The position numbers and the translations under genes are program-made. 64,000 bases of DNA from a virus (lineage: Duplodnaviria; Heunggongvirae; Uroviricota; Caudoviricetes): the IMG/VR virus record IMGVR_UViG_2778261505_000002; one strand, given 5' to 3'. How positions within the stretch are numbered: the first letter of the stretch is position 1; the number at the start of each line of letters is the position of its first letter. Below, piece by piece: positions 1 to 64,000 of this stretch. Under the pieces are notes generated by a model. That model was not told the origin of the DNA and made no database searches. It worked only from the letters and a program-made list of their open reading frames with translations.

Positions 1-1446
1 TCTTTCAGCGAAATGTTGCAGGCATGGACCCGCAGCGGTGCGTTGCAGGAGCAGGTGGCAAACAAAATGCAGGAGTGGTTTGAATCTGGCCTGCAACAGT
101 GGGATATCTCCCGTGACGCACCTTACTTCGGTTTTGAAATCCCGAACGCACCGGGCAAATACTTCTACGTCTGGCTGGACGCGCCGATTGGCTACATGGG
201 TTCTTTCAAGAATCTGTGCGACAAACGCGGCGACACTACCAGCTTCGACGAATACTGGAAGAAAGACTCCACCGCCGAGCTGTACCACTTCATCGGCAAA
301 GATATCGTTTACTTCCACAGCCTGTTCTGGCCTGCCATGCTGGAAGGCAGCAACTTCCGCAAGCCGACCAACCTGTTTGTTCACGGCTATGTGACGGTGA
401 ACGGCGCGAAGATGTCCAAGTCTCGCGGCACCTTTATTAAAGCCAGCACCTGGCTGAATCATTTTGACGCCGACAGCCTGCGTTACTACTACACTGCGAA
501 ACTCTCTTCGCGCATTGATGATATCGATCTCAACCTGGAAGATTTCGTTCAGCGTGTGAATGCCGATATCGTTAACAAAGTGGTTAACCTGGCCTCCCGT
601 AATGCAGGCTTTATCAACAAGCGTTTTGACGGCGTGCTGGCAAGCGAACTGGCTGACCCGCAACTGTACAAAACCTTTACTGATGCCGCTGAAGTGATTG
701 GCGAAGCATGGGAAAGCCGCGAATTTGGCAAAGCTATCCGTGAAATCATGGCACTGGCTGACCTGGCTAACCGCTATGTTGATGAACAGGCTCCGTGGGT
801 GGTGGCGAAGCAGGAAGGACGCGATGCCGATCTGCAGGCGATTTGCTCTATGGGCATTAACCTGTTCCGCGTGCTGATGACGTACCTGAAACCGGTACTG
901 CCGAAACTGACTGAACGTGCAGAAGCATTCCTGAATACAGAACTGACCTGGGATGGTATCCAGCAACCGCTGCTGGGCCATAAAGTGAATCCGTTCAAGG
1001 CACTGTATAACCGTATCGATATGAAACAGGTGGAAGCACTGGTGGAAGCATCCAAAGAAGAAGTGAAAGCCACAGCTGCACCGGTAACTGGCCCACTGGC
1101 TGACGACCCGATTCAGGAAACCATCACCTTTGACGACTTCGCCAAAGTTGACCTGCGTGTGGCGCTGATTGAAAACGCGGAGTTTGTCGAAGGTTCTGAC
1201 AAACTGCTGCGCCTGACGCTGGATCTCGGTGGTGAAAAGCGTAATGTCTTCTCAGGCATCCGTTCCGCTTATCCAGATCCACAGGCACTGATTGGTCGTC
1301 ACACCATTATGGTGGCTAACCTGGCTCCGCGTAAAATGCGCTTCGGTATCTCTGAAGGCATGGTGATGGCTGCTGGCCCCGGCGGGAAAGATATCTTCCT
1401 GTTAAGCCCGGATGCCGGTGCTAAACCTGGCCACCAGGTTAAGTAA
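1..1446 (+). CDS. metG: methionyl-tRNA synthetase, C-terminal 481 codons (5' end outside window)
   Basis: Frame open from base 1; translation matches recalled E. coli MetG almost residue for residue through the C-terminal tRNA-binding domain; stop TAA 1444-1446. Confidence 0.95.
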
Positions 1447-1465
1447 TTAAACAACCTCTCTTCGC

Positions 1466-1495
1466 AATGCCCGGCAACACACCGGGCATTTTCAT
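1466..1495 (+). terminator. rho-independent terminator of metG
   Basis: GCCCGG-loop-CCGGGC hairpin followed by ATTTTC. Confidence 0.7.
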
Positions 1496-1529
1496 ATAGA
1501 CACAATCCCTCCTGATTTACACAAACCCT

Positions 1530-1544
1530 AAAACAATTTGTTTT
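1530..1544. promoter_or_regulatory. dyad AAAACAATTTGTTTT (operator-like, early family)
   Basis: Perfect inverted repeat; one of at least 12 dispersed copies. Confidence 0.5.
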
Positions 1545-1580
1545 CTACCTTTTGTTGATTGAGATAATAAGCCACATAAG

Positions 1581-1595
1581 AAAACAACTTGTTTT
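1581..1595. promoter_or_regulatory. dyad AAAACAACTTGTTTT (operator-like, early family)
   Basis: Inverted repeat 13 bp upstream of ATG at 1608. Confidence 0.5.
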
Positions 1596-1607
1596 GGAGT
1601 AGTTGAA

Positions 1608-1907
1608 ATGTTGAACATTACCCAAGCCTACCAGGTGGCATTGATCAGTTCATCTCATACATCAGAGGAAGATGCTCGCCGATTCATGATCGCAAGCAAT
1701 GAGCTGGATTGGGTTTCACAAATTGATGGCGGTTGTATTGTTCACGCCGGGTTACAGGATGATGTCTGGAAAGACGACTTGCGTCGATATGGTATATCCG
1801 AAGGCGCGATTGCTAACATTCAGAAAGTACTTGATGTAGGCTTTGACTCTGTACATTTTGATTGTGGAGCACCAGTCGTTGAAGGGCTTGAGTGCTGGAA
1901 CTGGTAA
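1608..1907 (+). CDS. hypothetical protein (99 aa)
   Basis: ORF preceded by dyad operator and GGAG-like RBS; no recognisable motif. Confidence 0.5.
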   Translation: MLNITQAYQVALISSSHTSEEDARRFMIASNELDWVSQIDGGCIVHAGLQDDVWKDDLRRYGISEGAIANIQKVLDVGFDSVHFDCGAPVVEGLECWNW

Positions 1908-1952
1908 CAGATATTAAAGCATTGGTAGTTTGTTTTTAGGATTATCAAAGAA

Positions 1953-2687
1953 ATGAAAAAGTTGAAAAGTTTAGAAATCCCTGGGACTGGTTATAAATTC
2001 TTTATGGACAACGCGGAGTGTGCGCCTAACGCGTTGGAAAAAATACAAAGTCTTATCAACAGCCTTACTGAAGAAGCGAAAGAACTGAAGAGCGAGGCGA
2101 CAAAGGACAATACAGCTAAAATCCAATGCTTAAATCTCGTTTCTTATTGTTTATATCAAGTGTCCAAAACACTGATTAAAGGCAATATCTATTACGACGA
2201 TGAAGACACCTCGACACCTGAAGAAAAAGATAGCGATGAAGAACTCTATGAAGATATCTCTACCAGTGCGGGTCACGCTGCCTTCGATGCTATGGGTGAA
2301 TCGTCAGGCATCAGATCGTTTGTTGAACAGAACAATTCGACAATAATGATTGAGTACTGTGAACAAACAAGCTCCAAGGCCATACATGTTCTTCACGATG
2401 TTGCTGCAGGGGTTCGCTGTGAGGCTGAAGCGGTCAGAAAAGATGTATTTGGTGCAGACAGTAATACCGTGAAAGCGTTCATCAACAGTGCTCTGCTAAA
2501 TTCTTACTCAAACCTTATCGTCAATGCGGCACTATGCGCAAATTCAGGTGAAGAACACATTGTCATAACTGAAACCAAACATGAGCATCAACAGTCACCA
2601 ACCATAGAAGAGGTAACTGCATTGGCTATCAAACAGGCGAGTGAAATTAGTGATGAAATTCTCTCTCTGCTAAACAAAACTATGTAA
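1953..2687 (+). CDS. hypothetical acidic protein (244 aa)
   Basis: ORF with D/E-rich stretches; no recognisable motif. Confidence 0.5.
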   Translation: MKKLKSLEIPGTGYKFFMDNAECAPNALEKIQSLINSLTEEAKELKSEATKDNTAKIQCLNLVSYCLYQVSKTLIKGNIYYDDEDTSTPEEKDSDEELYEDISTSAGHAAFDAMGESSGIRSFVEQNNSTIMIEYCEQTSSKAIHVLHDVAAGVRCEAEAVRKDVFGADSNTVKAFINSALLNSYSNLIVNAALCANSGEEHIVITETKHEHQQSPTIEEVTALAIKQASEISDEILSLLNKTM

Positions 2688-2811
2688 AACATTGATAATG
2701 GCGGTCACAATTTGATTCTTTTCTATAAGAATCCGTTGATCGCCACTACTCCCCTTCCATACCTGCAATCATACCCTTAAATATCAATAGGTTATGGTTG
2801 TTTATACAAAT

Positions 2812-3640
2812 AAGAAAACAACTAAATAACAGATCAACGAAACGTCAACGCTTTCACCCGATTTGGTCTAAAAAATTGACGTTTTCACACATCACTTCTT
2901 ATACCCGTAACTCTACGCAGCAGACAGCGCCACAGCGTCCAATTTTCACCACAGACGACCCAACACACTACCAACAAAAACATACGCTCAAAATCGCTCC
3001 CGTTGCGTTACACAACCATATAAACAACTTATTTTCAGTCATAACAAAACAACTAAATAACACACATGCCATTCCCAAAAACAACCAACCTCTTTATGGC
3101 AGGCTACCGAAAAGACCCACCTCTTCTCCCCAGGCTACCGGACAACCAACCTAACTTTCACAGGCAATCCGAAAACATTCATACGCGCGATACCCACGAC
3201 ACGCCATTCCCCAAACAGCGAAGAAACACCAGAATCACTGAAACCCCAACGAAGCCTGTAACCGCAAGGATTCTCTCAATCCCAAAAGACACGAAACAGA
3301 ACAATCACGGGAAACGCCATTACCCAATACACGAACAACTACAAAAGCCTTTCACACACTCCAGACAAACAACTCAAACACAATAACGAAAGCAATCGCC
3401 CACCTGCCATTACTCCATACACGGAGAAGAACAATCACCAAAACGACGAGAACACCCCATAGAAGAACCACCGCAAAACGAACGAAACCACATACACCGA
3501 CAGAGAAAACAACACACCCAATTCACCAACAGAAATAGTCGCCGTATAGAACATTCTGGAAGGAGTGAGCATTAACGCCTATAGAGAGGTTGAGACAGAT
3601 AAAACACAACATGTATAGCGAAGAAGCCAGGTATGTATAA
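2812..3640 (+). ncRNA. candidate non-coding transcript: C+A-rich, G-poor tract
   Basis: About 830 bp with strong strand skew (A and C dominate, few G), no credible ORF on either strand, dyad-like half-site at 5' end and hairpin terminator at 3' end. Confidence 0.3.
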
Positions 3641-3649
3641 GTGGGGAGG

Positions 3650-3676
3650 GAAGGAGGGGTGTCGCCTCCTTTTTCG
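3650..3676 (+). terminator. rho-independent terminator
   Basis: AGGAGG-GGTGTCG-CCTCCT hairpin followed by TTTTT. Confidence 0.65.
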
Positions 3677-3737
3677 TATTTATTCAACTCCTGATTTTAT
3701 CCCCCCGTAACACCCCTACGGTCAGCCTTCGGTCCAT

Positions 3738-3875
3738 ACAGGGAAAAGGCTGCATCCCGCTACAGAAACGGCTGGGTTGCCTTCGGGGAACGGCTGGAGG
3801 TTTTCAGGGAAACGGTCGAGTTGCCTGTGTGGATTTCGGGAAAAGGCTCGATGCCGGGTCAGGAACGGTGGCGTA
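3738..3875. repeat. iteron array, six direct repeats of core GGGAAACGGCTG at about 22 bp spacing
   Basis: Copies at 3741, 3764, 3785, 3808, 3838, 3861 with minor variation. Confidence 0.6.
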
Positions 3876-4203
3876 CCGGTATAGCGAGAGGGAGAGTTGC
3901 GGCTACCCACCTGTAATGTGCGGGAAGAAGAGAGGCGCTCACGTAGGCGGACTTGCTTACCGCTGGATTCCCTCTGAATGCCCAGCTACAGCGTAATTGT
4001 GCCAGACAGCCAACGGGTCACAATCGATTTCAGTAGGTTTTTGGGGAGAGGATTACTCTGCCACCAGCCACTTTCGGCCACTAAATCAGAATAATGTAAA
4101 AAGTGTACTCGGTACTGAACCTGAAAACTCACTGCCAAAACCACATTCACCGGAATAAAATCCTTTTTCGCCTGTGCGTTATTGCGATAATAACACCATC
4201 AAG

Positions 4204-4217
4204 AAAACATGTTGTTT
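4204..4217. promoter_or_regulatory. dyad-like AAAACATGTTGTTT (early family, imperfect)
   Basis: Family member upstream of ATG 4230. Confidence 0.4.
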
Positions 4218-4229
4218 AAGGATTGCTTT

Positions 4230-4559
4230 ATGTTTACAAATATCGACATCAACCAAATCAAGAAATTAACTCAAAAAGAGTTTGATCAGTTTTATGAGTT
4301 AGAAGGTTGGTCTTCCACTCTGATCAATTCAAGATGGGTGCTGGAGCTGATGACTCGTGATGACGCACCTGCTTTGATGATTTGCGACATGGGTGAAGAT
4401 GCTGACTTTATGGATATGAGCGAATTTTGTGTGGACACATACAACCGCAGCCAGAAGTACTACTTCACATGCGATAGCGAGAATGACGTTATTTCTAAGG
4501 TCTATCTTCACCTCGTCCAGCATTGGGACGTTCAGGAGTTTCTTGAAGTATTCGAGTAA
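4230..4559 (+). CDS. hypothetical small acidic protein (109 aa)
   Basis: ATG 4230 with AAGGA RBS 8 nt upstream; the track start 4209 lies inside the operator; D/E-rich. Confidence 0.5.
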   Translation: MFTNIDINQIKKLTQKEFDQFYELEGWSSTLINSRWVLELMTRDDAPALMICDMGEDADFMDMSEFCVDTYNRSQKYYFTCDSENDVISKVYLHLVQHWDVQEFLEVFE

Positions 4560-4686
4560 CCCCAACCAAAGCCAGCATTGCTGGCTTAATTTCTCTATAG
4601 CCGCAGGGAAGAACCTGCATATCGCTCATGCACCTGATCAATATGCTTTGTAGCCGTTTTCTTACTGGTATTATTTACGCCATTGA

Positions 4687-4701
4687 GAAAACAAGTTGTT
4701 T
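4687..4701. promoter_or_regulatory. dyad GAAAACAAGTTGTTT (early family)
   Basis: Inverted repeat upstream of ATG 4713. Confidence 0.45.
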
Positions 4702-4712
4702 ACGGAGTTGTA

Positions 4713-5024
4713 ATGAAAAAATCATTGGTTCTTGGTCTGGACAAAGACCAGAAGAGAAAAGAGAAGCCTGCGCTGGTTGCTCAATTAACTTTGCTGGACA
4801 TCGTTGCCAATGGAACCTCTATTCGTCTGTTCCGTGAAACAGCGGTGTCTTTCGATAAAAACACCTTTACTCGTTATGTAATGAATGTTCGTCGCCAGCG
4901 TGGAAAAGGCTGGGTGGCATTTCAAAGAATGTGGCCGGAACATCAGCTCGAACTGGCTTTGATGGAAGTTAACCGCGTGGCCCAGCAAGAAATTCAGAGA
5001 GCATCAGTGATGGCAATAGCCTGA
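4713..5024 (+). CDS. hypothetical protein (103 aa)
   Basis: ATG 4713 preceded by GGAG; track ORF 4683 trimmed to first RBS-supported start. Confidence 0.5.
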   Translation: MKKSLVLGLDKDQKRKEKPALVAQLTLLDIVANGTSIRLFRETAVSFDKNTFTRYVMNVRRQRGKGWVAFQRMWPEHQLELALMEVNRVAQQEIQRASVMAIA

Positions 5025-5059
5025 TAATGTGCAAGTGGCAATTAGTCGACAGTACGACA

Positions 5060-5087
5060 GCCCCGCCATCCTTACGGGGCTTTTTTG
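5060..5087 (+). terminator. rho-independent terminator
   Basis: GCCCCG-loop-CGGGGC followed by TTTTTT. Confidence 0.75.
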
Positions 5088-5150
5088 TATTGTAAGTACA
5101 TACTTACGATCATAGAATATAAAAATAACCAAAACACTACGGAGAGTGAA

Positions 5151-5546
5151 ATGACCGTTAAACGCGAAAAACTGACAGTTGATGTTTACTATGCCTCTGA
5201 AACCGCCGAAGGTAAGAATGTGGCAAAAATCACCGTTGTTACGTACAACACCGAAACTGGTGCCGAAGTCCAGGCCAGTACGATCGTGCGTAAAGGTGAT
5301 GCCTCCGGCGGCGAGTACGCGACTCAATACCAGTCCATTCTCGATGCAACTGACCCGCTGCTGCTGAAAATCGAGAACTACTTCCGCCAGGTTGATGAAG
5401 AGGTGTTTGAAACCATGATGAATATGGTTAACACCGTATTCGCCTCCAGCCTGAATACCAACACTACCTGGATTGGTCAGTACGGCCTGCGCATTACCTC
5501 TGGCATTCCTGCCGACACCTTAATCCCTGAAAGCGTATTCGCTTAA
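5151..5546 (+). CDS. hypothetical protein (131 aa)
   Basis: ATG 5151 with GGAGAG RBS; track ORF 5085 trimmed. Confidence 0.55.
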   Translation: MTVKREKLTVDVYYASETAEGKNVAKITVVTYNTETGAEVQASTIVRKGDASGGEYATQYQSILDATDPLLLKIENYFRQVDEEVFETMMNMVNTVFASSLNTNTTWIGQYGLRITSGIPADTLIPESVFA

Positions 5547-5554
5547 TCCTCTTT

Positions 5555-5583
5555 AAATGGCGCGTAAACCGCGCCATTTTATT
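5555..5583 (+). terminator. rho-independent terminator
   Basis: ATGGCGCG-TAAACC-GCGCCAT hairpin followed by TTTATT. Confidence 0.7.
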
Positions 5584-5590
5584 AAGCCCG

Positions 5591-5605
5591 ATAACAATTT
5601 GTTTT
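5591..5605. promoter_or_regulatory. dyad ATAACAATTTGTTTT (early family)
   Basis: Inverted repeat upstream of the 5622/5664 gene. Confidence 0.45.
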
Positions 5606-5663
5606 CTGCCTTATCTGATTTGTGAAAATGATTTCACTGAAGCAAGTTAATAAGGAAACCATC

Positions 5664-6038
5664 ATGGGACTTGATATCTATATCGAGACACAGCCTAAAA
5701 ACGATCTGAATAACGAGGCATCCAGAAAGCAGGTTGCTTACTTCCGTAAGTTCAATGCGCTCGTTGGGTGGATGGAGCGCAACGTAGGTGAAGTCGAAAA
5801 TTGTGAGCTTTTAGAATTAACGATGAATGACATTTGTTTTCTGAAGGCTCATTTGATGCACATAAACGAAAGTAATTGCGAAGAGTACTTGCCTACCCGG
5901 GAAGGTTTTTTCTTCGGCAGTCAGGAGTACGATGAAGGTTACTGGCATGATGTGGGGCAGTTGAAAGAGCTTGTGGAAGACCTGATTAAGAACCACGACT
6001 TTCACAATAACAGACTGACCTTCTGCGCCTGGTGGTAA
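5664..6038 (+). CDS. hypothetical protein (124 aa; alternative start 5622)
   Basis: ATG 5664 has AAGGA RBS; upstream in-frame ATG 5622 cannot be excluded. Confidence 0.5.
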   Translation: MGLDIYIETQPKNDLNNEASRKQVAYFRKFNALVGWMERNVGEVENCELLELTMNDICFLKAHLMHINESNCEEYLPTREGFFFGSQEYDEGYWHDVGQLKELVEDLIKNHDFHNNRLTFCAWW

Positions 6039-6040
6039 AT

Positions 6041-6184
6041 ATGGGCGATTTCAAGAAACGCCTGAAGGAAAGAGCCGAGATGGTCAGAAAGCAAAACGCC
6101 TCTTCTGTCATCAGATACGCAAGGCAGTTTAGTCGCAACAACAAATCAGTTGAGGAAAAGATCCTTAGCGTAATCGGTCGATAA
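6041..6184 (+). CDS. small ORF (47 aa), basic
   Basis: ATG 3 nt after preceding stop, below the track length threshold; followed by a hairpin at 6189-6214. Confidence 0.3.
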   Translation: MGDFKKRLKERAEMVRKQNASSVIRYARQFSRNNKSVEEKILSVIGR

Positions 6185-6353
6185 TTATTAAGGCCATCAG
6201 CATTGGTGGCCTTAAATGACCATCCTGTTTCCCGCAGGCTAAAAACACCAACCTCTTACCTCCAGGCAACCGATAAACCCACCTGTTCCCGTCCGGCTAC
6301 CGCAACTTTCCACTTTGACGCCTTATTCGTACAACGATAATTAACACCAACAA

Positions 6354-6369
6354 GAAAACAATTTGTTAT
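6354..6369. promoter_or_regulatory. dyad GAAAACAATTTGTTAT (early family)
   Basis: Upstream of ATG 6389. Confidence 0.45.
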
Positions 6370-6388
6370 TTACGATAAGGAATTAATC

Positions 6389-6871
6389 ATGAATTTTATC
6401 GCCACTGTAAACGCACCCGCACATGGCAATATCGCTGTAACGTTCTCTGACATTGAAAAACGAGTACTTGGTGCATGGCGCGACAATGAGACGGTAGAAC
6501 TGTCAGCACAAGAAAAATGCATTATTGCACGCGACATCATTGGCAATCGTCGTTACTCGCGGGTATTTGAGAAAGCGTATGTGGTAAATTCTGGATTCGG
6601 AACGTTCGTCTTTCCGGTGCGCTCCGGGCGATTCTGCCAGTCCAAGCTGATTGAGTTCGCTACGCAGATTTCTGTCTGGATTAAAACTCAATCGTCGTTC
6701 AAATTTTCCGACGATGAAGCAGTATCGCAGGGGATGCGGATCGCCAACAATGCAATTAAATGCAAAAACATTACGTATACCGCTGGCGTTGATACATGGA
6801 AACTGTTTTGCGCTAACTTTATGCTGAATGTATACGCAAGCAACCGCATCCACATCCTTGATGGCGTGTAA
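6389..6871 (+). CDS. hypothetical protein (160 aa)
   Basis: ORF preceded by operator dyad and AAGGA RBS. Confidence 0.55.
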   Translation: MNFIATVNAPAHGNIAVTFSDIEKRVLGAWRDNETVELSAQEKCIIARDIIGNRRYSRVFEKAYVVNSGFGTFVFPVRSGRFCQSKLIEFATQISVWIKTQSSFKFSDDEAVSQGMRIANNAIKCKNITYTAGVDTWKLFCANFMLNVYASNRIHILDGV

Positions 6872-6880
6872 CTGAGAAGA

Positions 6881-6903
6881 GGGCCAGAAACGGCCCTTTC
6901 TCT
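6881..6903 (+). terminator. rho-independent terminator
   Basis: GGGCC-AGAAAC-GGCCC followed by TTTCTCT; loop itself resembles the iteron core. Confidence 0.6.
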
Positions 6904-6917
6904 ATAGCCACCAGCTG

Positions 6918-7000
6918 CCGCAGGGAAATTTTCAGAAACGGCGAGGAACGTATTCATGAGCCGACGGGGAACGGCCAGGATTTTTTCGGGAAACGGCTGC
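6918..7000. repeat. second iteron array, about four GGGAAACGGC-type repeats
   Basis: Copies at 6921, 6934, 6966, 6988 related to the 3738-3875 array. Confidence 0.5.
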
Positions 7001-7290
7001 ATTCGCCTTTGTGTAGAAAAAACATCGGGAAGCTGGTGGAATCCAACCAGCGGTTGTCGGACAGGTGAGCGGGGAAAATTATGATGACTTTCGTCACCTG
7101 AGACATCCAGATTTCTTTCGTAGCATAATCACATACGTGATTAAGTGGTGTGATTAAGTGAAAAATCACGCGCACATAATACGCGAGCGGATACAGAACA
7201 AAACAAAATGCCGATCCGCACCGACAAATAAACGCGGATCACATAGCAAGACTAAAAGCCAATGATTAACCATACTCTATAGCGCAATAT

Positions 7291-7482
7291 AACGCGTTTT
7301 AAGCGCGTTAATGTGTTAAGTAATGGGCATGTACTGGTAAGGATATAAAAGCGCGTCTATGGCGTTATTTTGGCGCTTATTTTTATGTTGTTGGAGTGAG
7401 TTAAAGACAATAAAAAACGCGCCATCAATGGCGCGTTATTGTGGAAGTATTGGAAACGAAAAAAGCGCCCATAGTGGGCGCT
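7291..7482. repeat. cluster of GC-rich palindromes in an AT-rich non-coding region
   Basis: AACGCG..CGCGTT at 7291, AACGCGCCAT-CA-ATGGCGCGTT at 7416-7437, AGCGCCCA-TAG-TGGGCGCT at 7464-7482; the last two are flanked by A and T runs (bidirectional terminator-like). Confidence 0.5.
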
Positions 7483-7487
7483 CGATT

Positions 7488-7718
7488 TTATTTGTGTAAA
7501 CTGATTTTAAATCCCATTTCTACGAACGCTTTTAACATTAAAAATATATCAGCGTCGTTCACGTCTGCTTTTTTTCGCTCCTGGTCGCTCAATAAGTCAA
7601 TTTTGCGCGTCGTTTCATCTATAAGCTCGACTGCGCGCCCAGCGTAACCAGCGATCCCAGCGATGCGATTAACATAATATTCATTATGGACGTTAACGCC
7701 AGCGATAAGAACAAACAT
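7488..7718 (-). CDS. hypothetical protein (76 aa)
   Basis: Last ORF of the leftward operon, followed by a hairpin terminator. Confidence 0.45.
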   Translation of the reverse strand: MFVLIAGVNVHNEYYVNRIAGIAGYAGRAVELIDETTRKIDLLSDQERKKADVNDADIFLMLKAFVEMGFKISLHK

Positions 7719-7739
7719 GATTAAGCTCCTTAAAAAAAA

Positions 7740-7943
7740 TTAAATAGAATTTTGAAGTTTTCCGATTAATGCGCTTAAGCGTAAGTATTCACGTTTGCGC
7801 TTGCAATCTCGCTTGCTGTTAAGCAAATCAGAAAACGTAAAATTTAATTGGTCGCGTTGCGCGATCAAATCGTCGATTAATTCCAGTTTATAAGCGCGAT
7901 AATTTGCGCGATATTCTGCGCGGATCTTGTCATAGCTGACCAT
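7740..7943 (-). CDS. hypothetical protein (68 aa)
   Basis: ATG with AAGGAG RBS; track ORF 7740-7988 trimmed. Confidence 0.45.
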   Translation of the reverse strand: MVSYDKIRAEYRANYRAYKLELIDDLIAQRDQLNFTFSDLLNSKRDCKRKREYLRLSALIGKLQNSI

Positions 7944-7960
7944 CTTTAAAGCTCCTTTAA

Positions 7961-7979
7961 AGCGCCCATTGTGGGCGCT
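7961..7979. repeat. palindrome AGCGCCCA-TTG-TGGGCGCT (third copy of the family)
   Basis: Same arms as 7464-7482; intergenic within the leftward operon. Confidence 0.5.
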
Positions 7980-7991
7980 TGATTCCATTAA

Positions 7992-8642
7992 TTACGCTTT
8001 AAAAGCATCAGCTAAATAATTGTAGAAATCATTCTTGATAAAGCGATATTGCTGTGTACCAGCTTTGGCGCTCCCAGCTCCTTTGACTTTTTCAACAAGT
8101 CCGAGACGTTCGCAAAGATTGATCAACTGGTTGGCTTGAGTATAGCCAGCGTCCAATTTAATTTCACACGCTTTTTTAGCTTCATTCATTAAATCGAAAA
8201 CAGCGCCATTGGTGAACGTGTCGATCTCGTCGTTAATCATATCGATTAAAGCGAATACACGAGATCCAGACATATCAGCGATGGAATAAATGCATTTACC
8301 AGATTTAATTGATTTAACCAGATAAACCAGTTTTTCCAGAGAATAACTATTAGTCATTGCATCACGAAAAAATACTTCTGGCGCTTGTTTGCTTGCTTTA
8401 ATCGCATAGTAGAAAACAGAGCACAATTTTTCGTCTTCTACAGCGTTTACAACGTTGTTGATGAAGTAAGCTAGTTTAGTGGTCGCAGCTTGCATATTTG
8501 CTTTGTCTGCTTTAGTGTGCGTACCATTTTTATAATGTTCGTTGTATGTTTGAGTTGCCAGATCTGCTTTTTCGCGCAGTTCATCGGATACAATGGAAGC
8601 AGCTTCAACGATGGATTTTTTAGAAATGATAATGTTAGCCAT
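7992..8642 (-). CDS. hypothetical protein (216 aa)
   Basis: ORF with AT-rich promoter region upstream (8643-8880); no motif recognised. Confidence 0.55.
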   Translation of the reverse strand: MANIIISKKSIVEAASIVSDELREKADLATQTYNEHYKNGTHTKADKANMQAATTKLAYFINNVVNAVEDEKLCSVFYYAIKASKQAPEVFFRDAMTNSYSLEKLVYLVKSIKSGKCIYSIADMSGSRVFALIDMINDEIDTFTNGAVFDLMNEAKKACEIKLDAGYTQANQLINLCERLGLVEKVKGAGSAKAGTQQYRFIKNDFYNYLADAFKA

Positions 8643-8883
8643 GATGATTTTTCCTTATGTAAATTTAAAATTTATTGTCGTTAGCGTCTTCGCTTTCGAC
8701 GAGTTCAATTATCGATATACGAAAAAAGATTGCAAGTGTTTTTTTAAAATTTTTTGCAGGGATGAAAGTCCTAGAAATAAAAGCGAGATCGTCGAAGGTG
8801 TTCCCTAAATAAATAATCGATTGCGGCTTTAGACCTTATATATATTTAGGTTATTTGATTTGTAGATATAAAGAAGTGATGTG

Positions 8884-8912
8884 AAAAATAATAACCGGAC
8901 TTAGCCGGTTAT
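8884..8912 (-). terminator. rho-independent terminator (minus strand)
   Basis: ATAACCGG-loop-CCGGTTAT hairpin with T run on the minus strand. Confidence 0.6.
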
Positions 8913-8925
8913 TAACCTTATAGAT

Positions 8926-9234
8926 TTATTGAACAGACTCTACAGCCTTACGATTGGTGTCAAATAGCGCATCAACGAACTGTGCCGATGACTCGCTAGA
9001 TTCGCAATCCAACATTGCCCGTTCTTCATTTGCCACTTTCTTACACAGTTCCACATTCTCGCCTATCGCTTTTCCTGCTTTTACGGCTGCCGAAAATTGA
9101 TACATGCAAACTGATACATTCTGAGACGTTGAGCACACGTCATTCATCAGCGACTGAATGACAGGCTTATAGTCCATTGCATTTGCTGCAACTGAGCAAA
9201 GTAAAAATAATGGTGGTAACAATATCGATTTCAT
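8926..9234 (-). CDS. small secreted protein with N-terminal signal peptide (102 aa)
   Basis: N-terminus MKSILLPPLFLLCSVAANA is a typical cleavable signal peptide. Confidence 0.5.
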   Translation of the reverse strand: MKSILLPPLFLLCSVAANAMDYKPVIQSLMNDVCSTSQNVSVCMYQFSAAVKAGKAIGENVELCKKVANEERAMLDCESSESSAQFVDALFDTNRKAVESVQ

Positions 9235-9237
9235 AAC

Positions 9238-9762
9238 TCAAAAAGGCAAAATTCGTTCAACCCAATCGAACAAAACAACTATTTTTCTACCGTTCTCGAC
9301 ACGTAGTGTAACCTGACAAGCATCTGCACCTGCTGACACCCCCTCAATTTCACGGCCATCCGCCATGTACACCCTTATAGATTTGTTTGCTTTGTAGGCT
9401 TGGTTGCAAATTGCAAAAAAATCGCGGCGTGATGGCCGATTATCGACATAATCAGGGTGAACTGTTAGTCGACCTTTGAAATCGTGAGCGATACTGTCAA
9501 CCACACCTGATTCAATTGTACTAATGCGTTCAAGTGGGAGCCTTATACGATTTTCTTTGTCAAAAGGGGCTGGGCAAAGGTCAACTTTGTTACGAGATGG
9601 CATGAGGCCATAAACGTACATGCAAAACGCCTGGCCATCTTCGAGAGTGACCCTTACAGGAATTTGTTCTCTGCGCCAGAACATCAGTAGTTTTTCAACG
9701 TTAGTGTAATCTCGCGGCCAGAGTTCAGCTTGGATACCGTAGGTAATATCTTTGGTTGTCAT
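9238..9762 (-). CDS. hypothetical protein (about 175 aa)
   Basis: Track ORF 9238-9840 trimmed to the ATG just downstream of the lipoprotein stop. Confidence 0.45.
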   Translation of the reverse strand: MTTKDITYGIQAELWPRDYTNVEKLLMFWRREQIPVRVTLEDGQAFCMYVYGLMPSRNKVDLCPAPFDKENRIRLPLERISTIESGVVDSIAHDFKGRLTVHPDYVDNRPSRRDFFAICNQAYKANKSIRVYMADGREIEGVSAGADACQVTLRVENGRKIVVLFDWVERILPF

Positions 9763-9766
9763 GTCA

Positions 9767-10189
9767 TCACAGAGTTGTTGGCAGAATGTCGATGTCACCA
9801 GAATTGCTGGTGAACACCCTGAACGCTTTTGTGTCTCCATTCTTCAGAGTCGTTTCTCGCTCTTGACGAGCGGGGTTTAGAGCACATAAACCTGCACCTT
9901 CAAGAGATGCACCCACAATTAATTCTCCGGCATTTAAATGGAAAGTCGCTTTTTCGCCTGTAGCCAGTTTTGCGACAGTTTCGCCGTTGATGAAAATGGA
10001 AGCATCACATCCAGCTCCTACAAAACCTGTGTCTCTCATTACCACCAACGTAGCTGGCGCTGCGCTTTGATACTTGAACACTTTGGCCTGCGGTGCTGGT
10101 TTGGCGTCATGGATTGATATTGGGCGTGATTGGCACGCGGTAAGCATCAACACTGGTAACGTTAGTAGAGGGAGAAGCGAGTATTTCAT
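9767..10189 (-). CDS. lipoprotein (candidate superinfection-exclusion factor)
   Basis: MKYSLLPLLTLPVLMLTAC signal with lipobox LTAC; function is inference. Confidence 0.5.
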   Translation of the reverse strand: MKYSLLPLLTLPVLMLTACQSRPISIHDAKPAPQAKVFKYQSAAPATLVVMRDTGFVGAGCDASIFINGETVAKLATGEKATFHLNAGELIVGASLEGAGLCALNPARQERETTLKNGDTKAFRVFTSNSGDIDILPTTL

Positions 10190-10257
10190 GATAGTTTTAG
10201 AACAGAAAGTGAACAGTATGGGAGACTTCATCTTTGTCTCCCTAATTGATAGCGTGA

Positions 10258-10536
10258 TTATTTTAATCTGCTTAATAGCGTTTCGAGATCTTCCTTTGTC
10301 ATATTAGAGTTCTCATAGATACGCATGATTTTCTCACGAGTCTTAGCGGAAGCCCCGACAGAAGATATAACCTTGTCAAAGTCGGCCATTGTCAATTGTT
10401 CCAGAATGGTATTTATGACTTCAGCCTTAGACATTTTGATATTTTTTTCTTTTAGTTTCACTTGAAACTTTCCAAGTTTGTCATTGGCCTTATCAGACAA
10501 TGCTACCTGACAGTAAGTTGTTTTCTTTTCACTCAT
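10258..10536 (-). CDS. small DNA-binding protein, ribbon-helix-helix-like (92 aa)
   Basis: beta-strand/helix pattern FQVKLKE...SKAEVINTILEQL compatible with an RHH fold. Confidence 0.4.
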   Translation of the reverse strand: MSEKKTTYCQVALSDKANDKLGKFQVKLKEKNIKMSKAEVINTILEQLTMADFDKVISSVGASAKTREKIMRIYENSNMTKEDLETLLSRLK

Positions 10537-10538
10537 AA

Positions 10539-12098
10539 CTAATCTCGTTTCAGAACTCCAAAATCGAATGCTCCATCAATAGGCAATACACCTTCTGCAA
10601 AGCCAGGTGTGGTGTCGATGATGTGTTTTCGCTCATAAGAGTGAGACAACAGGTATTTGTTGCTAATGTCAATGAAATCAGTGATAAAACACACGTTTGC
10701 CTGATTTTTTTTGGCTCGTAAGCCACGACCGACACGCTGTCTCATTTCAACTTCTGCTTTCCCACCACCAGCAAGAATGACCGCACCAACGCTTGGCACA
10801 TCAACACCAACATCCAGAATAGTCGAGCCTATTAAAACATCTATTTCACCAGACGCTAAACTATTCAGCTTTGCTTGCCTTGTCGTCTGGTTAGATTCCC
10901 CATAGATGAAATCAACTTTAAGACCTGACTCCTTCATCATCTCCATCAGGATTTGCCCGTGGCGTTTAAGACGAACCAGAGTCATGCAGTTGAGTGAATG
11001 TTGCTTATAAAGCAATGCCTCGCGCACTATGGCCTCGTTACGTCCCAAATTATACACGATCCCCAACTGATAAGCCTTTTGGTAGGCGGTGCTCATACCA
11101 ACTCTAAAATTGAGGTGTTTGTTGGCAAGTTCGGCCTTGATTCTGGCCTCGTCTGGCTTGTAGGCAACTTTATGATAAAGGAAGTACGGCTTTGCCAGAA
11201 TGCCTCGATCAATCAGGTACTTTTCTGTGACTTTAATTTCAATTCGCCCGGCCACCGCCATCAGGCGCATGTTGGCTTCCGTCGAATCCTTCATGAACGG
11301 CGTGGCTGTAAGCGCCAGACGATAGTCTGCGTTCACACATAATCTGGCAATGTCATAGAAATTAGAGCCTGAAGACTCATGCGCTTCTTCCAGAATAAGC
11401 AGAGACACACTTGAAAGGAAGCGTTTCACCAACTCCCGACGTTTGAGGTGGTAGCTCTTTTTATCTGGTGTTGCATCGCGTGGTGGTTCTTCAAGGAAAC
11501 TTGCCAGAGTTTGAACTGTAGCGACGTTGATATGTCGTGATACCTGGAACTCACCCGAGCCAATGACTCCAACCTTTTGGCCCTTTAACCACGGTTCGCC
11601 ATTTTCGGCGCGGTAGTCGATGGATCTCTGGAAGTTTTCGGCCATTTGAAACATCAGAACGGAGCGGGTTGTTAAAAATAATGTCATTCGACCGATACGT
11701 GCAGCTGCTTTGCAGGCAACGTTAGATTTCCCGCCACCAGTAGCGATCTGCGCAATCATCATTCCCTCTCGAACCAGTGTTTCCACAGTCTGATCCTGAT
11801 ACGCATAATCAGGATTGTATGGGAATGGGTTAACCGCAGGATTTGGTTTACCAAGCGCCGGGGCTTTGTCTTTGCGGATATGAACACATTTGATGCCCGC
11901 CTTGTTCAAGTTCGCCGCTACAGGCTTGGCAAAGCCAGCAGGGAACGAGTTTTTACTCCAGTTGAACATCGTGCTTGTGCCCTTCCAGTCGCCAGTCTCG
12001 ACTTCGTAGCTCAACATTTGCTGCACCAGTTGCTTTACCTTGTCATCTGCGCCAGAAATAAGCGCATTTACTGCGTTAGATACAATCCGAACAGTCAT
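10539..12098 (-). CDS. superfamily 2 helicase (DEAD/DEAH-like)
   Basis: Motif I ATGGGKS, motif II LEEAHE, motif III TATP, motif VI QRVGRGLR. Confidence 0.8.
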   Translation of the reverse strand: MTVRIVSNAVNALISGADDKVKQLVQQMLSYEVETGDWKGTSTMFNWSKNSFPAGFAKPVAANLNKAGIKCVHIRKDKAPALGKPNPAVNPFPYNPDYAYQDQTVETLVREGMMIAQIATGGGKSNVACKAAARIGRMTLFLTTRSVLMFQMAENFQRSIDYRAENGEPWLKGQKVGVIGSGEFQVSRHINVATVQTLASFLEEPPRDATPDKKSYHLKRRELVKRFLSSVSLLILEEAHESSGSNFYDIARLCVNADYRLALTATPFMKDSTEANMRLMAVAGRIEIKVTEKYLIDRGILAKPYFLYHKVAYKPDEARIKAELANKHLNFRVGMSTAYQKAYQLGIVYNLGRNEAIVREALLYKQHSLNCMTLVRLKRHGQILMEMMKESGLKVDFIYGESNQTTRQAKLNSLASGEIDVLIGSTILDVGVDVPSVGAVILAGGGKAEVEMRQRVGRGLRAKKNQANVCFITDFIDISNKYLLSHSYERKHIIDTTPGFAEGVLPIDGAFDFGVLKRD

Positions 12099-12162
12099 AA
12101 ACCTCTTTCCTTAGTGCCTTTTGTATGTTATTTGGCTATTATAATAAGTAAGTGATTACTTA

Positions 12163-12861
12163 GTGGATTGTAGCAATAAAATGGATGTAAAAATCACGAT
12201 TTTGCAGGTTGATGTTGCCAACCTTCGCCCGAATACCTGGAACACCAATTCGGTTGGTGCGCAGAATTTTGAAAAACTGAAAGGTTCTATCGAAAAATTG
12301 GGCTTTTTTAAGCCAATTTTGGCTCGTGAACTTGAAGATGGATTTTTTGAAATCCTCGGCGGCGAACATCGCTGGCGTGCTGCTATTGAGCAAGGAATTT
12401 CAACGGTTCCGGTGCTTTCTGTGGGCAAAATTAGCGATGTCGTAGCTAAACAGATGTCACTGGTGGACAACGAGCGATACGGTGAAGACGACCAAATCGC
12501 ATTGCAACGCTTCATTGAAGAAATTCAGTCAGAACTTGACTATCAACTGTCTGAAATCGCTCCGTATGACGACGAAATCTCGATGGTTTTAGCAAAAGAG
12601 GCGGCAATCGACCTTGAAGCACTGGAGGCGTTGTCTCGTGGTAGTGATGAGCCTGTCGATACCGACAAACGAGAGAAAACCGAACGTGTGGGTGCGGAAC
12701 ATCAGACCATGCGCTTCAAAGTAACTTTCGATGCGTCAGATCGTGTTGCAGAAACCATAAAAAACATCATCAAAGAGCAGGCTATTAACACCGGTAATGA
12801 AATGGAGAACGCTGGTGAGGCTCTGGTGTGGCTGGTCGACTACTACAAGGAGCGTATGTAA
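12163..12861 (+). CDS. ParB N-terminal-domain (ParB/Srx-fold) protein
   Basis: GGEHRWRAA resembles the ParB arginine-rich box; start could be 12181. Confidence 0.6.
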   Translation: MDCSNKMDVKITILQVDVANLRPNTWNTNSVGAQNFEKLKGSIEKLGFFKPILARELEDGFFEILGGEHRWRAAIEQGISTVPVLSVGKISDVVAKQMSLVDNERYGEDDQIALQRFIEEIQSELDYQLSEIAPYDDEISMVLAKEAAIDLEALEALSRGSDEPVDTDKREKTERVGAEHQTMRFKVTFDASDRVAETIKNIIKEQAINTGNEMENAGEALVWLVDYYKERM

Positions 12862-13529
12862 TGACCAAAAAGTTTGAAATCGTATATCGCGACCCGGCAG
12901 ATCTTATTCCCTATGAGATGAATGCCAAAAAGCATGATGAACAGCAGATCAGAGATCTGGCCGCAGCCATTAAAAAGCGCGGATTTGACCAGCCAATTAC
13001 GGTCGATAAGAACGACGTAATTATTACTGGCCACGGCCGCCGTGAGGCTGCAATTTTTGCTGGACTTGAGCGCGTACCGGTTATTGTTCGTGATGATCTG
13101 AGTGATGACGAGGTACGTGCAAAGCGCCTTGAAGATAACCGACTTGCCAGCATTGATTACGATGCAATTAAGCTACAGAAAGAGCTTGAGTCGCTTGTTC
13201 TGGACGATATCGAGGTTTTCGGCTTCGAAGAGCGTGAGTTGAATGTTCTCGTTGGCAGTATGACAGAAGAAATGGACACCGACTCGCTAGTTATCGATCT
13301 TGGCGAAGAAACTAAACGACAGAAGGATGAACACACCGAGATCAGTCGTGAAGTTGCAGCGGAAGAAGTACGTGTTGTCGACGTATTGGGCTTTAAAACG
13401 CTCCCTGCTGGCTCTGCCATTGTTGTTGGTGATTTGCTTGCCCACATGGAAGAAATGACGGGAGAAAGCGGGGTAGACGCATTTGTGGCATATGCGGAGA
13501 AGATCTCTTCCGGGGAGATGGCTGCATGA
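12861..13529 (+). CDS. second ParB N-terminal-domain protein
   Basis: GHGRREAA motif; ATG overlaps the upstream stop (TAATG). Confidence 0.6.
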   Translation: MTKKFEIVYRDPADLIPYEMNAKKHDEQQIRDLAAAIKKRGFDQPITVDKNDVIITGHGRREAAIFAGLERVPVIVRDDLSDDEVRAKRLEDNRLASIDYDAIKLQKELESLVLDDIEVFGFEERELNVLVGSMTEEMDTDSLVIDLGEETKRQKDEHTEISREVAAEEVRVVDVLGFKTLPAGSAIVVGDLLAHMEEMTGESGVDAFVAYAEKISSGEMAA

Positions 13530-14191
13530 GCAAATACATCATCAACGTATCGTTTCAGACACGCGTAAATAAAACCACGCGCACGTTGGAAATCGCTGAG
13601 TCGTTCGGGCTTGGCCTGGACGAAAAAGAGTGGACGCTTTACGACAATCTGGAGCTGGAAGTGAAGCAGGGCGATGTGGTGTACATCACCGGCCAATCCG
13701 GTTCCGGCAAATCCGTTGTGCTGCGCGAGTTGCAACGACAGATGAAGGATGAAGGGCTGTCTGTAGCCTCCATCGATGATTTTACCTTCGATAATGAGGT
13801 TAACGTCATCGATCAGTTGGGCAAAACGACCAGTGATGCGCTTGGGTTGTTATCTATGGCTGGTCTGAACGATGCATATCTGTTTGTTCGCAAGCCTTCT
13901 GAAATGTCAGACGGCCAGAAATATCGTCTCAAGATTGCCAAACTGATTGAGTCAGGCGCTAAAGTATGGGCTGCTGACGAGTTCGGCGCTGTTCTAGACC
14001 GTGTAACTGCTCAGGTTGTGGCGTCTAACCTCCAGCGTGCCGCTCGAAAGGTTGGTGCGACGGTAATGGTGGCGACGACTCACGAAGACCTGAAGAACGC
14101 GCTGCGCCCGGATATGCAGATCACCAAGCACTACAAAGAACGCGTGAAGGTGGAATATCACAATGGTAGTCATGATGAGGTCCATTCATGA
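13526..14191 (+). CDS. small ABC-type ATPase (nucleotide-binding-domain-like, 221 aa)
   Basis: Walker A GQSGSGKS, signature-like MSDGQ, Walker B VWAADEF, H-loop TTHE; ATGA overlap with upstream gene. Confidence 0.6.
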   Translation: MSKYIINVSFQTRVNKTTRTLEIAESFGLGLDEKEWTLYDNLELEVKQGDVVYITGQSGSGKSVVLRELQRQMKDEGLSVASIDDFTFDNEVNVIDQLGKTTSDALGLLSMAGLNDAYLFVRKPSEMSDGQKYRLKIAKLIESGAKVWAADEFGAVLDRVTAQVVASNLQRAARKVGATVMVATTHEDLKNALRPDMQITKHYKERVKVEYHNGSHDEVHS

Positions 14192-15078
14192 CGGACATCA
14201 TCATTAAACGCTACCGCCCTGAAGAGTTTCCGCGTCATCTGGACTTTCTGGAGCGAATGACTGTTACAAAAGGAACTGTAGAGGACTGGCACGCTCTTAA
14301 GTCGCTTCACTACAAAACAGACGGCAAACCTTTCGCGCCAACTTACTATCGCTGCGAACTTGATGACCGTCTGGTGGGCGTCGTGGTTATGGCTTACCCG
14401 AAACTACTGCTGGCACCTCGCCATCGCATGTTTCCTAAGTTGAAACCAACCACCAATACCACCGTGGCTAACCAGTACTGGGGCCGGTACGTGAATAACA
14501 ACTTTGCGGTGATCAGCCGCTCAGTCGTGGATACTCAGTACCGTGGCGTAGGCGTCTCTTATCGAATGATTAACCTGGTTAGCAGGATGCATGACCGGCC
14601 AATCATTGAGATCCAGTCATCGATGAGCAAATACAATCCCTTCGCCATGAAAGCAGGGTTTAAGTTCATCCGCCCTGAGCGACCGAAGAGCTATGAAAGT
14701 GCACTGCGTGTGTTCCAGCGCCATTTCCGCTCCGACCCGGGTGATAACGAGGCGATCGTCAAAGAGTTGTTCGCTATGAGCGAGTCTCGTCGTCGCCGTG
14801 CACTGCGTGATCTGGTGGCGGACTACCACAAGAACAGTTCCCTGGCAAAAGCTGGGCGGAATCGTGGCACGACGATTCAGGACATTGCCGACAGTCTGGT
14901 GGACGAGGCCAGCATTGTGAAGCTGCTCAAGGACATTCACAACCTGAGCTTTACGTCTCCGTTGTATGGTGTGTATCGAAACCCTGACTTTGGTCGTCGA
15001 CTGCCTGACACGCTGCCACTGCTGGCATTCGACAAACAACCTTTGGATAAACCGTTAGAAATTGCTTTACCGGCATAA
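14188..15078 (+). CDS. hypothetical protein with possible GNAT acetyltransferase-like core
   Basis: TQYRGVGVSYRMIN resembles GNAT motif A (R-x-x-G-x-G); weak. Confidence 0.4.
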   Translation: MTDIIIKRYRPEEFPRHLDFLERMTVTKGTVEDWHALKSLHYKTDGKPFAPTYYRCELDDRLVGVVVMAYPKLLLAPRHRMFPKLKPTTNTTVANQYWGRYVNNNFAVISRSVVDTQYRGVGVSYRMINLVSRMHDRPIIEIQSSMSKYNPFAMKAGFKFIRPERPKSYESALRVFQRHFRSDPGDNEAIVKELFAMSESRRRRALRDLVADYHKNSSLAKAGRNRGTTIQDIADSLVDEASIVKLLKDIHNLSFTSPLYGVYRNPDFGRRLPDTLPLLAFDKQPLDKPLEIALPA

Positions 15079-15087
15079 GGATTTGCC

Positions 15088-15354
15088 ATGACGTTAACCG
15101 ATAAACAAAAGGACATCATCAAAACGCTCAATCTCGGTTATGAGCGAGGTCATCTACTTGACCTGGACGAATTGCTTGAAGTTTTGCCGTACAAGACAAC
15201 CAAGCAAAGTATCCAGTTCTCAATTCGCGCTCTGATAAAAAAGGGGCTGGTGGAGAAAGGGCATACGCGCCAACGCAGTGACAATCGCTATCACCGCCGA
15301 ACTCTTGGGTTAACTACTTTAGGTCGAGCCAAAGCGAAGTTACTGGTGATGTAA
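15088..15354 (+). CDS. small winged-helix DNA-binding protein (88 aa)
   Basis: HTH-like segment TTKQSIQFSIRALIKKGLV; basic C-terminus. Confidence 0.4.
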   Translation: MTLTDKQKDIIKTLNLGYERGHLLDLDELLEVLPYKTTKQSIQFSIRALIKKGLVEKGHTRQRSDNRYHRRTLGLTTLGRAKAKLLVM

Positions 15355-15378
15355 TCGGTCTGGGAGCTTATTTAAAGA

Positions 15379-15433
15379 CCTGCTTCTGTATATATAAATA
15401 ATAAGTAACTTATTAAATATATACGGAAGCAGG
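15379..15433. repeat. 55 bp palindromic element, copy 1
   Basis: CCTGCTTCTGTATATATAAATAATAAGTAACTTATTAAATATATACGGAAGCAGG; near-identical copy at 47837-47891. Confidence 0.7.
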
Positions 15434-15468
15434 CTTCGTAAGACATGCCAGACCTAATTAAACACCCC

Positions 15469-15510
15469 AGAAAACAAGTTGGTTAGCAGATGCAGTAAAC
15501 AAGTTGTTTT
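15469..15510. promoter_or_regulatory. two tandem early-family dyads (AGAAAACAAGTTGGTT, GTAAACAAGTTGTTTT)
   Basis: Upstream of terminase small subunit gene. Confidence 0.45.
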
Positions 15511-15549
15511 AGAGCGCATGGACGCGCTCTGTGTGTTTTAGAGGGATCT

Positions 15550-16182
15550 ATGACGGTCGAAAAAGACGAGGTAAAAACTCGCCTGACACCAGCGGAGTGG
15601 GCCGAAGCTGAAGCCAAATGGACGTCAGGCGAATATACACTCTCAAAGCTGGAGGAAGAGTACGGCATTCGTCGTGAAACACTCTCCAGACATTTCAAAA
15701 AGCGAGGATTAGAGAAAGGCGCGGACTCTGTTGGGAAGATGGTTCGTGAGTCTCTTAAATCTGACGCAGAGCTTCGCGCTAAAGCCCGTGCGGAAAAGAT
15801 AGAAGAACGTCGTACACGTTATGACGGCTGGGCGTATGCGTTGGGGCAGATGGTGATGGTCGAAGTCACTACGGCCAAACGTGAGGGTAAGCCTTTAGGG
15901 GCGATTGAGGATTCTCTCAAGAGCTTACAGAGAGCCAGTAATACCCTTGCAAAATGCTTTGAAGTTTCGTCCAAAGCATTGGGCATGGATCATGCGGAAA
16001 ATGACGAGGAAGAAATTCCGAACCTGGTATTTGGTGAGCTTACGCCTTCCCAGGTGGCGAAATTACGTCAGGAAGACGACGAGCCTGAAATCATCGATGA
16101 CGAATTGCTTGAGACGTTGGAAGAAGAAGCTCTAAGCGAATTTGATGCGACAGATGATGGAAGTGAAGGGGAGGACGAATAA
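15550..16182 (+). CDS. terminase small subunit (putative)
   Basis: N-terminal HTH, acidic C-terminus, directly upstream of and overlapping TerL. Confidence 0.55.
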   Translation: MTVEKDEVKTRLTPAEWAEAEAKWTSGEYTLSKLEEEYGIRRETLSRHFKKRGLEKGADSVGKMVRESLKSDAELRAKARAEKIEERRTRYDGWAYALGQMVMVEVTTAKREGKPLGAIEDSLKSLQRASNTLAKCFEVSSKALGMDHAENDEEEIPNLVFGELTPSQVAKLRQEDDEPEIIDDELLETLEEEALSEFDATDDGSEGEDE

Positions 16183-17438
16183 TGGCAATCCCGTCCTCGC
16201 TCAGTCTTGTGCAACTGCATTCTGGACAGATGAAAGTCTTCCAGTCTCCGCATCGATTTAAAGTTGTTTGTGCTGGTCGACGCTGGGGAAAATCCCGGTT
16301 GTCGATCTCCACTATTATTCGTGCGGCGGCAAAGGAAAAAAAGCAAAGGGTCTGGTATGTCGCTCCTACTTACCAGATGGCTCGCCAGATTTTGTGGGAC
16401 GATCTACAGGAAGTTCTGCCTCGTAAGTGGGTTAGGAAAAAGAACGACACCACGATGACAATCGTGTTGAAGAACGGTTCGGAGATCGCCCTCAAAGGTG
16501 CTGATAAGCCTGACACTCTGCGCGGCGTAGCGTTGCATTTTGTAGTGCTTGATGAATTTCAGGATATGAAGGCTGACACCTGGTACAAGGTGTTACGACC
16601 TACTCTTTCATCGACACGCGGCGGTGCACTGATCATTGGTACGCCAAAAGGCTTCTCGGAATTTCACAAACTGTGGACTATAGGCCAGAACGTAGAGCTG
16701 CAAAGAAAGGGACAGTGGAAGAGCTGGCAGTTTGTAACTGCCGATTCTCCGTTTGTACCTACGGCGGAAATTGAAGCTGCTAAGAACGATATGGACCCCA
16801 AATCGTTCGCTCAGGAGTACCTGGCCAGCTTTGAGAACATGTCCGGGCGCGTTTACTACCCGTTCGATCGTAACGTGCATGTAAAACCGCTTCAGTTCAA
16901 CCCTCGGTTGCCTATATGGGTAGGGCAGGACTTCAACATTGACCCGATGTCTTCAGTAATTTTGCAACCTCAGCCAAATGGTGAGCTATGGGCAATTGAT
17001 GAATTGGTGCTCTTTTCCTCTAACACGGCAGAAGTTTGTGATGAGCTTGAGAGACGCTTCTGGCGCTGGAAATCACAGGTAACGGTATTTCCAGATCCGG
17101 CAGGTGCTTATCGCCAACATGCTCGTGGGGAGTCTGACGTAGACATATTCAAAGAGAAGGGATTCTTACGTGTCGATTATTCGAAAAAGCACCCGCCAAT
17201 TGCGGATCGTGTTAATGCTGTTAACCGAATGCTGATGTCCGCATCTGGAGATATCCGGCTGTATATCGATCCGAAGTGCAAGCATTTGATTGATTCACTG
17301 GAAAAAGTCATCTACAAGCCTGGAACACGAGATATGGATAAGACAGGTGGCATTGAGCATAGTGCAGACGCATTGGGCTATCCAGTACATCGTAGGTATC
17401 CAGTCAAAAACCGTGTTATTCTTGGTGGTTCTCGATAG
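16182..17438 (+). CDS. terminase large subunit
   Basis: Walker A-like CAGRRWGKS, Walker B VVLDEF, C-terminal nuclease-like region. Confidence 0.8.
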   Translation: MAIPSSLSLVQLHSGQMKVFQSPHRFKVVCAGRRWGKSRLSISTIIRAAAKEKKQRVWYVAPTYQMARQILWDDLQEVLPRKWVRKKNDTTMTIVLKNGSEIALKGADKPDTLRGVALHFVVLDEFQDMKADTWYKVLRPTLSSTRGGALIIGTPKGFSEFHKLWTIGQNVELQRKGQWKSWQFVTADSPFVPTAEIEAAKNDMDPKSFAQEYLASFENMSGRVYYPFDRNVHVKPLQFNPRLPIWVGQDFNIDPMSSVILQPQPNGELWAIDELVLFSSNTAEVCDELERRFWRWKSQVTVFPDPAGAYRQHARGESDVDIFKEKGFLRVDYSKKHPPIADRVNAVNRMLMSASGDIRLYIDPKCKHLIDSLEKVIYKPGTRDMDKTGGIEHSADALGYPVHRRYPVKNRVILGGSR

Positions 17439-17464
17439 GTAAGTAATTATCTAAGGTTATTCAA

Positions 17465-19039
17465 ATGGAATTGAACGACAAACAAATTAAGGATCTGGTG
17501 GCGCGACGCCACCCGGAATACGAAAAGAAAAAAGAACATTGGGACTTCCTCGCCAGCACTTACGCTGGCGGGCGTGGTTGGTTTACAGACAATATCTTTC
17601 GTTACTTTAAAGAGGGAGATCAGGAGTTTAAGGAGCGTGTTGAGCGTGCCTATCGCTTCAACCACACTCGTGAGGTGGTAAACCTCATCAACAAATATCT
17701 CTTTAAAGAAGACATTCATAGAAATATCGAAGAGGCACCAGAGCAGATCCGCAATTTCTGGAAACGTGCGACTCGCCAGAATGCCTCTATTGACTCATTT
17801 ATGGCCGCCATTGATTTGCAGTCGTCTATTTACGGTCGCATATGGGTTGTTGTCGATAGCACGATGAGTGGTGATGTTGAGTCAGTAGCTGACGAGAAAA
17901 AGAAAGATGCTCGCGCCTACGCCTACTGGATTTCACCTCAGCAAATGCTGGATGTGGCATGGGACGACGACGGGAATATGTTGTGGGCGTTAATTGTGGA
18001 AGTCGCTCGCGATGACGCAGATCCTTTTACTTCTACAGGTCAGGAATACCAACGTTATCGTCTGTGGACACAAAACGAGTGGTATCTGTTCCGTGAGGAA
18101 GTGAAGAAGGGCGCTGGTGGAGCAGGTCGCCGTCAGGCAAAAGTTATTTTAGAGGATAGCGGTGAGCATAATCTCGGCGTAGTTCCTGTATTTCCTGTTG
18201 ATTGTATTGGAGAAAGTGAATCACCGTATTTCAGCCCATCGTTGATCGATGATATCGCTTATCTTGATCGTGCGGTTGCAAACTATCTGTCAAACCTTGA
18301 TGCCATTATTCAGGATCAGACATTTAGCCAGTTGGCTATACCGGTACAGTCGCTTTTACCTGGTGATGAAAACCACACTAAAGTGCTTGAAATGGGCACA
18401 AAGCGAGTCTTCACCTACGATTCTGAAGGTGGAAACCAGCCGTTTTATCTGTCACCAGACCCGAAACAAGCTCAGATGATCATCACTACGATTAAGACGG
18501 TGATTAACGAAATCTACCATTCAGTTGGTGTAGCTGGTGAGCGAACGAAGCAGGACAACGCACAGGGAATCGATAATTCATCTGGTGCCGCAAAAATGTA
18601 TGACTTCCAGCGTGTAAATAGCTTGCTTGTCACAAAAGCAGAGCGTCTGGAAAGGGCTGAACGCCAAATCATGCTACTGGTTGCGAAATGGATGGGGGTA
18701 GATCTGGACGAAGACCACTCTTTAATTGCGTATCCAGAAAGTTTCGATATTCGTGGCCTTACTGATGAATTTTCTGTTGCCGAGAAACTGTCATTACTTC
18801 AGGCACCGGACTCTGTACGTCGTCACCAGATGGAAATGCTTATTGAGAAGATTTTCCCGAACATTACTGAGGCGATGAAAAAGGAATTTGATAAAGATCT
18901 CTTGAATTTTCCTCCAAAAAATGATCTAAATACCCTTGAAAATAAGTCAGTACTTACTTATGATCGTGGTGCAGCCCAAGAAAGCGGGCAAGATCAACCC
19001 CGAGGGAATGGGGACTCATCTACTCAAGAGAACGAGTGA
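17465..19039 (+). CDS. portal protein
   Basis: 524 aa ORF immediately after TerL; assignment by position and size. Confidence 0.7.
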   Translation: MELNDKQIKDLVARRHPEYEKKKEHWDFLASTYAGGRGWFTDNIFRYFKEGDQEFKERVERAYRFNHTREVVNLINKYLFKEDIHRNIEEAPEQIRNFWKRATRQNASIDSFMAAIDLQSSIYGRIWVVVDSTMSGDVESVADEKKKDARAYAYWISPQQMLDVAWDDDGNMLWALIVEVARDDADPFTSTGQEYQRYRLWTQNEWYLFREEVKKGAGGAGRRQAKVILEDSGEHNLGVVPVFPVDCIGESESPYFSPSLIDDIAYLDRAVANYLSNLDAIIQDQTFSQLAIPVQSLLPGDENHTKVLEMGTKRVFTYDSEGGNQPFYLSPDPKQAQMIITTIKTVINEIYHSVGVAGERTKQDNAQGIDNSSGAAKMYDFQRVNSLLVTKAERLERAERQIMLLVAKWMGVDLDEDHSLIAYPESFDIRGLTDEFSVAEKLSLLQAPDSVRRHQMEMLIEKIFPNITEAMKKEFDKDLLNFPPKNDLNTLENKSVLTYDRGAAQESGQDQPRGNGDSSTQENE

Positions 19040-19060
19040 TAAGTAACAAAAGGAATTTTT

Positions 19061-19948
19061 ATGAATCTGTGGCAAATGCTTTTGGCCCGTCGTGGTCTGA
19101 TGGATGTCGCTGAAGCGCATGAGCGTGGAGGCGCTGGCGGTGTAGCTGCTGATAATGAGCAGAGCACACAAGATCCTGACAAACAGGGTGAACAAAAAGA
19201 GCAGCCGAAGGGCGATGACGAATACGCTGGCATGACTCAGGAAGAGTTACTGGCCGAACTTCGTAAAACCAAGAAAGCTGGTGCTGAACTGCTGAAGGAG
19301 AACATGAAGCGCAAAGAGAAAGAGCGCACATTGGCCGATCAGCTTGCTCAGTACGGTGATATCGACCCGGCGCGTGCTCGCCAGCTTTTAGAAGCTGAAC
19401 AGGCCGCAGAAAATGCACGTCGTGAGGCGGAGCAAGCTGAACTGGAGCGTCGTGGTGAGTTCGATGCTGTTAAAAAACAGATGATCGAAGCACACCAGGC
19501 AGAGCTGGCACAGCGTGACGAACGTTATACAGCACTGGAAAGTGAAAACGCATCACTGAAATCTCAATTAGTCGAGATGACCGTGGGCGCTTCCTTCAGT
19601 AACTCTCTCTTCCTACGTGACAAAGTTCTGATGACCCCGGCAAAAGCCCGCGTGATCTACGGTTCTCATTTTGAAGTGGGTGAAGACGGTAGCGTAGTGG
19701 GTTATGACAAACCGGCAGGTCATAAAGAACGAGCTGTTCTGGTTGACGGTGAAGGTAAGCCGTTGCCGTTTGAATCCGCGATTGAACGCATTGTGCGGGC
19801 AGATCCGGAAGCTGACGCATTGATGCGTAGCGAAGCCAAGCAGGGTGTAGGCTCACATTCCAAATCGACCTACACAATATCCCAACCGAAGAACAAGTCG
19901 ACTATGGATAAGTTGGCCTCCGGTCTGGGGAAAATTGGACTTAAGTAA
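19061..19948 (+). CDS. scaffolding protein (coiled-coil)
   Basis: Charged, helix-rich, low-complexity protein between portal and capsid genes. Confidence 0.55.
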   Translation: MNLWQMLLARRGLMDVAEAHERGGAGGVAADNEQSTQDPDKQGEQKEQPKGDDEYAGMTQEELLAELRKTKKAGAELLKENMKRKEKERTLADQLAQYGDIDPARARQLLEAEQAAENARREAEQAELERRGEFDAVKKQMIEAHQAELAQRDERYTALESENASLKSQLVEMTVGASFSNSLFLRDKVLMTPAKARVIYGSHFEVGEDGSVVGYDKPAGHKERAVLVDGEGKPLPFESAIERIVRADPEADALMRSEAKQGVGSHSKSTYTISQPKNKSTMDKLASGLGKIGLK

Positions 19949-19973
19949 CATCTAAATCAAAGGGAATTGATAG

Positions 19974-20852
19974 ATGCCATTACTGCGTGAAGAAGCTGAA
20001 AAGCTGTCTAACAACGAACTTGAACAGGGTGTGATCGAAACTATCATCGATCGCGATGACCTGTTTGCCATCCTGCCTTTTATGAAAATTAATTCAAAGG
20101 CATATCTGTACAACCGTGAAAAAACGCTGAGCGAAGCTACTTTCATTGATGTGAACGACACCATCACCGAAGGTGCAGCAACCTTCGAAGAGAAAGTTGC
20201 GAAGCTGCGCATTCTGGCTGGCGACGTTGACGTCGACAAATTCCTGGCTACCACTATGGCTGATACCAACAACCAGCTGGCTATCCAGGTTCGTCAGAAA
20301 GTCAAAGGTCTGGCTCGTGCCTTCCGTCGCAATCTGATTGTTGGCGACTCCACCACTAACAACAAAGCCTTCGACGGTATTCCGAAGCTGATGCATGACG
20401 ATCAGAAGATCGACATCTCCGGCGCATCCATGACTTTCTCTATGTTCGACGAACTGGTCGACGCAGTTAAAGATCTGGGCGCAGACTGCATCATGATGCG
20501 TTCTGAGCATCTTCGCGCATATCGTGCGCTGCTGCGAACTGTAAACGTAGGCCCGTCCGAAATCATGATGGAAAACTTCGGTCGACCAATGCTGTGCCAT
20601 AACGGCGTTCCGTTTATCGTAAACGACTTCATTCCGGTTGTGGACTCCACCAAAGCGGATATCTACTGTCTGCACCTTTCTGAAGAGAACGGCGTTACTG
20701 GTCTGTATGGCGGCGACAACGCAGGTATCGTTGTTGAAAACATTGGTACTGTACAGAACAAAGACGCAGTACGTACCCGTGTGAAGTGGTACTGCTCTCT
20801 GGCGAATAAGCACGATAAGGCTATCGCTGCACTGACCAATGTAAAAATTTAA
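19974..20852 (+). CDS. major capsid protein
   Basis: 292 aa ORF after scaffold, followed by a strong terminator. Confidence 0.7.
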   Translation: MPLLREEAEKLSNNELEQGVIETIIDRDDLFAILPFMKINSKAYLYNREKTLSEATFIDVNDTITEGAATFEEKVAKLRILAGDVDVDKFLATTMADTNNQLAIQVRQKVKGLARAFRRNLIVGDSTTNNKAFDGIPKLMHDDQKIDISGASMTFSMFDELVDAVKDLGADCIMMRSEHLRAYRALLRTVNVGPSEIMMENFGRPMLCHNGVPFIVNDFIPVVDSTKADIYCLHLSEENGVTGLYGGDNAGIVVENIGTVQNKDAVRTRVKWYCSLANKHDKAIAALTNVKI

Positions 20853-20886
20853 TCAGTGTGGTAGATAAGTAATTATCTATGTTTAA

Positions 20887-20912
20887 GGGTGGGCTATACG
20901 CCCACCCTTTTT
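20887..20912 (+). terminator. rho-independent terminator
   Basis: GGGTGGGC-TATAC-GCCCACCC followed by TTTTT. Confidence 0.8.
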
Positions 20913-20925
20913 GTAGGAGCAAGAA

Positions 20926-21846
20926 ATGCCAGAACAAAAGATGAAGATTACGGAAGAGGCATTTTCGGATTTTACGGGGCATATGTGCCGCGCCGGATTT
21001 ACCAATTCTATCTCCGATGAACCTTTAACCGAGCGGCAACAAAGTCAGCTATCTGCTTGTTTGCAGGCGGTTCCCTTCTCCCAATCCGTAAACATAACTC
21101 CGGCTTCACCATCAGTTTTGGTTGGGAAAACTGTTCAACTTAGTGCAGGTATTAGTATGGGTAAGAGTGCCAGTTCATTTACCTGGAAGTCAGCCAATGA
21201 TCAAATTGCAACCGTTAACGGCACTGGATTGGTAACTGGCGTAGCCCCAGGCAAAGTAAAAATTACTGCAACTGATCAGGAAACCCAGCTTTCCGCTTCA
21301 GTGGAAGTCACCGTAAATCCGGTAGCCGTTCAATCCGTAACGGTAACGCCAGAATCAACGTCTGTTGAGAAAGGGAAATCAGTCAGTCTGAAAGCGAATG
21401 TTCAGCCGTCAAATGCGACGAATAAGGCTGTTACCTGGTCTTCCAAAAATGAAGATAAGGCAACGGTAGACCAGAGCGGGAACGTAACTGGTGTAGAAGT
21501 TGGCACTGCGACGATTGAGATCGTTTCCCAAGATGGTAGCAAAAAGGCAACTGCAACGGTGGAAGTAACTGCGCCTGTTGTGGCTGTTACAGGCGTCGAA
21601 ATCGACCCAAATAGCACAACCGTTGAGGCAAACAAAACTGTTCAGCTGACCGCAAATGTCGAGCCGGCAGGAGCCACAAATAAAACCGTTACTTGGGAAT
21701 CCAAAAATACCGAGTTTGCAACGGTGGACAGCGAAACCGGTGTTGTAACTGGTGTTGCGGCTGGCACTGCCACAATCGAGGTTACTACCCAAGATGGTAG
21801 CCACAAAGCGACAGCGACCGTAGAGGTCACTGCCGCACAGGAATAA
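20926..21846 (+). CDS. Ig-like (BIG2-type) repeat protein, capsid decoration candidate
   Basis: Three tandem Ig-like repeats with VTGV..GTATI pattern. Confidence 0.65.
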   Translation: MPEQKMKITEEAFSDFTGHMCRAGFTNSISDEPLTERQQSQLSACLQAVPFSQSVNITPASPSVLVGKTVQLSAGISMGKSASSFTWKSANDQIATVNGTGLVTGVAPGKVKITATDQETQLSASVEVTVNPVAVQSVTVTPESTSVEKGKSVSLKANVQPSNATNKAVTWSSKNEDKATVDQSGNVTGVEVGTATIEIVSQDGSKKATATVEVTAPVVAVTGVEIDPNSTTVEANKTVQLTANVEPAGATNKTVTWESKNTEFATVDSETGVVTGVAAGTATIEVTTQDGSHKATATVEVTAAQE

Positions 21847-21890
21847 CCGACATTGGGCGGCGAAAGCCGCCCAAGAGGAGAGAAAGCGTT

Positions 21891-22325
21891 ATGAAACCAG
21901 CAAAAATTGTTTTATTAGAACCGCAATTTTCCGGTTATTCGGGAATGCTGTGCGGCGTTCAGTTCGAGAACGGGGTGTCCGTAGCGGAGTTGCCTTTTAT
22001 CGATCAGCAAAGGATTTGTGCCTCAATGCGAGCATCAACAGTCGAGGGCAAAAATGTTTCTCCGTCTGCCGCATACAGTGATCGTGGCGAGTTGACCGCA
22101 GACCTGATTACCGAGCCAGCAGCACCTGACATTGTGCCAATGAAACGTGGGACACCAGATGAACCGGCCAAACAGATCCAGACTTTCACACGAGAAGAGT
22201 TGGAGTCAATTGCAGACAATGAAGGCATTGCCGGTCTACGTGTGATTGGTAATCAGGTTGGTGTCAAAGCAAAAGGAATTGTCGAGATGATTGAAGGCAT
22301 CCTGAAAGCACAAGGCGGTGAGTAA
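21891..22325 (+). CDS. hypothetical virion protein (144 aa)
   Basis: Position in head module. Confidence 0.45.
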   Translation: MKPAKIVLLEPQFSGYSGMLCGVQFENGVSVAELPFIDQQRICASMRASTVEGKNVSPSAAYSDRGELTADLITEPAAPDIVPMKRGTPDEPAKQIQTFTREELESIADNEGIAGLRVIGNQVGVKAKGIVEMIEGILKAQGGE

Positions 22326-23158
22326 TGGCGCAGATCGACTCGTATCGTAGCGGTGAAGCTGTTTCCCTTTCATTTGCCTTCAACGTGCTGGATATCGAAT
22401 CTGCTACCTACACAGTAAAGGACAGCACCGGGGCTATTCTCGTTGATGGCGAGCCGCTAGAAATTACCAGCGGTCAAATGTCGATTCCGGTTGTCGTGTC
22501 GGCTGAATATAACCAGCTCTCTGAGAAAGAACGCGATCTGCGGTACGTCATTGTGAAGGCTGTTGCATCGGGTCTGACGCATGAAGAGCGGCAAATGTAT
22601 GTTCTGCTGAATAGTTTTGAACTGTCGATACCAGAACAGTCGTTTGCAACTGTCGCTGATGCTCAAATGCAGGCGATCGATATGCTGAATGGGGACACTT
22701 TGCTGTCGGATGGTGAAGGCTTAATGCGCAAGCGTCTCATTGAGGCTACCAGACGAATTAAAACTTTACCGTTCTCAATCCGCAAAATTCTACGTATCGA
22801 CTTTGACCGATACGATCGCCCTCAAAATATGCTGAATGTGTATGACATTCCGTGGGGAGCAGATGGAGCGTACCGGCATGATTTAGTCGATTGGGAAAAG
22901 ATGACGCAGGAGAAGTTTGAAGAGTTCCCTGACTACTTCAAAGAAGCGTTGATGCTTGCCGTTGTCAACGAAGCGTGTGAGATCGCAAATGGCAATGATG
23001 TAGCCGCAGCACGAGAGGATGGCATTTTGTCAGAGTCCATCGGTGAAACAACCAACATGTACCGTACCGGTAAAGCTGCAAACGTGCATGTGGCTCGCAG
23101 TACCTGGCGCTTGCTGGTCAGTTACATCAACAACCGTATGATTGTTCGCCGTGCGTAA
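22325..23158 (+). CDS. hypothetical virion protein (277 aa)
   Basis: Position in head module; ATGA-type coupling to upstream gene. Confidence 0.45.
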   Translation: MAQIDSYRSGEAVSLSFAFNVLDIESATYTVKDSTGAILVDGEPLEITSGQMSIPVVVSAEYNQLSEKERDLRYVIVKAVASGLTHEERQMYVLLNSFELSIPEQSFATVADAQMQAIDMLNGDTLLSDGEGLMRKRLIEATRRIKTLPFSIRKILRIDFDRYDRPQNMLNVYDIPWGADGAYRHDLVDWEKMTQEKFEEFPDYFKEALMLAVVNEACEIANGNDVAAAREDGILSESIGETTNMYRTGKAANVHVARSTWRLLVSYINNRMIVRRA

Positions 23159-23237
23159 CGCCAGTCGCATTATTTACTTTTGGTCGAAAGGTTTTTTGGC
23201 CAGTAATGAGAGCGACCGACAACAACAGAGAGAGAGC

Positions 23238-23582
23238 ATGAATATTTCGTGGCAAACAGAAATTGCGATCTACCGCTTTGGCGCAAAGAACGTTTACGGC
23301 GAGGCGCAATTACAATTCGTCAGGAAGACGAATGTCGGCGTGGTTAAGTTCGAACAGAGTAATGAGAAATCGTCAGTTCGTGCTGATAGCTCTGGTAGTC
23401 GTGGTAAGGCGAGTCTGGAGCTGTTTGATGCTGTGTTAGTTGTCCCTTTAGAAGCGGCTGTACAACTTGATGATGTGCTGATCCTTGAAGGTCAAAAATT
23501 AAAGGTGTCCAGTGTTCATCGCCGCTGGGGGCTACGAGGAAGACCTGGGCATCTTGAAGTGGGGGCGAATATATGGGTCTGA
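23238..23582 (+). CDS. head-tail joining protein (putative)
   Basis: Track ORF 23142 trimmed to ATG 23238; position. Confidence 0.4.
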   Translation: MNISWQTEIAIYRFGAKNVYGEAQLQFVRKTNVGVVKFEQSNEKSSVRADSSGSRGKASLELFDAVLVVPLEAAVQLDDVLILEGQKLKVSSVHRRWGLRGRPGHLEVGANIWV

Positions 23583-24046
23583 AATACGATGCGCATCAGT
23601 TCAAACGTGCGGGGAATAGACTCAATAACAGCCAGAAAGCATTTAAGCGATATCTTATTCGGGACATGGAAAAGCTGGCGCGTTTGGTTGAGCGTCTCAG
23701 CCGTGCAATGGCCCCGCTGGAAACCGGATCTCTGGAGACAGCCATCTTTGCCAGGGTGATTAAAGAAGGTTATTCAGGGCTGCGCATTGAGCTTTCTGTG
23801 TCTGGAGCAAAACCACGTCAGGGGCATCCGGGCGTAGAAGTCGGTGACTATGCTAAGTACATGGAGCTGGGTAAATACCGACTCGGTTATCTTTCTCGAA
23901 TGAAGAACGTGACAAACCCACCAATTGCCGGTGTTAAACCCCGTGTTGGGCCACACTTTCTGGAAAGAGCGGTGGAAATTAGCGAGAAGCAGTTCTCAGA
24001 AGCGATTCTTGAGGCTGCCAGAAAAGCCGGTTTTACGAGAGGTTAA
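23573..24046 (+). CDS. head-tail joining / tail completion protein (putative)
   Basis: Position. Confidence 0.45.
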   Translation: MGLKYDAHQFKRAGNRLNNSQKAFKRYLIRDMEKLARLVERLSRAMAPLETGSLETAIFARVIKEGYSGLRIELSVSGAKPRQGHPGVEVGDYAKYMELGKYRLGYLSRMKNVTNPPIAGVKPRVGPHFLERAVEISEKQFSEAILEAARKAGFTRG

Positions 24047-24047
24047 T

Positions 24048-24431
24048 GTGTTTATTGAAGCGTTTGCAAGTTTGATGCAGAAGGCAAAGATTGGCACGGT
24101 CGGGGCTGACATTTTCTGTCACTACTTGCCTGCCAATGTGAAATCTGGCGTCCTGCTTATTAACCCAAATACCGGTATCAGCATCGATCATGAGCTACAG
24201 GGCTTTTACCACGAATCATTCACAATAATTGTGCGTGGTTCGTCAATTACTACGACGGTTGAGAAAGCCAATAAAATCATTGAGATGTTTCCAGTAGAGG
24301 AAACGGAATCTGGTGGTGTTTATTTTCGACTGGTACGACCGATGGCGATGCCAATCATTTATCCCAAAAATGATGGAGCATTAATAGAAGCAGGCATTCC
24401 TGTTGAATTTGCTGGCTATTTATTGAATTAG
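24048..24431 (+). CDS. tail terminator-like protein (putative, GTG start)
   Basis: GTG 24048 with GAGAGG RBS; no in-frame ATG until 24075. Confidence 0.4.
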   Translation: MFIEAFASLMQKAKIGTVGADIFCHYLPANVKSGVLLINPNTGISIDHELQGFYHESFTIIVRGSSITTTVEKANKIIEMFPVEETESGGVYFRLVRPMAMPIIYPKNDGALIEAGIPVEFAGYLLN

Positions 24432-24505
24432 GTTAATCGGTAAGTATATACTTACTGTTAGCGCAATGAATGCGTAGAATTAACGGAAAAAGGAGTTTTC
24501 CATCA

Positions 24506-25252
24506 ATGTCTAATACCCATGTAAAAAACATCAAACTTGGTGCCTGTAAGGTGTCGTTTGGTGGTGTGGATTTGGGTTACACCAAAGGTGGTGTTCAGGT
24601 TGAAGTAGCCACTGAAACGCTGAAAGTCACTGTCGACCAGCACGGCCAGACAATTATGTCAGAGCTGGTGCAGGGTCGTAACATTACCATTACTGCGCCG
24701 CTGGCCGAGTCTGTGTTGAAAAATATGGTCGATCTGATGCCGGGGTCTACTCTGAACGAAGACGACAACGCTGTGACCATCACTTCCGCACAGGGTGTCA
24801 ACCTGATCGACGTAGCCAAAGAGCTGGTTCTGACTCCGCAGGACACTACCGACTACGTTCTGACCATCCCGAAAGCTGCGACCGCAGGTAACTTCACCAT
24901 GACTTACCAGTCTGATGATGTTCGTGTGTTCTCTGTTCAGTTCAGCGCATACCCTGATGACGAAGGCGTTCTGGGAAGAATGAGCGGCCCTAAACCGGTA
25001 AAAACCGTGTCGATCAAACCGGAATCTCCAACTGTAAAAGCAGGGGAGACTGTGCAACTGACAGCCGAAATCACTCCAGCTGATGCCGCAGACAAAACCG
25101 GTGTTTGGGAATCCGAAGACCAGGAAAAGGCCACGGTAGATCAAACGGGTCTGGTACGTGGTGTGGCGCAGGGTTCTACAAATATCTCCTTCACCAGCAA
25201 TAGCGGTGGTAAGAAGGCTACTAAGTCAGTAACGATTAACTCCGCAGGTTAA
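24506..25252 (+). CDS. major tail protein with C-terminal Ig-like domain
   Basis: ATG 24506 with AAGGAG RBS; C-terminal Ig-like segment; precedes chaperone and tape measure genes. Confidence 0.7.
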   Translation: MSNTHVKNIKLGACKVSFGGVDLGYTKGGVQVEVATETLKVTVDQHGQTIMSELVQGRNITITAPLAESVLKNMVDLMPGSTLNEDDNAVTITSAQGVNLIDVAKELVLTPQDTTDYVLTIPKAATAGNFTMTYQSDDVRVFSVQFSAYPDDEGVLGRMSGPKPVKTVSIKPESPTVKAGETVQLTAEITPADAADKTGVWESEDQEKATVDQTGLVRGVAQGSTNISFTSNSGGKKATKSVTINSAG

Positions 25253-25265
25253 TCAGTAATTAAGC

Positions 25266-25292
25266 AGAGGCTCAGGATGAGCCTCTCTTTTA
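25266..25292 (+). terminator. rho-independent terminator/attenuator
   Basis: AGAGGCTC-loop-GAGCCTCT followed by CTTTT. Confidence 0.6.
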
Positions 25293-25307
25293 AAAGGATT
25301 TTAACCA

Positions 25308-25625
25308 ATGACCAAATTACTCGATCTCGATTCCATTCTGCCTCCGAAGAAAAGCATCAAATTTGGTGGCAAAGAATATCCCATCGTTGAAATGACCGTC
25401 GGCCTCTTTGTTTCCATCAAGCAGATGGAAGGCAAAGATCTCATGAACATGTCTCCTGTTGAGCAAGTGACAGCTTATGCAGATCTGGTTCGTAAGGTTA
25501 TCCCTTCAGTACCTGACGAAGTTCTTGAAAAACTGACTGTTCCGCAACTCCAGCAGATCTTCACCTTCGCTATGGAAGTGATTGATGAAGAAAACGAAAA
25601 AGCGGCTGGCGAAGGGGCAAAGTAA
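25308..25625 (+). CDS. tail assembly chaperone (G-like)
   Basis: Small acidic protein directly upstream of tape measure; A-run slippery site near its 3' end. Confidence 0.65.
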   Translation: MTKLLDLDSILPPKKSIKFGGKEYPIVEMTVGLFVSIKQMEGKDLMNMSPVEQVTAYADLVRKVIPSVPDEVLEKLTVPQLQQIFTFAMEVIDEENEKAAGEGAK

Positions 25626-25975
25626 TTTCCCGCGATGAATCCGGGACAAGGACCGTCTCAATAGATCTCGGATTCTATTTCAGTCGTGTAGTTGCTCACT
25701 ACGCCGTGTCGCCATTAGAGCTACTGAACGTTCCTCTCACGATGTTCTGGATGCTCAGTCGCAATATAGACCGTCTGCGTGCGGAAGAGGATGTCCGCAA
25801 CTTACAAGTCGCTCGTGCGTCCCAGGCGGATGGCGAGGCTGTGAAGGCGTTCATGGAGGGTTTGCAACTCAGGATTGGAAGACCAGTCGTAACAGATAAA
25901 GTCTACGATCCAAGCCAGGATAAGGCAGACCCTGACGCCAAAGAGCAACTGATGCAAATATTTGGCAGAGGATGA
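25598..25975 (+). CDS. tail assembly chaperone frameshift extension (T-like; expressed as G-T fusion by -1 frameshift)
   Basis: -1 frame is open from just after TGATGA at about 25585 to 25975; GAAAAAG slip site at about 25603-25609. Confidence 0.5.
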   Translation, partial: KSGWRRGKVISRDESGTRTVSIDLGFYFSRVVAHYAVSPLELLNVPLTMFWMLSRNIDRLRAEEDVRNLQVARASQADGEAVKAFMEGLQLRIGRPVVTDKVYDPSQDKADPDAKEQLMQIFGRG

Positions 25976-25982
25976 CAAGGGA

Positions 25983-28900
25983 ATGTCACAAAACGTAGAG
26001 TTTATCCTGTCGCTGGAAGACAAACAGTTTACAGCGTCAATCGATCGTGCGGGGAAACTGCTTACTCGATTTGGTGAGCAGGTAACAAAGCCTGCTCAAA
26101 AAATCCAAACCTTTGAACGCTCTTTGGGTTCGGTCGCCCGTATCATTGGCGTTCTGGAAAGCAAGCTCGATTCTACGGCAGATAAACTACAGGATGTAGC
26201 TGCCGGTTTTGAGCTTGCTTCAGATGCTACGCGTAAAATGCGTGGCAACATCACCAGCCTCAATTCTGGTCTTAAAGCCCTGATTGAGCGCGTCGATACG
26301 ACAACTTCTTCAGTAGATAAACTCACCGCGTCATTACGTAAAGTGCAATCAGAGCTAAATGATTTCTCTGATTGGGCGACCTATGCAAGCAAAAGCGCAA
26401 GCCGCTTTGGTACGGAGGTCAAAGAAGCCTCTGCGTCCGTGAGTGGCATGAATACGCGCCTTAATACCACGACGAAGCGACTCAGTAATTGGGGTGTCAC
26501 AACGAGTCAGGCTGCCGAGGGACTGAAAAAGGTTCGTGAGCAGATGGACGAAGTTATCGGACGTCAGCAACTGATTAGCAAGCCGGTACGCGTTCGTACA
26601 TCTGGAAGTGGCGATGGTGGCAGCGGGCGGCGTAGCGGCTCTGGCCATAGCGGTAAAAGTAACGAAGGAGGTATGTTCTCTGGCCTTCGTGGCAACATTT
26701 TCCTGCTTGGCGAGATCGGAGATGCAGCCAGAACGGTTACTGACATCATGTTTGGATGGCAGAAGCCTATTGTTGAAGCTGCGGCCGAAATGGAACGTAT
26801 GCGGGTGATGCTTCGAGGGTTGAATAAGGAGAAGTCCAACCCGGGCCAGGCTGCTGCTGATGATATGAAGTACATCGTAGACATGGCTCAAAATGCGCCG
26901 TTCGCGATGCAGGCGTTAACAGATTCCTTCGTGAAGTTTCGTTCTGCTGGCTTAGATCCAACCGATGGCTCTCTGAAGGCGCTGGTGGACTCCGTTGCTC
27001 GTTTTGGTGGTGATAGTGAGCTGTTGAAACGTGCGGCTGTGGCCGTTCAGCAGATGTCCGGTAAGGGCGTCGTGTCAATGGAAGAGCTACGTCAGCAATT
27101 AGGTGAAGCCGTTCCTAACGCGATGCAGGCAATGGCAGACGCCGCAGGCATCACTATGGGGGAACTGACTAAAGCCGTTGCCAGCGGTACGGTTGAGGCA
27201 AAGCAGGCGTTGTCTCTGATGTTTGTTGGTCTGCGTGCGGAGAACGAGAACGCAGCGAAAGACATGATGCAAACCTACACAGGTGCGCTGGCGCAACTTC
27301 AGACGTCATTCACGTTATTTGCTGATCGGGTTGGTCAGGCCGGATATCTGGATTCTCTATCGAAGGGGATGAAAGAACTGGCTTCAATCATGAATAGCGC
27401 CGAAGGGATTTCGTTTGCCAATTCTTTAGGTTCGGGGTTAACAACGGCAATCGATGGGTTGCGTCAGCTTGCTCAATGGTTAGCAAAGAACCAAGAGCTG
27501 GTAATTAATCTCGGTAAGGTCGTGGCCGCGATGGTTGCGTTCAAACTGATGCGAGCAGGGATCATGGGGGTAGTTGGCGCTGGGAGCCAGATGGTTAGCA
27601 CCTTTGCCACGATGGCGACCGCCATACAGACTCCATTTAACCTCGGCGCTACAGCAGTAACTCGATTCAATCGTGCGGCACGTATGGGGCTGGCTCCGAT
27701 CCCCTCTCTTATTTTCGCCATCCGTGGGGCGATTACGGGGCTTAAAGGCGCTTTTGCTGGATTAACGGCGTTCATTGCAGCAAACCCTATAGGGGCAGCA
27801 TTTACAGTTGCCACTGTAGCTGTTGCTGGCCTAATCACGTACATGACCATGCTCCGCAGCGAAACTTCAAAGGTCGTTGACGAGATTAGGAAAATACCAG
27901 AAGCGATGACAGCGGCCAAACGTGCACAAATGGCCGACCGCGCAGAAAAGCTCGAAAAGCAGATTCTTGCTGATCAACGAGCATTAAAAACTGGTGAGGG
28001 TGTTAATTACGTATCTAACTCTGCCGGTGTTATTACTCACAAAGAGTCGAAGGCTGACATCGAAGCACGCCTGAAAAAAAATCAGGAAGAGTATCAAAAG
28101 ATAACCGGCACGATAGCTCTTGGTGACGGCGCTGTAGCAAAGCGTTTGGCTAAAGAGGCTGCCGAATCTCAGATTGAGAAAATTCGAGCGGAAAACCAGA
28201 TTTTCGCGGCAACATTCGTGAAAGCCCGGCAGGAGGCTCTGGATAAGATCCAGAAAATCAATGATGACGGTTCACTTTCAGATGACGAAAAGAACAAGCT
28301 ATTGGCACCGTTACGTGAAACGGTAAACAAAAGCTATCTGGAGCCTGCGCAAAAACTGGTTGATTCACTTTCTTCTCGTAAGAATGCGACCGAGAAGCAA
28401 ATCGCGACTCTTAATGATCAGCTTGAAAAAGCCAAAAAGGATGGCAATACCGAGCAAATCCAGAAACTGCAAGGCAGTATTCGTGGTTATCAGGAGCATT
28501 TGGAAGCCGTTGCTCAGGAACTTACTCAGGCAGAGTTCGAGAGAGATAACGCGGCCAAAACTGGTAAGGGCGTAATGTCAAACCAGGGGACTGTTCTTGG
28601 GTTAGGTACAACTGATAAAGCTGCTCAGAAGGCGTTGGCGCAATATATGCGAAACCAGATGGATTCTGCGACTTATCAGCGTACTTTGCCTGACGGCACT
28701 CCGATGATGGACTTCGAAGGTAAGCCGATTATTGGGCCTAAACAACTCAAGACGCAGCTTAATTTGCAGAAAGCATCCAGTGCCAGCTCTCTGGAGAAAA
28801 TGAGCGATGAAGAGCGTGCCGCAGCCATTGCTGCACTGACTAAAGCTCGTGAACAGGATGCAGCAGCTGCCGAGAAAGCAGCCCAACGATCAGCTAACGC

Positions 28901-30551
28901 CTCGCAGCGTGCGGCCAAGAAGGAACAGGCAGCGCAACAGAAACTGGCAGCCGGATACCAGAAGGCTCTGGACAAAGCTGATCAGCTTATGGGGCAAATG
29001 GGTGAAAGCTCTAAGGCTACGGTATCGTTTGATCAGTCTCTTCGCGATACAACGAAATCGCTGACAGATTTGGCTAATGCGGTACCTAACGAGTTCATCA
29101 CTCAAGAGATGATCGACAAGGCGAAAAAACGTCTTGAAGACCTCAAAAATGCGACACCTGAATATCGCGAGATGTTTAATCGCCGCAATGTTGAGCAGAT
29201 GATCTCTACTTGGGCACCGGAGGCGGATTCCATTATTAGTGCTGGCTATACGCCGTCTCGTGAAGAGAAAGTTGCTGATTTCGAAGACACCTACAACCGC
29301 AATCTCAAAGCGTTGATAGAACTTCGTGATAAGGCGTCTGATCCTAAAGTTGTGGCGCTTTATACAAAGAAAATCAATCAACTGATTGCTGCTGGCAATA
29401 CCGCGCTTATTAAAGAGACGGGGACTGCGACGCAGAAGTTGGCACTGGAATACGAAAACCTGGCAGAGCAGATCGAAAGCACCTGGACTGATTTGTTTAG
29501 TGGCTTAACTGATGTCCTGACTGATTTCGTTATTAACGGGAAGATGAGCTTCTCCAGCCTATCTCAGTCCATTTTGAAAGATATCACCAATATGGTCGTG
29601 AAGTCGCAGATCACGCTGCCTCTAATGAACATGTTGGGGATGGGAACCACCGCTGCTGGTAGTTCACAGAGTGGTAATTTGCTGACCGGGGTTGCTTCCG
29701 CCGTTGCCAATCAAGGGGTACGAATGGGCAACACTGTTAACGGCGACAAGTCTGTAGGAGAAGCCACGAAGGAGACGTCCAGTTCGGTAACTGGATTGGG
29801 GCAAACAACACAGCAGACCACCAGCGCAATTGGCACAGCAACAAATGCGATTGGTAGCTGGGTATCGGGGCTATTTGATAGCACCGAAGCCAAAGATGCT
29901 GAGACAAAAGCCGTGAAGGACTCCATCTTCTCGATGCAGAACCTCAGCTCTGTTACCGGCGCGCTGTCTGCCGCGTTTGCAATGCTTGGAGCTAATGCTT
30001 CCGGCTCTGGTAATAAGTGGTTGAGTTTTGGAGCAACGGTTGCATCTGGTCTTGTTTCAGCTTGGGCTGGCGGTGGATTCGATGGATTGATGTCCGGTTC
30101 TTCTGGCTCAACTTCCGGGTTCAACAATCTGACCAGTTCTGCTGCCGATGGCACGAATGGCATTCCTGCAATCCCGAAGTTTGCAAATGGTGGCATATTC
30201 GGAAAAGACGGCGTGATCCCGCTCCGGGCATACCAGAAAGGCGGTATCGCCAACTCACCTCAATTGGCGTTGTTTGGGGAAGGCGATATGAATGAGGCGT
30301 ATGTTCCATTGCCTGATGGTCGAACAATCCCTGTAACGCTAAGTACCGATGGTATGAGTGGAGGAGGAAATGTTCTTTCTCCTGTATCAATTGAGATCAA
30401 CGTCCATAGTGACGGTAGCACGACAGAATCCGGCGATACAGAAAGCATATGGAACAATGCCGCTCAACGGATGAAAGCAATCGCGCTTGAGACTATCGCT
30501 CAAGAGAAACGCCCTGGCGGATCACTCAACCCAAACACTCAACGTAACTAA
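25983..30551 (+). CDS. tail tape measure protein
   Basis: 1523 aa, coiled-coil N-terminal half, Gly/Ala-rich hydrophobic segments, position after G/GT. Confidence 0.85.
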   Translation: MSQNVEFILSLEDKQFTASIDRAGKLLTRFGEQVTKPAQKIQTFERSLGSVARIIGVLESKLDSTADKLQDVAAGFELASDATRKMRGNITSLNSGLKALIERVDTTTSSVDKLTASLRKVQSELNDFSDWATYASKSASRFGTEVKEASASVSGMNTRLNTTTKRLSNWGVTTSQAAEGLKKVREQMDEVIGRQQLISKPVRVRTSGSGDGGSGRRSGSGHSGKSNEGGMFSGLRGNIFLLGEIGDAARTVTDIMFGWQKPIVEAAAEMERMRVMLRGLNKEKSNPGQAAADDMKYIVDMAQNAPFAMQALTDSFVKFRSAGLDPTDGSLKALVDSVARFGGDSELLKRAAVAVQQMSGKGVVSMEELRQQLGEAVPNAMQAMADAAGITMGELTKAVASGTVEAKQALSLMFVGLRAENENAAKDMMQTYTGALAQLQTSFTLFADRVGQAGYLDSLSKGMKELASIMNSAEGISFANSLGSGLTTAIDGLRQLAQWLAKNQELVINLGKVVAAMVAFKLMRAGIMGVVGAGSQMVSTFATMATAIQTPFNLGATAVTRFNRAARMGLAPIPSLIFAIRGAITGLKGAFAGLTAFIAANPIGAAFTVATVAVAGLITYMTMLRSETSKVVDEIRKIPEAMTAAKRAQMADRAEKLEKQILADQRALKTGEGVNYVSNSAGVITHKESKADIEARLKKNQEEYQKITGTIALGDGAVAKRLAKEAAESQIEKIRAENQIFAATFVKARQEALDKIQKINDDGSLSDDEKNKLLAPLRETVNKSYLEPAQKLVDSLSSRKNATEKQIATLNDQLEKAKKDGNTEQIQKLQGSIRGYQEHLEAVAQELTQAEFERDNAAKTGKGVMSNQGTVLGLGTTDKAAQKALAQYMRNQMDSATYQRTLPDGTPMMDFEGKPIIGPKQLKTQLNLQKASSASSLEKMSDEERAAAIAALTKAREQDAAAAEKAAQRSANASQRAAKKEQAAQQKLAAGYQKALDKADQLMGQMGESSKATVSFDQSLRDTTKSLTDLANAVPNEFITQEMIDKAKKRLEDLKNATPEYREMFNRRNVEQMISTWAPEADSIISAGYTPSREEKVADFEDTYNRNLKALIELRDKASDPKVVALYTKKINQLIAAGNTALIKETGTATQKLALEYENLAEQIESTWTDLFSGLTDVLTDFVINGKMSFSSLSQSILKDITNMVVKSQITLPLMNMLGMGTTAAGSSQSGNLLTGVASAVANQGVRMGNTVNGDKSVGEATKETSSSVTGLGQTTQQTTSAIGTATNAIGSWVSGLFDSTEAKDAETKAVKDSIFSMQNLSSVTGALSAAFAMLGANASGSGNKWLSFGATVASGLVSAWAGGGFDGLMSGSSGSTSGFNNLTSSAADGTNGIPAIPKFANGGIFGKDGVIPLRAYQKGGIANSPQLALFGEGDMNEAYVPLPDGRTIPVTLSTDGMSGGGNVLSPVSIEINVHSDGSTTESGDTESIWNNAAQRMKAIALETIAQEKRPGGSLNPNTQRN

Positions 30552-30593
30552 CTATCGACTGCCCCGACCGGGGCAGTCTCACAAGGATGTGAG

Positions 30594-30929
30594 ATGGAAA
30601 GACAAACGTTTAATTGGTATCCAGATTACGAATCTGAAAAGAGCGTAAAACCGAATGTAACGGTACTTAATTTTGGTGATGACTACGAGCAGCGACAGGC
30701 TCAAGGTCTTAATCGTATTAAAGAAGAATGGTCGTTAACCTTTACCAGATCATACAACGAAATTAATGCAATCGATGATTTCCTGACTGAGCGATCAGGT
30801 GTTGAATCGTTCTATTGGGTTAATCCAAGAGGCAAGCAGATTGTAGTTGTATGTGACAGTCATACGGTCAAGCGATATCAGGGGTACTGTGTCTTAACTG
30901 CTACATTCAGACAAGTATTTGAGGCTTAA
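30594..30929 (+). CDS. minor tail protein (lambda M-like)
   Basis: Size and position after tape measure. Confidence 0.55.
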   Translation: MERQTFNWYPDYESEKSVKPNVTVLNFGDDYEQRQAQGLNRIKEEWSLTFTRSYNEINAIDDFLTERSGVESFYWVNPRGKQIVVVCDSHTVKRYQGYCVLTATFRQVFEA

Positions 30930-31011
30930 GCATCTGGATAAGTAAGTACTAATTTACTATCATTGTGGCGCTGACAGGATGTTAGCGCCTACTTATTTCA
31001 AGGATGAAACA

Positions 31012-31710
31012 ATGGGAATTAAAGCTGATATTCAGAGCTTATCTCCCTCTGCACTCATTGAGTTGTTCGTACTGGATATGTCGAACACAACTTCAGGGGG
31101 GAAGCTATTCTTCCACGCCGGAACAAACGAACTGATGCAACCGGTCGTCTGGCAAGGAGTGACATACGAGCCGTGGCCAATCAAAGCATCAGGCTTTGAC
31201 AAAACTGGCCAGGGAACGTTGCCACGTCCAAAAATTCAGGTATCGAACTTTGCCGGAACCGTCTCTGCGGAAGTTCAGGCGAACGACGATCTTGTTGGCT
31301 GCCGCATTATTCGCAAGATGACGCTGGCTCGCTTCCTCGATGCCGTTAATTTTAAAGACGGTAATCCAACAGCAGATCCAAACCAACATTTCCCGGATGA
31401 AATGTGGTTTATCGAACAGAAAACGCTCGAAACTCATCAGGTTGTCGAGTTTGAGTTGTCCAGTGTGTTCGATTTGATGGGGGTGCAACTGCCGTATCGT
31501 CAGATCATTAAAAACACCTGCCCGTGGAAATACCGAGGGCCAGAATGCGGCTATACCGGTCCATATTTCGACAAAAATAACCAGCAGACGTCTATGTCTG
31601 GTGCTGATTACTGCACAAAACGTTATGACGCCTGTAATGCGCGTCGGAATTATTTTGCCAACGGAGTGATCCATTTTGGCGGGTTTATTGGAGCTACGCG
31701 ATATGTGTAA
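31012..31710 (+). CDS. minor tail protein (lambda L-like)
   Basis: ATG 31012 with AAGGA RBS; position. Confidence 0.55.
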   Translation: MGIKADIQSLSPSALIELFVLDMSNTTSGGKLFFHAGTNELMQPVVWQGVTYEPWPIKASGFDKTGQGTLPRPKIQVSNFAGTVSAEVQANDDLVGCRIIRKMTLARFLDAVNFKDGNPTADPNQHFPDEMWFIEQKTLETHQVVEFELSSVFDLMGVQLPYRQIIKNTCPWKYRGPECGYTGPYFDKNNQQTSMSGADYCTKRYDACNARRNYFANGVIHFGGFIGATRYV

Positions 31711-32500
31711 TAAAGCAATCCCTGAGCTTGGCTCTGATGTTATGCAGCAAATCTATCTCTGCGCCATAAATCGCTACCCTAATGAAGCGTGTGGCTTTCT
31801 GGTGAGAACTAATGGCGACAAATATCGCTTTATGGAAGCGCGAAATGTTTCGGAGAACCCGCAGAACACTTTTGTAATGCACGTTGACGACATTATAGCG
31901 GCAGAGGATGCGGGTGATGTTATCGCAATCTGGCATTCACATACTGATGAATCAGCAGAAGCATCTGATGCCGATCGTGCAGGCTGTGAAGCGACGGAAG
32001 TTCCGTGGATGATTCTGGCTATTCGCAAGAATGTTGAGGGAGATGCCCCTTTCCATTTTAGCGAGATGAATGTGATCACACCTGATGGTTTCGAAATGCC
32101 ATACCTGGGTAGACCGTATGTATTTGGCGTATTCGATTGCTGGATGTTGTGTCGGGACTATTTGAAGCGTGAGTTTAACGTCGAACTAAACCCGAACGCA
32201 CACCTGCATATTCCATCGTGGTACACCGGCGATAACGACATTCTCGATCAGAACTACCGTAACGAGGGATTGGTACGGCTTGCACCCGGAACAGAGCCTC
32301 AACGTGGGGACGTATTCTTTATCCAATACGGGAAAATGCCTGACCACTGCGCGGTTTATATCGGCGATGGAATGATTCTTCATCACCAGATCGACCGCCT
32401 AAGTTGTCGTGCTTATTACGGCGGAATGTATCAGAAACATACGACGCATCACTTGCGTCACAGAGACTTGCTCAAGGGAGATGAGACGTGTCTGAGTTAG
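31703..32500 (+). CDS. tail assembly protein with JAMM/MPN and NlpC/P60 domains (lambda K-like)
   Basis: JAMM motif H-S-H-x7-S-x2-D (HSHTDESAEASDAD); C-terminal Cys...His segment. Confidence 0.7.
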   Translation: MCNKAIPELGSDVMQQIYLCAINRYPNEACGFLVRTNGDKYRFMEARNVSENPQNTFVMHVDDIIAAEDAGDVIAIWHSHTDESAEASDADRAGCEATEVPWMILAIRKNVEGDAPFHFSEMNVITPDGFEMPYLGRPYVFGVFDCWMLCRDYLKREFNVELNPNAHLHIPSWYTGDNDILDQNYRNEGLVRLAPGTEPQRGDVFFIQYGKMPDHCAVYIGDGMILHHQIDRLSCRAYYGGMYQKHTTHHLRHRDLLKGDETCLS

Positions 32501-33078
32501 TTCATGTGCAGCTTGGCGGCCCTATGGCCAAACATTTTGGCCGCCACTGGCATCTAAAGGTGCGTAATACAAAACAAGCTCTGGATTTAATTGAGGCCAA
32601 CAAGCCTGGGTTTAAAGCATGGATGAAGCGCAATATCAAAACCTATGACAGATACCACATCCAGATCACCAATAAACAGGGCCACAAGTGGTCTGTGGAC
32701 GAGAGTGAATATCAGATGATGGGGCAGTCTGACAATATTGCAAAAATCCGCATTACACCTGTTCCGCGAGGAAGCGGTGGATCTGCTTTTGGATGGTTTC
32801 AGACGGTTGTTGGAGCAGTATTAATGGTTGCCTCGATATGGGTGCCCGCTCTTGCGCCTCTCGGTTTGTCACTGATGATGGGCGGTATAGCGCAAATCAT
32901 ATCTCCGCAAGCCACTAACGAAAGTGTGAGGCAGGCGGATAACTCGAACTCTTATTACTTTGATGGACCTCAAAACACAACAAACCAGGGGAACCCTGTA
33001 CAGCTTATCTATGGCGAGGAAATTTTAGTTGGCTCACAGGTCGTGAGTTCTTCTATCACCATCGACCAGCTTATGTAA
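32488..33078 (+). CDS. tail assembly protein (lambda I-like)
   Basis: Position; C-terminal hydrophobic segment. Confidence 0.55.
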   Translation: MSELVHVQLGGPMAKHFGRHWHLKVRNTKQALDLIEANKPGFKAWMKRNIKTYDRYHIQITNKQGHKWSVDESEYQMMGQSDNIAKIRITPVPRGSGGSAFGWFQTVVGAVLMVASIWVPALAPLGLSLMMGGIAQIISPQATNESVRQADNSNSYYFDGPQNTTNQGNPVQLIYGEEILVGSQVVSSSITIDQLM

Positions 33079-33095
33079 TCAAGGATTTTTTGGAC

Positions 33096-36000
33096 ATGGA
33101 ACAGTTCAAGAAGAAAAAATTACCGCTTCTTATTGCCGGTGCTGGTGGCAAGAAAAGTAAAAGCTCCAGCCGTACCCCGGTTGAAGCTGATGATACTGTC
33201 AATTCTCGTGCTATGGCAGCCATCCTCGACCTTCTTGGCGAGGGGGTTATCGGTGGCCTGGTAAATGGCGCAAAGTCGATCTTCATCGACGATTTACCGA
33301 TCTTGAATGAAGATGGCTCTTCCAACTTCAGCGGTATTACATGGGATTTTCGTGACGGCTCACAAGACCAGACGCCAATGGCTGGTTTTGATTTTGTTGA
33401 AACGCCTAAGTCCGTAAATATTCAGCTTAAAAAAACACACGACGTTACGGTTTCAATCGATAACGATGAAGCTGATCGCGTTCGTGTCATCATGAAATTC
33501 CCCTCTTTACGTAGCGTTGATAAAAGCTCTGGCGATACAAATGGCACTACGGTGAAGTACAAATTCCAGATCGCCAACGCAGACGCAACATTTTCTGATG
33601 TAGTGGCAGAAGGTGAGAAAAGCGTTGATATCACGCTAACGGCAAAGAAAACCGGCGTGTATTACCGTAGCTATGAGCTGAAACTGCCTAAGCCTGGTCG
33701 TGCATACAAGGTTAGGGTGATTCGTCTTACAGATGATAATAGTAGCCAGTACCTCTACAACGACACATGGGTTGATTCCATCGGTGAGATTGTCGACACG
33801 CCAATGAACTACCCTAACTCTGCTCTTGTTGGCTTGAAGGTCAATTCAGAGCAGTTTGGTAGCACAATGCCTTCCCGTTCGTATTTGGTGCGCGGTATCA
33901 AAATCCGAGTACCGTCAAACTACAACGAATACACCAATACTTATGTCGGCGTATGGGACGGTACTTTTAAGCTGTTGTCTTCTTCAAACCCTGCGTGGAT
34001 TCTCTACGATTTGCTTACCAATACTCGGTATGGTCTTGGGCAATTTGTGTCGGAATCCATGATTGACCTCGGCCAGCTCTACCAGATTGGTCGATATTGT
34101 GACGAAGAGGTCGATGATGGCTTTGGGGGTAAAGAGAAACGCTTTGCAATCAATACGCAGATCACCAGTCGACAAGACGCATACCGATTAATTCAGGATA
34201 TTGCCGGTGCATTCCGCGGCATGGTGTTTTGGGCTGGTGGCATGGTTAACATCATGCAGGATAGCCCATCAGATCCGGTAATGATGTTTACCAACTCCAA
34301 CGTCAAAGATGGACTGTTTACCTATAAAGGTTCTGCGCGTAAAGATCGCCCATCCGTTGCGCTCGTAACCTACAACAACAAGGAGGACGGTTATAAGCAA
34401 AATATCGAGTACGTTGAAGATCAGGACGCAATGCGCCGTTATGGTGAGCGTAAAACAGAAGTCGTAGCATTTGGATGTACAAGCCGAGGCCAGGCTCACC
34501 GAGTTGGTTTGTGGCTGTTGTATACCGCCAGAATGGAGTCGGATGTAATTACATTTACTGCCGGCTTAGACGCCTCATTTCTGATGCCTGGTGAAACCGT
34601 TCTGATTCAGAACAAATATCGTGCAGGTAAACGTAACTCCGGTCGAATTGTGGAGTTTACCAAAAACAGCATCACTCTCGATGCGCCTGTGTCGTTAGCT
34701 AAAAGCGGCAGCTTTATTCGGATATTGAATCAGGAAGGCAAAATCGTTGAACGCGATGTTCTTGAAACTGGCGAAAACATAACAAAGGTTACGTTTTCAA
34801 AAGCCCTGTCGTCAGCGGAAACGCCTGTTTTGAACGGTGTCTGGACAATTACAGAACCAGATCTCGAACCTATGCGCGTTCGCATCGTTAACATCGCACA
34901 GGGGGAAACGTCGGGTAGCTTTGACATCACCGCTGTTGAGAACAATCCGTCTAAATATGAGGCAATCGACAATGGTGCAACGCTGATCCCGCAGAATACG
35001 ACGGTATTGGACCCAACTTACTCCAAGCCATCTAATCTGCAAATCACTGAAGGGACTTATCTCTCAAGCCCGGGCAACCTGTCAGTAAAACTGACTGCAA
35101 CATGGGAAGGGAAATCTCCAGAGTATTGGATCAGTTGGCGACGTTCTGATGAAAACAATGTATCGAACTGGCAATCGGCGCGTGTAACCGAAGAGCAATA
35201 CGAAATCGTTAATGTCGCGGAGAATGGACGCTACGACTTCCAGCTGTATGCGGTTTCATTCAACGGTAAAAAAACAGAGATTATCAGTACCGTTTATCAG
35301 GTGTTGGGCACAATGACACCGCCTGATGCCCCAACGTCATTAACGGCCGTTGGAGACTATCGTAATGTGATACTGAATTGGGTTAATCCAGATTCGGTAG
35401 ACCTTGATCACATTAATGTTTACGCATCCCAGACCAACAATCTGGATACGGCGAAACTGATCGCAGAGTCTGCAAGCACCACCTTTACACATGCTGGTCT
35501 TGGGGATAGCGAAACGTGGTATTACTGGGTTCGAGCATCGAACAAGCGAGGTATGTTAAGTCCTCCGAACTCAAACTTGGGTACAGAGGCGACAACTCGC
35601 GATGTACTGTCGTTCCTGACTGGCAAAATTACATCTTCCGAGCTTGGTCAGGCTCTGCTTGAGGACATCAACAGCAAAGTCTCTCAAGAAGCAGTTGACG
35701 AGTTAAATGAGCATATCAACCAGAGCGTCGAATCTTTAGAGGGGGCGGTAAACGACGTTAAGGAAGATATAGCTGAATTAGATAAGCAGTTCAGCGATAA
35801 CCTCGCGGGTTTTGAAATAAAATTCAACGAGCGTAGCGATGCTTTGGAGAACGCACAAACCGAGCTTAAAGGTGAGGTTTCGGCAACGATTAACAAGGTC
35901 AATGAAGCGTTTGAAAAAATTGATGCTACTGATGCTGCAATTGTTGAAATCGAAAACACCGTATCTGAACACGATAAAGCTCTCGCTAATACAGTCGAGG

Positions 36001-37820
36001 CAATAAAGGCTGCAAGAGATGAAGCGGCGGCTCTTATTGCTAAGGAAAGCGAGGCTCGTGTTGAAGGTGATGCTGCAAACGCTAAACAACTGGAAGTGTT
36101 GCAGTCAACGGTAGAGGAAAGCTCCGCTGCCGTTGAAGAAATGAAAAAGACGGTTGCAGAGGTCGATCGTGCCAGTGCAGAACTGACTACGAACATTGAG
36201 GCTTTGGCCAAAACAAATATTGACCTGGCTCTTCGTCAAGATGAAGACCAGCACAAGCAGATGGTCAATAACGCGAAGATCGCAACAACACAGAAAACCT
36301 TTGCTGATGATATGTCTGCAATGGCCACGAAGGTTGAGGAAATTCGCGTAGAAATTGGCGAAGATATTAAGGCCAGTATTCTGGAAGAGTCCACCGCTCG
36401 TGCCGATGGCGATGAAGCGTTGGCAAAGCGTGTCACTCAGCTGCAATCTAAGTTTGAAGGAGATATCAGCGCGGCGATTAGTACAGAGCAGGAGGCTCGT
36501 ACATCTGCCGATGAAGCTCTGACGACACAAATCACTCAGCTTGAGTCGAAAGTAAGCAACGATATCGTCGCAGCTATTAAGGAAGAGCAAGAAGCCCGAG
36601 CAACGGAAGATTCGGCTCTGGCAAGCCAGATCACCCAACTTCAGGCAAAGGTTGATGATGATATTTCTGCTGCAATACGCAGTGAGCAGGAGGCCCGAGC
36701 AAGCGGGGACTCTGCGTTAGCCAAACAAATAAACCAGCTTCAGTCAAAGGTTGACGGTGATATATCCGCTGCCATCACTCAGGAGCAGGAGGCCAGAGCA
36801 AGTGCTGACCAGGCGCTCTCACGAGAAATTAACAGCCTGCGAGCACAAACCGGAACTGATATTGCCGCAGCGGTTGCTGTAGAGACAAAAGCAAGGACTG
36901 ATGCCGATAGTGCATTGTCTACCCAGATTACGTCTCTTACAGCAAAAGCTAATGATCTCAAGGCGTCTCTTGCCAGAGAAACAACGGCTCGTGCAGATGG
37001 TGATACCGCTTTAACAAAAGAGGTTTCAAGTTTAAAAGCACAGACAGCGAAAGATATTAGTGCGGCCGTTGCAGTTGAAACGCAGGCTCGAACTGATGCT
37101 GACTCGGCGTTGTCGTCTCAGATCACCAAGCTGACCTCTCAATACAAAGAGGATATTAAAGCGGCTGTAGCAACCGAAACGAAAACGCGTACAGAGCAAG
37201 ATGCTGCATTGGCGACTCAAATCACAAACTTAGAGTCTCAAACGGCAGCCAACATTTCCGCGGCGGTCACAACTGAAACGAAAGCGAGAACGCAGGCAGA
37301 TAATGCTCTGAGTGGGCGAATCGATACTCTGAAAGCAGAGGTGAATGGAAATACCGCGACAATTCAACAGCAGGCAACAGCTATTGCTGATACCAACAAA
37401 AAAGTGTCAACCGCGTGGACGTTGAAAATGGAGACTTCAACGAGCGGAGGGCAGAAGTATGTTGCCGGTATTGCGCTTGGTATTGACACCACTGGGCTAT
37501 CTCAGTTTTTGGTTCAGGCGGACAGGTTTGGTTTGGTCAACTCTGTTAACGGGAAGATCACAACGCCATTTGTTATCGAAAACAGTATCGCCTATATGAA
37601 TGGAGCGTATATCAAGGATGGCACAATCACCAATGCAAAAGTAGGCGATCTGCAATCTACCAATTTTGTTAGCGGTAGATCTGGATGGCGGTTCGGCAAA
37701 AATGGAACGCTTGAGATCAACGGTAATAGCGGCGGCAATGGGCGATTGGTTATAAATGGTCAGCGGATTGACGTTTATGACGATAACAACGTCTTACGAG
37801 TAAGAATTGGCCGTCTGTGA
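33096..37820 (+). CDS. central tail fibre / host specificity protein (lambda J-like)
   Basis: About 1574 aa after K and I; internal 33-aa coiled-coil repeat array. Confidence 0.8.
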   Translation: MEQFKKKKLPLLIAGAGGKKSKSSSRTPVEADDTVNSRAMAAILDLLGEGVIGGLVNGAKSIFIDDLPILNEDGSSNFSGITWDFRDGSQDQTPMAGFDFVETPKSVNIQLKKTHDVTVSIDNDEADRVRVIMKFPSLRSVDKSSGDTNGTTVKYKFQIANADATFSDVVAEGEKSVDITLTAKKTGVYYRSYELKLPKPGRAYKVRVIRLTDDNSSQYLYNDTWVDSIGEIVDTPMNYPNSALVGLKVNSEQFGSTMPSRSYLVRGIKIRVPSNYNEYTNTYVGVWDGTFKLLSSSNPAWILYDLLTNTRYGLGQFVSESMIDLGQLYQIGRYCDEEVDDGFGGKEKRFAINTQITSRQDAYRLIQDIAGAFRGMVFWAGGMVNIMQDSPSDPVMMFTNSNVKDGLFTYKGSARKDRPSVALVTYNNKEDGYKQNIEYVEDQDAMRRYGERKTEVVAFGCTSRGQAHRVGLWLLYTARMESDVITFTAGLDASFLMPGETVLIQNKYRAGKRNSGRIVEFTKNSITLDAPVSLAKSGSFIRILNQEGKIVERDVLETGENITKVTFSKALSSAETPVLNGVWTITEPDLEPMRVRIVNIAQGETSGSFDITAVENNPSKYEAIDNGATLIPQNTTVLDPTYSKPSNLQITEGTYLSSPGNLSVKLTATWEGKSPEYWISWRRSDENNVSNWQSARVTEEQYEIVNVAENGRYDFQLYAVSFNGKKTEIISTVYQVLGTMTPPDAPTSLTAVGDYRNVILNWVNPDSVDLDHINVYASQTNNLDTAKLIAESASTTFTHAGLGDSETWYYWVRASNKRGMLSPPNSNLGTEATTRDVLSFLTGKITSSELGQALLEDINSKVSQEAVDELNEHINQSVESLEGAVNDVKEDIAELDKQFSDNLAGFEIKFNERSDALENAQTELKGEVSATINKVNEAFEKIDATDAAIVEIENTVSEHDKALANTVEAIKAARDEAAALIAKESEARVEGDAANAKQLEVLQSTVEESSAAVEEMKKTVAEVDRASAELTTNIEALAKTNIDLALRQDEDQHKQMVNNAKIATTQKTFADDMSAMATKVEEIRVEIGEDIKASILEESTARADGDEALAKRVTQLQSKFEGDISAAISTEQEARTSADEALTTQITQLESKVSNDIVAAIKEEQEARATEDSALASQITQLQAKVDDDISAAIRSEQEARASGDSALAKQINQLQSKVDGDISAAITQEQEARASADQALSREINSLRAQTGTDIAAAVAVETKARTDADSALSTQITSLTAKANDLKASLARETTARADGDTALTKEVSSLKAQTAKDISAAVAVETQARTDADSALSSQITKLTSQYKEDIKAAVATETKTRTEQDAALATQITNLESQTAANISAAVTTETKARTQADNALSGRIDTLKAEVNGNTATIQQQATAIADTNKKVSTAWTLKMETSTSGGQKYVAGIALGIDTTGLSQFLVQADRFGLVNSVNGKITTPFVIENSIAYMNGAYIKDGTITNAKVGDLQSTNFVSGRSGWRFGKNGTLEINGNSGGNGRLVINGQRIDVYDDNNVLRVRIGRL
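36370..37340 (+). repeat. about ten tandem 99 bp coding repeats inside the J-like gene
   Basis: Repeated EQEARxSADxAL..QITQLQSKV units visible in the translation. Confidence 0.7.
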
Positions 37821-37913
37821 TGGTGGAAAAAAAATTTTATATCGGTAAAAATAGGTAAGTATCTACTTAATGGCGGGCAAGGATAGCCCGCCAAATCAAG
37901 GAGCATATTCAAC

Positions 37914-40900
37914 ATGTGGTACAGGGAAGGTACTATCACATTTACACAGGGCAGCAATACTCTGGTTGGGGCAGGGACAGCCTGGAACGTAACAGCTAAT
38001 GGTGTGTTGCCGGGGATGATCGTCATTGGCCCCGACAATAAGCTGTATGAGATCAAGCGCGTAACCAGTGATACGAACATTGTTCTCTCAGAACCTTATA
38101 CCGGCGAAACTCAGTCTGAAGTTCCGTGCCGAATCATTACGACCTATGAAGGCGACTTAACACAGTTTAGCGCGCGCTTTACTGCGCTAATGTCGCGTAT
38201 ATCGGCTGATTCCAAGTCCATACGCAGTTGGTTGACTGCGCTGGATGAGGTGACAATCGAGCGTGAAGACGGTACAGAAGTGACCGTTAAGCCGCTAATG
38301 CAGATCGTCAACGAGCACAACGAAAACGTTGAGTGGTATAAAAATAACACTGACGCGATTGATGCTGCTGGCGACAAAGCTCGTGAGGCGGCGGCCAGTG
38401 CTGCCGCAGCAGCAAAAAGCGCCAATGCCGCTGGAGAAAAAGCCTCTCAAGCGTCTCAAAGTGCATCCGCTGCGGCATCCTCACAAAGTGCCGCAAGTGC
38501 GAGTGCAACTGCTGCGAAAAAATCTGAAACGAATGCTGCAGCGTCACAAAAATCTGCAGCCACTTCTGCATCCACCGCGACCACGAAGGCGTCAGAAGCT
38601 GCCACCTCAGCCCGGGATGCGGCGGCCTCAAAAGAGGCAGCGAAATCATCAGAAACGAGCGCAGCCTCGAGCGCCAGTAATGCCGCTTCCTCGGCAACGG
38701 CGGCAGGAAATTCCGCGAAGGCGGCAAAAACGTCCGAGACGAACGCCAGGTCTTCTGAAACGGCAGCGGGACAGAGCGCCTCGGCTGCGGCAGGCTCAAA
38801 AACAGCGGCTGCGTCGTCTGCCAGTGCCGCGTCAACAAGTGCCGGGCAGGCCTCAGCCAGTGCCACCGCCGCCGGAAAATCGGCAGAAAGTGCCGCATCG
38901 TCTGCTTCAACTGCCACAACGAAGGCTGGCCAAGCCACTGAACAGGCCAGCGCAGCAGCGAGGTCTGCTTCCGCAGCGAAGACATCCGAAACGAACGCGA
39001 AAGCGTCGGAAACCCGTGCAGAATCCTCAAAAACGGCAGCCGCATCGTCCGCCAGTTCGGCGGCGTCATCGGCATCATCGGCGTCTGCTTCAAAAGATGA
39101 GGCGACCAGACAGGCGTCAGCAGCGAAGGGCAGCGCCACGACGGCATCCACGAAAGCAACAGAGGCGGCAGGCAGTGCGACGGCAGCATCTCAGAGCAAA
39201 ACTGCTGCTGAATCCGCTGCGACCCGTGCGGAAGCTGCTGCTGATCGTGCTGAAGAGATTGCCGGTGCAGTTGCGATGGAAGACGCAAGCCTTACAACTA
39301 AAGGTGTTGTGAAACTTAGCAGTGCTGTCGACAGCACCAGTGAATCGCTGGCCGCAACGCCAAAAGCAGTTAAAGCAGCCAATGACAATGCGAATAGCAG
39401 GGTGCCATCTAACCGAAAAGTTAACGGTAAAGCACTGACTGCGGATATCAAATTAACGCCGAAAGATATTGGTACTTTAAATTCAGTAACGATGTCTTTC
39501 TCTGGCGGGGCAGGGTGGTTCAAACTGGCTACGGTTACCATGCCACAAGCGAGTTCCATCGTTTACATCGCATTGATTGGTGGCGCTGGTTACAACGTCG
39601 GCTCCCCACATCAGGCAGGCATTTCAGAACTGGTTCTACGAGCAGGCAATGGAAACCCCAAAGGGATTACAGGTGCTTTGTGGAAGCGTACAGCTGTCGG
39701 ATTAACGAATTTCGCCTGGATCAACACATCCGGCGATACATATGATATTTACGTTGAGATTGGCAATTATGCGACTCGTGTAAATATCCATTGGGATTGT
39801 ACTGCAAATGCGACAGTTTCTATTTATACCTCGCCAACATATTCAGCGAGTAAGCCTTCCAGCGTTACCGATGGTGTTGTTTATACGATGTATAGCACAC
39901 ATCAGAAACCGACGCCGTTAGATATTGGAGCACTGCCAACAACCGGAGGAACAGTTTCAGGTCCGTTGTCTGTTACAGGTGGATTAACTGGTTCATTGAA
40001 TGGTAATGCAAGTACAGCCACGAAATTGCAGACGGCAAGATCTATCGGTGGAGTTGTTTTCGACGGTTCTGCAAATATTAACCTTCCAGGTGTAAACACT
40101 ACGGGTAATCAGAACACCACTGGTAATGCTGCAACTGCTACAAAACTTCAGACGGCAAGAACTATCGGCGGCGTGAGCTTTGATGGTACTGCGAATATTA
40201 ATTTGCCAGGTGTTAATACGACTGGTAATCAGAACACAACGGGCAACGCGGCTACTGCTACGAAGTTGCAGACTGCGCGTACTATCAATGGGGTGTCGTT
40301 TGACGGCTCGGCAAATATTGCCTTGTCGCCAGCAAATATAGGTTGCCCGGCATCTCCTACTGGTTGGTTAACTACAGGAAGTAATGGAGGAGCAATAACG
40401 ACAGCCCAGTTAGTTACTTTGTTGCAAAATAACGGGGCATTCAGTACGAAAGCATGGATCGCTCGTTGTGCATGGGCGTATGCGAATAGTGCATCCATAC
40501 CAGACAGTGAAACTGGTTGTGGCATTATTCCACTGGCGGGTGCTGTGATAGAAGTATTCAGCAATAATACCAACAATTACACCATTCGAATAACAACGGC
40601 CACTACGACAAATGTCTCTGGTGCACTCACTAATGCGGAGTTTATCTATGTGTCTAATGGCTCAAGTTATTCACCTGGATGGCGCAGAGCGTATAACACT
40701 AGAAACAAACCAACAGCTTCTGATGTAGGAGCATTACCGCTTTCAGGTGGCACATTATCTGGAGGGTTAACGTCTTCTGGTGAGATCGTTTCAAAATATG
40801 CAAATGGTTTCCGCATTGCTTACGGTAACTTTGGGTTCTTTATCCGTAATGATGGGGCGAACACATATTTCCTGCTAACAGCATCAGGAGACACATTAGG

Positions 40901-42065
40901 TTCATGGAACGGTTTGCGACCTATTACAATTAATAATACCAGCGGTGCTGTATCAATTGGTAATGGACTAAATGTGACTGGTGGCGTAAATGGTAGTTTG
41001 AACGGTAATGCTTCAACAGCTACGAAGTTGCAAACAGCGAGAAACATCAATGGTGTTAAGTTTGATGGTTCAGGCGATATCAATATTAATACATTGGTAT
41101 CTCGTGGCCGAGTTACGGCGTTAAGCGGCTCTACTCAAGGCACTGCTGGCATTCAAATGTATGAGGTGTACAACAATAGCTACCCGACCACGTATGGCAA
41201 CGTATTGCACATGAAAGGTGCGAGTGCTGCTGGTGAGGGCGAGTTGCTTATTGGCTGGAGTGGTACGAGCGGTGCACATGCGCCGGTTTTCATTCGCTCC
41301 CGAAGAGATTACACAGGTGCGGCATGGTCAGCGTGGGCGCAGGTATATACATCAAGGGACTCCATTCCTGGTGTGAATGCCACTGGTAATCAGAACACTA
41401 CTGGTAATGCCGCAACCGCCACAAAATTGCAGACAGCAAGGAAAATTGCTGGTGTGGCGTTTGATGGCTCTGCCGATATAACTTTGACTGCGGCTAACCT
41501 TAATGCTTACACGAAAACAGAGGTAGCAAACCTTCTAAGTTCCTATGCAAGCAGATCATCACTGACAGGCTATAGTGGCAACCTGGATATTGTTGCTGAA
41601 ACACTGGTTGTCAAATCAGGCGGTAGTGGAGGGTTTGCTATATGGGATATTGGCACAACTACTAGCGGTGCCAATATGTACATTGATCCAAACCCAGGTA
41701 TCAATACAGTTTGGCGTTCAACGTCTTCAAGGCGCTATAAAAAGGATATTGAAACATTACAAGATCGATATGCTGATGAACTTTTGTCATTAAGACCTGT
41801 TTGGTATCGTTCAATTTGTCGAGGTGACCGAAAGGATTGGGGGTATTACGGCCTTATTGCTGAAGAGGTTGGTGAGATTGCCCCGCAATATGTCCATTGG
41901 CGTGAACCAACAAATAATGATTCTCCAGAAGATATTTCCTCAAATGGTATGGTCGCTGAAGGAGTGATGTATGAGCGTTTGGTTGTACCACTCATTCATC
42001 ATATTCAGCAATTGACCAAAAGGGTTGAGGAGCTTGAAACGAAGTTAAATTCACCTAAAGAATAA
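37914..42065 (+). CDS. side tail fibre with C-terminal intramolecular chaperone (S74-like) domain
   Basis: Ala/Ser-rich low-complexity region, repeated GNAATATKLQTAR fibre units, C-terminal chaperone-like segment. Confidence 0.75.
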   Translation: MWYREGTITFTQGSNTLVGAGTAWNVTANGVLPGMIVIGPDNKLYEIKRVTSDTNIVLSEPYTGETQSEVPCRIITTYEGDLTQFSARFTALMSRISADSKSIRSWLTALDEVTIEREDGTEVTVKPLMQIVNEHNENVEWYKNNTDAIDAAGDKAREAAASAAAAAKSANAAGEKASQASQSASAAASSQSAASASATAAKKSETNAAASQKSAATSASTATTKASEAATSARDAAASKEAAKSSETSAASSASNAASSATAAGNSAKAAKTSETNARSSETAAGQSASAAAGSKTAAASSASAASTSAGQASASATAAGKSAESAASSASTATTKAGQATEQASAAARSASAAKTSETNAKASETRAESSKTAAASSASSAASSASSASASKDEATRQASAAKGSATTASTKATEAAGSATAASQSKTAAESAATRAEAAADRAEEIAGAVAMEDASLTTKGVVKLSSAVDSTSESLAATPKAVKAANDNANSRVPSNRKVNGKALTADIKLTPKDIGTLNSVTMSFSGGAGWFKLATVTMPQASSIVYIALIGGAGYNVGSPHQAGISELVLRAGNGNPKGITGALWKRTAVGLTNFAWINTSGDTYDIYVEIGNYATRVNIHWDCTANATVSIYTSPTYSASKPSSVTDGVVYTMYSTHQKPTPLDIGALPTTGGTVSGPLSVTGGLTGSLNGNASTATKLQTARSIGGVVFDGSANINLPGVNTTGNQNTTGNAATATKLQTARTIGGVSFDGTANINLPGVNTTGNQNTTGNAATATKLQTARTINGVSFDGSANIALSPANIGCPASPTGWLTTGSNGGAITTAQLVTLLQNNGAFSTKAWIARCAWAYANSASIPDSETGCGIIPLAGAVIEVFSNNTNNYTIRITTATTTNVSGALTNAEFIYVSNGSSYSPGWRRAYNTRNKPTASDVGALPLSGGTLSGGLTSSGEIVSKYANGFRIAYGNFGFFIRNDGANTYFLLTASGDTLGSWNGLRPITINNTSGAVSIGNGLNVTGGVNGSLNGNASTATKLQTARNINGVKFDGSGDININTLVSRGRVTALSGSTQGTAGIQMYEVYNNSYPTTYGNVLHMKGASAAGEGELLIGWSGTSGAHAPVFIRSRRDYTGAAWSAWAQVYTSRDSIPGVNATGNQNTTGNAATATKLQTARKIAGVAFDGSADITLTAANLNAYTKTEVANLLSSYASRSSLTGYSGNLDIVAETLVVKSGGSGGFAIWDIGTTTSGANMYIDPNPGINTVWRSTSSRRYKKDIETLQDRYADELLSLRPVWYRSICRGDRKDWGYYGLIAEEVGEIAPQYVHWREPTNNDSPEDISSNGMVAEGVMYERLVVPLIHHIQQLTKRVEELETKLNSPKE
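40007..40335 (+). repeat. about 120 bp direct coding repeats (tail-fibre repeat units)
   Basis: Three consecutive NxxTATKLQTAR-I-GV-FDGSANI units; further copies near 40990 and 41390. Confidence 0.65.
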
Positions 42066-42125
42066 ACAACTTCAATCGGGGCTGGAGCTAAACCAGCCCC
42101 TGCTTAAAAGTATAAGGATATATTT

Positions 42126-42380
42126 ATGAGCTATGGTGCACAGGTTTGGTCGCCATCAAGACAGGAGATGGTCAATGCGTTGGCCCCTGTTTATTACCTC
42201 GATTATTTTACTCCCTCTGGTTCAGGAAGTAGAACATATGAGGTTGAGGCGGGATTGGGAATCGACTATTACATAATGGACGTAACCAATGGAAAGTACA
42301 CAAGTCTTACGGTTTCTGGAAATACCATTTCGTGGTCTGGAGCTAGTGGTAATTTAAACATATTGGTTTTTCAAAAATAA
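42126..42380 (+). CDS. hypothetical protein (84 aa)
   Basis: ORF downstream of fibre gene. Confidence 0.4.
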   Translation: MSYGAQVWSPSRQEMVNALAPVYYLDYFTPSGSGSRTYEVEAGLGIDYYIMDVTNGKYTSLTVSGNTISWSGASGNLNILVFQK

Positions 42381-42988
42381 TGTACGGAAGCAAGATATAT
42401 CGATCTGACGGGAAGGTCTGGATGTCTCCTTCTTTGTCTCCTATCGTTTTTCAGAGAAAGCAGGTTGTTTCTTTGTCCGGCGGAACAGAGTTTAACACCA
42501 AAATATCTCCAGATCGTTCACCGATTATTTTTGTTGCCTATTCGAAAGCTGTTTCATTAATAGCCAACAGAATAGTGCGTAACAACCAGGTGATTTACAG
42601 TTTCGGAGGTCAGGGTAGCGACTCTAGTGCCACGATATACGTATTTTCGAAAGGTATAGCCAAAAAAGAAACTTGGGGCATGAGTTTTTTCAATGCACAA
42701 GGGGAGGAAATCTATAATACGGCAAATATCCCACTTTCATTTACCTTTCTTAATAATACAGAGTGGAACAGCTCTGGAGGGCATGTTTTTGATTACCCTC
42801 CAGCGATAATCCCAACATATGCGAATGTGTTCGCTGTTCCAGTACCGGGCGGAGCCATGACAATGGTTTATGGATATGCGGCATATGGAAATACTGTTAG
42901 CTCGATATTCGTAAACCAACTTAATGGCGGCCATAGTTTTAGCGTAAATGGCAGAGTACCGGTAATAAATAGAAATCTGTATAACTGA
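42380..42988 (+). CDS. hypothetical protein (202 aa)
   Basis: ORF; ATGA-type coupling. Confidence 0.45.
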   Translation: MYGSKIYRSDGKVWMSPSLSPIVFQRKQVVSLSGGTEFNTKISPDRSPIIFVAYSKAVSLIANRIVRNNQVIYSFGGQGSDSSATIYVFSKGIAKKETWGMSFFNAQGEEIYNTANIPLSFTFLNNTEWNSSGGHVFDYPPAIIPTYANVFAVPVPGGAMTMVYGYAAYGNTVSSIFVNQLNGGHSFSVNGRVPVINRNLYN

Positions 42989-42995
42989 TGAGTAA

Positions 42996-43229
42996 ATGAT
43001 GAAAAGATTATTTCTAACAATAGCTGTTGTTCTCTCTCTTACTGGCTGCCAGAAATTGCCGACACCTATATGTTATGGTGAAGCTATCATTGGTGGACAG
43101 GAGACAGTCATACCCATATATGCTGTTAAAAAAGTGAACGACTATACCTTATACAAAGCGGGTAGCATCTATAACTGGCGATGGGTTGGAGTAGGTGCTT
43201 TCTCATCAATCGGTTGCAATGCTGAATGA
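42996..43229 (+). CDS. small lipoprotein (Cor-like superinfection-exclusion candidate)
   Basis: MMKRLFLTIAVVLSLTGC lipobox; 77 aa; located just after tail fibre genes. Confidence 0.5.
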   Translation: MMKRLFLTIAVVLSLTGCQKLPTPICYGEAIIGGQETVIPIYAVKKVNDYTLYKAGSIYNWRWVGVGAFSSIGCNAE

Positions 43230-43298
43230 TAGGTAAGTACACACCTACAACAAAAGGGTGAAATGTGATATAAATCCGCCATCCCGATTTGACTTTTC

Positions 43299-43634
43299 AT
43301 GGAGGAAAACATGTCGAACGAGATGGCGGGCGTTACAACAGAGCAAGTTGAGCGTATTGCCGCGATCGTTGCTCGGGAGGTTGTTGGCAAATTAGGTAAA
43401 GAGCTACGTGAAGAAATTGGCCAGGAGGTCAATGATCAGCTGAAAACCTACTTTGGTGATATGACCCCGGCGCAACATAGTATTCAACACTCCAATCTGG
43501 ACAAACTCCTTAACCGGTTAGATTCCATCTCAAGTGGGTTCTTTGGCGGCATTGTTTCTAAAATAACGTCGTTCATTATTACCGCACTGCTTTTGGGGTT
43601 AGCCGCGTATGGCGTAAAAAGTGGACTGCAATAA
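43299..43634 (+). CDS. putative holin / lysis-associated membrane protein
   Basis: C-terminal transmembrane segment; first gene of lysis cassette; weak. Confidence 0.35.
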   Translation: MEENMSNEMAGVTTEQVERIAAIVAREVVGKLGKELREEIGQEVNDQLKTYFGDMTPAQHSIQHSNLDKLLNRLDSISSGFFGGIVSKITSFIITALLLGLAAYGVKSGLQ

Positions 43635-43647
43635 CAGGAGATCAAGG

Positions 43648-44340
43648 ATGAAGACTCCGAGAGGCATTCGTAATAATAACCCCGGTAATCTTGATAAAGG
43701 ATCACCGTGGCAAGGTCTGGTTGCGAATCCAGACGAACCGCGCTTTTGCACGTTTAAAGACCCTGTTTGGGGGATTCGTGCGCTGGCGGTGACTCTAATT
43801 ACCTACCACGACAAACGTCGCGCAAAAGACGGCTCAAGTATCGATACCATTCGTGAAGTTATTGAACGTTGGGCACCGCCGAATGAAAACAATACTGACG
43901 CCTACATTAATGAGGTGTCTAAAGCCGTTGGTGTAACCGCAGACATGATCATCGATCTGCATGATTACGACATCCTTCGACCTTTGGTTGAGGCAATCAT
44001 TCGCCACGAGAATGGCCGAGGCCCGCTAAAAACGCTGAACACCTGGTATGCGGCAGAAGTTATTGAGGAAGGTCTGCGTCGAGCTGGCGTTGTTAAGCCG
44101 GTGAAAACCGTGAAGGCTGTTCCTGTAACTAAAGAAACCGCAGGCGCAACTGTTACAGCAGGTATTGGTCTGGCGCAGCTGGCCGATGTTATGCCGCAGG
44201 TTTCCGCTGCTATGGATAAAGCACAAGGTCATATCTCTAGCGGGGATACAGTACGCATCATCTTCGGTATTGCCACTATTGTTGTGGCAGGATTCATTGC
44301 CTGGTCGCAGGTAAGAAAACACCAGAAAGGGATGGTCTAA
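43648..44340 (+). CDS. putative endolysin-like protein with C-terminal hydrophobic segment
   Basis: Assignment by position between holin-like gene and spanins; ATG 43648 with AGGAG RBS. Confidence 0.35.
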   Translation: MKTPRGIRNNNPGNLDKGSPWQGLVANPDEPRFCTFKDPVWGIRALAVTLITYHDKRRAKDGSSIDTIREVIERWAPPNENNTDAYINEVSKAVGVTADMIIDLHDYDILRPLVEAIIRHENGRGPLKTLNTWYAAEVIEEGLRRAGVVKPVKTVKAVPVTKETAGATVTAGIGLAQLADVMPQVSAAMDKAQGHISSGDTVRIIFGIATIVVAGFIAWSQVRKHQKGMV

Positions 44341-44341
44341 T

Positions 44342-44593
44342 ATGCTAGGCAGCCTGATGACAAAGCTAAAAGTTGCTTTGATTACGCTGGCTGCCGTTCT
44401 TTTCGTTCTTGTCGGCGCTTACACGATGGGCGGGAATGCGGCGCGACGAGCAATGGAAGAGAAGGCAAAACAGGAAGACAGAAAACGACTTCAAAGCACA
44501 GTGGAAGTGGTGAATGAGACGAGCAATAAAATACGTCAGAAAGATGCTTCTGCCGTTCATCGTGAGTTGTATGATAAGTGGGTGCGTCATTAA
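44342..44593 (+). CDS. inner-membrane spanin (Rz-like)
   Basis: N-terminal TM helix plus charged coiled-coil. Confidence 0.6.
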   Translation: MLGSLMTKLKVALITLAAVLFVLVGAYTMGGNAARRAMEEKAKQEDRKRLQSTVEVVNETSNKIRQKDASAVHRELYDKWVRH

Positions 44594-44729
44594 ACCACAA
44601 ACCGCCAGCGTATTGTTCTGCGATGGAGCTGGGCCTATCTATATCAGCAATAATGATGTGATGACCGAAGAAACCGAACGCCAAATCCTTTTTCACAATA
44701 CGATGGGAGAGAGAGTTTGCGGTTGGTGA
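44544..44729 (+). CDS. outer-membrane lipoprotein spanin (Rz1-like), overlapping Rz in the +1 frame
   Basis: Lipobox ISGC in MLLPFIVSCMISGC; starts inside the Rz gene and extends past its stop. Confidence 0.55.
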   Translation: MLLPFIVSCMISGCVIKPQTASVLFCDGAGPIYISNNDVMTEETERQILFHNTMGERVCGW

Positions 44730-44760
44730 TGCGAAGTTCCCCTCACTTGAGGGGAGTACA

Positions 44761-45282
44761 TTATTCTTCGAACAATTTTTCGATAGATTTTGTAGGATAG
44801 AACAAAGAACGCTCGTTGTTACCAACCAGCTGGATAAAGTCTAAACTTTTATAAAACGCCTTGGCTTTGTCATTTAACGCCTCAACGAAAAGTCCATGAA
44901 TGCCTACAGCAAGAGATGCATTGTACACAACGCGCATTGCATGTGTTACAAGCATTGAGCCAAATCCTTGACCTTGAAGGGACTTGTCCAAAGCCAGCCT
45001 ACCCAAAGTAACACTTGGAACATTCCGATAAGGTACCTTCTTTTGCTGGCTTCTTGAAGGTAAGGACTCCTTTTCAAAGCAGCTACCTGACAAAGTGTAA
45101 TACCCTAACACTTTTGGTCTGCCTTCTTTCGTGCAAAGCACATAAGCGCGAAGAATTTTTCCCTCATGCTGCCTTTTTAAGTGGTTGGTTAAAAAGGCAT
45201 TTAGTGATTCTTCACCGCAATCAAAACCATTCAAATCATAATCTTTCTCTCCAGAGAAAATTTCTATCTTTATATTATCCAC
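44761..45282 (-). CDS. GNAT-family acetyltransferase toxin (TacT/AtaT/KacT-type)
   Basis: GNAT motif A QGQGFGSMLV; 173 aa; immediately downstream of DUF1778-like gene. Confidence 0.75.
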   Translation of the reverse strand: MDNIKIEIFSGEKDYDLNGFDCGEESLNAFLTNHLKRQHEGKILRAYVLCTKEGRPKVLGYYTLSGSCFEKESLPSRSQQKKVPYRNVPSVTLGRLALDKSLQGQGFGSMLVTHAMRVVYNASLAVGIHGLFVEALNDKAKAFYKSLDFIQLVGNNERSLFYPTKSIEKLFEE

Positions 45283-45289
45283 GAGTAAA

Positions 45290-45559
45290 CTACTCCATGC
45301 TTTTCAGACGATCAGCAGCTCGTTTCAGCTTGTCGTTCGGTGCCGGAGGATTGCTTATAGCGTCCATAACCAGATTCCAGGATTCTTCATTCAGAACTAG
45401 TCTACGGTGTTGCTCTATAACTTTCACGGCACGTTCAGATGCACTGCTAACCATAAACTGAGTAATGCTCTGGTTAGACATTGCGGCAGCTTCCTCGATG
45501 ATGCTTTTATCGTCATCGGTTAATCTCAAATCGATGCGCTGCTTTTTTAGTGCTGACAT
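45290..45559 (-). CDS. RHH antitoxin (DUF1778/TacA-type)
   Basis: About 90 aa; ATG 45559 with GGAGG RBS; 8 bp from toxin start. Confidence 0.7.
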   Translation of the reverse strand: MSALKKQRIDLRLTDDDKSIIEEAAAMSNQSITQFMVSSASERAVKVIEQHRRLVLNEESWNLVMDAISNPPAPNDKLKRAADRLKSME

Positions 45560-45826
45560 GTATTCCTCCTGATGGCCGTGATGTAGGAAGGCCATCAATC
45601 TCCTCTGTTCAAACTGAGTTTTCGACTCAAAAATTACTTTAAAAGGCTATAGCCCATTACGTGTGCATTATCAAATTGTGTACGGCATATCACCGTACTT
45701 GTAATATAGAGGTCATTGTTACTTTTTTCAACAGACAAATACAAGCTATGTTTGCCAATTGTTAATCACAACCTACCATTTAACCTTTACACCGCAGCCG
45801 TAGGCATTTAGGCTATATCACATATA

Positions 45827-45842
45827 AGAAAACAAGTTGTTT
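45827..45842. promoter_or_regulatory. dyad GAAAACAAGTTGTTTC (early family)
   Basis: Upstream of parA-like gene. Confidence 0.45.
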
Positions 45843-45877
45843 CAGACGATAATTATATACGCAAAGGGAACTCTCCA

Positions 45878-46546
45878 ATGACCAAGATCTTTGTGGTTGG
45901 CGGCACAAAGGGCGGGCCTGGCAAATCCACCGTTGCCCAGCAAATTGCCGTTTGCCTGAAAGTCAAAAAGAAGAAGAAGGTTTATATTACCGATATAGAT
46001 ATTCAGCGCACGACAACGAGCTGGTGTGAAGACCGTCGACAGAACGAAGACCTTGAGCTGATTCCTTTTGCATACGTTCAGGATGACATCATTAAGCACC
46101 TAAAATCGCTTCAGGGTAGAGCTGAGTTTGTAGTGGTAGATGCTGGTGGCTTCGACTCCGAAATTCAGCGACAAGCGATGCTGATGGCTGACGTTATCAT
46201 TATCCCGCTGCGTCCTAAGCGTCGTGATTTGAAATCTTTACGTGACATCGATCCTATTATCGACAATGTTCGCAATGTAAACGATAAAGTGAAGGTCCGC
46301 GCGGTCATGAACCAGTGCCCGGCTTTGCCATCACAAGTGTCTCGCATTCTGGCGGCTAAAGAGATTGTTGAGACGTTTGGAATCGAGTCTGCGCCAGTCA
46401 ATCTATATAACCGCAACGTCTATGATGATGCGGAAGAGTCTGGTCGTTCTATCTTTGAAATGACCGGTAGCGAGCGCGACAAAAAGGCGGAAGCCGAGTT
46501 TGAAGAATTTGTAGATTATCTGTTGAGTCTGGAGGAAGAAGAATAA
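45878..46546 (+). CDS. ParA-family partition ATPase
   Basis: Deviant Walker A GGTKGGPGKST; 222 aa. Confidence 0.8.
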   Translation: MTKIFVVGGTKGGPGKSTVAQQIAVCLKVKKKKKVYITDIDIQRTTTSWCEDRRQNEDLELIPFAYVQDDIIKHLKSLQGRAEFVVVDAGGFDSEIQRQAMLMADVIIIPLRPKRRDLKSLRDIDPIIDNVRNVNDKVKVRAVMNQCPALPSQVSRILAAKEIVETFGIESAPVNLYNRNVYDDAEESGRSIFEMTGSERDKKAEAEFEEFVDYLLSLEEEE

Positions 46547-46905
46547 TGTCCATGAAAATGGGTGACCTAGCAAAGCGCAAAGAGCCTGATGCACCGGCTA
46601 AGAACACAACTCCTTTGCGCCAACCAGTCAGACCACAGGGACGCCCGACTCGTGGCAAAGAGAAAATTAAAAGCCGCACAATGTCACTGGAGGACGAATA
46701 CTTCGAACTGCTGGAGATGATGAAGTTCATCCCTCGCTTCGAGAAGTTCACTCGTTCTGACGTGATTCGAGCAGCCATTTTCCATCTGGCAGAGAAGTCA
46801 CCGCAGGAAATCGAGGACATCGTGAAATTGAATGAGGCGATCACCGCTGCCGATGTCACGATGCGTACCGATGAAATCAAACGAGAGTTGATGAAGAAAG
46901 GTTAA
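46546..46905 (+). CDS. small partition-associated DNA-binding protein (ParG/RHH-like, putative)
   Basis: 119 aa, basic N-terminus, translationally coupled to ParA. Confidence 0.5.
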   Translation: MSMKMGDLAKRKEPDAPAKNTTPLRQPVRPQGRPTRGKEKIKSRTMSLEDEYFELLEMMKFIPRFEKFTRSDVIRAAIFHLAEKSPQEIEDIVKLNEAITAADVTMRTDEIKRELMKKG

Positions 46906-46910
46906 AAATC

Positions 46911-46941
46911 ATGCATTGGCGCGTACATTGCGCCAATGCAT
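46911..46941. terminator. bidirectional hairpin between convergent genes
   Basis: ATGCATTGGCGC-GTACATT-GCGCCAATGCAT perfect 12 bp stem. Confidence 0.6.
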
Positions 46942-46957
46942 AACTACAGTGTCAGCT

Positions 46958-47725
46958 TTATGCCGCGCTAACACTATGTTCAGTCCTAACCACCCCAACC
47001 TTCACAAAAGGGCTACCGTAGCTTGGTGGCTTCTTGATTAATTTGCCTACATACAGTTTTCTAATATGCTCATCGGCTATTCTGCCAACAAATTCATAAC
47101 GTTTTGTGTCGGGGCCAAGAGCTATATCCCTTGTAAAGTACTGCTGAGAACCGGCTTTGACCCAGCATTCAATCTGATAAACTTCCATTATCAGCCCACC
47201 ATATGTAGCGTAGGCATATTTGAGATTCTCGTCTCTTGGAACCTTTGCCCATACGCCACGCGTAGCTTCATATAATGCCAGAGCGGACATTCCTGACTTG
47301 TAGGTGCTGTTTAGCAGGAAGGCAAGACCGGCGTGCTCAGGAGCAATTTCAGTTTCCTCTTGCAGCACTAAGTGATGGTAGGCGTCTAGTGATATTCTGC
47401 CCATCATGGAACCACTTCCTCGTACCTTATTCGTAAGCTCTCCGACCCCCATAAGGTCGATGCATGTCGCCTCAACAAGTTTGGCTGTGGTTTCATCCAT
47501 ACCATGACGAAGTATATCTATGCCTAATTTTTTATTAGCCAAAAGTTCTTTGATCCGCATGGATTTGGGAGAGTCATCGGGATACTTGATGTGATCGAGA
47601 CAACGAGTCGATTTGCCTTTTCCTATGTAAAACGGTCTTTTCATCTTGTCTTCTGTATCATAGAGACAGTAAACATAGTATTTAGCCTTATCCAATGATC
47701 TCGCGTATACCGATAAATCGTCCAT
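46958..47725 (-). CDS. GIY-YIG nuclease-domain protein (255 aa)
   Basis: N-terminal YVYCLYD...PFYIGKGK...R...H matches the GIY-YIG pattern; C-terminal region unassigned. Confidence 0.6.
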   Translation of the reverse strand: MDDLSVYARSLDKAKYYVYCLYDTEDKMKRPFYIGKGKSTRCLDHIKYPDDSPKSMRIKELLANKKLGIDILRHGMDETTAKLVEATCIDLMGVGELTNKVRGSGSMMGRISLDAYHHLVLQEETEIAPEHAGLAFLLNSTYKSGMSALALYEATRGVWAKVPRDENLKYAYATYGGLIMEVYQIECWVKAGSQQYFTRDIALGPDTKRYEFVGRIADEHIRKLYVGKLIKKPPSYGSPFVKVGVVRTEHSVSAA

Positions 47726-47836
47726 TATTGCATCTCTTTGCTACTGACTAATGCGTTCTATTTTACACATAAGTTTTTAATCAATTTAACAGGCTCAAAG
47801 TGTAGAGCTTCTGGGCGTCTAAGACGACAAGTTATG

Positions 47837-47891
47837 CCTGCTTCCGTATATATAAATAATAAGTAACTTATTAAATATATACGGAAGCAGG
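47837..47891. repeat. 55 bp palindromic element, copy 2
   Basis: Near-identical to 15379-15433. Confidence 0.7.
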
Positions 47892-47998
47892 TCTTTTAAA
47901 AGACACCACCAGAACAACTCCCTTCCGTTTCCACTTCCAAAAACTGCCACCAGTCGCTATCATCCGCTCATTGTGATAAGTAAGTAACTACCTACCAG

Positions 47999-48748
47999 GT
48001 GAGCCACATGAGCCAAATCTTTTTCGATACCATCGACAACGACCAGTACGACTTCATGACAGAGTGGAATACCGCTGTTATGGACAAGTGGGTCGCTGAA
48101 AACATTGGTTTGTCGCGCTGTAAAGACGAGGCTGAACTCTTCGAGACGAAGTGGTTTGATTACCGCGACATGCATCCTCTCATGGCCACCTGTCTTTTTA
48201 CGGAGGCATACAAACGTCAGTACTCAAATATCATGCTGACGCACGGTCGCGAACACTTTGAAACAGCTCCGTTCACCACCGGGTTAAAACGTCTGCCTTA
48301 TCAGGAGTTGTCGACTGCCAATAAAACGTCGCTATGGAAAGCACGCCAGTTTGCGGATCGCTATTGCTGCTCATACGACTACTTTATCTCCACCGTTCTT
48401 TCCGCAGCTGCACGACGGCTGTGGGACAAGCTGCCGCGCCCACAGCATTTATGGCAGCCAGAACTGATTGAGATATTTGAAGAGAAATTAGCCAGACGCG
48501 CAACAACCCGTCTGGATGACTCTCTGGTTAGCTTTAAGCATATGGGAGACATGCAGTTCAACCCGATTCAGGAAAGCTATTTTGAGTGGATTCTGGAGCG
48601 TTTGCGCACCATCCCTCGCAGCAAGCGCATACGCGCAATTTTCTCCGCTATCTGGCTAATGGAAATCGTTCCAGAGCGCCTTATTTCCGCCCACTTTCCA
48701 GAAGAACTGGAAGAAGCACGGCGGTTTATTGATCCCCTATCTAATTAA
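47999..48748 (+). CDS. hypothetical protein (249 aa), first gene of replication module
   Basis: ORF preceded by late-type GTAAGTA motif. Confidence 0.5.
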   Translation: MSHMSQIFFDTIDNDQYDFMTEWNTAVMDKWVAENIGLSRCKDEAELFETKWFDYRDMHPLMATCLFTEAYKRQYSNIMLTHGREHFETAPFTTGLKRLPYQELSTANKTSLWKARQFADRYCCSYDYFISTVLSAAARRLWDKLPRPQHLWQPELIEIFEEKLARRATTRLDDSLVSFKHMGDMQFNPIQESYFEWILERLRTIPRSKRIRAIFSAIWLMEIVPERLISAHFPEELEEARRFIDPLSN

Positions 48749-48756
48749 CTAATACT

Positions 48757-48772
48757 AGAAAACAATTTGTTT
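48757..48772. promoter_or_regulatory. dyad AGAAAACAATTTGTTT (early family)
   Basis: Upstream of helicase gene. Confidence 0.45.
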
Positions 48773-48791
48773 AAAAAACAAAGGAAAGCAC

Positions 48792-50132
48792 ATGACCGAA
48801 CTTTGCCATACAGGACGCGGGCTGTCCGAAGAATTTGATGAAGATTTCCAGAACAGACTGACGGCATATTTTTGTCGTGATCACGAGTTTCTTACTCGTG
48901 CGGGAGATCTGGTTGTGCCTAGCCAGTTTGCCAATGCGGCCAATGCCATATTGGTTAATATGGTTTCGGGCTATTACCGTATGTACAAGAGCGCGCCCTC
49001 TTCATCTGCAATTCTGGATATGCTTAAGCGTGCGAAACGCGATAAGACTATCCGTGAGGAACTATTCGCCGATGTTGTTGCTGCGTTTAAGCGCATCCTT
49101 GCAGAAAAATTGTCCGATACCTCGTACATGGTTGACCAGGTATCAACCTTCGCAAAAAGTGTAGCGTTTGATGATGCTCTGATTAAGGCTGCTGAACTGA
49201 AAGAGAAAGGCGACTTTCAGGGGGCGATGGCAATCATGGCCAAGGTTCAGCAGATTGGATCGAACGAAGCGACCGGAATCTATGACTACTACACCTCCGC
49301 AAGTGAGCGATTGAAAGCGCGTGAATATGAGGCTTCAGAGGAGTATGTACCAAACAGTATTACAACTGGACTCCCTCTTCTCGATAGGTTGCTGTACCAA
49401 AAAGGCTGGGCAAAGCGCGAAATGGTGCTCTTCATGGGGTTCGCTAAATCCGGTAAATCGACCGCAATGGGGGAGTTTTCCATAAACGCAACACTTGCTG
49501 GCTACAATGTTCTGTATCTCTCGCTGGAGGTTCACACCACCATTTTATCCGACCGTTTTGATGCAAGATTGTCGGAGACGGAAATGTCCAAGTTGGTGGA
49601 ACGGCGCGATGAAGTTCATCGTAAGTTGGCAGAGTTGGGAGCCTCTAAGGGGATTGGTAGTTTGTGGGTTGTTGAGCGTCCGTCAGGAAGTATGTCACCG
49701 GCAGATCTGGACCGTATGCTTAACAGTATGAAAGCCAATGGCATGGTGCCTGACATGGTTGTTGTCGACTACGCAGATTTGATGCGTGCCAGTTATGACC
49801 TTCGTGATGATCGCGCCAACATTCGTAGTATCTACACCGATTTACGTGCTCTTTATGACAAGCATAACGTTGCTGGGATCACGGCATCGCAGACAAACCG
49901 TGAAGGTGGCGCGTCAGAAGTTGCCACAATGATGCACGCTGCCGACAACATCGAAAAAGTACGTATTGCTGACCTGGTAATAACGATCAACAAAACCGAA
50001 GAAGAAGAAGCGAAAGGAGAGGCTCGTCTCTACTTTGCTGGTTCACGTAACCAGCAGGGAGGGATCAGCATTCGCGTTAAACAAAACCTCGAACAAATGC
50101 GCTTCATTGAGCGAATCTTAGACGTTACCTAA
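48792..50132 (+). CDS. DnaB-like replicative helicase
   Basis: Walker A GFAKSGKST, SLEV (DnaB-type) motif, RecA-like C-terminal domain. Confidence 0.75.
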   Translation: MTELCHTGRGLSEEFDEDFQNRLTAYFCRDHEFLTRAGDLVVPSQFANAANAILVNMVSGYYRMYKSAPSSSAILDMLKRAKRDKTIREELFADVVAAFKRILAEKLSDTSYMVDQVSTFAKSVAFDDALIKAAELKEKGDFQGAMAIMAKVQQIGSNEATGIYDYYTSASERLKAREYEASEEYVPNSITTGLPLLDRLLYQKGWAKREMVLFMGFAKSGKSTAMGEFSINATLAGYNVLYLSLEVHTTILSDRFDARLSETEMSKLVERRDEVHRKLAELGASKGIGSLWVVERPSGSMSPADLDRMLNSMKANGMVPDMVVVDYADLMRASYDLRDDRANIRSIYTDLRALYDKHNVAGITASQTNREGGASEVATMMHAADNIEKVRIADLVITINKTEEEEAKGEARLYFAGSRNQQGGISIRVKQNLEQMRFIERILDVT

Positions 50133-50213
50133 AAAATAAGCGTGGAGAACACCTCCACGCTTGATTCATTGGTGAAACAACTTTTCTTTTGCCAAACCAC
50201 AAAAGAAAAACAC

Positions 50214-51395
50214 ATGAGCCTTTATGTTATATCAACATTTAGGTTGGTCACAATATTGCCTGTTAAAAGTGGAATTATCGTGAGCGAGCTGAAAGAGCTA
50301 ATTACCGAATTAGATTTTGAACAATGGTTGGATACTGAAGGTATCGTTTATCGACGTGGAGGCGTGAGTGCTCGCGGTCGTGAAGTGAATATCAAGGAGT
50401 GTCCGGTATGCGGCAGCTCCAACTGGAAGGTATATTTCAATCTGACCAGTGGCGTCGGTAAATGCTTCGCTGGTGATCATCCCGAAGAGATTCAGTTCAA
50501 TAAGCTGGTCTTCCTCAAGCACTACAGCGGCAAATCACGACGACAGTTCGAGGAATATGTGCAGAACGCCCTTCTTTCCCAGGGGTGGGCACCAAAGAAA
50601 GAAGAGCTAGTGCTTGCAAGCACAGTCGAGTTAGAGGGGCCAGTTGCACTCCCTCGTCATTACGAGCTTCCTATAGATGGTCGTCTTCCAGACTATCTGG
50701 TTGAACGAAACATATCGCCTGAAATGGCAAAGTATTTTGACCTACGATACTGCGTCGAAGGCAAGCACGCCTATGTAGATCCGTATACAGATCAGGTTAA
50801 AGGACAGATATTCGATATGCGAATACTGATACCGGTTTACGATCTGGATGGGGTAATGAAGACATTTCAGGGACGAGACATTACCGGTACAGCAGAACGC
50901 CGCTACCTCTTTCCTATGCAGCTTCCAGCTTCAGGTAAATTTCTCTACAACGGCCATAATGCAGTCGGCAAACAGACTGTAGTTGTCTGTGAGGGTGCGT
51001 TCGATGTTATGGGGGTCAAACGAGCTATTTTCGACGAAGAAACATTACGTGATTACGTGGAGCCAATAGGAACGTTCGGGATGCATCTATCTGGCAACAC
51101 CACTCAGGATGCAGAAGATCAGTTGGGCGCGTTCCTGACGCTCAAGGCGCGTGGATTACGTAATGTGATCATGATGTGGGATAGTGAAAAGCAAGCTATA
51201 CGCAACACGATGGCCGCAGCCAGGCGACTGACCAGTATTGGTCTTAATGTCAAAGTGGCGTGTTTGGGCGAGGAAGGACTCGACCCGGGCGATGCAACGC
51301 CAGAGCAAATCATCAAAGCCTATTATCGGGCAAAACCGTATACCAAGCAGTTGGAGTTGCAAAGCAAGGTTTTGGGCATTAAGGCTCTATCATAA
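50214..51395 (+). CDS. DNA primase (zinc-binding plus TOPRIM-like)
   Basis: CPVCGSS...C..GDH zinc motif, VVVCEGAFD acidic TOPRIM-like motif; start taken at first ATG after a hairpin at 50140-50160. Confidence 0.65.
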   Translation: MSLYVISTFRLVTILPVKSGIIVSELKELITELDFEQWLDTEGIVYRRGGVSARGREVNIKECPVCGSSNWKVYFNLTSGVGKCFAGDHPEEIQFNKLVFLKHYSGKSRRQFEEYVQNALLSQGWAPKKEELVLASTVELEGPVALPRHYELPIDGRLPDYLVERNISPEMAKYFDLRYCVEGKHAYVDPYTDQVKGQIFDMRILIPVYDLDGVMKTFQGRDITGTAERRYLFPMQLPASGKFLYNGHNAVGKQTVVVCEGAFDVMGVKRAIFDEETLRDYVEPIGTFGMHLSGNTTQDAEDQLGAFLTLKARGLRNVIMMWDSEKQAIRNTMAAARRLTSIGLNVKVACLGEEGLDPGDATPEQIIKAYYRAKPYTKQLELQSKVLGIKALS

Positions 51396-51470
51396 CAATC
51401 ACCTTCAAAATAAGTAGATGATTACTTATCTTTCTGTGAGAATACTTTCATCTGTTAGCTAGGAGTTGGT

Positions 51471-52253
51471 ATGAAAGACGAAATTCAGAAATTAGCCTGC
51501 GACATCATTGATAAAACTGGTTTAGAAATCAGCGAGAGCAATCGGCTAGACATCATTGAAAAAGCCGTAAAAACAGCAATGGATCATATCGCCACTCGTT
51601 TGGTCGAGATCCCGCTACCGGGGCTACCTTATCTGAAGGTTAAGTTACACGTATGGGGTGAACCTTCTTGTGCACGGCGTTCTGCATTAGTTGTTTTTAT
51701 TAGCAAAGAAAACCCGATCAGTCTTAAAGTGCAGGTTGGGGCATGGATGGATGGCAAAGTGATCTACACAAATACCGTTTTTTGTGCGTCAAATGACAGT
51801 ATTATTGAAGAGGCTATTCAAGAATCACTTCTAACTATGCATAGCTTATTTTTGCTGGAAGACAAGCAAAACTACGAAGAGTACTTACGGTCGATAAAAG
51901 GTGAGAGAACATTGTCACTTAAAGCCGATTTCGTTACCCCGACAAACCTGTTGGAAGTCTTGCTTAATAAAGGGGCTAATGATGCCGTAAATGTAATCAG
52001 AGAGAGTGAGTATGCGTCTCTTTGCGACATGTGCAAAAGCCAGTTGGATCTGGTGCATATCGTTATTGATGCTGGGAAGGCATGTGATGGCGTAATGGCG
52101 GAGTTTGCTGGGAAGATGGTCAGGATTGCTAACGAATTACCGATGATAGAGCAAGAGGCTAAATCATACGCCACCAATCATGTCACAGAGCTTCTTGTCC
52201 CCTATCGCTTAGAAAGCGATCAGCGCAAGATGATTAGCTGGGGAAGTTGGTAA
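51471..52253 (+). CDS. hypothetical protein (260 aa)
   Basis: ORF. Confidence 0.45.
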   Translation: MKDEIQKLACDIIDKTGLEISESNRLDIIEKAVKTAMDHIATRLVEIPLPGLPYLKVKLHVWGEPSCARRSALVVFISKENPISLKVQVGAWMDGKVIYTNTVFCASNDSIIEEAIQESLLTMHSLFLLEDKQNYEEYLRSIKGERTLSLKADFVTPTNLLEVLLNKGANDAVNVIRESEYASLCDMCKSQLDLVHIVIDAGKACDGVMAEFAGKMVRIANELPMIEQEAKSYATNHVTELLVPYRLESDQRKMISWGSW

Positions 52254-52308
52254 GCTCTCAGTGTGTCGTTTTTTACGCAAATAATGATAGGTAAGCACAA
52301 GATTATTT

Positions 52309-52791
52309 TTGGCGGTAATTGTGAAAGCTGATTTGTCAAAAATCCCCTCTATTTCAGGAAATAATGGTTATTCACTTCGTTGTGAGGAAGTAAAGATAAA
52401 CGGTGAGTCGGCATATTGCAGCTACTCCGTTTGCCAGCACACCATTCTTGCCTTCAAAGAAAACCGTCTTCCTCGAACTTCATTCCAGTCGTGCGCAACC
52501 GCTATCAAAGCAGGCAAATGCAAGGCGTTAAAAATGATGGTTGAAGAGATTCGTAAAGGAGAATCTCTGTATTTCGAAGATATGACCGCGCTCATTAAGG
52601 AGGTTGAAGAACGGAATAAACAAGCCAGAACTTTAAAACGAAAACGTGACAGTGTAACGATTAATAGCATGGTTAAGAAGAGCGCCACATCACAAACAGC
52701 GATCACTGACGTGTATGCGGCGTTGCTTGAAGAAACAACAAAAGAAACACATGAGCAAATCGATCAACATATGGAGGTAAAACAACAATGA
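52309..52791 (+). CDS. hypothetical protein (about 160 aa; start uncertain, non-ATG)
   Basis: ORF; no clear RBS. Confidence 0.35.
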   Translation: MAVIVKADLSKIPSISGNNGYSLRCEEVKINGESAYCSYSVCQHTILAFKENRLPRTSFQSCATAIKAGKCKALKMMVEEIRKGESLYFEDMTALIKEVEERNKQARTLKRKRDSVTINSMVKKSATSQTAITDVYAALLEETTKETHEQIDQHMEVKQQ

Positions 52792-54110
52792 AAAAGTTGA
52801 TCGCACTTAAGCATAAGCTGGACGAAATGAAAGTTATGGGCACCAATGCAAAAAAAGAGGCATTGGCCAACATGGATGACTTTGAACAAAGCATGGTTTC
52901 ATTGATGCTCAACCCTTTCATCCGTTTTGGGGTAAAGAAATACAAAGTGGCAGAGCCGCTTAGTGAGTCCATCCCAAGTGACGAAAAAGCCATTGATGTA
53001 CTGAATAAGCTGGCCTCTCGCGAGCTAACGGGGAACGCAGCAATAGCAGCTGTTGAGTCTATCGTGGCGTCAATGTGCGCCGATGGGCAGGACGTGTTCC
53101 GTCGTTTCCTCTTAAAAGACCCGAAAGCTGGCGTTGGGATTAGCCTATGCAACAAGGTTTTTGAAAATCCCATTCCGAAATTCGAGGTGCAGCTGGCGTC
53201 ACCGTATAAAGAAAAAGGCGACAAATACCCCTTCAAGCCAAATCCTAAAGCAAAATGGCCGATGATTGGCAGTCTTAAGCTCGATGGTTTGCGAGTAATT
53301 TGCGAGGTTATTGTTGACGAGGAAGAGGTTAACTTCCTTTCTCGTACTGGTAATCCAATCACGTCTCTCGATCACCTAAAGCCAGCCATGCTCGAATTAG
53401 GCAAACTTTCAGGCCACAAACACATCTTCTTCGATGGTGAAGGAACTGCCGGTTCATTTAACCAGTCCGTATCTGCATTGCGCAAAAAGAACGTGCAGGC
53501 AATTGGCGCTATTTATCATGTTTTCGACTTCTTCCTACCGGAATGGCGAGCACAGGCTAAATCCAAAGAGTATGCAAAGACAGGTATGAAGCTGAAAGAG
53601 CGCCTGGCTATGCTGGTGGCGTTGTTCAAAAACGATCGCAGTGAAGGCTACACACAAGACATTCACCTGCATCCGTTCTATATCATCCATAGCCACGAAG
53701 ACTTCATCGAACGCTTCATGAAACGCCTGGACGATAACGAAGAAGGGGAGATGGGCAAAGATCCGAACTCTGTTTACGAGTTTAAACGTACCCGCAGCTG
53801 GTGGAAGTTAAAAGACGAAGATTCAGAAGATGGTGAAATTATCGACTTTGAGCCGGGCGACCCGGACTCTGGTTTTGCCAACACACTTGGAAAAATTGTT
53901 ATTCGTCTTGAAAACGGCGTCATCGTTCGTGCGAGCGGCATTAAGCATAAATATCTGGATGAGATCTGGAACAACAAAGAGAAGTACCGTGGTCGTATTG
54001 TCGAGGTTCATTGTCACGAGAAAACACCGGACGGCAGCTTACGCCACCCACGACTGAAATGGCCGCGTTGCTTACGCGATACAGAAGATCGAATCGGAGA
54101 TAAAGAATGA
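52788..54110 (+). CDS. ATP-dependent DNA ligase (nucleotidyltransferase motif I KLDGLR)
   Basis: SLKLDGLRV contains the K-x-D-G-x-R adenylation motif; 440 aa. Confidence 0.65.
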   Translation: MKKLIALKHKLDEMKVMGTNAKKEALANMDDFEQSMVSLMLNPFIRFGVKKYKVAEPLSESIPSDEKAIDVLNKLASRELTGNAAIAAVESIVASMCADGQDVFRRFLLKDPKAGVGISLCNKVFENPIPKFEVQLASPYKEKGDKYPFKPNPKAKWPMIGSLKLDGLRVICEVIVDEEEVNFLSRTGNPITSLDHLKPAMLELGKLSGHKHIFFDGEGTAGSFNQSVSALRKKNVQAIGAIYHVFDFFLPEWRAQAKSKEYAKTGMKLKERLAMLVALFKNDRSEGYTQDIHLHPFYIIHSHEDFIERFMKRLDDNEEGEMGKDPNSVYEFKRTRSWWKLKDEDSEDGEIIDFEPGDPDSGFANTLGKIVIRLENGVIVRASGIKHKYLDEIWNNKEKYRGRIVEVHCHEKTPDGSLRHPRLKWPRCLRDTEDRIGDKE

Positions 54111-54286
54111 TGCTCGGCTGGATGATTGCATTTTTAGCAGTTGGTTTTTTCATAGGTATTGTGGTGATGTCCAGTTGCATCAATGACTACATTAAAAGCG
54201 GTGTTATAGAAAGACGCGGTCGTATTTATCGCATTGTAGAAATAACCAACACCCTGAAGGAGATTAAGGATGATCGTATTAAGTAA
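54107..54286 (+). CDS. small membrane protein (59 aa)
   Basis: ATGA overlap with ligase stop; hydrophobic N-terminus; below the track threshold. Confidence 0.35.
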   Translation: MMLGWMIAFLAVGFFIGIVVMSSCINDYIKSGVIERRGRIYRIVEITNTLKEIKDDRIK

Positions 54287-54485
54287 ACGGGAGAAGGAAA
54301 CGCTTCATGAAATCAGTAAGTGGCCGGAGTTCCCTGAGTACTGGAAGCCTAAAACGCGAGCTAAGTTAGAGCGTTTAGGGTTGGTTGCAAACGTTTCTGA
54401 AACGTGGTGTTCGGCCAACTACCAGTTAACTGATAAAGGGAAAGTATTGCTACAGCAATTAGTAGAATCAGGAGCGTTAAAATGA
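54270..54485 (+). CDS. hypothetical protein (71 aa)
   Basis: ORF overlapping neighbours. Confidence 0.4.
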   Translation: MIVLSKREKETLHEISKWPEFPEYWKPKTRAKLERLGLVANVSETWCSANYQLTDKGKVLLQQLVESGALK

Positions 54486-54634
54486 TTCCATACATCTCAT
54501 TAGCTTTTATGGGTGGCTTCCTTATCGGCTTCGGCATCTGTCGTGATTTAATTAAGCAGGAACTTAAAACCAAAACACTGTGCATCGGAAAGCGTGTGTA
54601 TCGGGTAGTTCATGAAACAAAGGTGAAAATATGA
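54482..54634 (+). CDS. small membrane protein (50 aa)
   Basis: ATGA overlap; hydrophobic N-terminus similar to the 54107 product. Confidence 0.35.
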   Translation: MIPYISLAFMGGFLIGFGICRDLIKQELKTKTLCIGKRVYRVVHETKVKI

Positions 54635-54921
54635 GCAATTTAACTTCTTGGGAATGGTGGTTGGCCACCTATTTCTTAGCGGCCGGAGTCGCATTCGCCT
54701 TTTACGTAGGTCAGTTAGTCGTAAAACTGTTGCTGATTAAATTTGCTAGTCATAAACGTATCGATGATGGTCTGTGGCGTCTTGGCACCCTGGTGGAAAC
54801 TCGCTACGGGCAACTTAAGGAGAACGAAACCATTACTATCCAAGCGAAACGATTCACTGCCACCATTACAAGAACACCTAGTCGTAGAGTGGCCTTGATC
54901 AAAAAAGTCACAACCGAATAA
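54631..54921 (+). CDS. membrane-anchored small protein (96 aa)
   Basis: ATGA overlap; N-terminal TM helix. Confidence 0.45.
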   Translation: MSNLTSWEWWLATYFLAAGVAFAFYVGQLVVKLLLIKFASHKRIDDGLWRLGTLVETRYGQLKENETITIQAKRFTATITRTPSRRVALIKKVTTE

Positions 54922-55310
54922 AAACATATTGATAAGTATTTACTTACTTATCTTTTATGTATAAGATGACTTTGTTTTCGTTGAGACGCGACTGTTTGAA
55001 CTTAAATACAAGTGCAAACGAAGAAGTCTATCTGGCAGTAGCCTAATAAGCCAAACACCAGCGAGGTCAGTTTCCAGCCTCGTTACCGAAATGGGACACA
55101 CTGAGCGAGTGTGATTGCAGAACGCAGGAGGGAACATTCATGTTCCCTCCGATGAAGTAACAGAATGGGCGGTTGGTATATTTTCAACTCCATATGACTC
55201 CCGGATTCTTAGCCACTGACCGCCCATCCTGTTACGTCATTTTGTTCAATTATGTCGTTTATACTGGGTTAAAAAGCGGCGACGTAGCCCGGCTGGTATG
55301 GTTAGCCAGC

Positions 55311-55425
55311 ACACAACGTTGAGGCCATTACATTTTTATCAATTCTAAGGTTCTATTCACAGAGATACCGGCGAGCGTTGATATGTAACATGTTGGGCAA
55401 ACATTCAATCGGAGTAGTGGCCTCA
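55311..55425. repeat. long-range inverted repeat (16 bp arms CACAACGTTGAGGCCA / TGGCCTCAACGTTGTG)
   Basis: Arms about 80 nt apart in a 700 bp ORF-free region. Confidence 0.6.
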
Positions 55426-55699
55426 ACGTTGTGAAGACAGGATTGTTGTGTAGGTTTAACCACTGTTGCCATTGGTGCCTGTTTTCACAACAAATGATTC
55501 CATACATCACATTGTATAAATTACAAAGTAGGTGCTGTCCTCAGAAACATCATCTACTTAAAGATTTTGCCTTCTACTATTGAGCGAAGTCGAAAGCGTC
55601 TGGCACTAACGAAAAGTGCAAGTAGCGGTGCGTTTCCTGGCAGAAACTAAACCGTCGCGATTGGCACTGTTGAGTAATAAATACTGGCAGTGCTGAATT

Positions 55700-55774
55700 G
55701 ATGGTGTAGCTCAGCGGTAGAGCAGTTGGCTGTTAACCAACTGGTCGGTGGTTCGAATCCACCCACCATCGCCA
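55700..55774 (+). tRNA. tRNA-Asn (anticodon GTT)
   Basis: Cloverleaf folded by hand: 7 bp acceptor, D arm, anticodon loop CTGTTAA, T loop TTCGAAT, 3' CCA encoded. Confidence 0.85.
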
Positions 55775-55779
55775 ATTTA

Positions 55780-55866
55780 GGGGAGTTAGTCCGTAGAGGT
55801 AGCGGTGTAGACTGTAAATCTACTGTCATTGCGACTCGGGTGGTTCGACTCCATCACTCCCCACCA
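55780..55866 (+). tRNA. tRNA-Tyr (anticodon GTA), long variable arm
   Basis: Acceptor GGGGAGT/ACTCCCC, anticodon loop CTGTAAA, T loop TTCGACT, CCA encoded. Confidence 0.85.
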
Positions 55867-55870
55867 AATT

Positions 55871-55946
55871 GCCGGTTTAGCTCAGTTGGTAGAGCGCCTG
55901 CCTTGTAAGCAGGATGTCAGCGGTTCGAGTCCGTTAACCGGCACCA
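55871..55946 (+). tRNA. tRNA-Thr (anticodon TGT)
   Basis: Acceptor GCCGGTT/AACCGGC, anticodon loop CTTGTAA, T loop TTCGAGT, CCA encoded. Confidence 0.8.
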
Positions 55947-56163
55947 ACACAACAGGAAAGAGCATTGAAAACCGCCGAGACTGCCCTGTTTTAAGCGTAA
56001 GTCCGTGCAAACGTCATACAGTGCTCTTTTCGTTGTGGTTGATGCGCAGACTGATGCGCGGAAAGAAATGCCCCAGCGACACACGAGGCGAGTTCACACA
56101 CTGCAATGCAGTCAGTAGCCGGGGTCGCTAAGCCGGAGATCAGTACCGGTAACCACAACAATT

Positions 56164-56250
56164 GGAGAGTAGGGAGCATGGTGCTCAAGCGGTCTTGAAA
56201 ACCGTCCCATTGTGCAAGCGATGATGGTTCGATTCCATTACTCTCCGCCA
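56164..56250 (+). tRNA. tRNA-Ser-like (anticodon TGA), atypical D arm
   Basis: Acceptor GGAGAGT/ACTCTCC, anticodon loop CTTGAAA, long variable arm, T loop TTCGATT, CCA; D arm non-canonical. Confidence 0.55.
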
Positions 56251-56252
56251 GA

Positions 56253-56330
56253 CACAGCGTTGAGCGGTTTGGCCTTTTAATCACCCAGATTAAGACTCCG
56301 CTAACATAAACCAGACCGCTCAACGCTGTG
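56253..56330. repeat. long imperfect hairpin (20 bp arms) immediately 3' of the tRNA-Ser-like gene
   Basis: CACAGCGTTGAGCGGTTTGG ... CCAGACCGCTCAACGCTGTG, 19 of 20 complementary. Confidence 0.6.
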
Positions 56331-56405
56331 ATAGACAATTACGGCAGACGTTCTTAACCATAGCTTGCTAACATCCTAGCAACACTTTTTTTCAGCGCAA
56401 AATTC

Positions 56406-56428
56406 AAAGGGGCTTCGGCCCCTTTTTT
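56406..56428 (+). terminator. rho-independent terminator
   Basis: GGGGC-TTCG-GCCCC followed by TTTTTT. Confidence 0.85.
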
Positions 56429-56471
56429 GCAACTGAAAGAGTCAAGTCTACGAACTTTGTAGGAAGAAATA

Positions 56472-56822
56472 ATGACCAGCAAAGAGAACACACCACTAAA
56501 AGTCACCCCTGAACACATTGAACAACTCATTCAAAGTGAACATTATTTCACTGCATATGATGCCAGCCACGGGGATAACTTCATCTCTGTTTACAATTCA
56601 AAAACAGATATCGACAAAGGTCATGAGTCGTTAAAACTCTTAACGTTCTGCGTTATGGTTCTCAAAAATGGATATACCGTAACGGGAAAATCTGCGTGCG
56701 TAAGACCAGAAATCTTCAACTTTGATGTTGGTCGCGAGTACGCTCGAAAAGATGCTATCGATCAAATCTGGCCCCTGGAAGGCTATCTCCTGAAGCAAAA
56801 GTGGCATGAGGCAAAGCAATGA
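56472..56822 (+). CDS. hypothetical protein (116 aa)
   Basis: ORF translationally coupled to the glutaredoxin gene. Confidence 0.5.
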   Translation: MTSKENTPLKVTPEHIEQLIQSEHYFTAYDASHGDNFISVYNSKTDIDKGHESLKLLTFCVMVLKNGYTVTGKSACVRPEIFNFDVGREYARKDAIDQIWPLEGYLLKQKWHEAKQ

Positions 56823-57064
56823 CGATCACTATCTACGGACGAGATAACTGCTCATACTGCAAACGTGCGGTCGAGCTGGCGAAGCAACTAAAGGGACATG
56901 GCTACGGTGATTATGAGTACATCGACATCACCACTGCCGGTATCGACAAGGAAAAACTAAGTGAAATTGTTGGTAAACCGGTAGAGACTATCCCCCAAGT
57001 GCTGATCGATGGCCAACCGATTGGCGGATACACTGAACTGGCTGCATACGTCAGCACCCTCTGA
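56819..57064 (+). CDS. glutaredoxin-like protein (NrdH/Grx family)
   Basis: CSYC active site and C-terminal IPQVLIDGQPIGGY signature. Confidence 0.8.
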   Translation: MTITIYGRDNCSYCKRAVELAKQLKGHGYGDYEYIDITTAGIDKEKLSEIVGKPVETIPQVLIDGQPIGGYTELAAYVSTL

Positions 57065-57274
57065 TTTTAACGGCTCACAGGAGCCGTTTTTATTCCCACC
57101 AAACTCACTCCCGTTTCCCTTAAAATTCAAAAAACAACGTCAAAATGATTCCATACCTACTATGTATGGAATCATTACTGAAAATGAGTTACTTTTACTC
57201 TTGATCCTATAAGAATCTATGCCTAATATACTGTTTACTTATACAGTGAATCGGCGTAACTCGGTGATTGTCAT

Positions 57275-58378
57275 ATGAAAAATAGCTTTGACAGAGCACG
57301 CGCTGCGGAGAACACCTCAAAAGAGGCGATTGAGTATCTCGAAAGAGCATCTCAAATGCAGGCCGTTATGATCTCGCAGGTTAGCAATGATATGAGATTC
57401 TCGGACGCATTCATGTTATTTACTCGCTTATCTCTGCTGATAACCAGACGTCGGCCAGAGATCGCTGTTCATTGTATTTTGATACATGTTTTGCCGCACA
57501 TTGCCGATGTAAAAGTAAGTGACATTAATAGGTTCATGGTGAACCAACTGGTCAACCCACTAATACTGGATGGCAAAATTGTTATGGGCCGCCGCGTTTT
57601 CTCTCTGATGAAGCAGTTCCTTAGCTGGTGCGCCTTCCAGGGGATGATAGACGTGTCACCGTTAAACGATATGTCACTTAACAAAGTTGCCGGTGGCGCA
57701 AAGCCCACACCTCGCGAGCGGAAGCTGACCGACGCAGAGGTATGGGTGTTCTGGAATATATGGGACTACTTCAATGTGTGCGCTGGTACAAAATGGGCGG
57801 CCAGGCTGTGTCTTGTATCCGCAAGACGACCTGACGAAGTACTGCGGGCTAAAAAAAGTGAGTTCAATCTTAAGCGTGGGGTTTGGAATCAAGGCAAGAG
57901 GAACAAATCTGCCCGTGAGCATTCGCTGCCTTTAAGCACATTAATGCGCACATGTATTGAAGAGTTGTTCGAATACGGTAAAGGCAGCCAGTGGCTCGTG
58001 CCTTCGAATAAAAAAATCGGGAAAGACCTTCCTATGTCTAAAGTGGCAATAGCCCAGGCATTACGTCGTATTCTGGAACGACCAGAACTGATGGAGCTTG
58101 AGCCATTTACACCCCGAGACTTGCGCCGTACTGCGCGTAGTTACTTCCCAGCATTAGGCATAAGCCAGGAGGTATCACGTAAAATCATGAACCACAGTCT
58201 TGAGGGGATAGATCGAGTCTACGACCGGCACGATTATATGGACGAGATGCGAGACGCCTTAGAAAGTTTCTCGACGTACATCGCATCAATCGTAGAGCAA
58301 CCGGATTTAGACGAAATTGACCACAAATTCAAGGGAGATCGTCTATCAACAGAGCTTATTCGTGTAAATTTTTCATAG
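57275..58378 (+). CDS. tyrosine recombinase / phage integrase
   Basis: C-terminal catalytic pattern R...NHSLEG...RVYDRHDY (Arg, His-x-x-Arg, Tyr). Confidence 0.8.
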   Translation: MKNSFDRARAAENTSKEAIEYLERASQMQAVMISQVSNDMRFSDAFMLFTRLSLLITRRRPEIAVHCILIHVLPHIADVKVSDINRFMVNQLVNPLILDGKIVMGRRVFSLMKQFLSWCAFQGMIDVSPLNDMSLNKVAGGAKPTPRERKLTDAEVWVFWNIWDYFNVCAGTKWAARLCLVSARRPDEVLRAKKSEFNLKRGVWNQGKRNKSAREHSLPLSTLMRTCIEELFEYGKGSQWLVPSNKKIGKDLPMSKVAIAQALRRILERPELMELEPFTPRDLRRTARSYFPALGISQEVSRKIMNHSLEGIDRVYDRHDYMDEMRDALESFSTYIASIVEQPDLDEIDHKFKGDRLSTELIRVNFS

Positions 58379-58759
58379 AGACTTTATGGCCTCAACAACC
58401 TTTTGTGATGCGCCTTTCTCTTTACCGAATCGCTCGTTATATGCAGCAAGAACCTGTTTTTCGTCCTCGTTAAGAGGAGCGGTGCCTTCTTTGTATAAAA
58501 ATGCTGCGAGTTCAGGTTGGCGTTCTTCCAGCACCATCATCATAAGACGACTTGGCTCAATACCCAGCGCCAGCGCCAACGGACGAACCTTATCGATAGG
58601 CAAAGGAATTTTGCCACTTTTAATTAAAGAAAGGTTGTTGGCATTTTTATAACCAATAAGTCTGGCTATTTGGGCCTGACTCATAGGTGAGGATTCAATC
58701 AGCCCTGCGATAAAAGCAGCATAGCGACTTTCTATAAATTCAATCTTGTTGTCAGACAT
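58373..58759 (-). CDS. HTH (XRE-like) DNA-binding protein, candidate repressor
   Basis: HTH segment SQAQIARLIGYKNANNLSLIKSGK; convergent with and overlapping the integrase 3' end. Confidence 0.55.
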   Translation of the reverse strand: MSDNKIEFIESRYAAFIAGLIESSPMSQAQIARLIGYKNANNLSLIKSGKIPLPIDKVRPLALALGIEPSRLMMMVLEERQPELAAFLYKEGTAPLNEDEKQVLAAYNERFGKEKGASQKVVEAIKSL

Positions 58760-59010
58760 TGTTACAACCTTTGCGCGTTCAATTCTCACTGGTAAGTGCT
58801 TACCGATATTACATCAAAGGTTAGGGTTGTAAAGCTATTATCATTTTTTTCGATAGGCACTTAAAAGACCGGTTAAAGGCCATTGCACGGAGAAAAATTA
58901 GCCCAAAACAGGTAAGAAAATTAACTTGTATATGATATGAATGTATTCAGTATTGATATAAATTTTAGTAGTATTCCTTACCATAGTATAAGTTAGAATG
59001 GATTGATTGA

Positions 59011-59223
59011 ATGAACACCACTATTTCCAGCCTAATCGCTCTTGAGATCGGACACGTACAGAAATTAGCTGATGAGTGTGTAGCTGACATCCTCACCGAT
59101 CTACCGAATGAGCAGATTCAGGTTGGTGTGAATGACACAACTGGCTTTATATTCGAATTTAACAACAAACGCTTCACGCTTCTCAATACCGGCTCCGGGT
59201 CTTTAGCCGTCAGAATCTGTTAA
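59011..59223 (+). CDS. hypothetical protein (70 aa)
   Basis: ORF. Confidence 0.35.
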   Translation: MNTTISSLIALEIGHVQKLADECVADILTDLPNEQIQVGVNDTTGFIFEFNNKRFTLLNTGSGSLAVRIC

Positions 59224-59321
59224 CCCCTCTTCTCCCTGCGCGAATGGCTTAGTTCCCTGTTCGCGCAGTGCTACATTAAACACACTAGTAAATAATTTGT
59301 TTTCATAACAAAGGATTAGCC

Positions 59322-61430
59322 ATGTCTAAAAAACGTTCCATCAAAGAGGTTCAGGACTTCCGTGACAGTGTAAAACGAGTAGTCGCTCTCCTTTCAGGTA
59401 AAAACATCCCTGTTGCAGAACGAGGGGACGACGCTTATGTTCGCTATAACGATGATGGAGAGCCAATTCTCGTAAACATCCCATCAATCCCGGATAACGC
59501 AACACCGGCATTGATGAATGCTGTGCGCGGATTTCTCGATCATGAGGTTGCTCACATTTTGTTTACCGATATTCGTGTGTCCAACAAAATGAGAGAAAAA
59601 GGACGCGTTCCTTCCTGGTCGCTATGGAATGCCTTAGAAGACGTGTTCATCGAGCGAAAAATGGGTCAGGTCTTTAACGGAACAAGACGTAATCTGATGG
59701 CAACTCAGCGCCTTATAATCGAAAAAGTCTTTAAACCAAAGGCTTCAGAGGCTATTGCTTATTGTGGCAAAGATCAGCGCGCGCTTTTTCTAAACTTCTT
59801 TCTCTGTCCGGTTGTAAGAGCCTGGGATGGCCAAGCACCGTTCGTAGATTTCATGGATGAATATTGGCCTGTCATTGAGAAACCAATTTCATTATTAAAA
59901 GAACATGGTATCGATGTGGCCGTGCGTAACATGTCTTGCACCGAGGATTGTGTAAAGGTGGCTGCGACCATAGCTAAGATCCTCAAAGACACTGAAAGTG
60001 AAAGCAAAGGTAAGGAGTCAGCTCCGGGAAAAACTTCCGATCCTTCAGACGCTGACCAGACGGATGCCTCTGGAGAAAACAGTGAAGACAACGAAGATCA
60101 TGAGACACCCTCAGTGTTAGATAATCACAAATCTATCAAATCAGAATCACACAGTAAGCACAAACATGATAATAACGACAGTGATGATTCAGATAATTCT
60201 GAATCATCAGAAACAATATTCGATGATACAGAAAATGATAAAGAGGTATCAGATTCTGATGCTTCTGATAACGCGGCGTCAGAATCATTAACCGCTGACC
60301 ACGAAAAAAGAAAAACGACAGAAGACGGCTCTTCAGATATCCCAACTCCGTCAAAAATGAGTCTGGAAGAGGCTTTAGAGGAGTTGGATAGCATGGAAGA
60401 TGAAGTCGGAGGCATGACAGAAGATGCGCTATCCGAAACGATTAAAAGCGAGTTAACAGAAAGCTCGAAAAGCGAATACAGGCCATACAATCGCTCATAC
60501 GACTTCATCGGCTCGATTGATCAGGCAGAAGCCCATATCAAACGGCTTATTAAAACATTCTCCGATATTGATTTGGGAGGATATCCAATCAGCCGCTATC
60601 GCATCGTTCCTGAAGGCAACCAGCTCTTCGACAAATATATTGAAAAGCATCTTTCGTCAGGTGTTTCGTCGACGCTGGCAAAAGACCTGGAGCGAGCAAT
60701 AGCAAGCAGAAACAGAGTTCAGTTTATACCGGGCCAGCGTCGGGGGCGCATTCATGGTTCTAGTATCTACAGATTAGCAATGAATGATGCTCGCGTGTTT
60801 CGTAAAAAAGAAGAATCTAAAGCCGTTAACGCCTGTGTTCAACAAGTGATTGATTTATCAGGTTCAATGAGTGGTATAACGATACAATTGGCTCTTGCAA
60901 GTGCATATACCATCGCCGATGCCCTTGATCGAATAAATGTTCCCAACATTATCACCGGCTTCACTACATTTGGTAGTCATATGGCGGCAGGAGAACTTAA
61001 GGCTGTCAAGTATGAGTTCTCTCGCTTTGAATCTTTAATGCTACCTATCATCAAAAATTGGAATGAAAAGGTAAATTCTCGCGAAGTTCGCTCACGTATG
61101 GGGTGCGTAGGCTACACATTCCCACTTCTTAATAACGTGGATGGTGAAAGCATAGCCAGCCTTGCATCGTTATTTTCCGGTCGCTTGGAGGACAGGAAGA
61201 TCATGCTTGTTCTGAGTGATGGCGCGCCGTGGGCTGTTGGGAGAGGTTTTGACGCTCATTTGCGTTCAGTTGCGAAGCAAATTGAAACGCAGACTGATAT
61301 TGATTTGATGGCAATTGGCATCATGACTGACGCACCGGAGAGATTTTACTCAAATCATGCCCTGGTAACGAGCGTTGATAGTCTTGGTTCATCTGTAGTT
61401 ACTGAACTATCTCGTATCATTTTAAAGTGA
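59322..61430 (+). CDS. von Willebrand factor A-domain protein (CobT-like) with acidic Ser/Asp/Glu-rich central region
   Basis: MIDAS motif DLSGSMSG in C-terminal half; long acidic low-complexity linker. Confidence 0.65.
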   Translation: MSKKRSIKEVQDFRDSVKRVVALLSGKNIPVAERGDDAYVRYNDDGEPILVNIPSIPDNATPALMNAVRGFLDHEVAHILFTDIRVSNKMREKGRVPSWSLWNALEDVFIERKMGQVFNGTRRNLMATQRLIIEKVFKPKASEAIAYCGKDQRALFLNFFLCPVVRAWDGQAPFVDFMDEYWPVIEKPISLLKEHGIDVAVRNMSCTEDCVKVAATIAKILKDTESESKGKESAPGKTSDPSDADQTDASGENSEDNEDHETPSVLDNHKSIKSESHSKHKHDNNDSDDSDNSESSETIFDDTENDKEVSDSDASDNAASESLTADHEKRKTTEDGSSDIPTPSKMSLEEALEELDSMEDEVGGMTEDALSETIKSELTESSKSEYRPYNRSYDFIGSIDQAEAHIKRLIKTFSDIDLGGYPISRYRIVPEGNQLFDKYIEKHLSSGVSSTLAKDLERAIASRNRVQFIPGQRRGRIHGSSIYRLAMNDARVFRKKEESKAVNACVQQVIDLSGSMSGITIQLALASAYTIADALDRINVPNIITGFTTFGSHMAAGELKAVKYEFSRFESLMLPIIKNWNEKVNSREVRSRMGCVGYTFPLLNNVDGESIASLASLFSGRLEDRKIMLVLSDGAPWAVGRGFDAHLRSVAKQIETQTDIDLMAIGIMTDAPERFYSNHALVTSVDSLGSSVVTELSRIILK

Positions 61431-61525
61431 ACAAAACAGCCTTAATGATAAGTAACCACTTACGATAGATGATGATATATTTATATAAGAAGTTGAACGC
61501 TCATTAGAGAACAAAGGAAAAACGC

Positions 61526-62761
61526 ATGACGACTACTGCACTGCAAAATGAAAAAAATCCTTCTGATTACCTTGTTTGCAAGTGGTGCGGCAAATCATTT
61601 CACTATTTTAAGTCCCATGTAGCCAATGGTAATTGCGAGGGCATTCCTGAGTCAGTAAAAGATGCCGATCCTGACACCGTACTGAAAATGTACACAACGC
61701 AGTTTCCAGATGAACCAACGCTATCGAAAAAGGCACTTGATGCAATTCAAGCTAAACGTGCCGAGCAAAAAAGCGAAATGGCCAAATCTTCTGGCTTGAC
61801 CAGTAGCCCTGGCTACACAGGCACAGTTGAGTACAAGACAGATCTGGTCGCAGCTCACGAACTGCTAAACGTAACGGTGGAAGAACTCGGAACAAAACGT
61901 GGGACGCCGCTCATGGTTAGCGTCAACGTCAATACGCCGTATCCAGAGTTCGTTCCCGAAGTGAAGAAAGGCTACGTATATGGCGACTTCGAACTGATCA
62001 AAGATATTTTCATGATGCTTGAACTTGGCATACCTGGCTATTTGTGGGGTCATGCAGGAACAGGCAAATCGTCATTGCCTACACAGCTATGTGCTTTGCT
62101 CAATCGTCCGTTGATCCGTGCCCAACATACAGCATCAATGGAAGAGGCACATGTTACGGGGCAAATTCTGGCGCGTGATGGCTCTACGTATTTCGAACCT
62201 GGCTTGCTTGCGCTCGCAATGAAGCATGGCTGGGTTTACCTCGCGGATGAATACGACTTTGCGTTTCCACAAATTCTTGGCGTGTATCAGCCAGTGCTGG
62301 AAGGTGAAGCGTTGGTCATCAAAGAGGCAACTCCAGAATGGCGTCGCATTACTCCGCATGAACGGTTTGCTTTCATTGGCACTGGCAACACGAACGGATC
62401 TGGTGATGAAACCGGCTTGTACCAGGGTACAAACATCCAGAACGCCGCGAACTTTTCGCGTTTTGGCATCGTTTCGAATGTGAAATACATGAGCAAAGAC
62501 GCAGAGATCAACATGCTGACAAATGCAGGCATCGTGGATGAATACGCTGAAAAGATGGTTAAGTTTGCCGGTATCGTTCGCGATGGATACGAAGAACACC
62601 TCATTAGTCAGCCAATTGGCCCTCGTGAACTTTTGTTGTCGGCCAAGATTGGAATGATGCGAGGCGACTTTGTGACAGGTATTGAGCGTTCTTTCATTAA
62701 CAAACTCCCTTCAGCTTCTGCACAAGCGGCTCGTGAAGTTGTTCAAAAAATATTTGGTTAA
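61526..62761 (+). CDS. AAA+ ATPase (CbbQ/NorQ/CobS-like)
   Basis: Walker A GHAGTGKSS, Walker B VYLADEYD. Confidence 0.7.
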   Translation: MTTTALQNEKNPSDYLVCKWCGKSFHYFKSHVANGNCEGIPESVKDADPDTVLKMYTTQFPDEPTLSKKALDAIQAKRAEQKSEMAKSSGLTSSPGYTGTVEYKTDLVAAHELLNVTVEELGTKRGTPLMVSVNVNTPYPEFVPEVKKGYVYGDFELIKDIFMMLELGIPGYLWGHAGTGKSSLPTQLCALLNRPLIRAQHTASMEEAHVTGQILARDGSTYFEPGLLALAMKHGWVYLADEYDFAFPQILGVYQPVLEGEALVIKEATPEWRRITPHERFAFIGTGNTNGSGDETGLYQGTNIQNAANFSRFGIVSNVKYMSKDAEINMLTNAGIVDEYAEKMVKFAGIVRDGYEEHLISQPIGPRELLLSAKIGMMRGDFVTGIERSFINKLPSASAQAAREVVQKIFG

Positions 62762-62941
62762 TCGTGCGTAAAGGATGTTTCGGCTCTCTTATCGCTGCTT
62801 CTGAAACTGGTAAGGCTTGTCTGGTGTGTCCAGACAAGCCCGATTGTCACCAATCAGCAAAAGAAGTTGCGATTTCGATGCATGGGAAGTTCGTAGGCTT
62901 CCCCAATGACAAAATCAAAAAAACCAGAAAGGTAAAAACAC

Positions 62942-64000
62942 ATGAAGGCACTGATGGTTCGAACTGACTTCTCACTTGGGGAGTCGGCTCTAAAAGCAGA
63001 AAACGCGGTGAAGATTGCCAGAGAAGCTGGCTACACCGCTGTAATTTCAGCAGATAGCATGAATATTGCGAGCGTTATTCCACTACAACGTGCCGCTGGT
63101 GACGACATGGCGGTTATTTGTGGTGTGAAACTAAACATTGTTGATGATCCCACATACGAGCACCGGGCTAAACTTGCTAAAGAATCTATGAGATGTATGG
63201 AATCATTAGAGCGAGGACGTAACTACTCGTTTACCGCTCTAATTAAAAATGAGAAAGGATATCGCGACATCTGCGAACTAATGACGGCGGCCAACACACG
63301 AGAACAGTTCTACTTTGTACCGCGTCTCTCGCTCGAACAGTTGGTTTCTACATATGCCAAAGGCAACATCATCCTGCTTACTTCCGACATCGGTAGCGTG
63401 TTCCAACGCAACGATTTTGCAAAAATCATAAGCACACTGATTACAGCGGGTGGAAAAGACAACTTCTATAGTGTGGTTTATCCGCACCCTACCCCATTCT
63501 ACGACCAGATTAACGTCCGGGCGATGAAAGTCGCCAGCGCATTGAAAATAGAGCCAGTGGCGTTCTATCCCGCTTATTACGAATCGATCGACGATGCAGA
63601 CATTAAAGACATTGCGCACATGGTTACGAACAACATCAAAATCGACCAGCCGCATCGTCTGCGTATCCCCCACCAGCGAGATAACGCCGTCAATGGTCGC
63701 CGCCATCTCCTTGAGGCGCTTAAAGCCTTCTCCGTTCGCATGGATGTGCCGGTAACAGCTGCAATGGCCTCAACAACGCAGGATACCATTATCGATGCCT
63801 GCACATGGCGCTGGCATGAATTGCCGCCAGCACTGCCAAAGATGGCAGACGACGAGCCTGCAACGCTGATGAAACTGGCTGTTGCAGGGCTGCGTAAACG
63901 TCTTACCACAAAAGAGTTTGGATACACACCACCTGCTTCTGAGAACAGGGTTTATGTTGAGCGGCTAAAGTACGAAATGGACACGCTGACTCGCCTGGGA
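62942..64000 (+). CDS. DnaE-like DNA polymerase III alpha subunit, N-terminal region (3' end outside window)
   Basis: ATG 62942, frame open to the window end; N-terminal pattern compatible with a PHP domain; not in the ORF track because no stop is reached. Confidence 0.55.
   Translation, partial: MKALMVRTDFSLGESALKAENAVKIAREAGYTAVISADSMNIASVIPLQRAAGDDMAVICGVKLNIVDDPTYEHRAKLAKESMRCMESLERGRNYSFTALIKNEKGYRDICELMTAANTREQFYFVPRLSLEQLVSTYAKGNIILLTSDIGSVFQRNDFAKIISTLITAGGKDNFYSVVYPHPTPFYDQINVRAMKVASALKIEPVAFYPAYYESIDDADIKDIAHMVTNNIKIDQPHRLRIPHQRDNAVNGRRHLLEALKAFSVRMDVPVTAAMASTTQDTIIDACTWRWHELPPALPKMADDEPATLMKLAVAGLRKRLTTKEFGYTPPASENRVYVERLKYEMDTLTRLG

Follow-up and report, generated by a model that had tools for sequence, protein, structure and literature searches.

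A five-gene operon upstream of the terminase genes

The window, a 64,000-nucleotide stretch of DNA from an SSU5-type phage-plasmid of E. coli, carries on its plus strand five consecutive ORFs encoding two ParB-fold proteins (ParB1 and ParB2), an ABC-type nucleotide-binding domain, a GNAT acetyltransferase with a C-terminal extension, and a small winged-helix protein (Table 1). TerS-like, TerL and portal genes follow downstream, as expected from an original prediction that had placed the operon upstream of the terminase and a 55-bp palindromic element at 15379, and the packaging genes begin at the TerS-like gene. The same prediction described all five genes as translationally coupled. Reading of the sequence bore this out at three junctions, namely a TAATG between ParB1 and ParB2 (TAA stop 12859–12861, ATG 12861–12863) and ATGA overlaps between ParB2 and the ABC gene (13526–13529) and between the ABC and GNAT genes (14188–14191), but not at the fourth, where the GNAT stop codon (15076–15078) and the ORF5 ATG (15088) are separated by 9 nt containing AGGA. 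Purifying selection is strong on all five genes, and the GNAT gene is the most conserved of the operon (96.6% protein identity and 82.6% nucleotide identity to a Klebsiella relative).

A consensus scan of the intergenic region upstream of ParB1 (12099..12180) found no full sigma-70 promoter. The divergently transcribed helicase gene on the other side of this region probably lies outside the module, because helicase matches were absent beside the ABC-GNAT genes elsewhere (0 in 80 archaeal and bacterial loci). The operon has no ParA partner; as had been noted, a separate ParA is encoded near 45.9 kb (45878–46546; 45878–46905 with its 119-aa partner), 33 kb away.

Table 1 Features of the operon and its surroundings in the window.
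Feature	Position	Strand	Details
DEAD/ResIII-type helicase	10539..12098	-	Pfam; divergently transcribed; syntenic in the ~110-kb phage lineage
Divergent helicase/ParB1 intergenic region	12099..12180	+	TATAAT 12140-12145 without a good -35; 11-mer ATAATAAGTAA at 12141-12151
ParB1, ParB N-terminal (CTPase-fold) domain	12181..12861	+	226 aa, pI 4.55; Pfam ParB_N E 3e-13; phrog_723 E 2e-79
ParB2, paralogous ParB N-terminal domain	12861..13529	+	222 aa, pI 4.53; Pfam ParB_N E 1e-8; phrog_930 E 1e-112
ABC-type nucleotide-binding domain	13526..14191	+	221 aa; Pfam ABC_tran E 6e-13; phrog_293, phrog_11143
GNAT-fold acyltransferase with C-terminal helical/beta-hairpin extension	14188..15078	+	296 aa, pI 9.8; GNAT at residues ~20-165
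Small basic winged-helix protein (ORF5; predicted fold)	15088..15354	+	88 aa, pI 10.2; phrog_900 E 2e-45
55-bp near-perfect AT-centred palindrome, copy 1	15379-15433	.	between operon and TerS-like gene
Inverted pair of 13-mer AAACAAGTTGTTT	15471..15510	.	just upstream of TerS-like gene
TerS-like DNA-binding protein	15550..16182	+	phrog_867 E 2e-100; directly before TerL; order kept in relatives
Terminase large subunit TerL	16182..17438	+	Pfam Terminase_6N, Terminase_3, Terminase_6C; phrog_2, phrog_10250
55-bp palindrome, copy 2	47837-47891	.	between GIY-YIG-like gene and replication (DnaB) region

Two acidic ParB-fold proteins

The Pfam matches of ORF1, ORF2 and ORF3 all exceed the Pfam cut-offs, and ORF5 was assigned by AF2/Foldseek modelling. 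The predicted assignment of two ParB-fold proteins, an ABC-type ATPase, a GNAT-like protein and a winged-helix protein is upheld. The GxxR motifs of ParB1 (GGEHRWRAA) and ParB2 (TGHGRREAA) align with Spo0J GERRxRAA and identify both as ParB N-terminal domains; box III reads DNERY and EDNR, respectively, and the GxxR and Asn motifs are kept across alignments. ParB1 matched Spo0J, ParB and Noc in the PDB, and has orthologues in nickie, RHEph10 and BUCTxx99. Its longest ORF starts at a GTG (12163), but the ATG at 12181 is the likelier start because homologue alignments begin at MDVK. Apart from phrog_620 and its own phrog_930, the profiles nearest to ParB2 belong to the ParB domains found in fusions with methyltransferases (phrog_498 'DNA methyltransferase', E 1e-31), and the PADLOC model MTase_II PDLC03229 matched it at E 3e-17 over the ParB part. 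This second ParB is restricted to the SSU5/nickie/RHEph10 lineage. Both proteins are acidic (their middle regions have a pI of ~4.1), neither has an HTH Pfam match or a recognisable basic HTH, and both score 43 bits against the partition ParB family TIGR00180, for which the cut-off is 58.45.

The ABC and GNAT genes as halves of one protein

The ABC-type domain carries Walker A (GQSGSGKS), signature (MSDGQ), Walker B (WAADE), D-loop (VLD) and H-loop (TTHE) motifs, which are also present across alignments of relatives. It comes without a cognate membrane permease: its operon partners are ParB, GNAT and winged-helix proteins, and the nucleotide-binding domain of relatives is covalently fused to a GNAT and not to a membrane domain. 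The GNAT motif A loop (R/Q-x-x-G-x-G/A) reads YRGVGVSY, in which R119 and G122 do not vary among 49 sequences, and fused relatives carry the equivalent Y-R/x-G-x-G-L-G. The best Pfam match of this subunit falls below threshold (Acetyltransf_10, E 0.037, 14.4 bits versus a cut-off of 23.6), while some fused relatives pass (Jace gp86, Acetyltransf_1, 35.9 bits). The protein nevertheless has the GNAT fold, and its structural neighbours include Mom, a DNA modifier of phage Mu, as well as TmcA and NAT10, in both of which an ATPase is combined with a GNAT.

The original prediction treated a 'minimal ABC ATPase' and a 'GNAT-like protein' as independent partners. A profile search instead returned 900 relatives, many of them 450–500 aa long with ABC followed by GNAT as in the window, and shorter fused forms of ~365 aa occur in cultured phages. 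Along its whole length the ABC protein aligns with the N-terminal halves of these proteins, the GNAT protein corresponds to the C-terminal half, and tblastn with one fused protein (L088) matched its residues 5–424 over both window genes in two pieces. The catalytic motifs of both halves are kept in alignments, and relatives hold additional small genes at the ABC/GNAT split. These alignments indicate that the two genes are a split version of one conserved COG2401-like fusion protein. ORF3 and ORF4 align with COG2401 over its full length, including Walker A, LSxGQ, DE, H-loop and GNAT motif A, although COG2401 proteins are one polypeptide and the window has two genes that share an ATGA. The family title, 'ABC-type ATPase fused to a predicted acetyltransferase domain', is a database name for which no characterised member was found, so that membership gives no mechanistic explanation.

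The winged-helix gene, palindromes and repeats

The AF2 model of ORF5 (pLDDT 81.7, topology H-b-H-H-hairpin-H) matched MepR, MarR-type and small archaeal winged-helix proteins in Foldseek (TM 0.7–0.77, E ~1e-4), so that ORF5 is predicted to be a winged-helix, MarR-like DNA-binding protein. Homologues lie at the same position in the ~110-kb phages nickie, RHEph10, BUCTxx99 and JGB6, and the gene was seen in the SSU5/nickie/RHEph10 lineage, the sole lineage searched for it.

The palindrome at 15379–15433 may serve as a site for binding or loading, as a terminator or in packaging. RHEph10 has an inverted repeat with 34-nt arms at the same intergenic position, and the deposited genomes of SSU5 and Cyrano were opened (linearised) inside the 55-bp palindrome. 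The 11-mer ATAATAAGTAA has three exact copies in the 64 kb, one at 12141 and one in each palindrome. The name 'late-type' that the original prediction gave to the motif at 12143 is regarded as putative. The 13-mer AAACAAGTTGTTT occurs ~14 times in the window.

A cassette beside the packaging genes of bacterial and archaeal tailed viruses

ParB together with ABC-GNAT forms an uncharacterised cassette located beside the packaging genes in many tailed viruses of bacteria and archaea, and the operon is the SSU5-lineage version of this cassette heading the packaging genes. Two samples were analysed. Among 80 IMG/VR loci, 64 had enough flank to count ParB: a ParB ORF ended ≤400 nt upstream of ABC-GNAT in 61/64, and TerL came after the cassette in 48/61. 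In the genome sample, 80 archaeal and bacterial long-type loci mostly from Bathyarchaeia, TerL adjoined ABC-GNAT at 48 loci, often overlapping it or within 100 nt, while at least 16 loci with ≥4 kb of flank on both sides had no detectable TerL and 77 lacked a ParB within 6 kb. The fused ABC-GNAT form is common in archaeal proviruses and also occurs in many phages. Three archaeal proteins (L104, L126 and L133) unite ParB_N, ABC and GNAT in a single polypeptide, and at one locus (L096) a GmrSD gene lies upstream of ABC-GNAT; the N-terminal domain of GmrSD (GmrS) has been described as ParB-like (PMC5512222). Together with the 61/64 upstream ParB genes, these cases indicate that ParB is a genuine partner of ABC-GNAT.

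In the SSU5/nickie/RHEph10 lineage of ~110-kb phages the cassette genes form a fixed set and keep their synteny, with the operon at the same site in phages of Pseudomonas, Rhizobium, Stenotrophomonas and Xanthomonas. Elsewhere its association with TerL spans differing TerL, TerS and portal families. In the lambdoid Pasteurella phage Pmp13, Q and the lysis genes precede the cassette within the late operon, and at one locus (L111) the ABC-GNAT gene has the major capsid gene on one side and a tail-type gene on the other. Neighbours of ABC-GNAT include PanD (aspartate decarboxylase; E 2e-33) and a CoA-transferase III in phage Jace, a formyltransferase in BiggityBass, and an Amidoligase_2 in two Firmicute prophages. 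The genes thus do co-occur in other genomes, contrary to one outcome that the original prediction had allowed for. No published function for the cassette was found in the searched literature. The combination is not confined to the window, since its core recurs in unrelated phages and archaeal proviruses.

The possibility that the cassette acts as TerS was rejected, the window having a separate TerS-like gene (phrog_867, 15550–16182) directly before TerL. Various TerS families (Terminase_4, DUF5681, HTH types and phrog_867) are present as separate genes alongside the cassette, and in other phages sit between it and TerL.

Comparison with known systems

The closest parallels are ParB-partnered DNA-modification modules, in which a protein with a ParB N-terminal NTPase fold and no evident DNA-binding domain is paired or fused with an enzyme, in phage or prophage genes that frequently lie beside the terminase. 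In phage 5mYOX DNA-modification clusters, ParB co-occurs in 27% and terminases in 19%, and a phage ParB without a DNA-binding domain activates a T-dioxygenase on dsDNA (5mYOX176/ParB176; PMC13229309); prophages are also enriched in ParB-methyltransferase fusions (PMC12704722), whose ParB part (phrog_498) matches ParB2. The same arrangement was found here: in phages, a ParB-fold protein that lacks an HTH is encoded next to an enzyme, or fused with it, close to the terminase. By contrast, an ABC-ATPase/GNAT acyltransferase takes the place of the methyltransferase or dioxygenase in the window, which also has a pair of paralogous ParBs and an additional winged-helix protein, and many archaeal ABC-GNAT copies have no nearby ParB.

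TmcA and NAT10 are ATP-dependent RNA cytidine N4-acetyltransferases, and Mu Mom is a GNAT-fold DNA adenine modifier. In TmcA and NAT10, however, a helicase-type (RecD-like) ATPase lies N-terminal to the GNAT, whereas the ATPase of the window is ABC-type, and similarity of TmcA/NAT10 or Mom to the window proteins is not detectable at the sequence level. PADLOC matched no defence system specifically: its matches were generic, MTase_II through its ParB part and mad3, PtuA and others through the P-loop, with zero matches for the GNAT. The earlier view that the operon is not a named defence module is therefore retained.

A possible role in DNA acylation before packaging

We tentatively favour, at somewhat less than even probability, the idea that the cassette encodes an acyltransferase, assisted by ParB and gated by ATP, which modifies the DNA of the progeny ahead of packaging and probably at a late stage of infection. 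The acidic, HTH-less ParB1 and ParB2, probably as a hetero-oligomer, would act as NTP-dependent DNA clamps or activators that keep the basic GNAT subunit on replicated phage DNA, and the winged-helix protein may direct their loading specifically to the palindromic element. As the ABC dimer closes, driven by ATP, it would gate the entry of a DNA base, presumably an exocyclic amine, into the GNAT active site, and the GNAT would then transfer an acyl group from acyl-CoA. In the window system this group would be acetyl; other acyl donors are likely where aspartate decarboxylase and CoA-transferase, formyltransferase or amidoligase genes are attached. Progeny genomes marked in this way before packaging might be protected from restriction or have tuned DNA-protein interactions. 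Late expression is proposed because of the position of the cassette in Pmp13.

The position of the cassette matches that of known phage DNA-modification modules, and the pI of the GNAT subunit is consistent with nucleic-acid binding. Also in favour are the unity of ABC and GNAT, the ParB partnership, the nucleic-acid-modifying GNATs among the structural neighbours, and the retention of the ABC, GNAT and ParB catalytic motifs in genes under purifying selection. The PanD/CoA-transferase, formyltransferase and amidoligase neighbours hint at a modification pathway with alternative acyl donors. On the other hand, no modified base in cassette-carrying phages was reported in the searched literature. 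Anti-restriction modification genes are often patchy in distribution, and the fixed, syntenic cassette of the ~110-kb lineage counts against the reading in this respect. Moreover, the persistence of TerL adjacency among long-type loci, 77/80 of which are missing ParB, fits a link to packaging at least as well.

It is accordingly worth weighing a packaging accessory, although we regard it as unlikely. Here the ParB/ABC-GNAT complex would work with the terminase, for example with the ParBs loading near a pac/cos region (the palindrome) and the ABC dimer organising or marking concatemeric DNA; in a variant, packaging might be enabled to start through GNAT acetylation of TerS, TerL, portal or host proteins bound to DNA. 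TerL is the tightest and most universal association of ABC-GNAT and is kept without ParB, and the L111 gene order, the fixed gene set of the ~110-kb lineage and the palindrome between operon and TerS, inside which two deposited genomes were opened, all speak for this idea. Yet separate TerS genes accompany the cassette, so that it is no stand-in for TerS, and the association across unrelated terminase and portal families argues against a specific protein partnership with one terminase type. The donor-type neighbours have no obvious place in packaging, TerL was not detectable at the ≥16 well-flanked loci, and to our knowledge no characterised packaging motor contains an ABC or GNAT component.

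Less probable again is that the ATP-gated GNAT has as its acetylation targets polyamines or proteins of the host or virus (nucleoid proteins, defence or repair factors, virion proteins), and that ParB does no more than bring it to DNA. Foldseek matches of the GNAT include agmatine and polyamine acetyltransferases, but the top matches merely mirror the most populous PDB families, and the GNATs of phage polyvalent proteins have been predicted to be protein modifiers (PMC5512222). Such an activity would leave unexplained why the ABC fusion is obligate, why ParB is fused or adjacent and why the terminase-side position is fixed, and the strongly basic GNAT subunit fits binding to nucleic acid.

That the operon is a late-gene regulator, its ParBs and winged-helix protein binding the palindromic or 11-mer elements and switching on the packaging and structural operon, perhaps via local DNA modification, seems improbable. 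The 11-mer is restricted to the ParB1 upstream region and the two palindromes, the winged-helix gene is kept in the lineage, the operon is directly upstream of structural genes, and a precedent for such a switch has been proposed in ParB-containing co-activators of prophage genes, the annotation given to E. coli IbrA/IbrB, of which IbrB has a ParB domain. The winged-helix gene and palindrome appear lineage-specific, however, whereas ParB with ABC-GNAT is widespread, and conservation of an ABC ATPase and a GNAT catalytic loop would be superfluous in a regulator.

Plasmid partition, exclusion or anti-phage defence, suggested by the ParB_N domains (fold, GxxR motif, box-III Asn and top PDB matches as in ParABS), the plasmid-prophage nature of the element, the ABC ATPases of several defence systems and the weak PADLOC matches, is largely refuted and very improbable: the ParBs are acidic, lack an HTH/parS-binding domain and an adjacent ParA and fall below the partition cut-off, no PADLOC system model matched specifically, the operon also occurs in phages not known as phage-plasmids and in integrated archaeal and bacterial proviruses, and, as weak evidence, the lysogeny-expressed genes of Cyrano name no ParB, ABC or acetyltransferase from the operon (PMC9928086). 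The original prediction had likewise set aside a standard partition module. Of the roles it proposed, DNA modification and a packaging accessory still lead, while exclusion is unlikely because of the same-place conservation in ~110-kb phages outside the enterobacterial phage-plasmids.

DNA acylation before packaging thus remains our preferred reading. In a bolder form, which we consider possible but more doubtful, the cassette would represent a new class of post-replicative DNA modification, in which an ATP-gated, ParB-loaded DNA N-acyltransferase acetylates viral genome bases just before packaging, with beta-alanyl, formyl-capped or amide-extended versions in some phages. If true, this DNA-modification machinery would be common to bacterial and archaeal tailed viruses.

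A conserved five-gene operon in SSU5-type phage-plasmids

The E. coli SSU5-type phage-plasmids CMS-2020a, PhiR41_1 and Cyrano share 98–99% identity with region 12100–15500 of the window; for Salmonella phage SSU5 the figure is 85%, and for Klebsiella relatives ~81%. The region matched 793 PLSDB plasmids, and in 741 of these the match covered at least 80% of the region. These data indicate that the operon is a stable feature of what is a very common phage-plasmid in enterobacteria. The five open reading frames and their junctions were as the original prediction had described, as were the folds of the first three products: Pfam assigned ParB_N to ORF1 and to ORF2, and ABC_tran to ORF3. ATG 12181 is probably the start of ORF1, since it is where alignments to homologues and to the PHROG profile begin. 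The ORF5 model (pLDDT 81.7) was a canonical winged helix with TM scores of 0.7–0.77 to MarR-type domains, bearing out the earlier winged helix-turn-helix call. In all five genes protein identity exceeded nucleotide identity, most extremely for the GNAT gene (96.6% versus 82.6% against the Klebsiella relative), which argues that all five are functional.

No functional assignment past domain names was obtained from Pfam, NCBIfam, PHROGs or PADLOC. A search of the PDB with the ORF4 sequence returned noise only (AlkD at E ~1), and an initial IMG/VR scan with an ORF4 alignment recovered only near-identical SSU5-type contigs. Scanning the operon for sigma-70 promoters and terminators gave nothing over shuffled expectation, and the palindrome downstream received no terminator call.

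Using tblastn with ORF4, homologues of ~41% identity were found in ~105–120-kb phages of Pseudomonas (nickie and relatives), Rhizobium (RHEph10 and relatives), Stenotrophomonas and Xanthomonas. The annotated maps of these phages have the gene order of the window: divergent helicase, ParB, ParB, ABC, GNAT-like, a small protein homologous to ORF5, TerS-like, TerL and portal. As originally proposed, the operon is not a partition system, nor does it correspond to a named defence module: ParB1 and ParB2 both fell under the partition-ParB cut-off, gave no helix-turn-helix match and are strongly acidic (pI 4.5), and PADLOC made no specific defence-system match to the operon.

The ABC and GNAT genes as one split protein

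The name given by JGI to distant ORF4 homologues is 'ABC-type ATPase with predicted acetyltransferase domain'. When 1.8 billion representatives were searched by profile, 900 matched; many of these are 450–500 aa in length, their ORF4-like part spanning approximately residues 200–480 and, according to Pfam, preceded by ABC_tran. On alignment, these fused proteins were colinear with ORF3 followed by ORF4, sharing Walker A, LSDGQ, DEF..LDR, the H-loop, 'W..FHY' and GNAT motif A. Judged by this colinearity, the ABC and GNAT genes are one protein, split. The original prediction had suitably left the role of the operon open, while overlooking both this unity and the wide spread of the module described below.

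The junction between the two halves is an insertion slot in relatives. It is empty in the window, where the genes overlap directly, and is filled by small extra genes in SSU5, Klebsiella, nickie and RHEph10; such insertion may be the route by which a fused gene became split. Other relatives carry an intein in the ABC domain, a C-terminal TFIIB repeat or an N-terminal family-B DNA polymerase. Among these unusual relatives (representative proteins P0181, P0206, P0164 and P0154), the intein contains a LAGLIDADG domain.

Neighbourhoods in cultured phages, viral contigs and proviruses

Cultured phages encode a shorter fused ABC-GNAT of ~365 aa. Its surroundings run Q, lysis genes, ParB, ABC-GNAT, TerS, TerL and portal in Pasteurella Pmp13; ParB and ABC-GNAT, then TerL and portal, in Leptospira LE4; ParB, ABC-GNAT, formyltransferase and TerL in Gordonia BiggityBass; and ParB, ABC-GNAT, aspartate decarboxylase and CoA-transferase in Rhodococcus phage Jace. 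An IMG/VR scan with this short form yielded at least 571 relatives, from which 80 loci were kept for neighbourhood counts. A ParB reading frame ended within 400 nt upstream in 61/64 loci with enough upstream sequence, and a same-strand TerL followed in 48/61 loci whose downstream flank reached at least 2.5 kb (median gap 0.7 kb). The terminases, small terminases and portals at these loci belong to several unrelated Pfam families, which argues that the linkage is positional and functional rather than simple co-inheritance with one packaging machine.

A scan for the fused family across one genome per species, made with an alignment narrower than the broad fused-family one, returned 80 loci, mostly from Bathyarchaeia, with some from other archaea and a few from bacteria. 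At 48/80 loci a same-strand TerL (Terminase_6N/6C) lay no more than 1.1 kb away, upstream of ABC-GNAT (often overlapping) in 43 and downstream in five; nearby tail genes mark these TerL-adjoining loci as tailed proviruses. ParB_N, ABC and GNAT shared a single reading frame at 3/80 loci, and no ParB was found within 6 kb at the other 77. A Bacillaceae prophage has the order integrase, ABC-GNAT, Amidoligase_2, small ORF, TerL of another family, portal and head protein, and Amidoligase_2 also directly follows ABC-GNAT at a Thermincola locus.

On one Bathyarchaeota contig a GmrSD gene lies directly upstream of ABC-GNAT; GmrS, the N-terminal domain of GmrSD, has been called ParB-like (PMC5512222). 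Several single Bathyarchaeia MAGs (loci L089–L166; for example CAYRSV01 and JAAZBP01) hold two or three different ABC-GNAT/TerL loci each, which implies that one genome harbours multiple proviruses related to each other. A pair of conserved small genes, of 147 aa and 85 aa and without a Pfam match, precedes TerL in ~50 loci on Bathyarchaeia contigs, and the 85-aa protein probably spans the membrane.

Repeats and other elements of the window

The 55-bp palindrome of the original prediction was confirmed and occurs twice, once ahead of the packaging genes and once ahead of the replication genes. The 11-mer ATAATAAGTAA at 12141 occurs exactly three times in the window, once before ParB1 and once at the centre of each palindrome. 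The linear sequences deposited for SSU5 (record ends in L252 and L005) and for Cyrano open within the palindrome, ~10 nt right of its centre, and RHEph10 has an unrelated inverted repeat with 34-nt arms at the equivalent position. The palindrome may serve as a cos or pac site, as an origin or as an operator, or may reflect an assembly break; the Cyrano paper offers no data on packaging or on the ends of the genome.

A near-palindromic 13-mer, AAACAAGTTGTTT, had 27 strand matches in the window at up to two mismatches versus 3.3 expected. Several sites lie directly upstream of genes (TerS-like at 15550, ParA at 45878, DnaB at 48792), and in nickie an inverted repeat, ACAAGTTGTTAA, precedes the TerS-like gene. 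A conserved regulator may use the 13-mer as its operator or as a promoter element.

A separate ParA system near 45.9 kb, also noted originally, was recovered as ParA (45878–46546) with a 119-aa partner, and looks like a type Ib partition locus; a GIY-YIG (LEM-3-like) nuclease-domain gene adjoins it on the opposite strand. In nickie, RHEph10, BUCTxx99 and JGB6 the helicase divergent from the operon is syntenic; in the Stenotrophomonas and Xanthomonas phages a small ORF also lies beyond it. Neither the helicase nor the phrog_1466 gene was found alongside ABC-GNAT elsewhere, and the helicase was rejected as a module member because none lay near ABC-GNAT in 80 other loci.

Coordinates of features in the window and in compared loci (L-numbers denote the compared records; operon junctions were read from the sequence)
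Feature	Record	Position	Strand	Description
ORF1/ORF2 junction	window	12859–12863	+	TAATG
ORF2/ORF3 junction	window	13526–13529	+	ATGA
ORF3/ORF4 junction	window	14188–14191	+	ATGA
ORF4/ORF5 junction	window		+	9-nt spacer with AGGA before ORF5
Palindrome, first copy	window	15379–15433		55 bp
Palindrome, second copy	window	47837–47891		55 bp
13-mer sites	window	1531, 1582, 3022, 4205, 4689, 5592, 6356, 15472, 15497, 45830, 48760, 59290		AAACAAGTTGTTT
Helicase and small gene	window	10258–12098	-	DEAD/ResIII helicase and 92-aa protein (phrog_1466), divergent from operon
Plasmid partition locus	window	45878–46905		small MipZ/ParA-type ATPase, then 119-aa protein without Pfam match
GIY-YIG gene	window	46958–47725		adjoins partition locus
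Junction insert	SSU5 (L252)	2112–2366		84-aa gene
Junction insert	Klebsiella pJN2-26 (L253)	2355–2906		183 aa
Junction insert	nickie (L001)	4661–4996		111 aa
Junction insert	RHEph10 (L002)	4393–4895		DUF2829 and another gene
Inverted repeat	nickie (L001)	6230–6269		ACAAGTTGTTAA
Inverted repeat	RHEph10 (L002)	6121–6201		34-nt arms
gp87–88	Jace (L168)	6610–7721		aspartate decarboxylase (E 2e-33) and CoA-transferase III
Gene 3	BiggityBass (L167)	1823–2473		formyltransferase
Amidoligase_2	Firmicute prophage (L088)	7510–8400
Amidoligase_2	a different Firmicute prophage (L087)	7505–8344
GmrSD gene	Bathyarchaeota contig (L096)	3991–5817

A possible DNA-modification system

Two readings fit the position of the operon, and we tentatively prefer the one in which it is a DNA-modification system. 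A ParB with an enzyme beside the terminase already marks phage genes for post-replicative DNA modification: ParB-methyltransferase fusions are enriched in prophages (PMC12704722), and phage thymine-dioxygenase clusters co-occur with ParB (27%) and terminases (19%), one such ParB, likewise lacking a DNA-binding domain, being needed for activity on double-stranded DNA (PMC13229309). The nearest profile matches of ParB2 beyond its own family were the ParB domains of ParB-methyltransferase fusions. The variable neighbours of ABC-GNAT (aspartate decarboxylase with CoA-transferase, formyltransferase, amidoligase) also favour modification, as they resemble tailoring or donor-supplying pathway steps rather than packaging factors. 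We infer that the first pair could make beta-alanyl-CoA, and the variety points to different acyl donors or to additional tailoring steps. Further support comes from the basic GNAT subunit, set against the acidic ParBs, and from the existence of GNATs that modify nucleic-acid bases. TmcA, NAT10 and Mom were among the structural neighbours of the GNAT but did not rank above ordinary GNATs; in TmcA and NAT10, as in the cassette, a GNAT is coupled to an ATPase. We provisionally group the cassette with ParB-partnered, terminase-proximal phage DNA-modification modules, a kind defined by a modified base. In such a system ParB1 and ParB2 would act as NTP-dependent clamps or activators, the winged-helix protein would perhaps direct site-specific loading at palindromes, and the ABC dimer would close on ATP, gating a base into the GNAT site.

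The main rival, a packaging accessory, is unlikely but has two points in its favour: adjacency to TerL is more universal than adjacency to ParB, and the genes are fixed and syntenic in the SSU5/nickie lineage. Against it stand the diversity of terminase families, tailoring enzymes without a packaging role and the presence of separate TerS genes. ABC-GNAT as a TerS substitute was rejected, TerS genes being found alongside. An acetyltransferase acting on proteins or small molecules is somewhat less likely again than a packaging accessory, and a late-gene regulator is improbable. That the operon serves partition or defence is very hard to credit.

A literature search (COG2401/fused ABC-acetyltransferase; ParB with ABC and terminase; SSU5 with ParB and ABC) found no functional study, description of the cassette or function for the fused family. 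Current annotations are piecemeal ('ParB-like partition protein', 'ABC transporter', 'hypothetical'), and the labels 'ABC transporter' and 'partition protein' are misleading for these genes. The cassette has easy genetic handles, since cultured carriers include SSU5, Cyrano, nickie and several actinophages. To our knowledge, Mu Mom is so far the sole case of phage DNA acylation. Were the cassette packaging-related instead, it would be the first terminase system component of the ABC/GNAT type, and under either reading it is a cleanly defined, widely conserved 'hypothetical' gene set. If the DNA-modification reading is true, the ParBs would be a third instance of a ParB-fold NTPase as loader or activator of DNA-modifying enzymes, after methyltransferases and dioxygenases; acylation would be a new base modification for restriction evasion, its ATP dependence a new chemistry and the enzyme a new DNA-writing type for biotechnology. 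Hundreds of clinical Enterobacteriaceae phage-plasmids, many cultured phages and numerous archaeal proviruses would then carry an unrecognised enzyme system.

What the first reader, a model, noticed from the sequence alone, without database searches (positions are those of the whole stretch)
15379..47891. Twin 55 bp palindromic elements about 32 kb apart, each next to a partition-like locus
Near-identical palindromes (GC-clamped arms CCTGCTTC(C/T)GTATATAT around an AT-rich centre) at 15379-15433 and 47837-47891, read directly. Copy 1 follows the ParB-like operon; copy 2 lies about 900 bp past ParA/ParG in a divergent promoter region. No T-run follows either, so they are not standard terminators. 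They could be centromere-like sites, recombination sites or shared operators. The arms superficially recall a LexA half-site but lack a full CTGT-N8-ACAG box.
Basis: partly seen in the sequence, partly recalled or inferred. Interest (0 to 1): 0.5.

Follow-up and report, generated by a model that had tools for sequence, protein, structure and literature searches.

The report
Conserved palindromes at phage-plasmid module junctions
The two palindromes are real and belong to a previously undescribed set of three conserved ~100-bp palindromic elements at the junctions between the replication, accessory and virion-gene blocks of SSU5-type phage-plasmids (including Yersinia pestis pMT1); their function is unproven, and the best guess is protein-recognised hairpins that punctuate transcription.

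Summary
Observation confirmed: 15379-15433 and 47837-47891 are 54/55 identical palindromes (4 arm matches against 0.08 expected).

The window is an SSU5-like phage-plasmid, 99.8% identical to Escherichia phage CMS-2020a. A complete relative has exactly three such elements. Every element recovered from relatives maps to one of three syntenic junctions:
- after dam (outside this window);
- before terS (copy 1);
- before the helicase/primase block (copy 2).

One E. albertii plasmid carries a fourth copy inside a cargo insertion. All 391 matches in 5,426 complete E. coli genomes are on plasmids.

The constant part is CCTGCTTC-Y-G-TATA in inverted orientation around 33-41 bp of 78-92% A+T, usually with outer TCTGGG/CCCAGA repeats. 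The stems never co-vary.

The partition reading is weakened. The third site follows a Dam gene, the parA upstream region lacks the arm, and the DNA-reading strand of the ParG-like protein is also conserved in lineages that lack the palindrome. The arms are unrelated to the plasmid RepA iterons.

Best guess (0.3): factor-recognised terminator or processing hairpins between co-directional expression modules. Lytic origins are a close rival (0.22).

The parts
15379..15433 (.). Palindrome copy 1 (family Site II): arms CCTGCTTCTGTATATAT / ATATATACGGAAGCAGG around a 21-bp A+T centre
   Evidence: Read directly. Arm search gave 4 hits against 0.08 expected. nhmmer E = 5e-28.
15353..15459 (.). Full composite element at Site II, including the outer inverted repeat GGTCTGGGAG ... 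GCCAGACC. It starts 4 nt after the stop codon of the 88-aa winged-helix gene; the left arm starts 24 nt after that stop.
   Evidence: nhmmer envelope 15353-15459. Outer repeats conserved in E. coli, Salmonella and Klebsiella lineages. Fold.
47837..47891 (.). Palindrome copy 2 (family Site III): both arms have the consensus CCTGCTTCCGTATATAT
   Evidence: Read directly. nhmmer E = 3e-23.
47809..47919 (.). Full composite element at Site III, with TTCTGGGCG on the left, and TCTTTTAAAAGAC then CACCAGAAC on the right. The T-tract lies on the + strand immediately after the right arm.
   Evidence: T-tract present in 14 of 17 distinct contexts at this site.
15088..15354 (+). 88-aa winged-helix DNA-binding protein gene that ends just before copy 1. 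Neighbour, not shown to bind the element.
   Evidence: AF2 model, pLDDT 82, wHTH topology. Foldseek matches to MarR-type winged helices at E about 3e-4. The recognition helix is also conserved in lineages without the palindrome.
15550..16182 (+). terS-position gene (phrog_867, named 'DNA binding domain'; annotated as small terminase in Cyrano), first gene of the morphogenesis block, 117 nt after copy 1
   Evidence: TerL follows at 16182-17438.
47999..48748 (+). 249-aa all-helical protein (phrog_2500), first gene after copy 2, directly before the DnaB-like helicase (48792-50132) and primase (50142-51395)
46958..47725 (-). GIY-YIG (LEM-3-like) gene in the variable cargo slot to the left of copy 2
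   Evidence: Pfam PF22945, E = 5.5e-7. Unrelated genes occupy this slot in Cyrano and SSU5. Homology of many plasmids to the window begins at 47827-47849.
45878..46905 (+).
   Evidence: ParA/MipZ hits. RHH-like weak hit and conserved KSRTxSxEDE...TRSDVIRAA pattern.

Best explanation
The two palindromes belong to a three-member family of ~100-bp elements, with an occasional fourth copy. They mark the junctions between the three co-directionally transcribed blocks of SSU5-type phage-plasmids:
- Replication and nucleotide metabolism.
- Accessory genes and immunity.
- Virion, lysis and par genes.

My best reading is that they act on transcripts as long stem-loops placed right after the last gene of a block. 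They would serve as a 3'-end or terminator hairpin, an RNase III-type processing site, or an insulator.

Termination strength would be set site by site by the T-tract: strong at the copy 2 site, moderate at the third site, weak at copy 1. The invariant stem sequence (CCTGCTTC.GTATA) would be read by a phage-specific factor, such as an antiterminator or terminator-modulating protein in the manner of nut/put sites. That would let read-through from one block into the next be regulated.

Shown: the family, its positions, the conservation pattern and the T-tract distribution.

Inferred: that the elements are transcribed, that they terminate or are processed, and that a factor reads the stem.
For: 1. 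Position. All elements lie in intergenic DNA at block boundaries in a genome where nearly all genes are on one strand.

2. Spacing to genes. The left arm starts 22-24 nt after the stop codon of the upstream + strand gene in four contexts, although the upstream genes differ: window Site II, PhiR41_1 Site I, SSU5 Site III and Cyrano Site III. The next gene starts about 96-117 nt after the right arm.

3. T-tract. At least 5 T in the 8 nt after the right arm on the coding strand in 14 of 17 contexts at Site III, including lineages at 63-64% protein identity, and in 6 of 14 at Site I. The flank consensus TTWAARR|arm...arm|YYTTWAA resembles a bidirectional terminator.

4. Loop length is free. Arm-to-arm spacing is 33-41 bp with +/-2 TA slippage. 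A hairpin tolerates this; a rigid dimer on duplex DNA would not.

5. Distant relatives. At 48-49% identity of the neighbouring protein, the Morganella contig and an unnamed assembly (L139, L141) have an ordinary GC hairpin plus T-run at the Site III position. Its 5' arm (ATGGGAGCA) resembles the Raoultella variant right arm (ATGGGAAGCAGG). A distant Klebsiella lineage has unrelated hairpins at both sites.

6. Strand bias. Single-arm changes are mostly of the kind that leaves a G-U pair in a coding-strand transcript: 33 T-G against 13 C-A among unique elements. The counts are not independent, so this is weak.

7. Fourth copy. It sits at the head of an inserted toxin-antitoxin cassette, as a portable boundary element would.

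8. Fold. The upper stem is 17 bp plus 7 bp, long enough to be an RNase III substrate if transcribed (established knowledge of RNase III).
Against: The stem sequence is invariant where an ordinary terminator would drift and compensate. Arm positions 1-4 and 7 are identical in all 58 unique elements, and positions 5, 6, 8 and 10-14 deviate only through single-arm changes, with no double change anywhere. Position 9 is Watson-Crick in only 21 of 58, with no positive covariation. This needs an extra, unidentified sequence-reading factor and fits duplex-DNA half-sites equally well.

Copy 1 (Site II) almost never has a T-tract (1 of 14 contexts). A separate canonical terminator-like hairpin lies 77 nt downstream of it, at 15510-15531.

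There are no expression data, no candidate factor and no Rfam match.

The Raoultella Site II has one good arm, one decayed arm and a lone extra arm 41 nt away. That looks more like independent binding sites than a hairpin.
Confidence: 0.3

Rival explanations
1. Lytic-mode replication origins. An unknown initiator or helicase loader (possibly the phrog_2500 protein encoded right after copy 2) binds the inverted CCTGCTTC boxes. The 33-41-bp A+T spacer melts, and the phage DnaB-like helicase and primase are loaded. Three origins share the work on a 108-kb genome, as in herpes simplex virus (oriL plus two oriS) or the baculovirus hr regions.
For: The architecture is GC-rich inverted boxes flanking a 78-92% A+T spacer, with further outer boxes about 19-24 bp away. 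Box sequence is invariant without covariation, as expected for protein-read duplex sites.

Copy 2 lies directly upstream of an unknown protein, a DnaB helicase and a primase in every lineage.

The genome carries a T4-like replication and recombination set: gp32-like SSB, Rad50/SbcC-like ATPase plus exonuclease, RecA-like recombinase, ligase, RNase H and Pol III alpha/epsilon. T4 uses several origins (established knowledge).

The three sites are 32, 30 and 46 kb apart on the circle. A Chitinibacter relative has a different palindrome plus an A+T tract at the same place. The plasmid oriV is elsewhere, so a separate lytic origin is needed.
Against: No initiator was identified. The phrog_2500 model has no significant structural match.

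Variable box-to-box spacing is unusual for origins whose initiators cooperate.

This reading does not explain the T-tracts, the constant distance from the upstream stop codon, the fourth copy in a toxin-antitoxin insertion, or the ordinary terminators at the same place in the Morganella-type relatives.

GC skew shows no switch at either copy, although transcription dominates the skew here.
Confidence: 0.22
2. Shared operator or regulatory site on duplex DNA. A phage regulator binds the half-sites at the head of three or four operons and co-ordinates their expression.
For: Each copy lies upstream of an operon start: terS, the replication block, the block after dam, and the toxin-antitoxin cassette. 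Half-site-like conservation. Concerted evolution of the copies within a genome.
Against: Half-site spacing varies by up to 8 bp, and most regulators do not tolerate that. No sigma-70-like promoter lies in or next to the elements.

A different palindrome, AAACAA-N-TTGTTT, is a better operator candidate. It has 12 sites against 0.35 expected, sitting directly in front of terS, parA, the helicase gene and others.

The adjacent winged-helix protein keeps its recognition helix in lineages without the palindrome.
Confidence: 0.13
3. Dispersed centromere-like sites for the ParA / ParG-like (or ParB_N) proteins, as in the linear phage-plasmid N15. In N15, four palindromic SopB sites are scattered through the genome.
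For: N15 is a precedent (own knowledge: Ravin and Lane 1999; Grigoriev and Lobocka 2001). Copy 2 is the first conserved non-coding element downstream of the parA operon. The fourth copy in E. albertii lies next to a 'plasmid stabilization' toxin-antitoxin pair. The element occurs only on plasmids.
Against: Site I follows dam, not a par gene. The parA upstream region has no arm-like motif.

The partner protein is ribbon-helix-helix-like, a class that reads short repeats. Its DNA-reading strand is conserved in lineages lacking the palindrome.

Y. pestis pMT1 keeps copy 1 but has lost the small ParA module and uses a P1-type ParAB. Variable spacing argues against a single dimer site.
Confidence: 0.08
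4. Recombination junctions. The identical ~55-100-bp copies act mainly as substrates for homologous or enzyme-driven exchange, for example through the phage Rad50/Mre11-like nuclease cutting extruded hairpins. This would promote module swapping, cargo capture or recombination-dependent replication.
For: Homology between genomes breaks exactly at the left edge of copy 2 (window 47827-47849), with unrelated cargo to the left.

Variants in the centre track the genome rather than the site, which indicates gene conversion between copies. SSU5 has AAATACTAAGT at both sites, and one IMG/VR contig shares TATATTAAATAATAAAT between Sites I and II.

A fourth copy sits inside a cargo insertion. A homing-type GIY-YIG gene sits beside copy 2. 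The genome encodes SbcC/Rad50-like and RecA-like proteins.
Against: Gene order across the sites is very stable: 569 of 603 plasmids are contiguous across copy 1. No inversion or deletion between copies was seen.

Exchange may be a consequence of having conserved repeats rather than their function. It does not explain purifying selection on the arm sequence.
Confidence: 0.1
5. Packaging signal (cos or pac). Terminase recognises and cuts the palindrome before terS, which would explain why the SSU5 and Cyrano records end inside copy 1.
For: The SSU5 and Cyrano linear records are cut inside the Site II palindrome, one nucleotide apart. The site lies directly upstream of terS.
Against: Two further equivalent copies would give sub-genomic cuts. 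TerL is of the T4-like Terminase_6N type, more often headful.

Draft contigs from other sources also begin inside copies at Sites I and III (L051, L102, L104). That is what assemblers do at repeated palindromes, so the record ends are probably technical.
Confidence: 0.05

Closest known systems
Intrinsic (Rho-independent) bidirectional terminators and phage RNase III processing hairpins (for example the T7 R sites)
   Same: Intergenic, immediately after the stop codon of the last gene of a transcription unit. GC-rich stem base. T-tract after the stem at Site III and partly at Site I, with an A-tract before it. Long, nearly perfect stem with a lower stem and internal loops. Free loop length.
   Different: The stem sequence is fixed across three sites and across genera, with no compensatory change. 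Copy 1 lacks a T-tract. Stem plus loop (55 nt) is far larger than typical terminators. No experimental 3' ends are known.
Lambda nut / HK022 put sites (hairpins read by, or acting on, the transcription elongation complex)
   Same: A few copies per genome, at the heads of operons, with identical sequence between copies and across related phages, and sequence-specific rather than merely structural conservation.
   Different: nut boxB is a 15-nt hairpin and put is two stem-loops of about 70 nt. No N-like or Q-like protein was identified here. No sequence similarity. Function not tested.
Herpes simplex virus oriS/oriL and baculovirus homologous regions (hr)
   Same: Several dispersed copies per large dsDNA virus genome. 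A palindrome with an A+T centre flanked by inverted protein-binding boxes and further outer boxes. hr regions also mark sites of genome variation.
   Different: Eukaryotic viruses with unrelated proteins (UL9, IE-1). No initiator known here. Spacing is variable. This is a resemblance in architecture only.
Dispersed SopB-binding centromere palindromes of phage-plasmid N15
   Same: A phage-plasmid with several identical palindromes scattered through phage gene blocks at conserved positions.
   Different: N15 sites are compact 16-bp inverted repeats bound by a ParB-family SopB. Here the arms are 39 bp apart with variable spacing, the Par system is type Ib with an RHH partner, and tests against the par link were negative.
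LexA (SOS) box
   Same: The arm contains CTGTATAT (or CCGTATAT), which matches a LexA half-site.
   Different: There is no CTGT-N8-ACAG. The two CTGT/ACAG-like motifs are about 35-39 bp apart, and one arm usually reads CCGT or ACGG.

Membership tests
Intrinsic terminator | GC-rich hairpin immediately followed by a T/U-tract on the transcribed strand | tested here: inconclusive
   Hairpin present at all sites. T-tract of at least 5 of 8 nt in 14 of 17 contexts at Site III (copy 2: TCTTTTAA), 6 of 14 at Site I and 1 of 14 at Site II (copy 1: CTTCGTAA). The simple scan did not call them because loop and stem exceed its limits.
Intrinsic terminator | Structure conserved through compensatory change, sequence free | tested here: not met
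   No compensatory change at arm positions 1-8 or 10-14 in 58 unique elements. Position 9 is unpaired or wobble in 37 of 58.
Plasmid centromere (parS/parC/parH type) for the adjacent Par system | Site lies beside, or shares motifs with, the par operon control region and is read by the centromere-binding protein | tested here: not met
   No arm-like sequence upstream of parA. The third copy is next to dam. The reading strand of the RHH partner is conserved where the palindrome is absent. Binding itself is not testable here.
Plasmid centromere | Confers ParA/ParB-dependent stability in cis | not testable with these tools
   Needs a stabilisation assay.
Iteron-type plasmid origin (RepA) | Repeats matching the RepA iterons next to repA | tested here: not met
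   The RepA iterons are ACCGCTGACAGCATAC, 12 copies flanking repA in PhiR41_1 at 103.9-105.6 kb. They are unrelated to the arms and lie outside the window.
Viral lytic origin of the inverted-box plus A+T-spacer type | Inverted initiator boxes flanking an easily melted spacer | tested here: met
   CCTGCTTC/GAAGCAGG flank 33-41 bp of 78-92% A+T.
Viral lytic origin of the inverted-box plus A+T-spacer type | Identified initiator that binds the boxes; replication starts there | not testable with these tools
   The neighbouring phrog_2500 protein has no recognisable fold relatives.
LexA box | CTGT-N8-ACAG 16-bp palindrome | tested here: not met
   Read directly. Spacing between the CTGT-like and ACAG-like motifs is about 35-39 bp.
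Host repetitive extragenic elements or MITEs (REP, ERIC and similar) | Many copies in host chromosomes; presence/absence polymorphism; target-site duplications | tested here: not met
   0 chromosomal matches in 5,426 complete E. coli genomes, against 391 plasmid matches at 1-3 per genome. Positions are syntenic. No flanking direct repeats were seen.
cos/pac packaging site | Unique site at virion DNA ends or at the start of the packaging series | tested here: inconclusive
   The SSU5 and Cyrano records end in copy 1. However, there are three equivalent copies, and other draft contigs also break at Sites I and III. Virion ends are not available.
Known RNA families (Rfam 15) | Match to a curated covariance model | tested here: not met
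   Only three tRNAs reach gathering score in the window. Around both copies there were only sub-threshold hits to generic hairpin (microRNA) models.

The most novel reading that the evidence does not exclude
SSU5-type phage-plasmids, including S. Typhi pHCM2-like and Y. pestis pMT1-like plasmids, use a dedicated cis-element read by an unidentified phage protein.

The element is three identical palindromes that divide the circular, one-directional genome into replication, accessory and virion arcs. It would work either as a trio of lytic origins (HSV-ori or baculovirus-hr-like, new for phages of this type) or as regulated read-through gates that time early, middle and late expression around the circle. 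In both cases the elements would also serve as the seams at which modules and cargo are exchanged.
Probability: 0.3. Interest if true: 0.65.

Novelty: new variant of a known kind. Interest (0 to 1): 0.42.

Why it matters
SSU5-type phage-plasmids are common in clinical Enterobacterales. 603 PLSDB plasmids carry the copy 1 region, and 255 of 5,426 complete E. coli genomes carry the palindrome. These plasmids carry resistance and virulence cargo, with Y. pestis pMT1 as a degenerate member. How their lytic replication and temporal gene expression are organised is essentially unknown.

A conserved, easily recognised three-site element at the module seams gives a concrete handle. It can be deleted, recoded or used as bait to find its binding factor. 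It marks where cargo is swapped. It also explains why short-read assemblies and some deposited phage records break at these points. If it turns out to be only a set of terminators, the practical value is limited to annotation and assembly.

Tried and rejected
- Plasmid oriV. Rejected: the RepA iterons are a different 16-mer located elsewhere.
- LexA box. Rejected on spacing.
- Host REP/ERIC/MITE-type repeat. Rejected: no chromosomal copies, and the positions are syntenic.
- Promoters for a phage single-subunit RNA polymerase, prompted by the resemblance of TATACGGAAG and TATGGGAGCA to T7/SP6 start regions. Not supported: none of the nine large ORFs scanned has an RNA polymerase domain.
- T4 MotA-box middle promoter (TGCTTC). 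No -10 element at the required distance, judged by reading the sequence.
- Telomere-resolution site. Three copies on a circular plasmid make it implausible, and no protelomerase turned up among the proteins scanned.
- The 88-aa winged-helix protein as the binder. Its recognition helix does not co-vary with presence of the palindrome.
- The ParG-like RHH protein as the binder. Same result.
- RNA strand bias of wobble pairs. Present (33 against 13) but not independent, so not decisive.
- A multi-copy motif in the Morganella-type lineage. The pattern scan found only one relevant locus; the other hits were chance.
- Literature. Searches for SSU5 together with palindromes, origins or termini found no description of these elements. 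One possibly relevant 2026 preprint could not be opened.
- The afdb50 fold library was unavailable.

Full report
**1.

The window contains CCTGCTTCTGTATATAT-AAATAATAAGTAACTTATTAA-ATATATACGGAAGCAGG at 15379-15433. The same 55 bp, with C instead of T at arm position 9, lies at 47837-47891.

- With up to three mismatches allowed, the 17-nt arm occurs four times in 64 kb, all in these two palindromes. Shuffles give 0.08 expected.
- Both regions fold far better than shuffles, with z about -7.5.
- The symmetry continues outside the 55 bp. Weaker outer inverted repeats (TCTGGG ... CCCAGA) lie about 17-24 bp beyond each arm, so the real unit is about 100-110 bp.

**2. What the window is**

It is an SSU5-like phage-plasmid. 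It is 99.8% identical to Escherichia phage CMS-2020a. It is close to PhiR41_1 and Cyrano, about 82-87% identical to Salmonella phage SSU5 and about 79% to Klebsiella relatives.

- Between the two copies lie the terminase, head, tail, tail-fibre and lysis genes, then a small ParA operon.
- Copy 1 sits between an 88-aa winged-helix gene and terS.
- Copy 2 sits before an unknown 249-aa protein (phrog_2500), a DnaB-like helicase and a primase.

**3. The pair is two thirds of a trio**

I built a profile from 68 distinct elements recovered from IMG/VR. In the complete 107,998-bp PhiR41_1 genome it finds exactly three elements:
- 13.4 kb, after a Dam methylase gene (Site I);
- 45.6 kb, equivalent to window copy 1 (Site II);
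- 75.1 kb, equivalent to window copy 2 (Site III).

Site I lies about 17 kb before the start of this window.

All 118 elements oriented by their flanking genes, from viral contigs, species-representative genomes and annotated records, map to one of these three syntenic positions. This holds down to 61-65% identity of the flanking proteins.

- The elements occur only on plasmids: 391 places in 255 of 5,426 complete E. coli genomes, none chromosomal, 1-3 per genome.
- 603 PLSDB plasmids from Escherichia, Klebsiella, Enterobacter, Yersinia, Salmonella, Citrobacter and Cronobacter carry the Site II region.
- Y. pestis pMT1 keeps only Site II, having lost the modules that hold the other two.
- One E. 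albertii plasmid has a fourth copy. It lies inside a 2.2-kb insertion that also brings a RelE/ParE toxin-antitoxin pair.

**4. Anatomy and conservation**

Across 58 unique elements, arm positions 1-4 and 7 are identical in every copy. Positions 5, 6, 8 and 10-14 deviate only in a few elements and only in one arm, so the consensus is CCTGCTTC.GTATA.

Position 9 is C or T in each arm independently. The pair counts are T-G 26, C-G 17, C-A 11 and T-A 4, so only 21 of 58 are Watson-Crick and there is no positive covariation. No compensatory change occurs anywhere in the stem.

- The distance between the invariant 8-mers is 33-41 bp (mode 39, often shifted by +/-2 through TA slippage). This spacer is 78-92% A+T.
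- Variants in the centre track the genome rather than the site. SSU5 has AAATACTAAGT at Sites II and III, and E. coli lineages have AAATAATAAGT at both. The copies therefore evolve in concert.
- The left arm begins 22-24 nt after the stop codon of the upstream gene in four contexts with four different upstream genes.
- The next gene begins about 96-117 nt after the right arm.

**5.

Partition:
- Site I is next to dam, not a par gene.
- The parA upstream region has no arm-like motif.
- The 119-aa partner of ParA is ribbon-helix-helix-like. Its DNA-reading strand (KSRTxSxEDE) is conserved in Morganella- and Klebsiella-type relatives that lack the CCTGCTTC palindrome.
- The ParB_N proteins before copy 1 belong to a five-gene operon that always precedes terS, and some TerS homologues carry a ParB_N domain.

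I therefore rate the centromere reading low, although the dispersed SopB sites of N15 are a real precedent (own knowledge).

TCTTTT follows the right arm, and a T-tract of at least 5 in 8 is present in 14 of 17 distinct Site III contexts. The figures are 6 of 14 at Site I and only 1 of 14 at Site II.

Plasmid origin: the RepA iterons are ACCGCTGACAGCATAC, 12 copies around repA, and are unrelated to the arms.

**6. Distant relatives**

- At 59% identity of the phrog_2500 protein (Raoultella), the arms are CCTGCTYCYCAT. Site II there has one good arm, one decayed arm and a lone arm 41 nt downstream.
- At 47-49% identity the CCTGCTTC arms are gone:
  - The Morganella contig and an unnamed assembly (L139, L141) have an ordinary GC hairpin plus T-run at the Site III position.
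  - A 102-kb Klebsiella plasmid has two unrelated hairpins at Sites II and III.
  - The Xenorhabdus contig has an A+T-rich tract ending in TTATGGGAGCAAGGC at Site II, resembling the Morganella Site III motif.
- A Chitinibacter relative at 27% has a different palindrome followed by an A+T tract.

So some hairpin at these junctions is general. The shared, frozen sequence is specific to the SSU5/pHCM2/pMT1/Klebsiella group.

**7. Candidate binders**

- The 88-aa protein is a MarR-like winged helix. Its recognition helix does not change where the palindrome is lost.
- No single-subunit RNA polymerase domain was found among the large ORFs scanned.
- The genome carries a T4-like replication and recombination gene set.

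**8. Interpretation**

Three facts must be explained together:
- placement exactly at the seams of three co-directional gene blocks, hard against the upstream stop codon;
- free spacer length and a tolerated mismatch at position 9, but a frozen stem sequence;
- T-tracts that are site-specific.

I favour, at 0.3, hairpins acting on transcripts (termination, processing or insulation), with a stem read by an unidentified phage factor that could gate read-through, in the manner of nut/put sites.

Multiple lytic origins are nearly as likely (0.22). They would have inverted boxes around a meltable spacer, as in HSV oriS/oriL or the baculovirus hr regions. This reading best explains the frozen box sequence and the position of copy 2 before the helicase block.

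Lesser rivals:
- a shared operator (0.13). This is weakened by the variable spacing and by a better operator candidate, AAACAA-N-TTGTTT, with 12 sites against 0.35 expected;
- recombination seams (0.1). This is supported by homology breaks exactly at the left edge of copy 2 and by variable cargo beside it, but gene order is stable;
- centromeres (0.08);
- a packaging site (0.05). The SSU5 and Cyrano records end inside copy 1, but other draft contigs also break at Sites I and III, which points to an assembly artefact.

**9. Novelty and score**

I found no description of these elements in the searchable literature. No feature is annotated under them in any record examined, and Rfam has no match.

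Whichever function is right, the kind is known (hairpin terminator or gate, viral origin, or operator). I therefore class this as a new variant of a known kind, of moderate interest. It is a conserved, unexplained three-site cis-element in a clinically widespread phage-plasmid family, and its function is directly testable.

Noticed in passing
window 1531, 1582, 3022, 4205, 4689, 5592, 6356, 15472, 15497, 45830, 48760, 59290: A second palindrome, AAACAA-N-TTGTTT, occurs 12 times against 0.35 expected by chance. All copies are intergenic and lie roughly 15-60 nt before start codons, where I checked (terS, parA, DnaB-like helicase, CobT-like gene, and a cluster in the accessory/immunity region). 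It looks like a global operator or promoter-linked site.
   Followed up: partly
window 15510-15541: Canonical terminator-like hairpin (TAGAGCGC-ATGGAC-GCGCTCTG followed by TGTGTTTT) directly before the terS ribosome-binding site, 77 nt after copy 1. It suggests attenuation or antitermination control of the late operon.
   Followed up: no
window 46958-47725 (-): A free-standing GIY-YIG (LEM-3-like) nuclease gene occupies the variable slot left of copy 2. Cyrano and SSU5 have unrelated genes there, and many plasmids share homology only from the palindrome rightwards. It may be a homing-type endonuclease inserted beside a highly conserved target.
   Followed up: partly
window 12163-15354: A conserved five-gene operon always precedes terS, even in distant lineages: two ParB_N-domain proteins, an ABC-type ATPase, a 296-aa protein and an 88-aa winged-helix protein. 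Some TerS homologues are fused to a ParB_N domain. This suggests a packaging or DNA-processing role rather than partition.
   Followed up: partly
window 47999-48748: The 249-aa all-helical protein (phrog_2500) just before the DnaB-like helicase models with high confidence but has no significant fold or sequence relatives. By position it is a candidate initiator or helicase loader.
   Followed up: yes
window 55700-55943: Three tandem tRNA genes reach Rfam gathering scores of 75.5, 41.6 and 74.9 bits.
   Followed up: no
L177 (E. albertii plasmid CP043239.1) 4804-7035; equivalent to an insertion between window 6143 and 6190: A fourth copy of the palindromic element lies inside a 2.2-kb insertion, together with a RelE/ParE toxin-antitoxin pair and two small genes.
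   Followed up: partly
L131 3924-5589 (PhiR41_1 103.9-105.6 kb; outside the window): Twelve 16-20-bp iterons (ACCGCTGACAGCATAC) flank repA in a P1-like arrangement. This is the plasmid-mode origin.
   Followed up: yes
SSU5 NC_018843 and Cyrano OV696614 record ends; IMG/VR loci L051, L102, L104: Deposited linear records and several draft contigs begin or end inside these palindromes. This is probably an assembly break at a repeated palindrome rather than a true genome end.
   Followed up: partly
window 40002-41479 and 36585-36833: Tandem 120-nt and 99-nt coding repeats lie within the large tail and tail-fibre genes.
   Followed up: no

What the first reader, a model, noticed from the sequence alone, without database searches (positions are those of the whole stretch)
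45878..46905. ParA plus small coupled partner: plasmid-type partition on an element that also encodes an integrase
The deviant Walker A box is unambiguous. Active partition implies extrachromosomal maintenance, in tension with chromosomal linkage to metG and with the integrase at 57.3 kb. The integrase could instead resolve multimers. The centromere is unassigned; the palindrome at 47837 and the iteron arrays are candidates.
Basis: partly seen in the sequence, partly recalled or inferred. Interest (0 to 1): 0.45.

Follow-up and report, generated by a model that had tools for sequence, protein, structure and literature searches.

The report
Partition module of an SSU5-type phage-plasmid
The ParA gene and its small partner are the ordinary plasmid-partition cassette of a well-known ~110 kb SSU5-family phage-plasmid of E. 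coli. The supposed conflict with chromosomal linkage disappears because metG and the integrase are carried on the plasmid itself.

Summary
An intact ParF-like (type Ib) ParA lies at 45878-46546, and a 119-aa partner overlaps its stop codon by 1 nt (TAATG) at 46546-46905.

The "tension" is not real. The whole window is collinear (98-99.6 %) with complete circular ~110 kb E. coli plasmids such as p4_0.2 and pERB3f3. These are SSU5-family phage-plasmids that themselves carry metG-apbC. The par region occurs in 264 of 5,426 complete E. coli genomes, always on plasmids and never on a chromosome. The same holds for the integrase.

A 98 %-identical relative, Cyrano/pLF82, is published as an episome at about 5.5 copies per chromosome. 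SSU5 itself has the par cassette but no integrase.

The partner belongs to an unannotated family (PHROG 5111) with weak ribbon-helix-helix signals. The centromere remains unassigned. My best guess is the 78-bp block 45771-45848 upstream of parA, which is 97 % conserved where parA DNA is only 77-84 % conserved.

A side lead: a 13-bp leader palindrome precedes about 20 operons, and the element encodes an FljA-family repressor.

Verdict: ordinary and already known. Interest is low.

The parts
45878..46546 (+). parA: a small ParF-like (type Ib) Walker partition ATPase of 222 aa
   Evidence: The KGGPGKST deviant Walker A box is present. The protein aligns over its full length to ParF (4dzz, E=1.2e-10). 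Its DNA is 100 % identical to the stretch of p4_0.2 annotated WP_000161228.1.
46546..46905 (+). Partner gene (119 aa), the presumed centromere-binding and ATPase-stimulating protein. It has a conserved N-terminal MGDLAKR motif, a variable linker, and a conserved basic stretch RPQGRPTRGK-IKSRTMS. This is followed by a predicted strand-helix-helix (residues ~43-82) and two further helices.
   Evidence: The start overlaps the parA stop. The gene always sits directly after parA in relatives. It is 92-93 % identical at the amino-acid level in SSU5 and Klebsiella elements. It belongs to PHROG 5111, of unknown function. It has no Pfam or PDB match. The weak ribbon-helix-helix (RHH) signals are NCBIfam aCcr1, E=2e-4, residues 54-79, and Pfam RHH_1, E=0.005, in homologue P0027 over the equivalent residues.
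45771..45848 (+). Invariant upstream block containing the par promoter. It holds a -35 TTTACA (45786-45791), a 17-nt spacer and a -10 TAGGCT (45809-45814). Two TAGGC boxes lie 8 bp apart (45801-45805 and 45809-45813). This is my best candidate for the operator/centromere.
   Evidence: The block is 97.4 % identical to SSU5 and to Klebsiella pJN2-26, whereas parA DNA is 83.7 % and 77.3 % identical. In all 774 matching plasmids, homology starts at about 45764-45777. The 8-bp-spaced TAGGC pair is unique in p4_0.2 and in SSU5 and is absent from pMT1. The promoter assignment comes from reading the sequence; the -10 is too weak for the consensus scan.
45830..45842 (+). 13-bp palindrome AAACAAGTTGTTT in the par leader, about 16 nt after the -10 and 36 nt before the ATG. 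It is one member of a genome-wide family of promoter-proximal palindromes.
   Evidence: There are 27 strand matches (about 12 sites) in the window against 3.3 expected. There are 18 sites in p4_0.2 against 0.8 expected, 20 in SSU5 and 6 in pMT1. The architecture around each site is stereotyped.
46911..46941 (.). Perfect 12-bp inverted repeat with a 7-nt loop, lying between the convergent partner gene and the GIY-YIG gene. It is a probable terminator and is not conserved in SSU5.
   Evidence: repeat I7. RNA fold energy is -22.3 kcal/mol, z = -3.8. Homology with SSU5 ends at 46903.

Best explanation
The window is a stretch of a ~110 kb circular SSU5-family phage-plasmid of E. coli. This is a temperate siphovirus whose prophage is kept as a low-copy plasmid. 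Coordinates 45771-46905 are its partition cassette, of the type Ib (ParF/ParG-like) kind.

Shown by sequence and comparison:
- An intact small Walker ATPase ParA.
- A tightly coupled small partner gene.
- A promoter-bearing upstream block that is more conserved than the genes themselves.
- A cassette that travels as a unit.
- Exclusive location on plasmids.

Inferred mechanism:
- The partner dimerises through a ribbon-helix-helix domain (residues ~43-82) and binds the DNA just upstream of parA. Candidate sites are the two TAGGC boxes that overlap the -10.
- This binding both represses the operon and forms the partition complex.
- The partner's flexible, conserved N-terminal tail (MGDLAKR, then an Arg-rich stretch) stimulates the ATPase of nucleoid-bound ParA-ATP dimers.
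- Plasmid copies are thereby pushed apart before cell division.

A second control layer is likely. The 13-bp palindrome in the par leader is shared with about 20 other operons of the element. It is probably bound by another conserved regulator, with the FljA-family protein at 9238-9840 as the candidate.

metG-apbC are cargo genes of the plasmid. The tyrosine recombinase at 57275-58378 is an accessory gene of a variable segment beside the tRNA cluster, not evidence of chromosomal integration.
For: Identity of the element:
- Window 2690-55967, 56132-64000 and 1-1907 match circular plasmid p4_0.2 at 99.6, 99.3 and 98.0 %.
- Window 1-4209 matches circular plasmid pERB3f3 at 99.4 %.
- p4_0.2 is annotated with terminase, portal, capsid, tape measure, RepB, metG and apbC.
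- The par region matches SSU5 at 86.6 % and Cyrano at 98.1 %.

Extrachromosomal state:
- 304 places in 264 of 5,426 complete E. coli genomes, all on plasmids.
- 737-774 PLSDB plasmids, about 95 % of them non-mobilizable and ~110 kb.
- Cyrano is an episome at 5.5 copies per chromosome, is induced 39-fold by ciprofloxacin, and forms siphovirus virions (PMC9928086).

ParA type: ParF 4dzz E=1.2e-10 over the full length. NCBIfam ParA_partition E=2e-33. PHROG 164.

Cassette logic:
- parA and partner are adjacent in every relative examined.
- The left homology boundary lies at ~45771 in all lineages.
- The upstream block is 97.4 % conserved against 77-84 % for parA DNA.
- pMT1 lacks both genes and instead has P1-type ParA/ParB.

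Partner fold: sub-threshold RHH hits. AlphaFold gives an extended segment followed by helices 48-59 and 70-82.

metG as cargo: it is on 218 plasmids.

Integrase: only on plasmids in E. coli, absent from SSU5, and located in a segment inserted right after tRNA-Asn relative to SSU5.
Against: - No experiment on this cassette was found in the literature searches.
- No iterated repeat array of the kind that defines type Ib centromeres (parH, parC) exists upstream of parA. There are only two 5-bp boxes.
- The RHH assignment failed profile-profile comparison with ParG, omega, Arc, CopG and ParD. It also failed both fold searches.
- ParA scores below NCBIfam's curated cut-off (115.7 against 180 bits).
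- The par promoter carries the same leader palindrome as promoters of lytic-type genes such as the terminase operon and the replication genes. If that palindrome binds the lysogeny repressor, the par operon would be damped in the very state where it is needed.
- A bioRxiv survey reports S. Agona chromosomes with an integrated plasmid fragment matching the SSU5 repB-parA region. The cassette can therefore end up in a chromosome.
Confidence: 0.85

Rival explanations
1. Dispersed centromere. The partner is an omega/KorB-like dual-function protein that binds the ~20 copies of AAACAAnTTGTTT. It would act both as global repressor and as partition-complex nucleator, so the element would have many centromere sites.
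For: One copy of the palindrome lies in the par leader (45830-45842), and about 18-20 copies lie at other promoters. A 13-bp palindrome present in a dozen or more copies is what is known for KorB operators on RK2 (own knowledge). The RHH protein omega of pSM19035 combines both roles (own knowledge).
Against: pMT1 lacks the partner and has no paralogue of it, yet it keeps 6 palindromes in the same promoter context. The FljA-family protein (9238-9840) is conserved at 78-80 % in SSU5 and pMT1, so it matches the motif's distribution better. The test is weak, because pMT1 may have lost the cassette only recently.
Confidence: 0.06
2. The centromere is the 55-bp hairpin palindrome at 47837-47891, together with its second copy at 15379-15433.
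For: The palindrome is conserved in Cyrano, SSU5, pJN2-26 and L011 at the same relative position. It is present in multiple copies, as are the dispersed centromeres of phage-plasmid N15 (own knowledge). It is strongly structured, with a fold energy of -32 to -34 kcal/mol and z of -8 to -9.
Against: It is retained at 96 % identity in pMT1, which uses a P1-type ParAB system. The 47837 copy is followed by TCTTTT and closes an upstream plus-strand operon in SSU5, so it looks like an intrinsic terminator. Variable genes are inserted between it and the par cassette, at 0.9 kb in the window and 1.9 kb in SSU5, so it does not travel with the cassette.
Confidence: 0.06
3. The element is, or can be, an integrated prophage, with the integrase mediating insertion next to chromosomal metG. 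On this reading ParA would be a relic or would act only after excision.
For: A P4-like tyrosine recombinase lies next to tRNA genes. The window starts inside metG. S. Agona chromosomes are reported to carry an integrated SSU5 repB-parA fragment.
Against: There are no chromosomal copies of parA or of the integrase in 5,426 complete E. coli genomes. metG-apbC are internal to the circular plasmids. The window's metG is the plasmid allele. No att-like direct repeat flanks the integrase segment.
Confidence: 0.02
4. ParA's true partner is one of the two ParB_N-domain proteins at 12163-13529, and the small downstream ORF has another role. Cyrano's annotation calls that ORF a RelE/ParE toxin.
For: Two ParB_N proteins are annotated as partition proteins. 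Cyrano's annotation labels the small ORF as a toxin.
Against: The ParB_N pair sits 32 kb away in the packaging region. It is retained in pMT1, which lacks this ParA. The small ORF has no RelE/ParE Pfam hit. It is coupled to parA in every lineage examined.
Confidence: 0.03

Closest known systems
ParF-ParG-parH of plasmid TP228 (type Ib partition)
   Same: ParA is the same size and aligns over its full length to ParF. A small partner gene follows directly. The partner has a flexible N-terminal tail followed by a probable ribbon-helix-helix domain. The regulatory or centromere DNA is expected upstream of parA.
   Different: The partner shows no detectable sequence or profile similarity to ParG. 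It is longer (119 aa against 76 aa) and has two extra C-terminal helices. There is no array of tetramer boxes like parH, only two TAGGC boxes.
delta-omega of pSM19035, and IncC-KorB of RK2
   Same: In both systems a partition ATPase works with a DNA-binding partner whose sites are also promoter operators. The par leader here carries a palindrome that is repeated at many promoters.
   Different: Here the dispersed palindrome persists in pMT1 without the partner. It is therefore more likely to belong to another regulator.
ParA-ParB-parS of phage-plasmid P1, and SopAB of N15
   Same: They do the same biological job: active partition of a low-copy plasmid prophage. P1 also encodes a tyrosine recombinase (Cre) used for cyclisation and dimer resolution rather than for integration (own knowledge).
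   Different: These are type Ia systems. Their ParA is large with an N-terminal DNA-binding domain, and their ParB is an HTH/ParB_N protein. The cassette here is type Ib. pMT1, a relative of this element, carries the P1-type system instead.
SSU5_033/SSU5_034 of Salmonella phage SSU5; pHCM2, pLF82/Cyrano
   Same: These are the same cassette, at 91 % and 93 % amino-acid identity. SSU5_033 is already annotated as a ParA-like partition protein. SSU5 parA is used as a screening marker for phage-plasmids.
   Different: SSU5 lacks the integrase, the TacAT pair and the GIY-YIG gene that flank the cassette in this window.

Membership tests
Type Ib (ParF/ParG-like) plasmid partition system | Small Walker-type ParA (~190-310 aa) without an N-terminal DNA-binding domain | tested here: met
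   The protein is 222 aa. Residues 9-199 align to ParF residues 8-189 of 206. NCBIfam ParA_partition profile positions 6-202 of 203 are covered.
Type Ib (ParF/ParG-like) plasmid partition system | Intact deviant Walker A (KGGxxK[ST]), Walker A' and Walker B motifs | tested here: met
   KGGPGKST at 11-18, ITDID at 37-41 and VVVDAGG at 85-91, read from the translation and aligned to the ParF motifs.
Type Ib (ParF/ParG-like) plasmid partition system | Small (<130 aa) partner gene immediately downstream in the same operon | tested here: met
   The partner is 119 aa and overlaps the parA stop as TAATG. The arrangement is the same in SSU5, Cyrano, pJN2-26, L008-L011.
Type Ib (ParF/ParG-like) plasmid partition system | The partner is a ribbon-helix-helix DNA-binding dimer | tested here: inconclusive
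Type Ib (ParF/ParG-like) plasmid partition system | Centromere made of iterated short repeats adjacent to (usually upstream of) parA | tested here: inconclusive
   No array was found. What exists is a 78-bp block more conserved than the coding DNA, containing a unique pair of TAGGC boxes 8 bp apart.
Type Ib (ParF/ParG-like) plasmid partition system | The cassette stabilises a low-copy replicon, and the partner stimulates ParA ATPase | not testable with these tools
   This needs plasmid-loss and ATPase assays.
SSU5-family phage-plasmid | Collinear with SSU5 and known members, carrying phage structural, lysis and replication genes together with a plasmid replicon | tested here: met
SSU5-family phage-plasmid | Maintained as a circular extrachromosomal replicon | tested here: met
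   For relatives: none of 304 places in E. coli genomes is chromosomal, and Cyrano is at 5.5 copies per chromosome. The physical state of the source molecule of this window cannot be measured here.
Integrated (chromosomal) prophage | Flanked by host chromosomal genes and att repeats, with chromosomal copies in sequenced genomes | tested here: not met
   metG-apbC are internal to the plasmid. No att-like repeats were found. There are 0 chromosomal places for parA or for the integrase.
MipZ (the PGAP label on some copies) | Full-length match to the MipZ family | tested here: not met
   The Pfam MipZ hit covers only profile positions 2-150 of 262, which is the shared P-loop half. The full-length matches are to ParF and ParA_partition.

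The most novel reading that the evidence does not exclude
The small partner is the protein that recognises the ~20 dispersed 13-bp leader palindromes (AAACAAnTTGTTT). If so, the phage-plasmid would have a dispersed, operator-embedded centromere, and partition would be wired directly into global control of phage gene expression. That would be an omega/KorB-like arrangement in a temperate phage.
Probability: 0.06. Interest if true: 0.6.

Novelty: already known. Interest (0 to 1): 0.15.

Why it matters
The finding as given matters little. SSU5-type phage-plasmids and their ParA are already catalogued, and the apparent paradox came from taking plasmid-borne metG for chromosomal DNA.

What remains open:
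- The centromere-binding partner (PHROG 5111, annotated as hypothetical and in one record as a toxin) has never been characterised.
- The centromere of this very common enterobacterial element is unassigned. The element is present in about 5 % of complete E. coli genomes.

These elements carry resistance genes, and their stability determines how long they persist. The side observation is the more promising lead: a stereotyped leader palindrome on about 20 operons, together with an FljA-family repressor.

Tried and rejected
All probabilities were below 1 %.
- An exhaustive HMMER search of 1.84 billion representatives found only 18 relatives. This is a small family confined to these elements.
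- Repeat searches upstream and downstream of the cassette found no iterated array.
- Tandem Repeats Finder found no iteron array near the cassette.
- The leader palindrome as centromere is rejected as the first choice. It is genome-wide and persists in pMT1 without the partner.
- The 47837 palindrome and the 31-nt repeats as cassette-specific centromeres are rejected for the same reason.
- Rfam found only tRNAs.
- PADLOC gave no defence-system hit for ParA or the partner.
- att-type repeats around the integrase segment were not found.
- Literature searches for the palindrome sequence and for metG on SSU5 elements returned nothing relevant. One literature search was badly framed and uninformative.
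- Gilcrease and Casjens 2018 (PMC5800970) is not held in the library.

Full report
**Observation.**
- The first protein has the deviant Walker A box KGGPGKST (residues 11-18), a Walker A' motif (ITDID) and a Walker B motif (VVVDAGG).
- It matches Pfam MipZ, AAA_31 and CbiA over the P-loop half, and PHROG 164 'ParA-like partition protein' at E=4e-51.
- It matches NCBIfam ParA_partition over the whole 203-position profile at E=2e-33, although below the curated cut-off.
- Among solved structures, its best match is ParF of TP228 (4dzz, E=1.2e-10, residues 9-199).
- The ParA stop codon overlaps the partner's ATG (TAATG), and GGAGG lies 10 nt upstream.

**What the window is.** The 1.4 kb around the cassette is 100 % identical to E. 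coli plasmid p4_0.2 (NZ_CP023851.1, 110,452 bp, circular). It is 99.9 % identical to many other ~110 kb plasmids.
- I rebuilt p4_0.2 from four fetched pieces. Window 2690-55967 and 56132-64000 align to it at 99.6 % and 99.3 %, and window 1-1907 aligns at 98.0 %.
- The only gap, 1908-2689, is closed by plasmid pERB3f3, which matches window 1-4209 at 99.4 %.
- p4_0.2 is annotated with terminase, portal, major capsid, tape measure, tail fibre, holin/endolysin-region genes, DnaB-like helicase, ligase, DNA polymerase III alpha, a RepB replication initiator, and also metG and apbC.
- The par region matches Escherichia phage Cyrano at 98.1 % and Salmonella phage SSU5 at 86.6 %.

The window is therefore part of an SSU5-family phage-plasmid, a group described by Pfeifer et al. 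2021 (PMC7969092).

**The 'tension' dissolves.**
- The metG fragment at the window's left end (Pfam tRNA-synt_1g) is a plasmid gene. The same metG segment is found on 218 PLSDB plasmids, 201 of them Escherichia and mostly ~110 kb and non-mobilizable. The window's allele is 99.9 % identical to a plasmid copy and about 94 % identical to a chromosomal metG.
- In 5,426 complete E. coli genomes, the par region occurs in 264 genomes at 304 places, all of them on plasmids.
- The integrase region occurs at 254 places, again all on plasmids.
qPCR gives 5.5 episome copies per chromosome, ciprofloxacin induces the phage 39-fold, and siphovirus virions are seen (PMC9928086).

One caveat applies. A survey reports S. 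Agona chromosomes carrying an integrated plasmid fragment that matches the SSU5 repB-parA region.

**The integrase.** The protein encoded at 57275-58378 is a tyrosine recombinase (Pfam Phage_integrase and Phage_int_M; PHROG 1). A small HTH regulator is encoded on the other strand.
- SSU5 has no homologue of it.
- Relative to SSU5, the window carries an extra ~3.5 kb directly after tRNA-Asn. This holds three more tRNAs, a gp49-like gene, a glutaredoxin gene, the integrase and the regulator.
- pMT1 of Yersinia pestis has the same integrase at 86 % amino-acid identity, with the same neighbours.
- No att-like repeats flank the segment.

The gene is thus accessory to the family. A Cre-like role in cyclisation or multimer resolution is possible, and so is a passenger islet that entered next to a tRNA gene. 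Sequence alone cannot decide between these.

**The partner.** It has no Pfam, PADLOC or PDB match, and it belongs to PHROG 5111 of unknown function.
- The family is small. There are 25 clusters in 5.8 billion proteins and 18 representatives in an exhaustive HMMER search, all from elements of this kind.
- The alignments show a conserved N-terminal MGDLAKR motif, a variable linker, a conserved basic stretch (P-x-R-x-P-x-R-P-Q-G-R-P-T-R-G-K), and a core I-K-S-R-T-x-S-x-E-D-E-[YF]...[ST]-R-[ST]-D-V-I-R-A-A-I.
- That core reads like a ribbon-helix-helix (RHH) motif.
- Support for this is weak but consistent. NCBIfam aCcr1, an RHH family, hits at E=2e-4 over residues 54-79. Pfam RHH_1 hits at E=0.005 (17.1 bits against a 20.5-bit cut-off) in the 42 %-identical homologue P0027 over exactly the equivalent residues, and at E=0.11 in P0034.
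- AlphaFold gives an extended segment followed by helices 48-59 and 70-82, then two more helices.
- Profile-profile comparison with five classical RHH proteins was negative, and three fold searches were also negative.

I treat the RHH fold as likely but unproven.

**Where the centromere might be.** The cassette behaves as a unit.
- In every lineage among 774 matching plasmids, homology starts at about 45764-45777 and ends at the partner's stop codon.
- The flanks differ between lineages. In the window they are TacAT upstream and a GIY-YIG gene downstream; in SSU5 and the Klebsiella elements they are other ORFs and a terminator.
- The only shared non-coding DNA is therefore the 107 bp before parA.
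- Its first 78 bp (45771-45848) are 97.4 % identical to both SSU5 and pJN2-26, whereas parA DNA is 83.7 % and 77.3 % identical.
- Read directly from the sequence, the block contains TTTACA, a 17-nt spacer and TAGGCT, plus two TAGGC boxes 8 bp apart that overlap the -10. That pair is unique in p4_0.2 and in SSU5 and is absent from pMT1. A displaced pair occurs in the more distant L011 lineage.
- No longer array exists.

By elimination, and by analogy with type Ib systems, I place the operator/centromere here. My confidence in that placement is about 0.4.

- The palindrome at 47837-47891 is real (17-nt perfect arms) and is conserved at that position in relatives.
- It has a second copy at 15379-15433, three copies in SSU5 and one copy in pMT1. 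pMT1 lacks this par cassette and uses a P1-type ParA/ParB.
- It folds at -32 to -34 kcal/mol. The 47837 copy is followed by TCTTTT, so a terminator is the simplest reading. The 15379 copy lacks a U-tract, so another role is not excluded.
- The 'iteron arrays' are 31-nt repeats at 3079-3170 and 6214-6302. The second array lies in a stretch that is also conserved in pMT1 and SSU5.

**The leader palindrome.** The 13-bp palindrome AAACAAGTTGTTT (45830-45842) is not private to the par operon.
- It occurs at about 12 sites in the window (27 strand matches against 3.3 expected).
- It occurs at 18 sites in p4_0.2 (0.8 expected), 20 in SSU5 and 6 in pMT1.
- Where it sits upstream of a gene, the arrangement is stereotyped: a -10-like box, about 13 nt, AGA, the palindrome, then 18-40 nt to the start codon.
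- pMT1 has no partner gene and no paralogue of it, so the partner is an unlikely binder.
- A better candidate is the protein encoded at 9238-9840 on the minus strand. It is a full-length member of Pfam Flag1_repress (FljA family, E=2.5e-84) and is 78-80 % conserved in SSU5 and pMT1.
- FljA of Salmonella acts on the fliC 5' leader (own knowledge). That leader, verified here in S. enterica subspecies and in Citrobacter, contains CAAGTTGT about 22-29 nt before the AUG. This is the core of the phage-plasmid palindrome. The E. coli K-12 fliC leader lacks it.

This is a lead, not a result.

**Comparison and verdict.** Functionally and by sequence, the cassette is a type Ib (ParF-like) partition system with an orphan, probably RHH, partner. 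Its closest characterised relative is ParF/ParG/parH of TP228. The functional analogues among phage-plasmids, P1 ParAB and N15 SopAB, are type Ia. ParA of SSU5 is already annotated and is used as a typing marker. The finding is therefore an ordinary, already known feature.

Noticed in passing
window 1531, 1582, 3022, 4205, 4689, 5592, 6356, 15472, 15497, 45830, 48760, 59290 (13-bp sites); candidate binder gene at 9238-9840 (-): A 13-bp palindrome, AAACAAnTTGTTT, sits in a stereotyped position at about 20 promoters or leaders of the phage-plasmid: a -10-like box, ~13 nt, AGA, the palindrome, then 18-40 nt to the ATG. There are 18 sites in p4_0.2 against 0.8 expected, 20 in SSU5 and 6 in pMT1. 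The element encodes a full-length FljA-family protein (Pfam Flag1_repress, E=2.5e-84) that is conserved in all three elements. The Salmonella fliC leader shares the CAAGTTGT core. The motif was not found in the literature search.
   Followed up: partly
window 1-1446 (metG, truncated by the window edge); apbC lies beyond the window on p4_0.2: A complete methionyl-tRNA synthetase gene and apbC are cargo of the E. coli lineage of SSU5-like phage-plasmids. They occur on 218 PLSDB plasmids. The plasmid allele is about 94 % identical to a chromosomal metG. No paper linking SSU5 and metG was found.
   Followed up: partly
window 15379-15433 and 47837-47891: There are two copies of a 55-bp hairpin palindrome (CCTGCTTCYGTATATA...TATATACGGAAGCAGG; fold energy -32 to -34 kcal/mol). 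Each lies about 100-150 bp upstream of a major operon: packaging/structural for one, replication for the other. SSU5 has three copies, one of which spans the ends of the SSU5 record, and pMT1 has one copy. The hairpin is either a terminator or some other conserved signal.
   Followed up: partly
window ~2680-4230 and 6214-6302: A 1.5-kb stretch has no annotated CDS in the related plasmids. Positions 2900-3540 are strongly C/A-rich on the plus strand. The stretch contains 31-nt repeats (3079-3170) that recur at 6214-6302, and it is about 68 % similar to SSU5 90410-91656. Rfam finds nothing there.
   Followed up: partly
window 46958-47725 (-): The GIY-YIG (LEM-3-like) gene directly after the par cassette matches the single-gene anti-phage system PD-T4-3 (PADLOC, E=1.3e-23). 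It occupies a slot that holds different genes in SSU5 and in the Klebsiella elements.
   Followed up: partly
window 44761-45598 (-): A TacA antitoxin / GNAT acetyltransferase toxin pair (TacAT/KacAT type) lies directly upstream of the par cassette and is transcribed divergently from it. This is an addiction module sitting next to the partition module. It is present in the E. coli lineage but not in SSU5.
   Followed up: no
window 55700-59320: Relative to SSU5, a ~3.5-kb segment follows tRNA-Asn. It holds tRNA-Tyr, tRNA-Thr and tRNA-Ser, a gp49-like gene, a glutaredoxin gene, the tyrosine recombinase and an HTH regulator. SSU5 lacks the recombinase and pMT1 has it. No att repeats were found.
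   Followed up: partly
window 12163-14191 (+): Two ParB_N-domain proteins and an ABC-type ATPase are encoded just upstream of the packaging genes. They are conserved in SSU5 and in pMT1 regardless of which partition system is present. They are therefore probably not the plasmid partition proteins, despite their annotation.
   Followed up: partly
L007 (Cyrano) 3947-4306; several RefSeq plasmids: There are annotation errors in public records. The partner ORF is labelled 'RelE/ParE putative toxin' in Cyrano. ParA is labelled 'division plane positioning ATPase MipZ' in several PGAP annotations. Neither label is supported here.
   Followed up: yes
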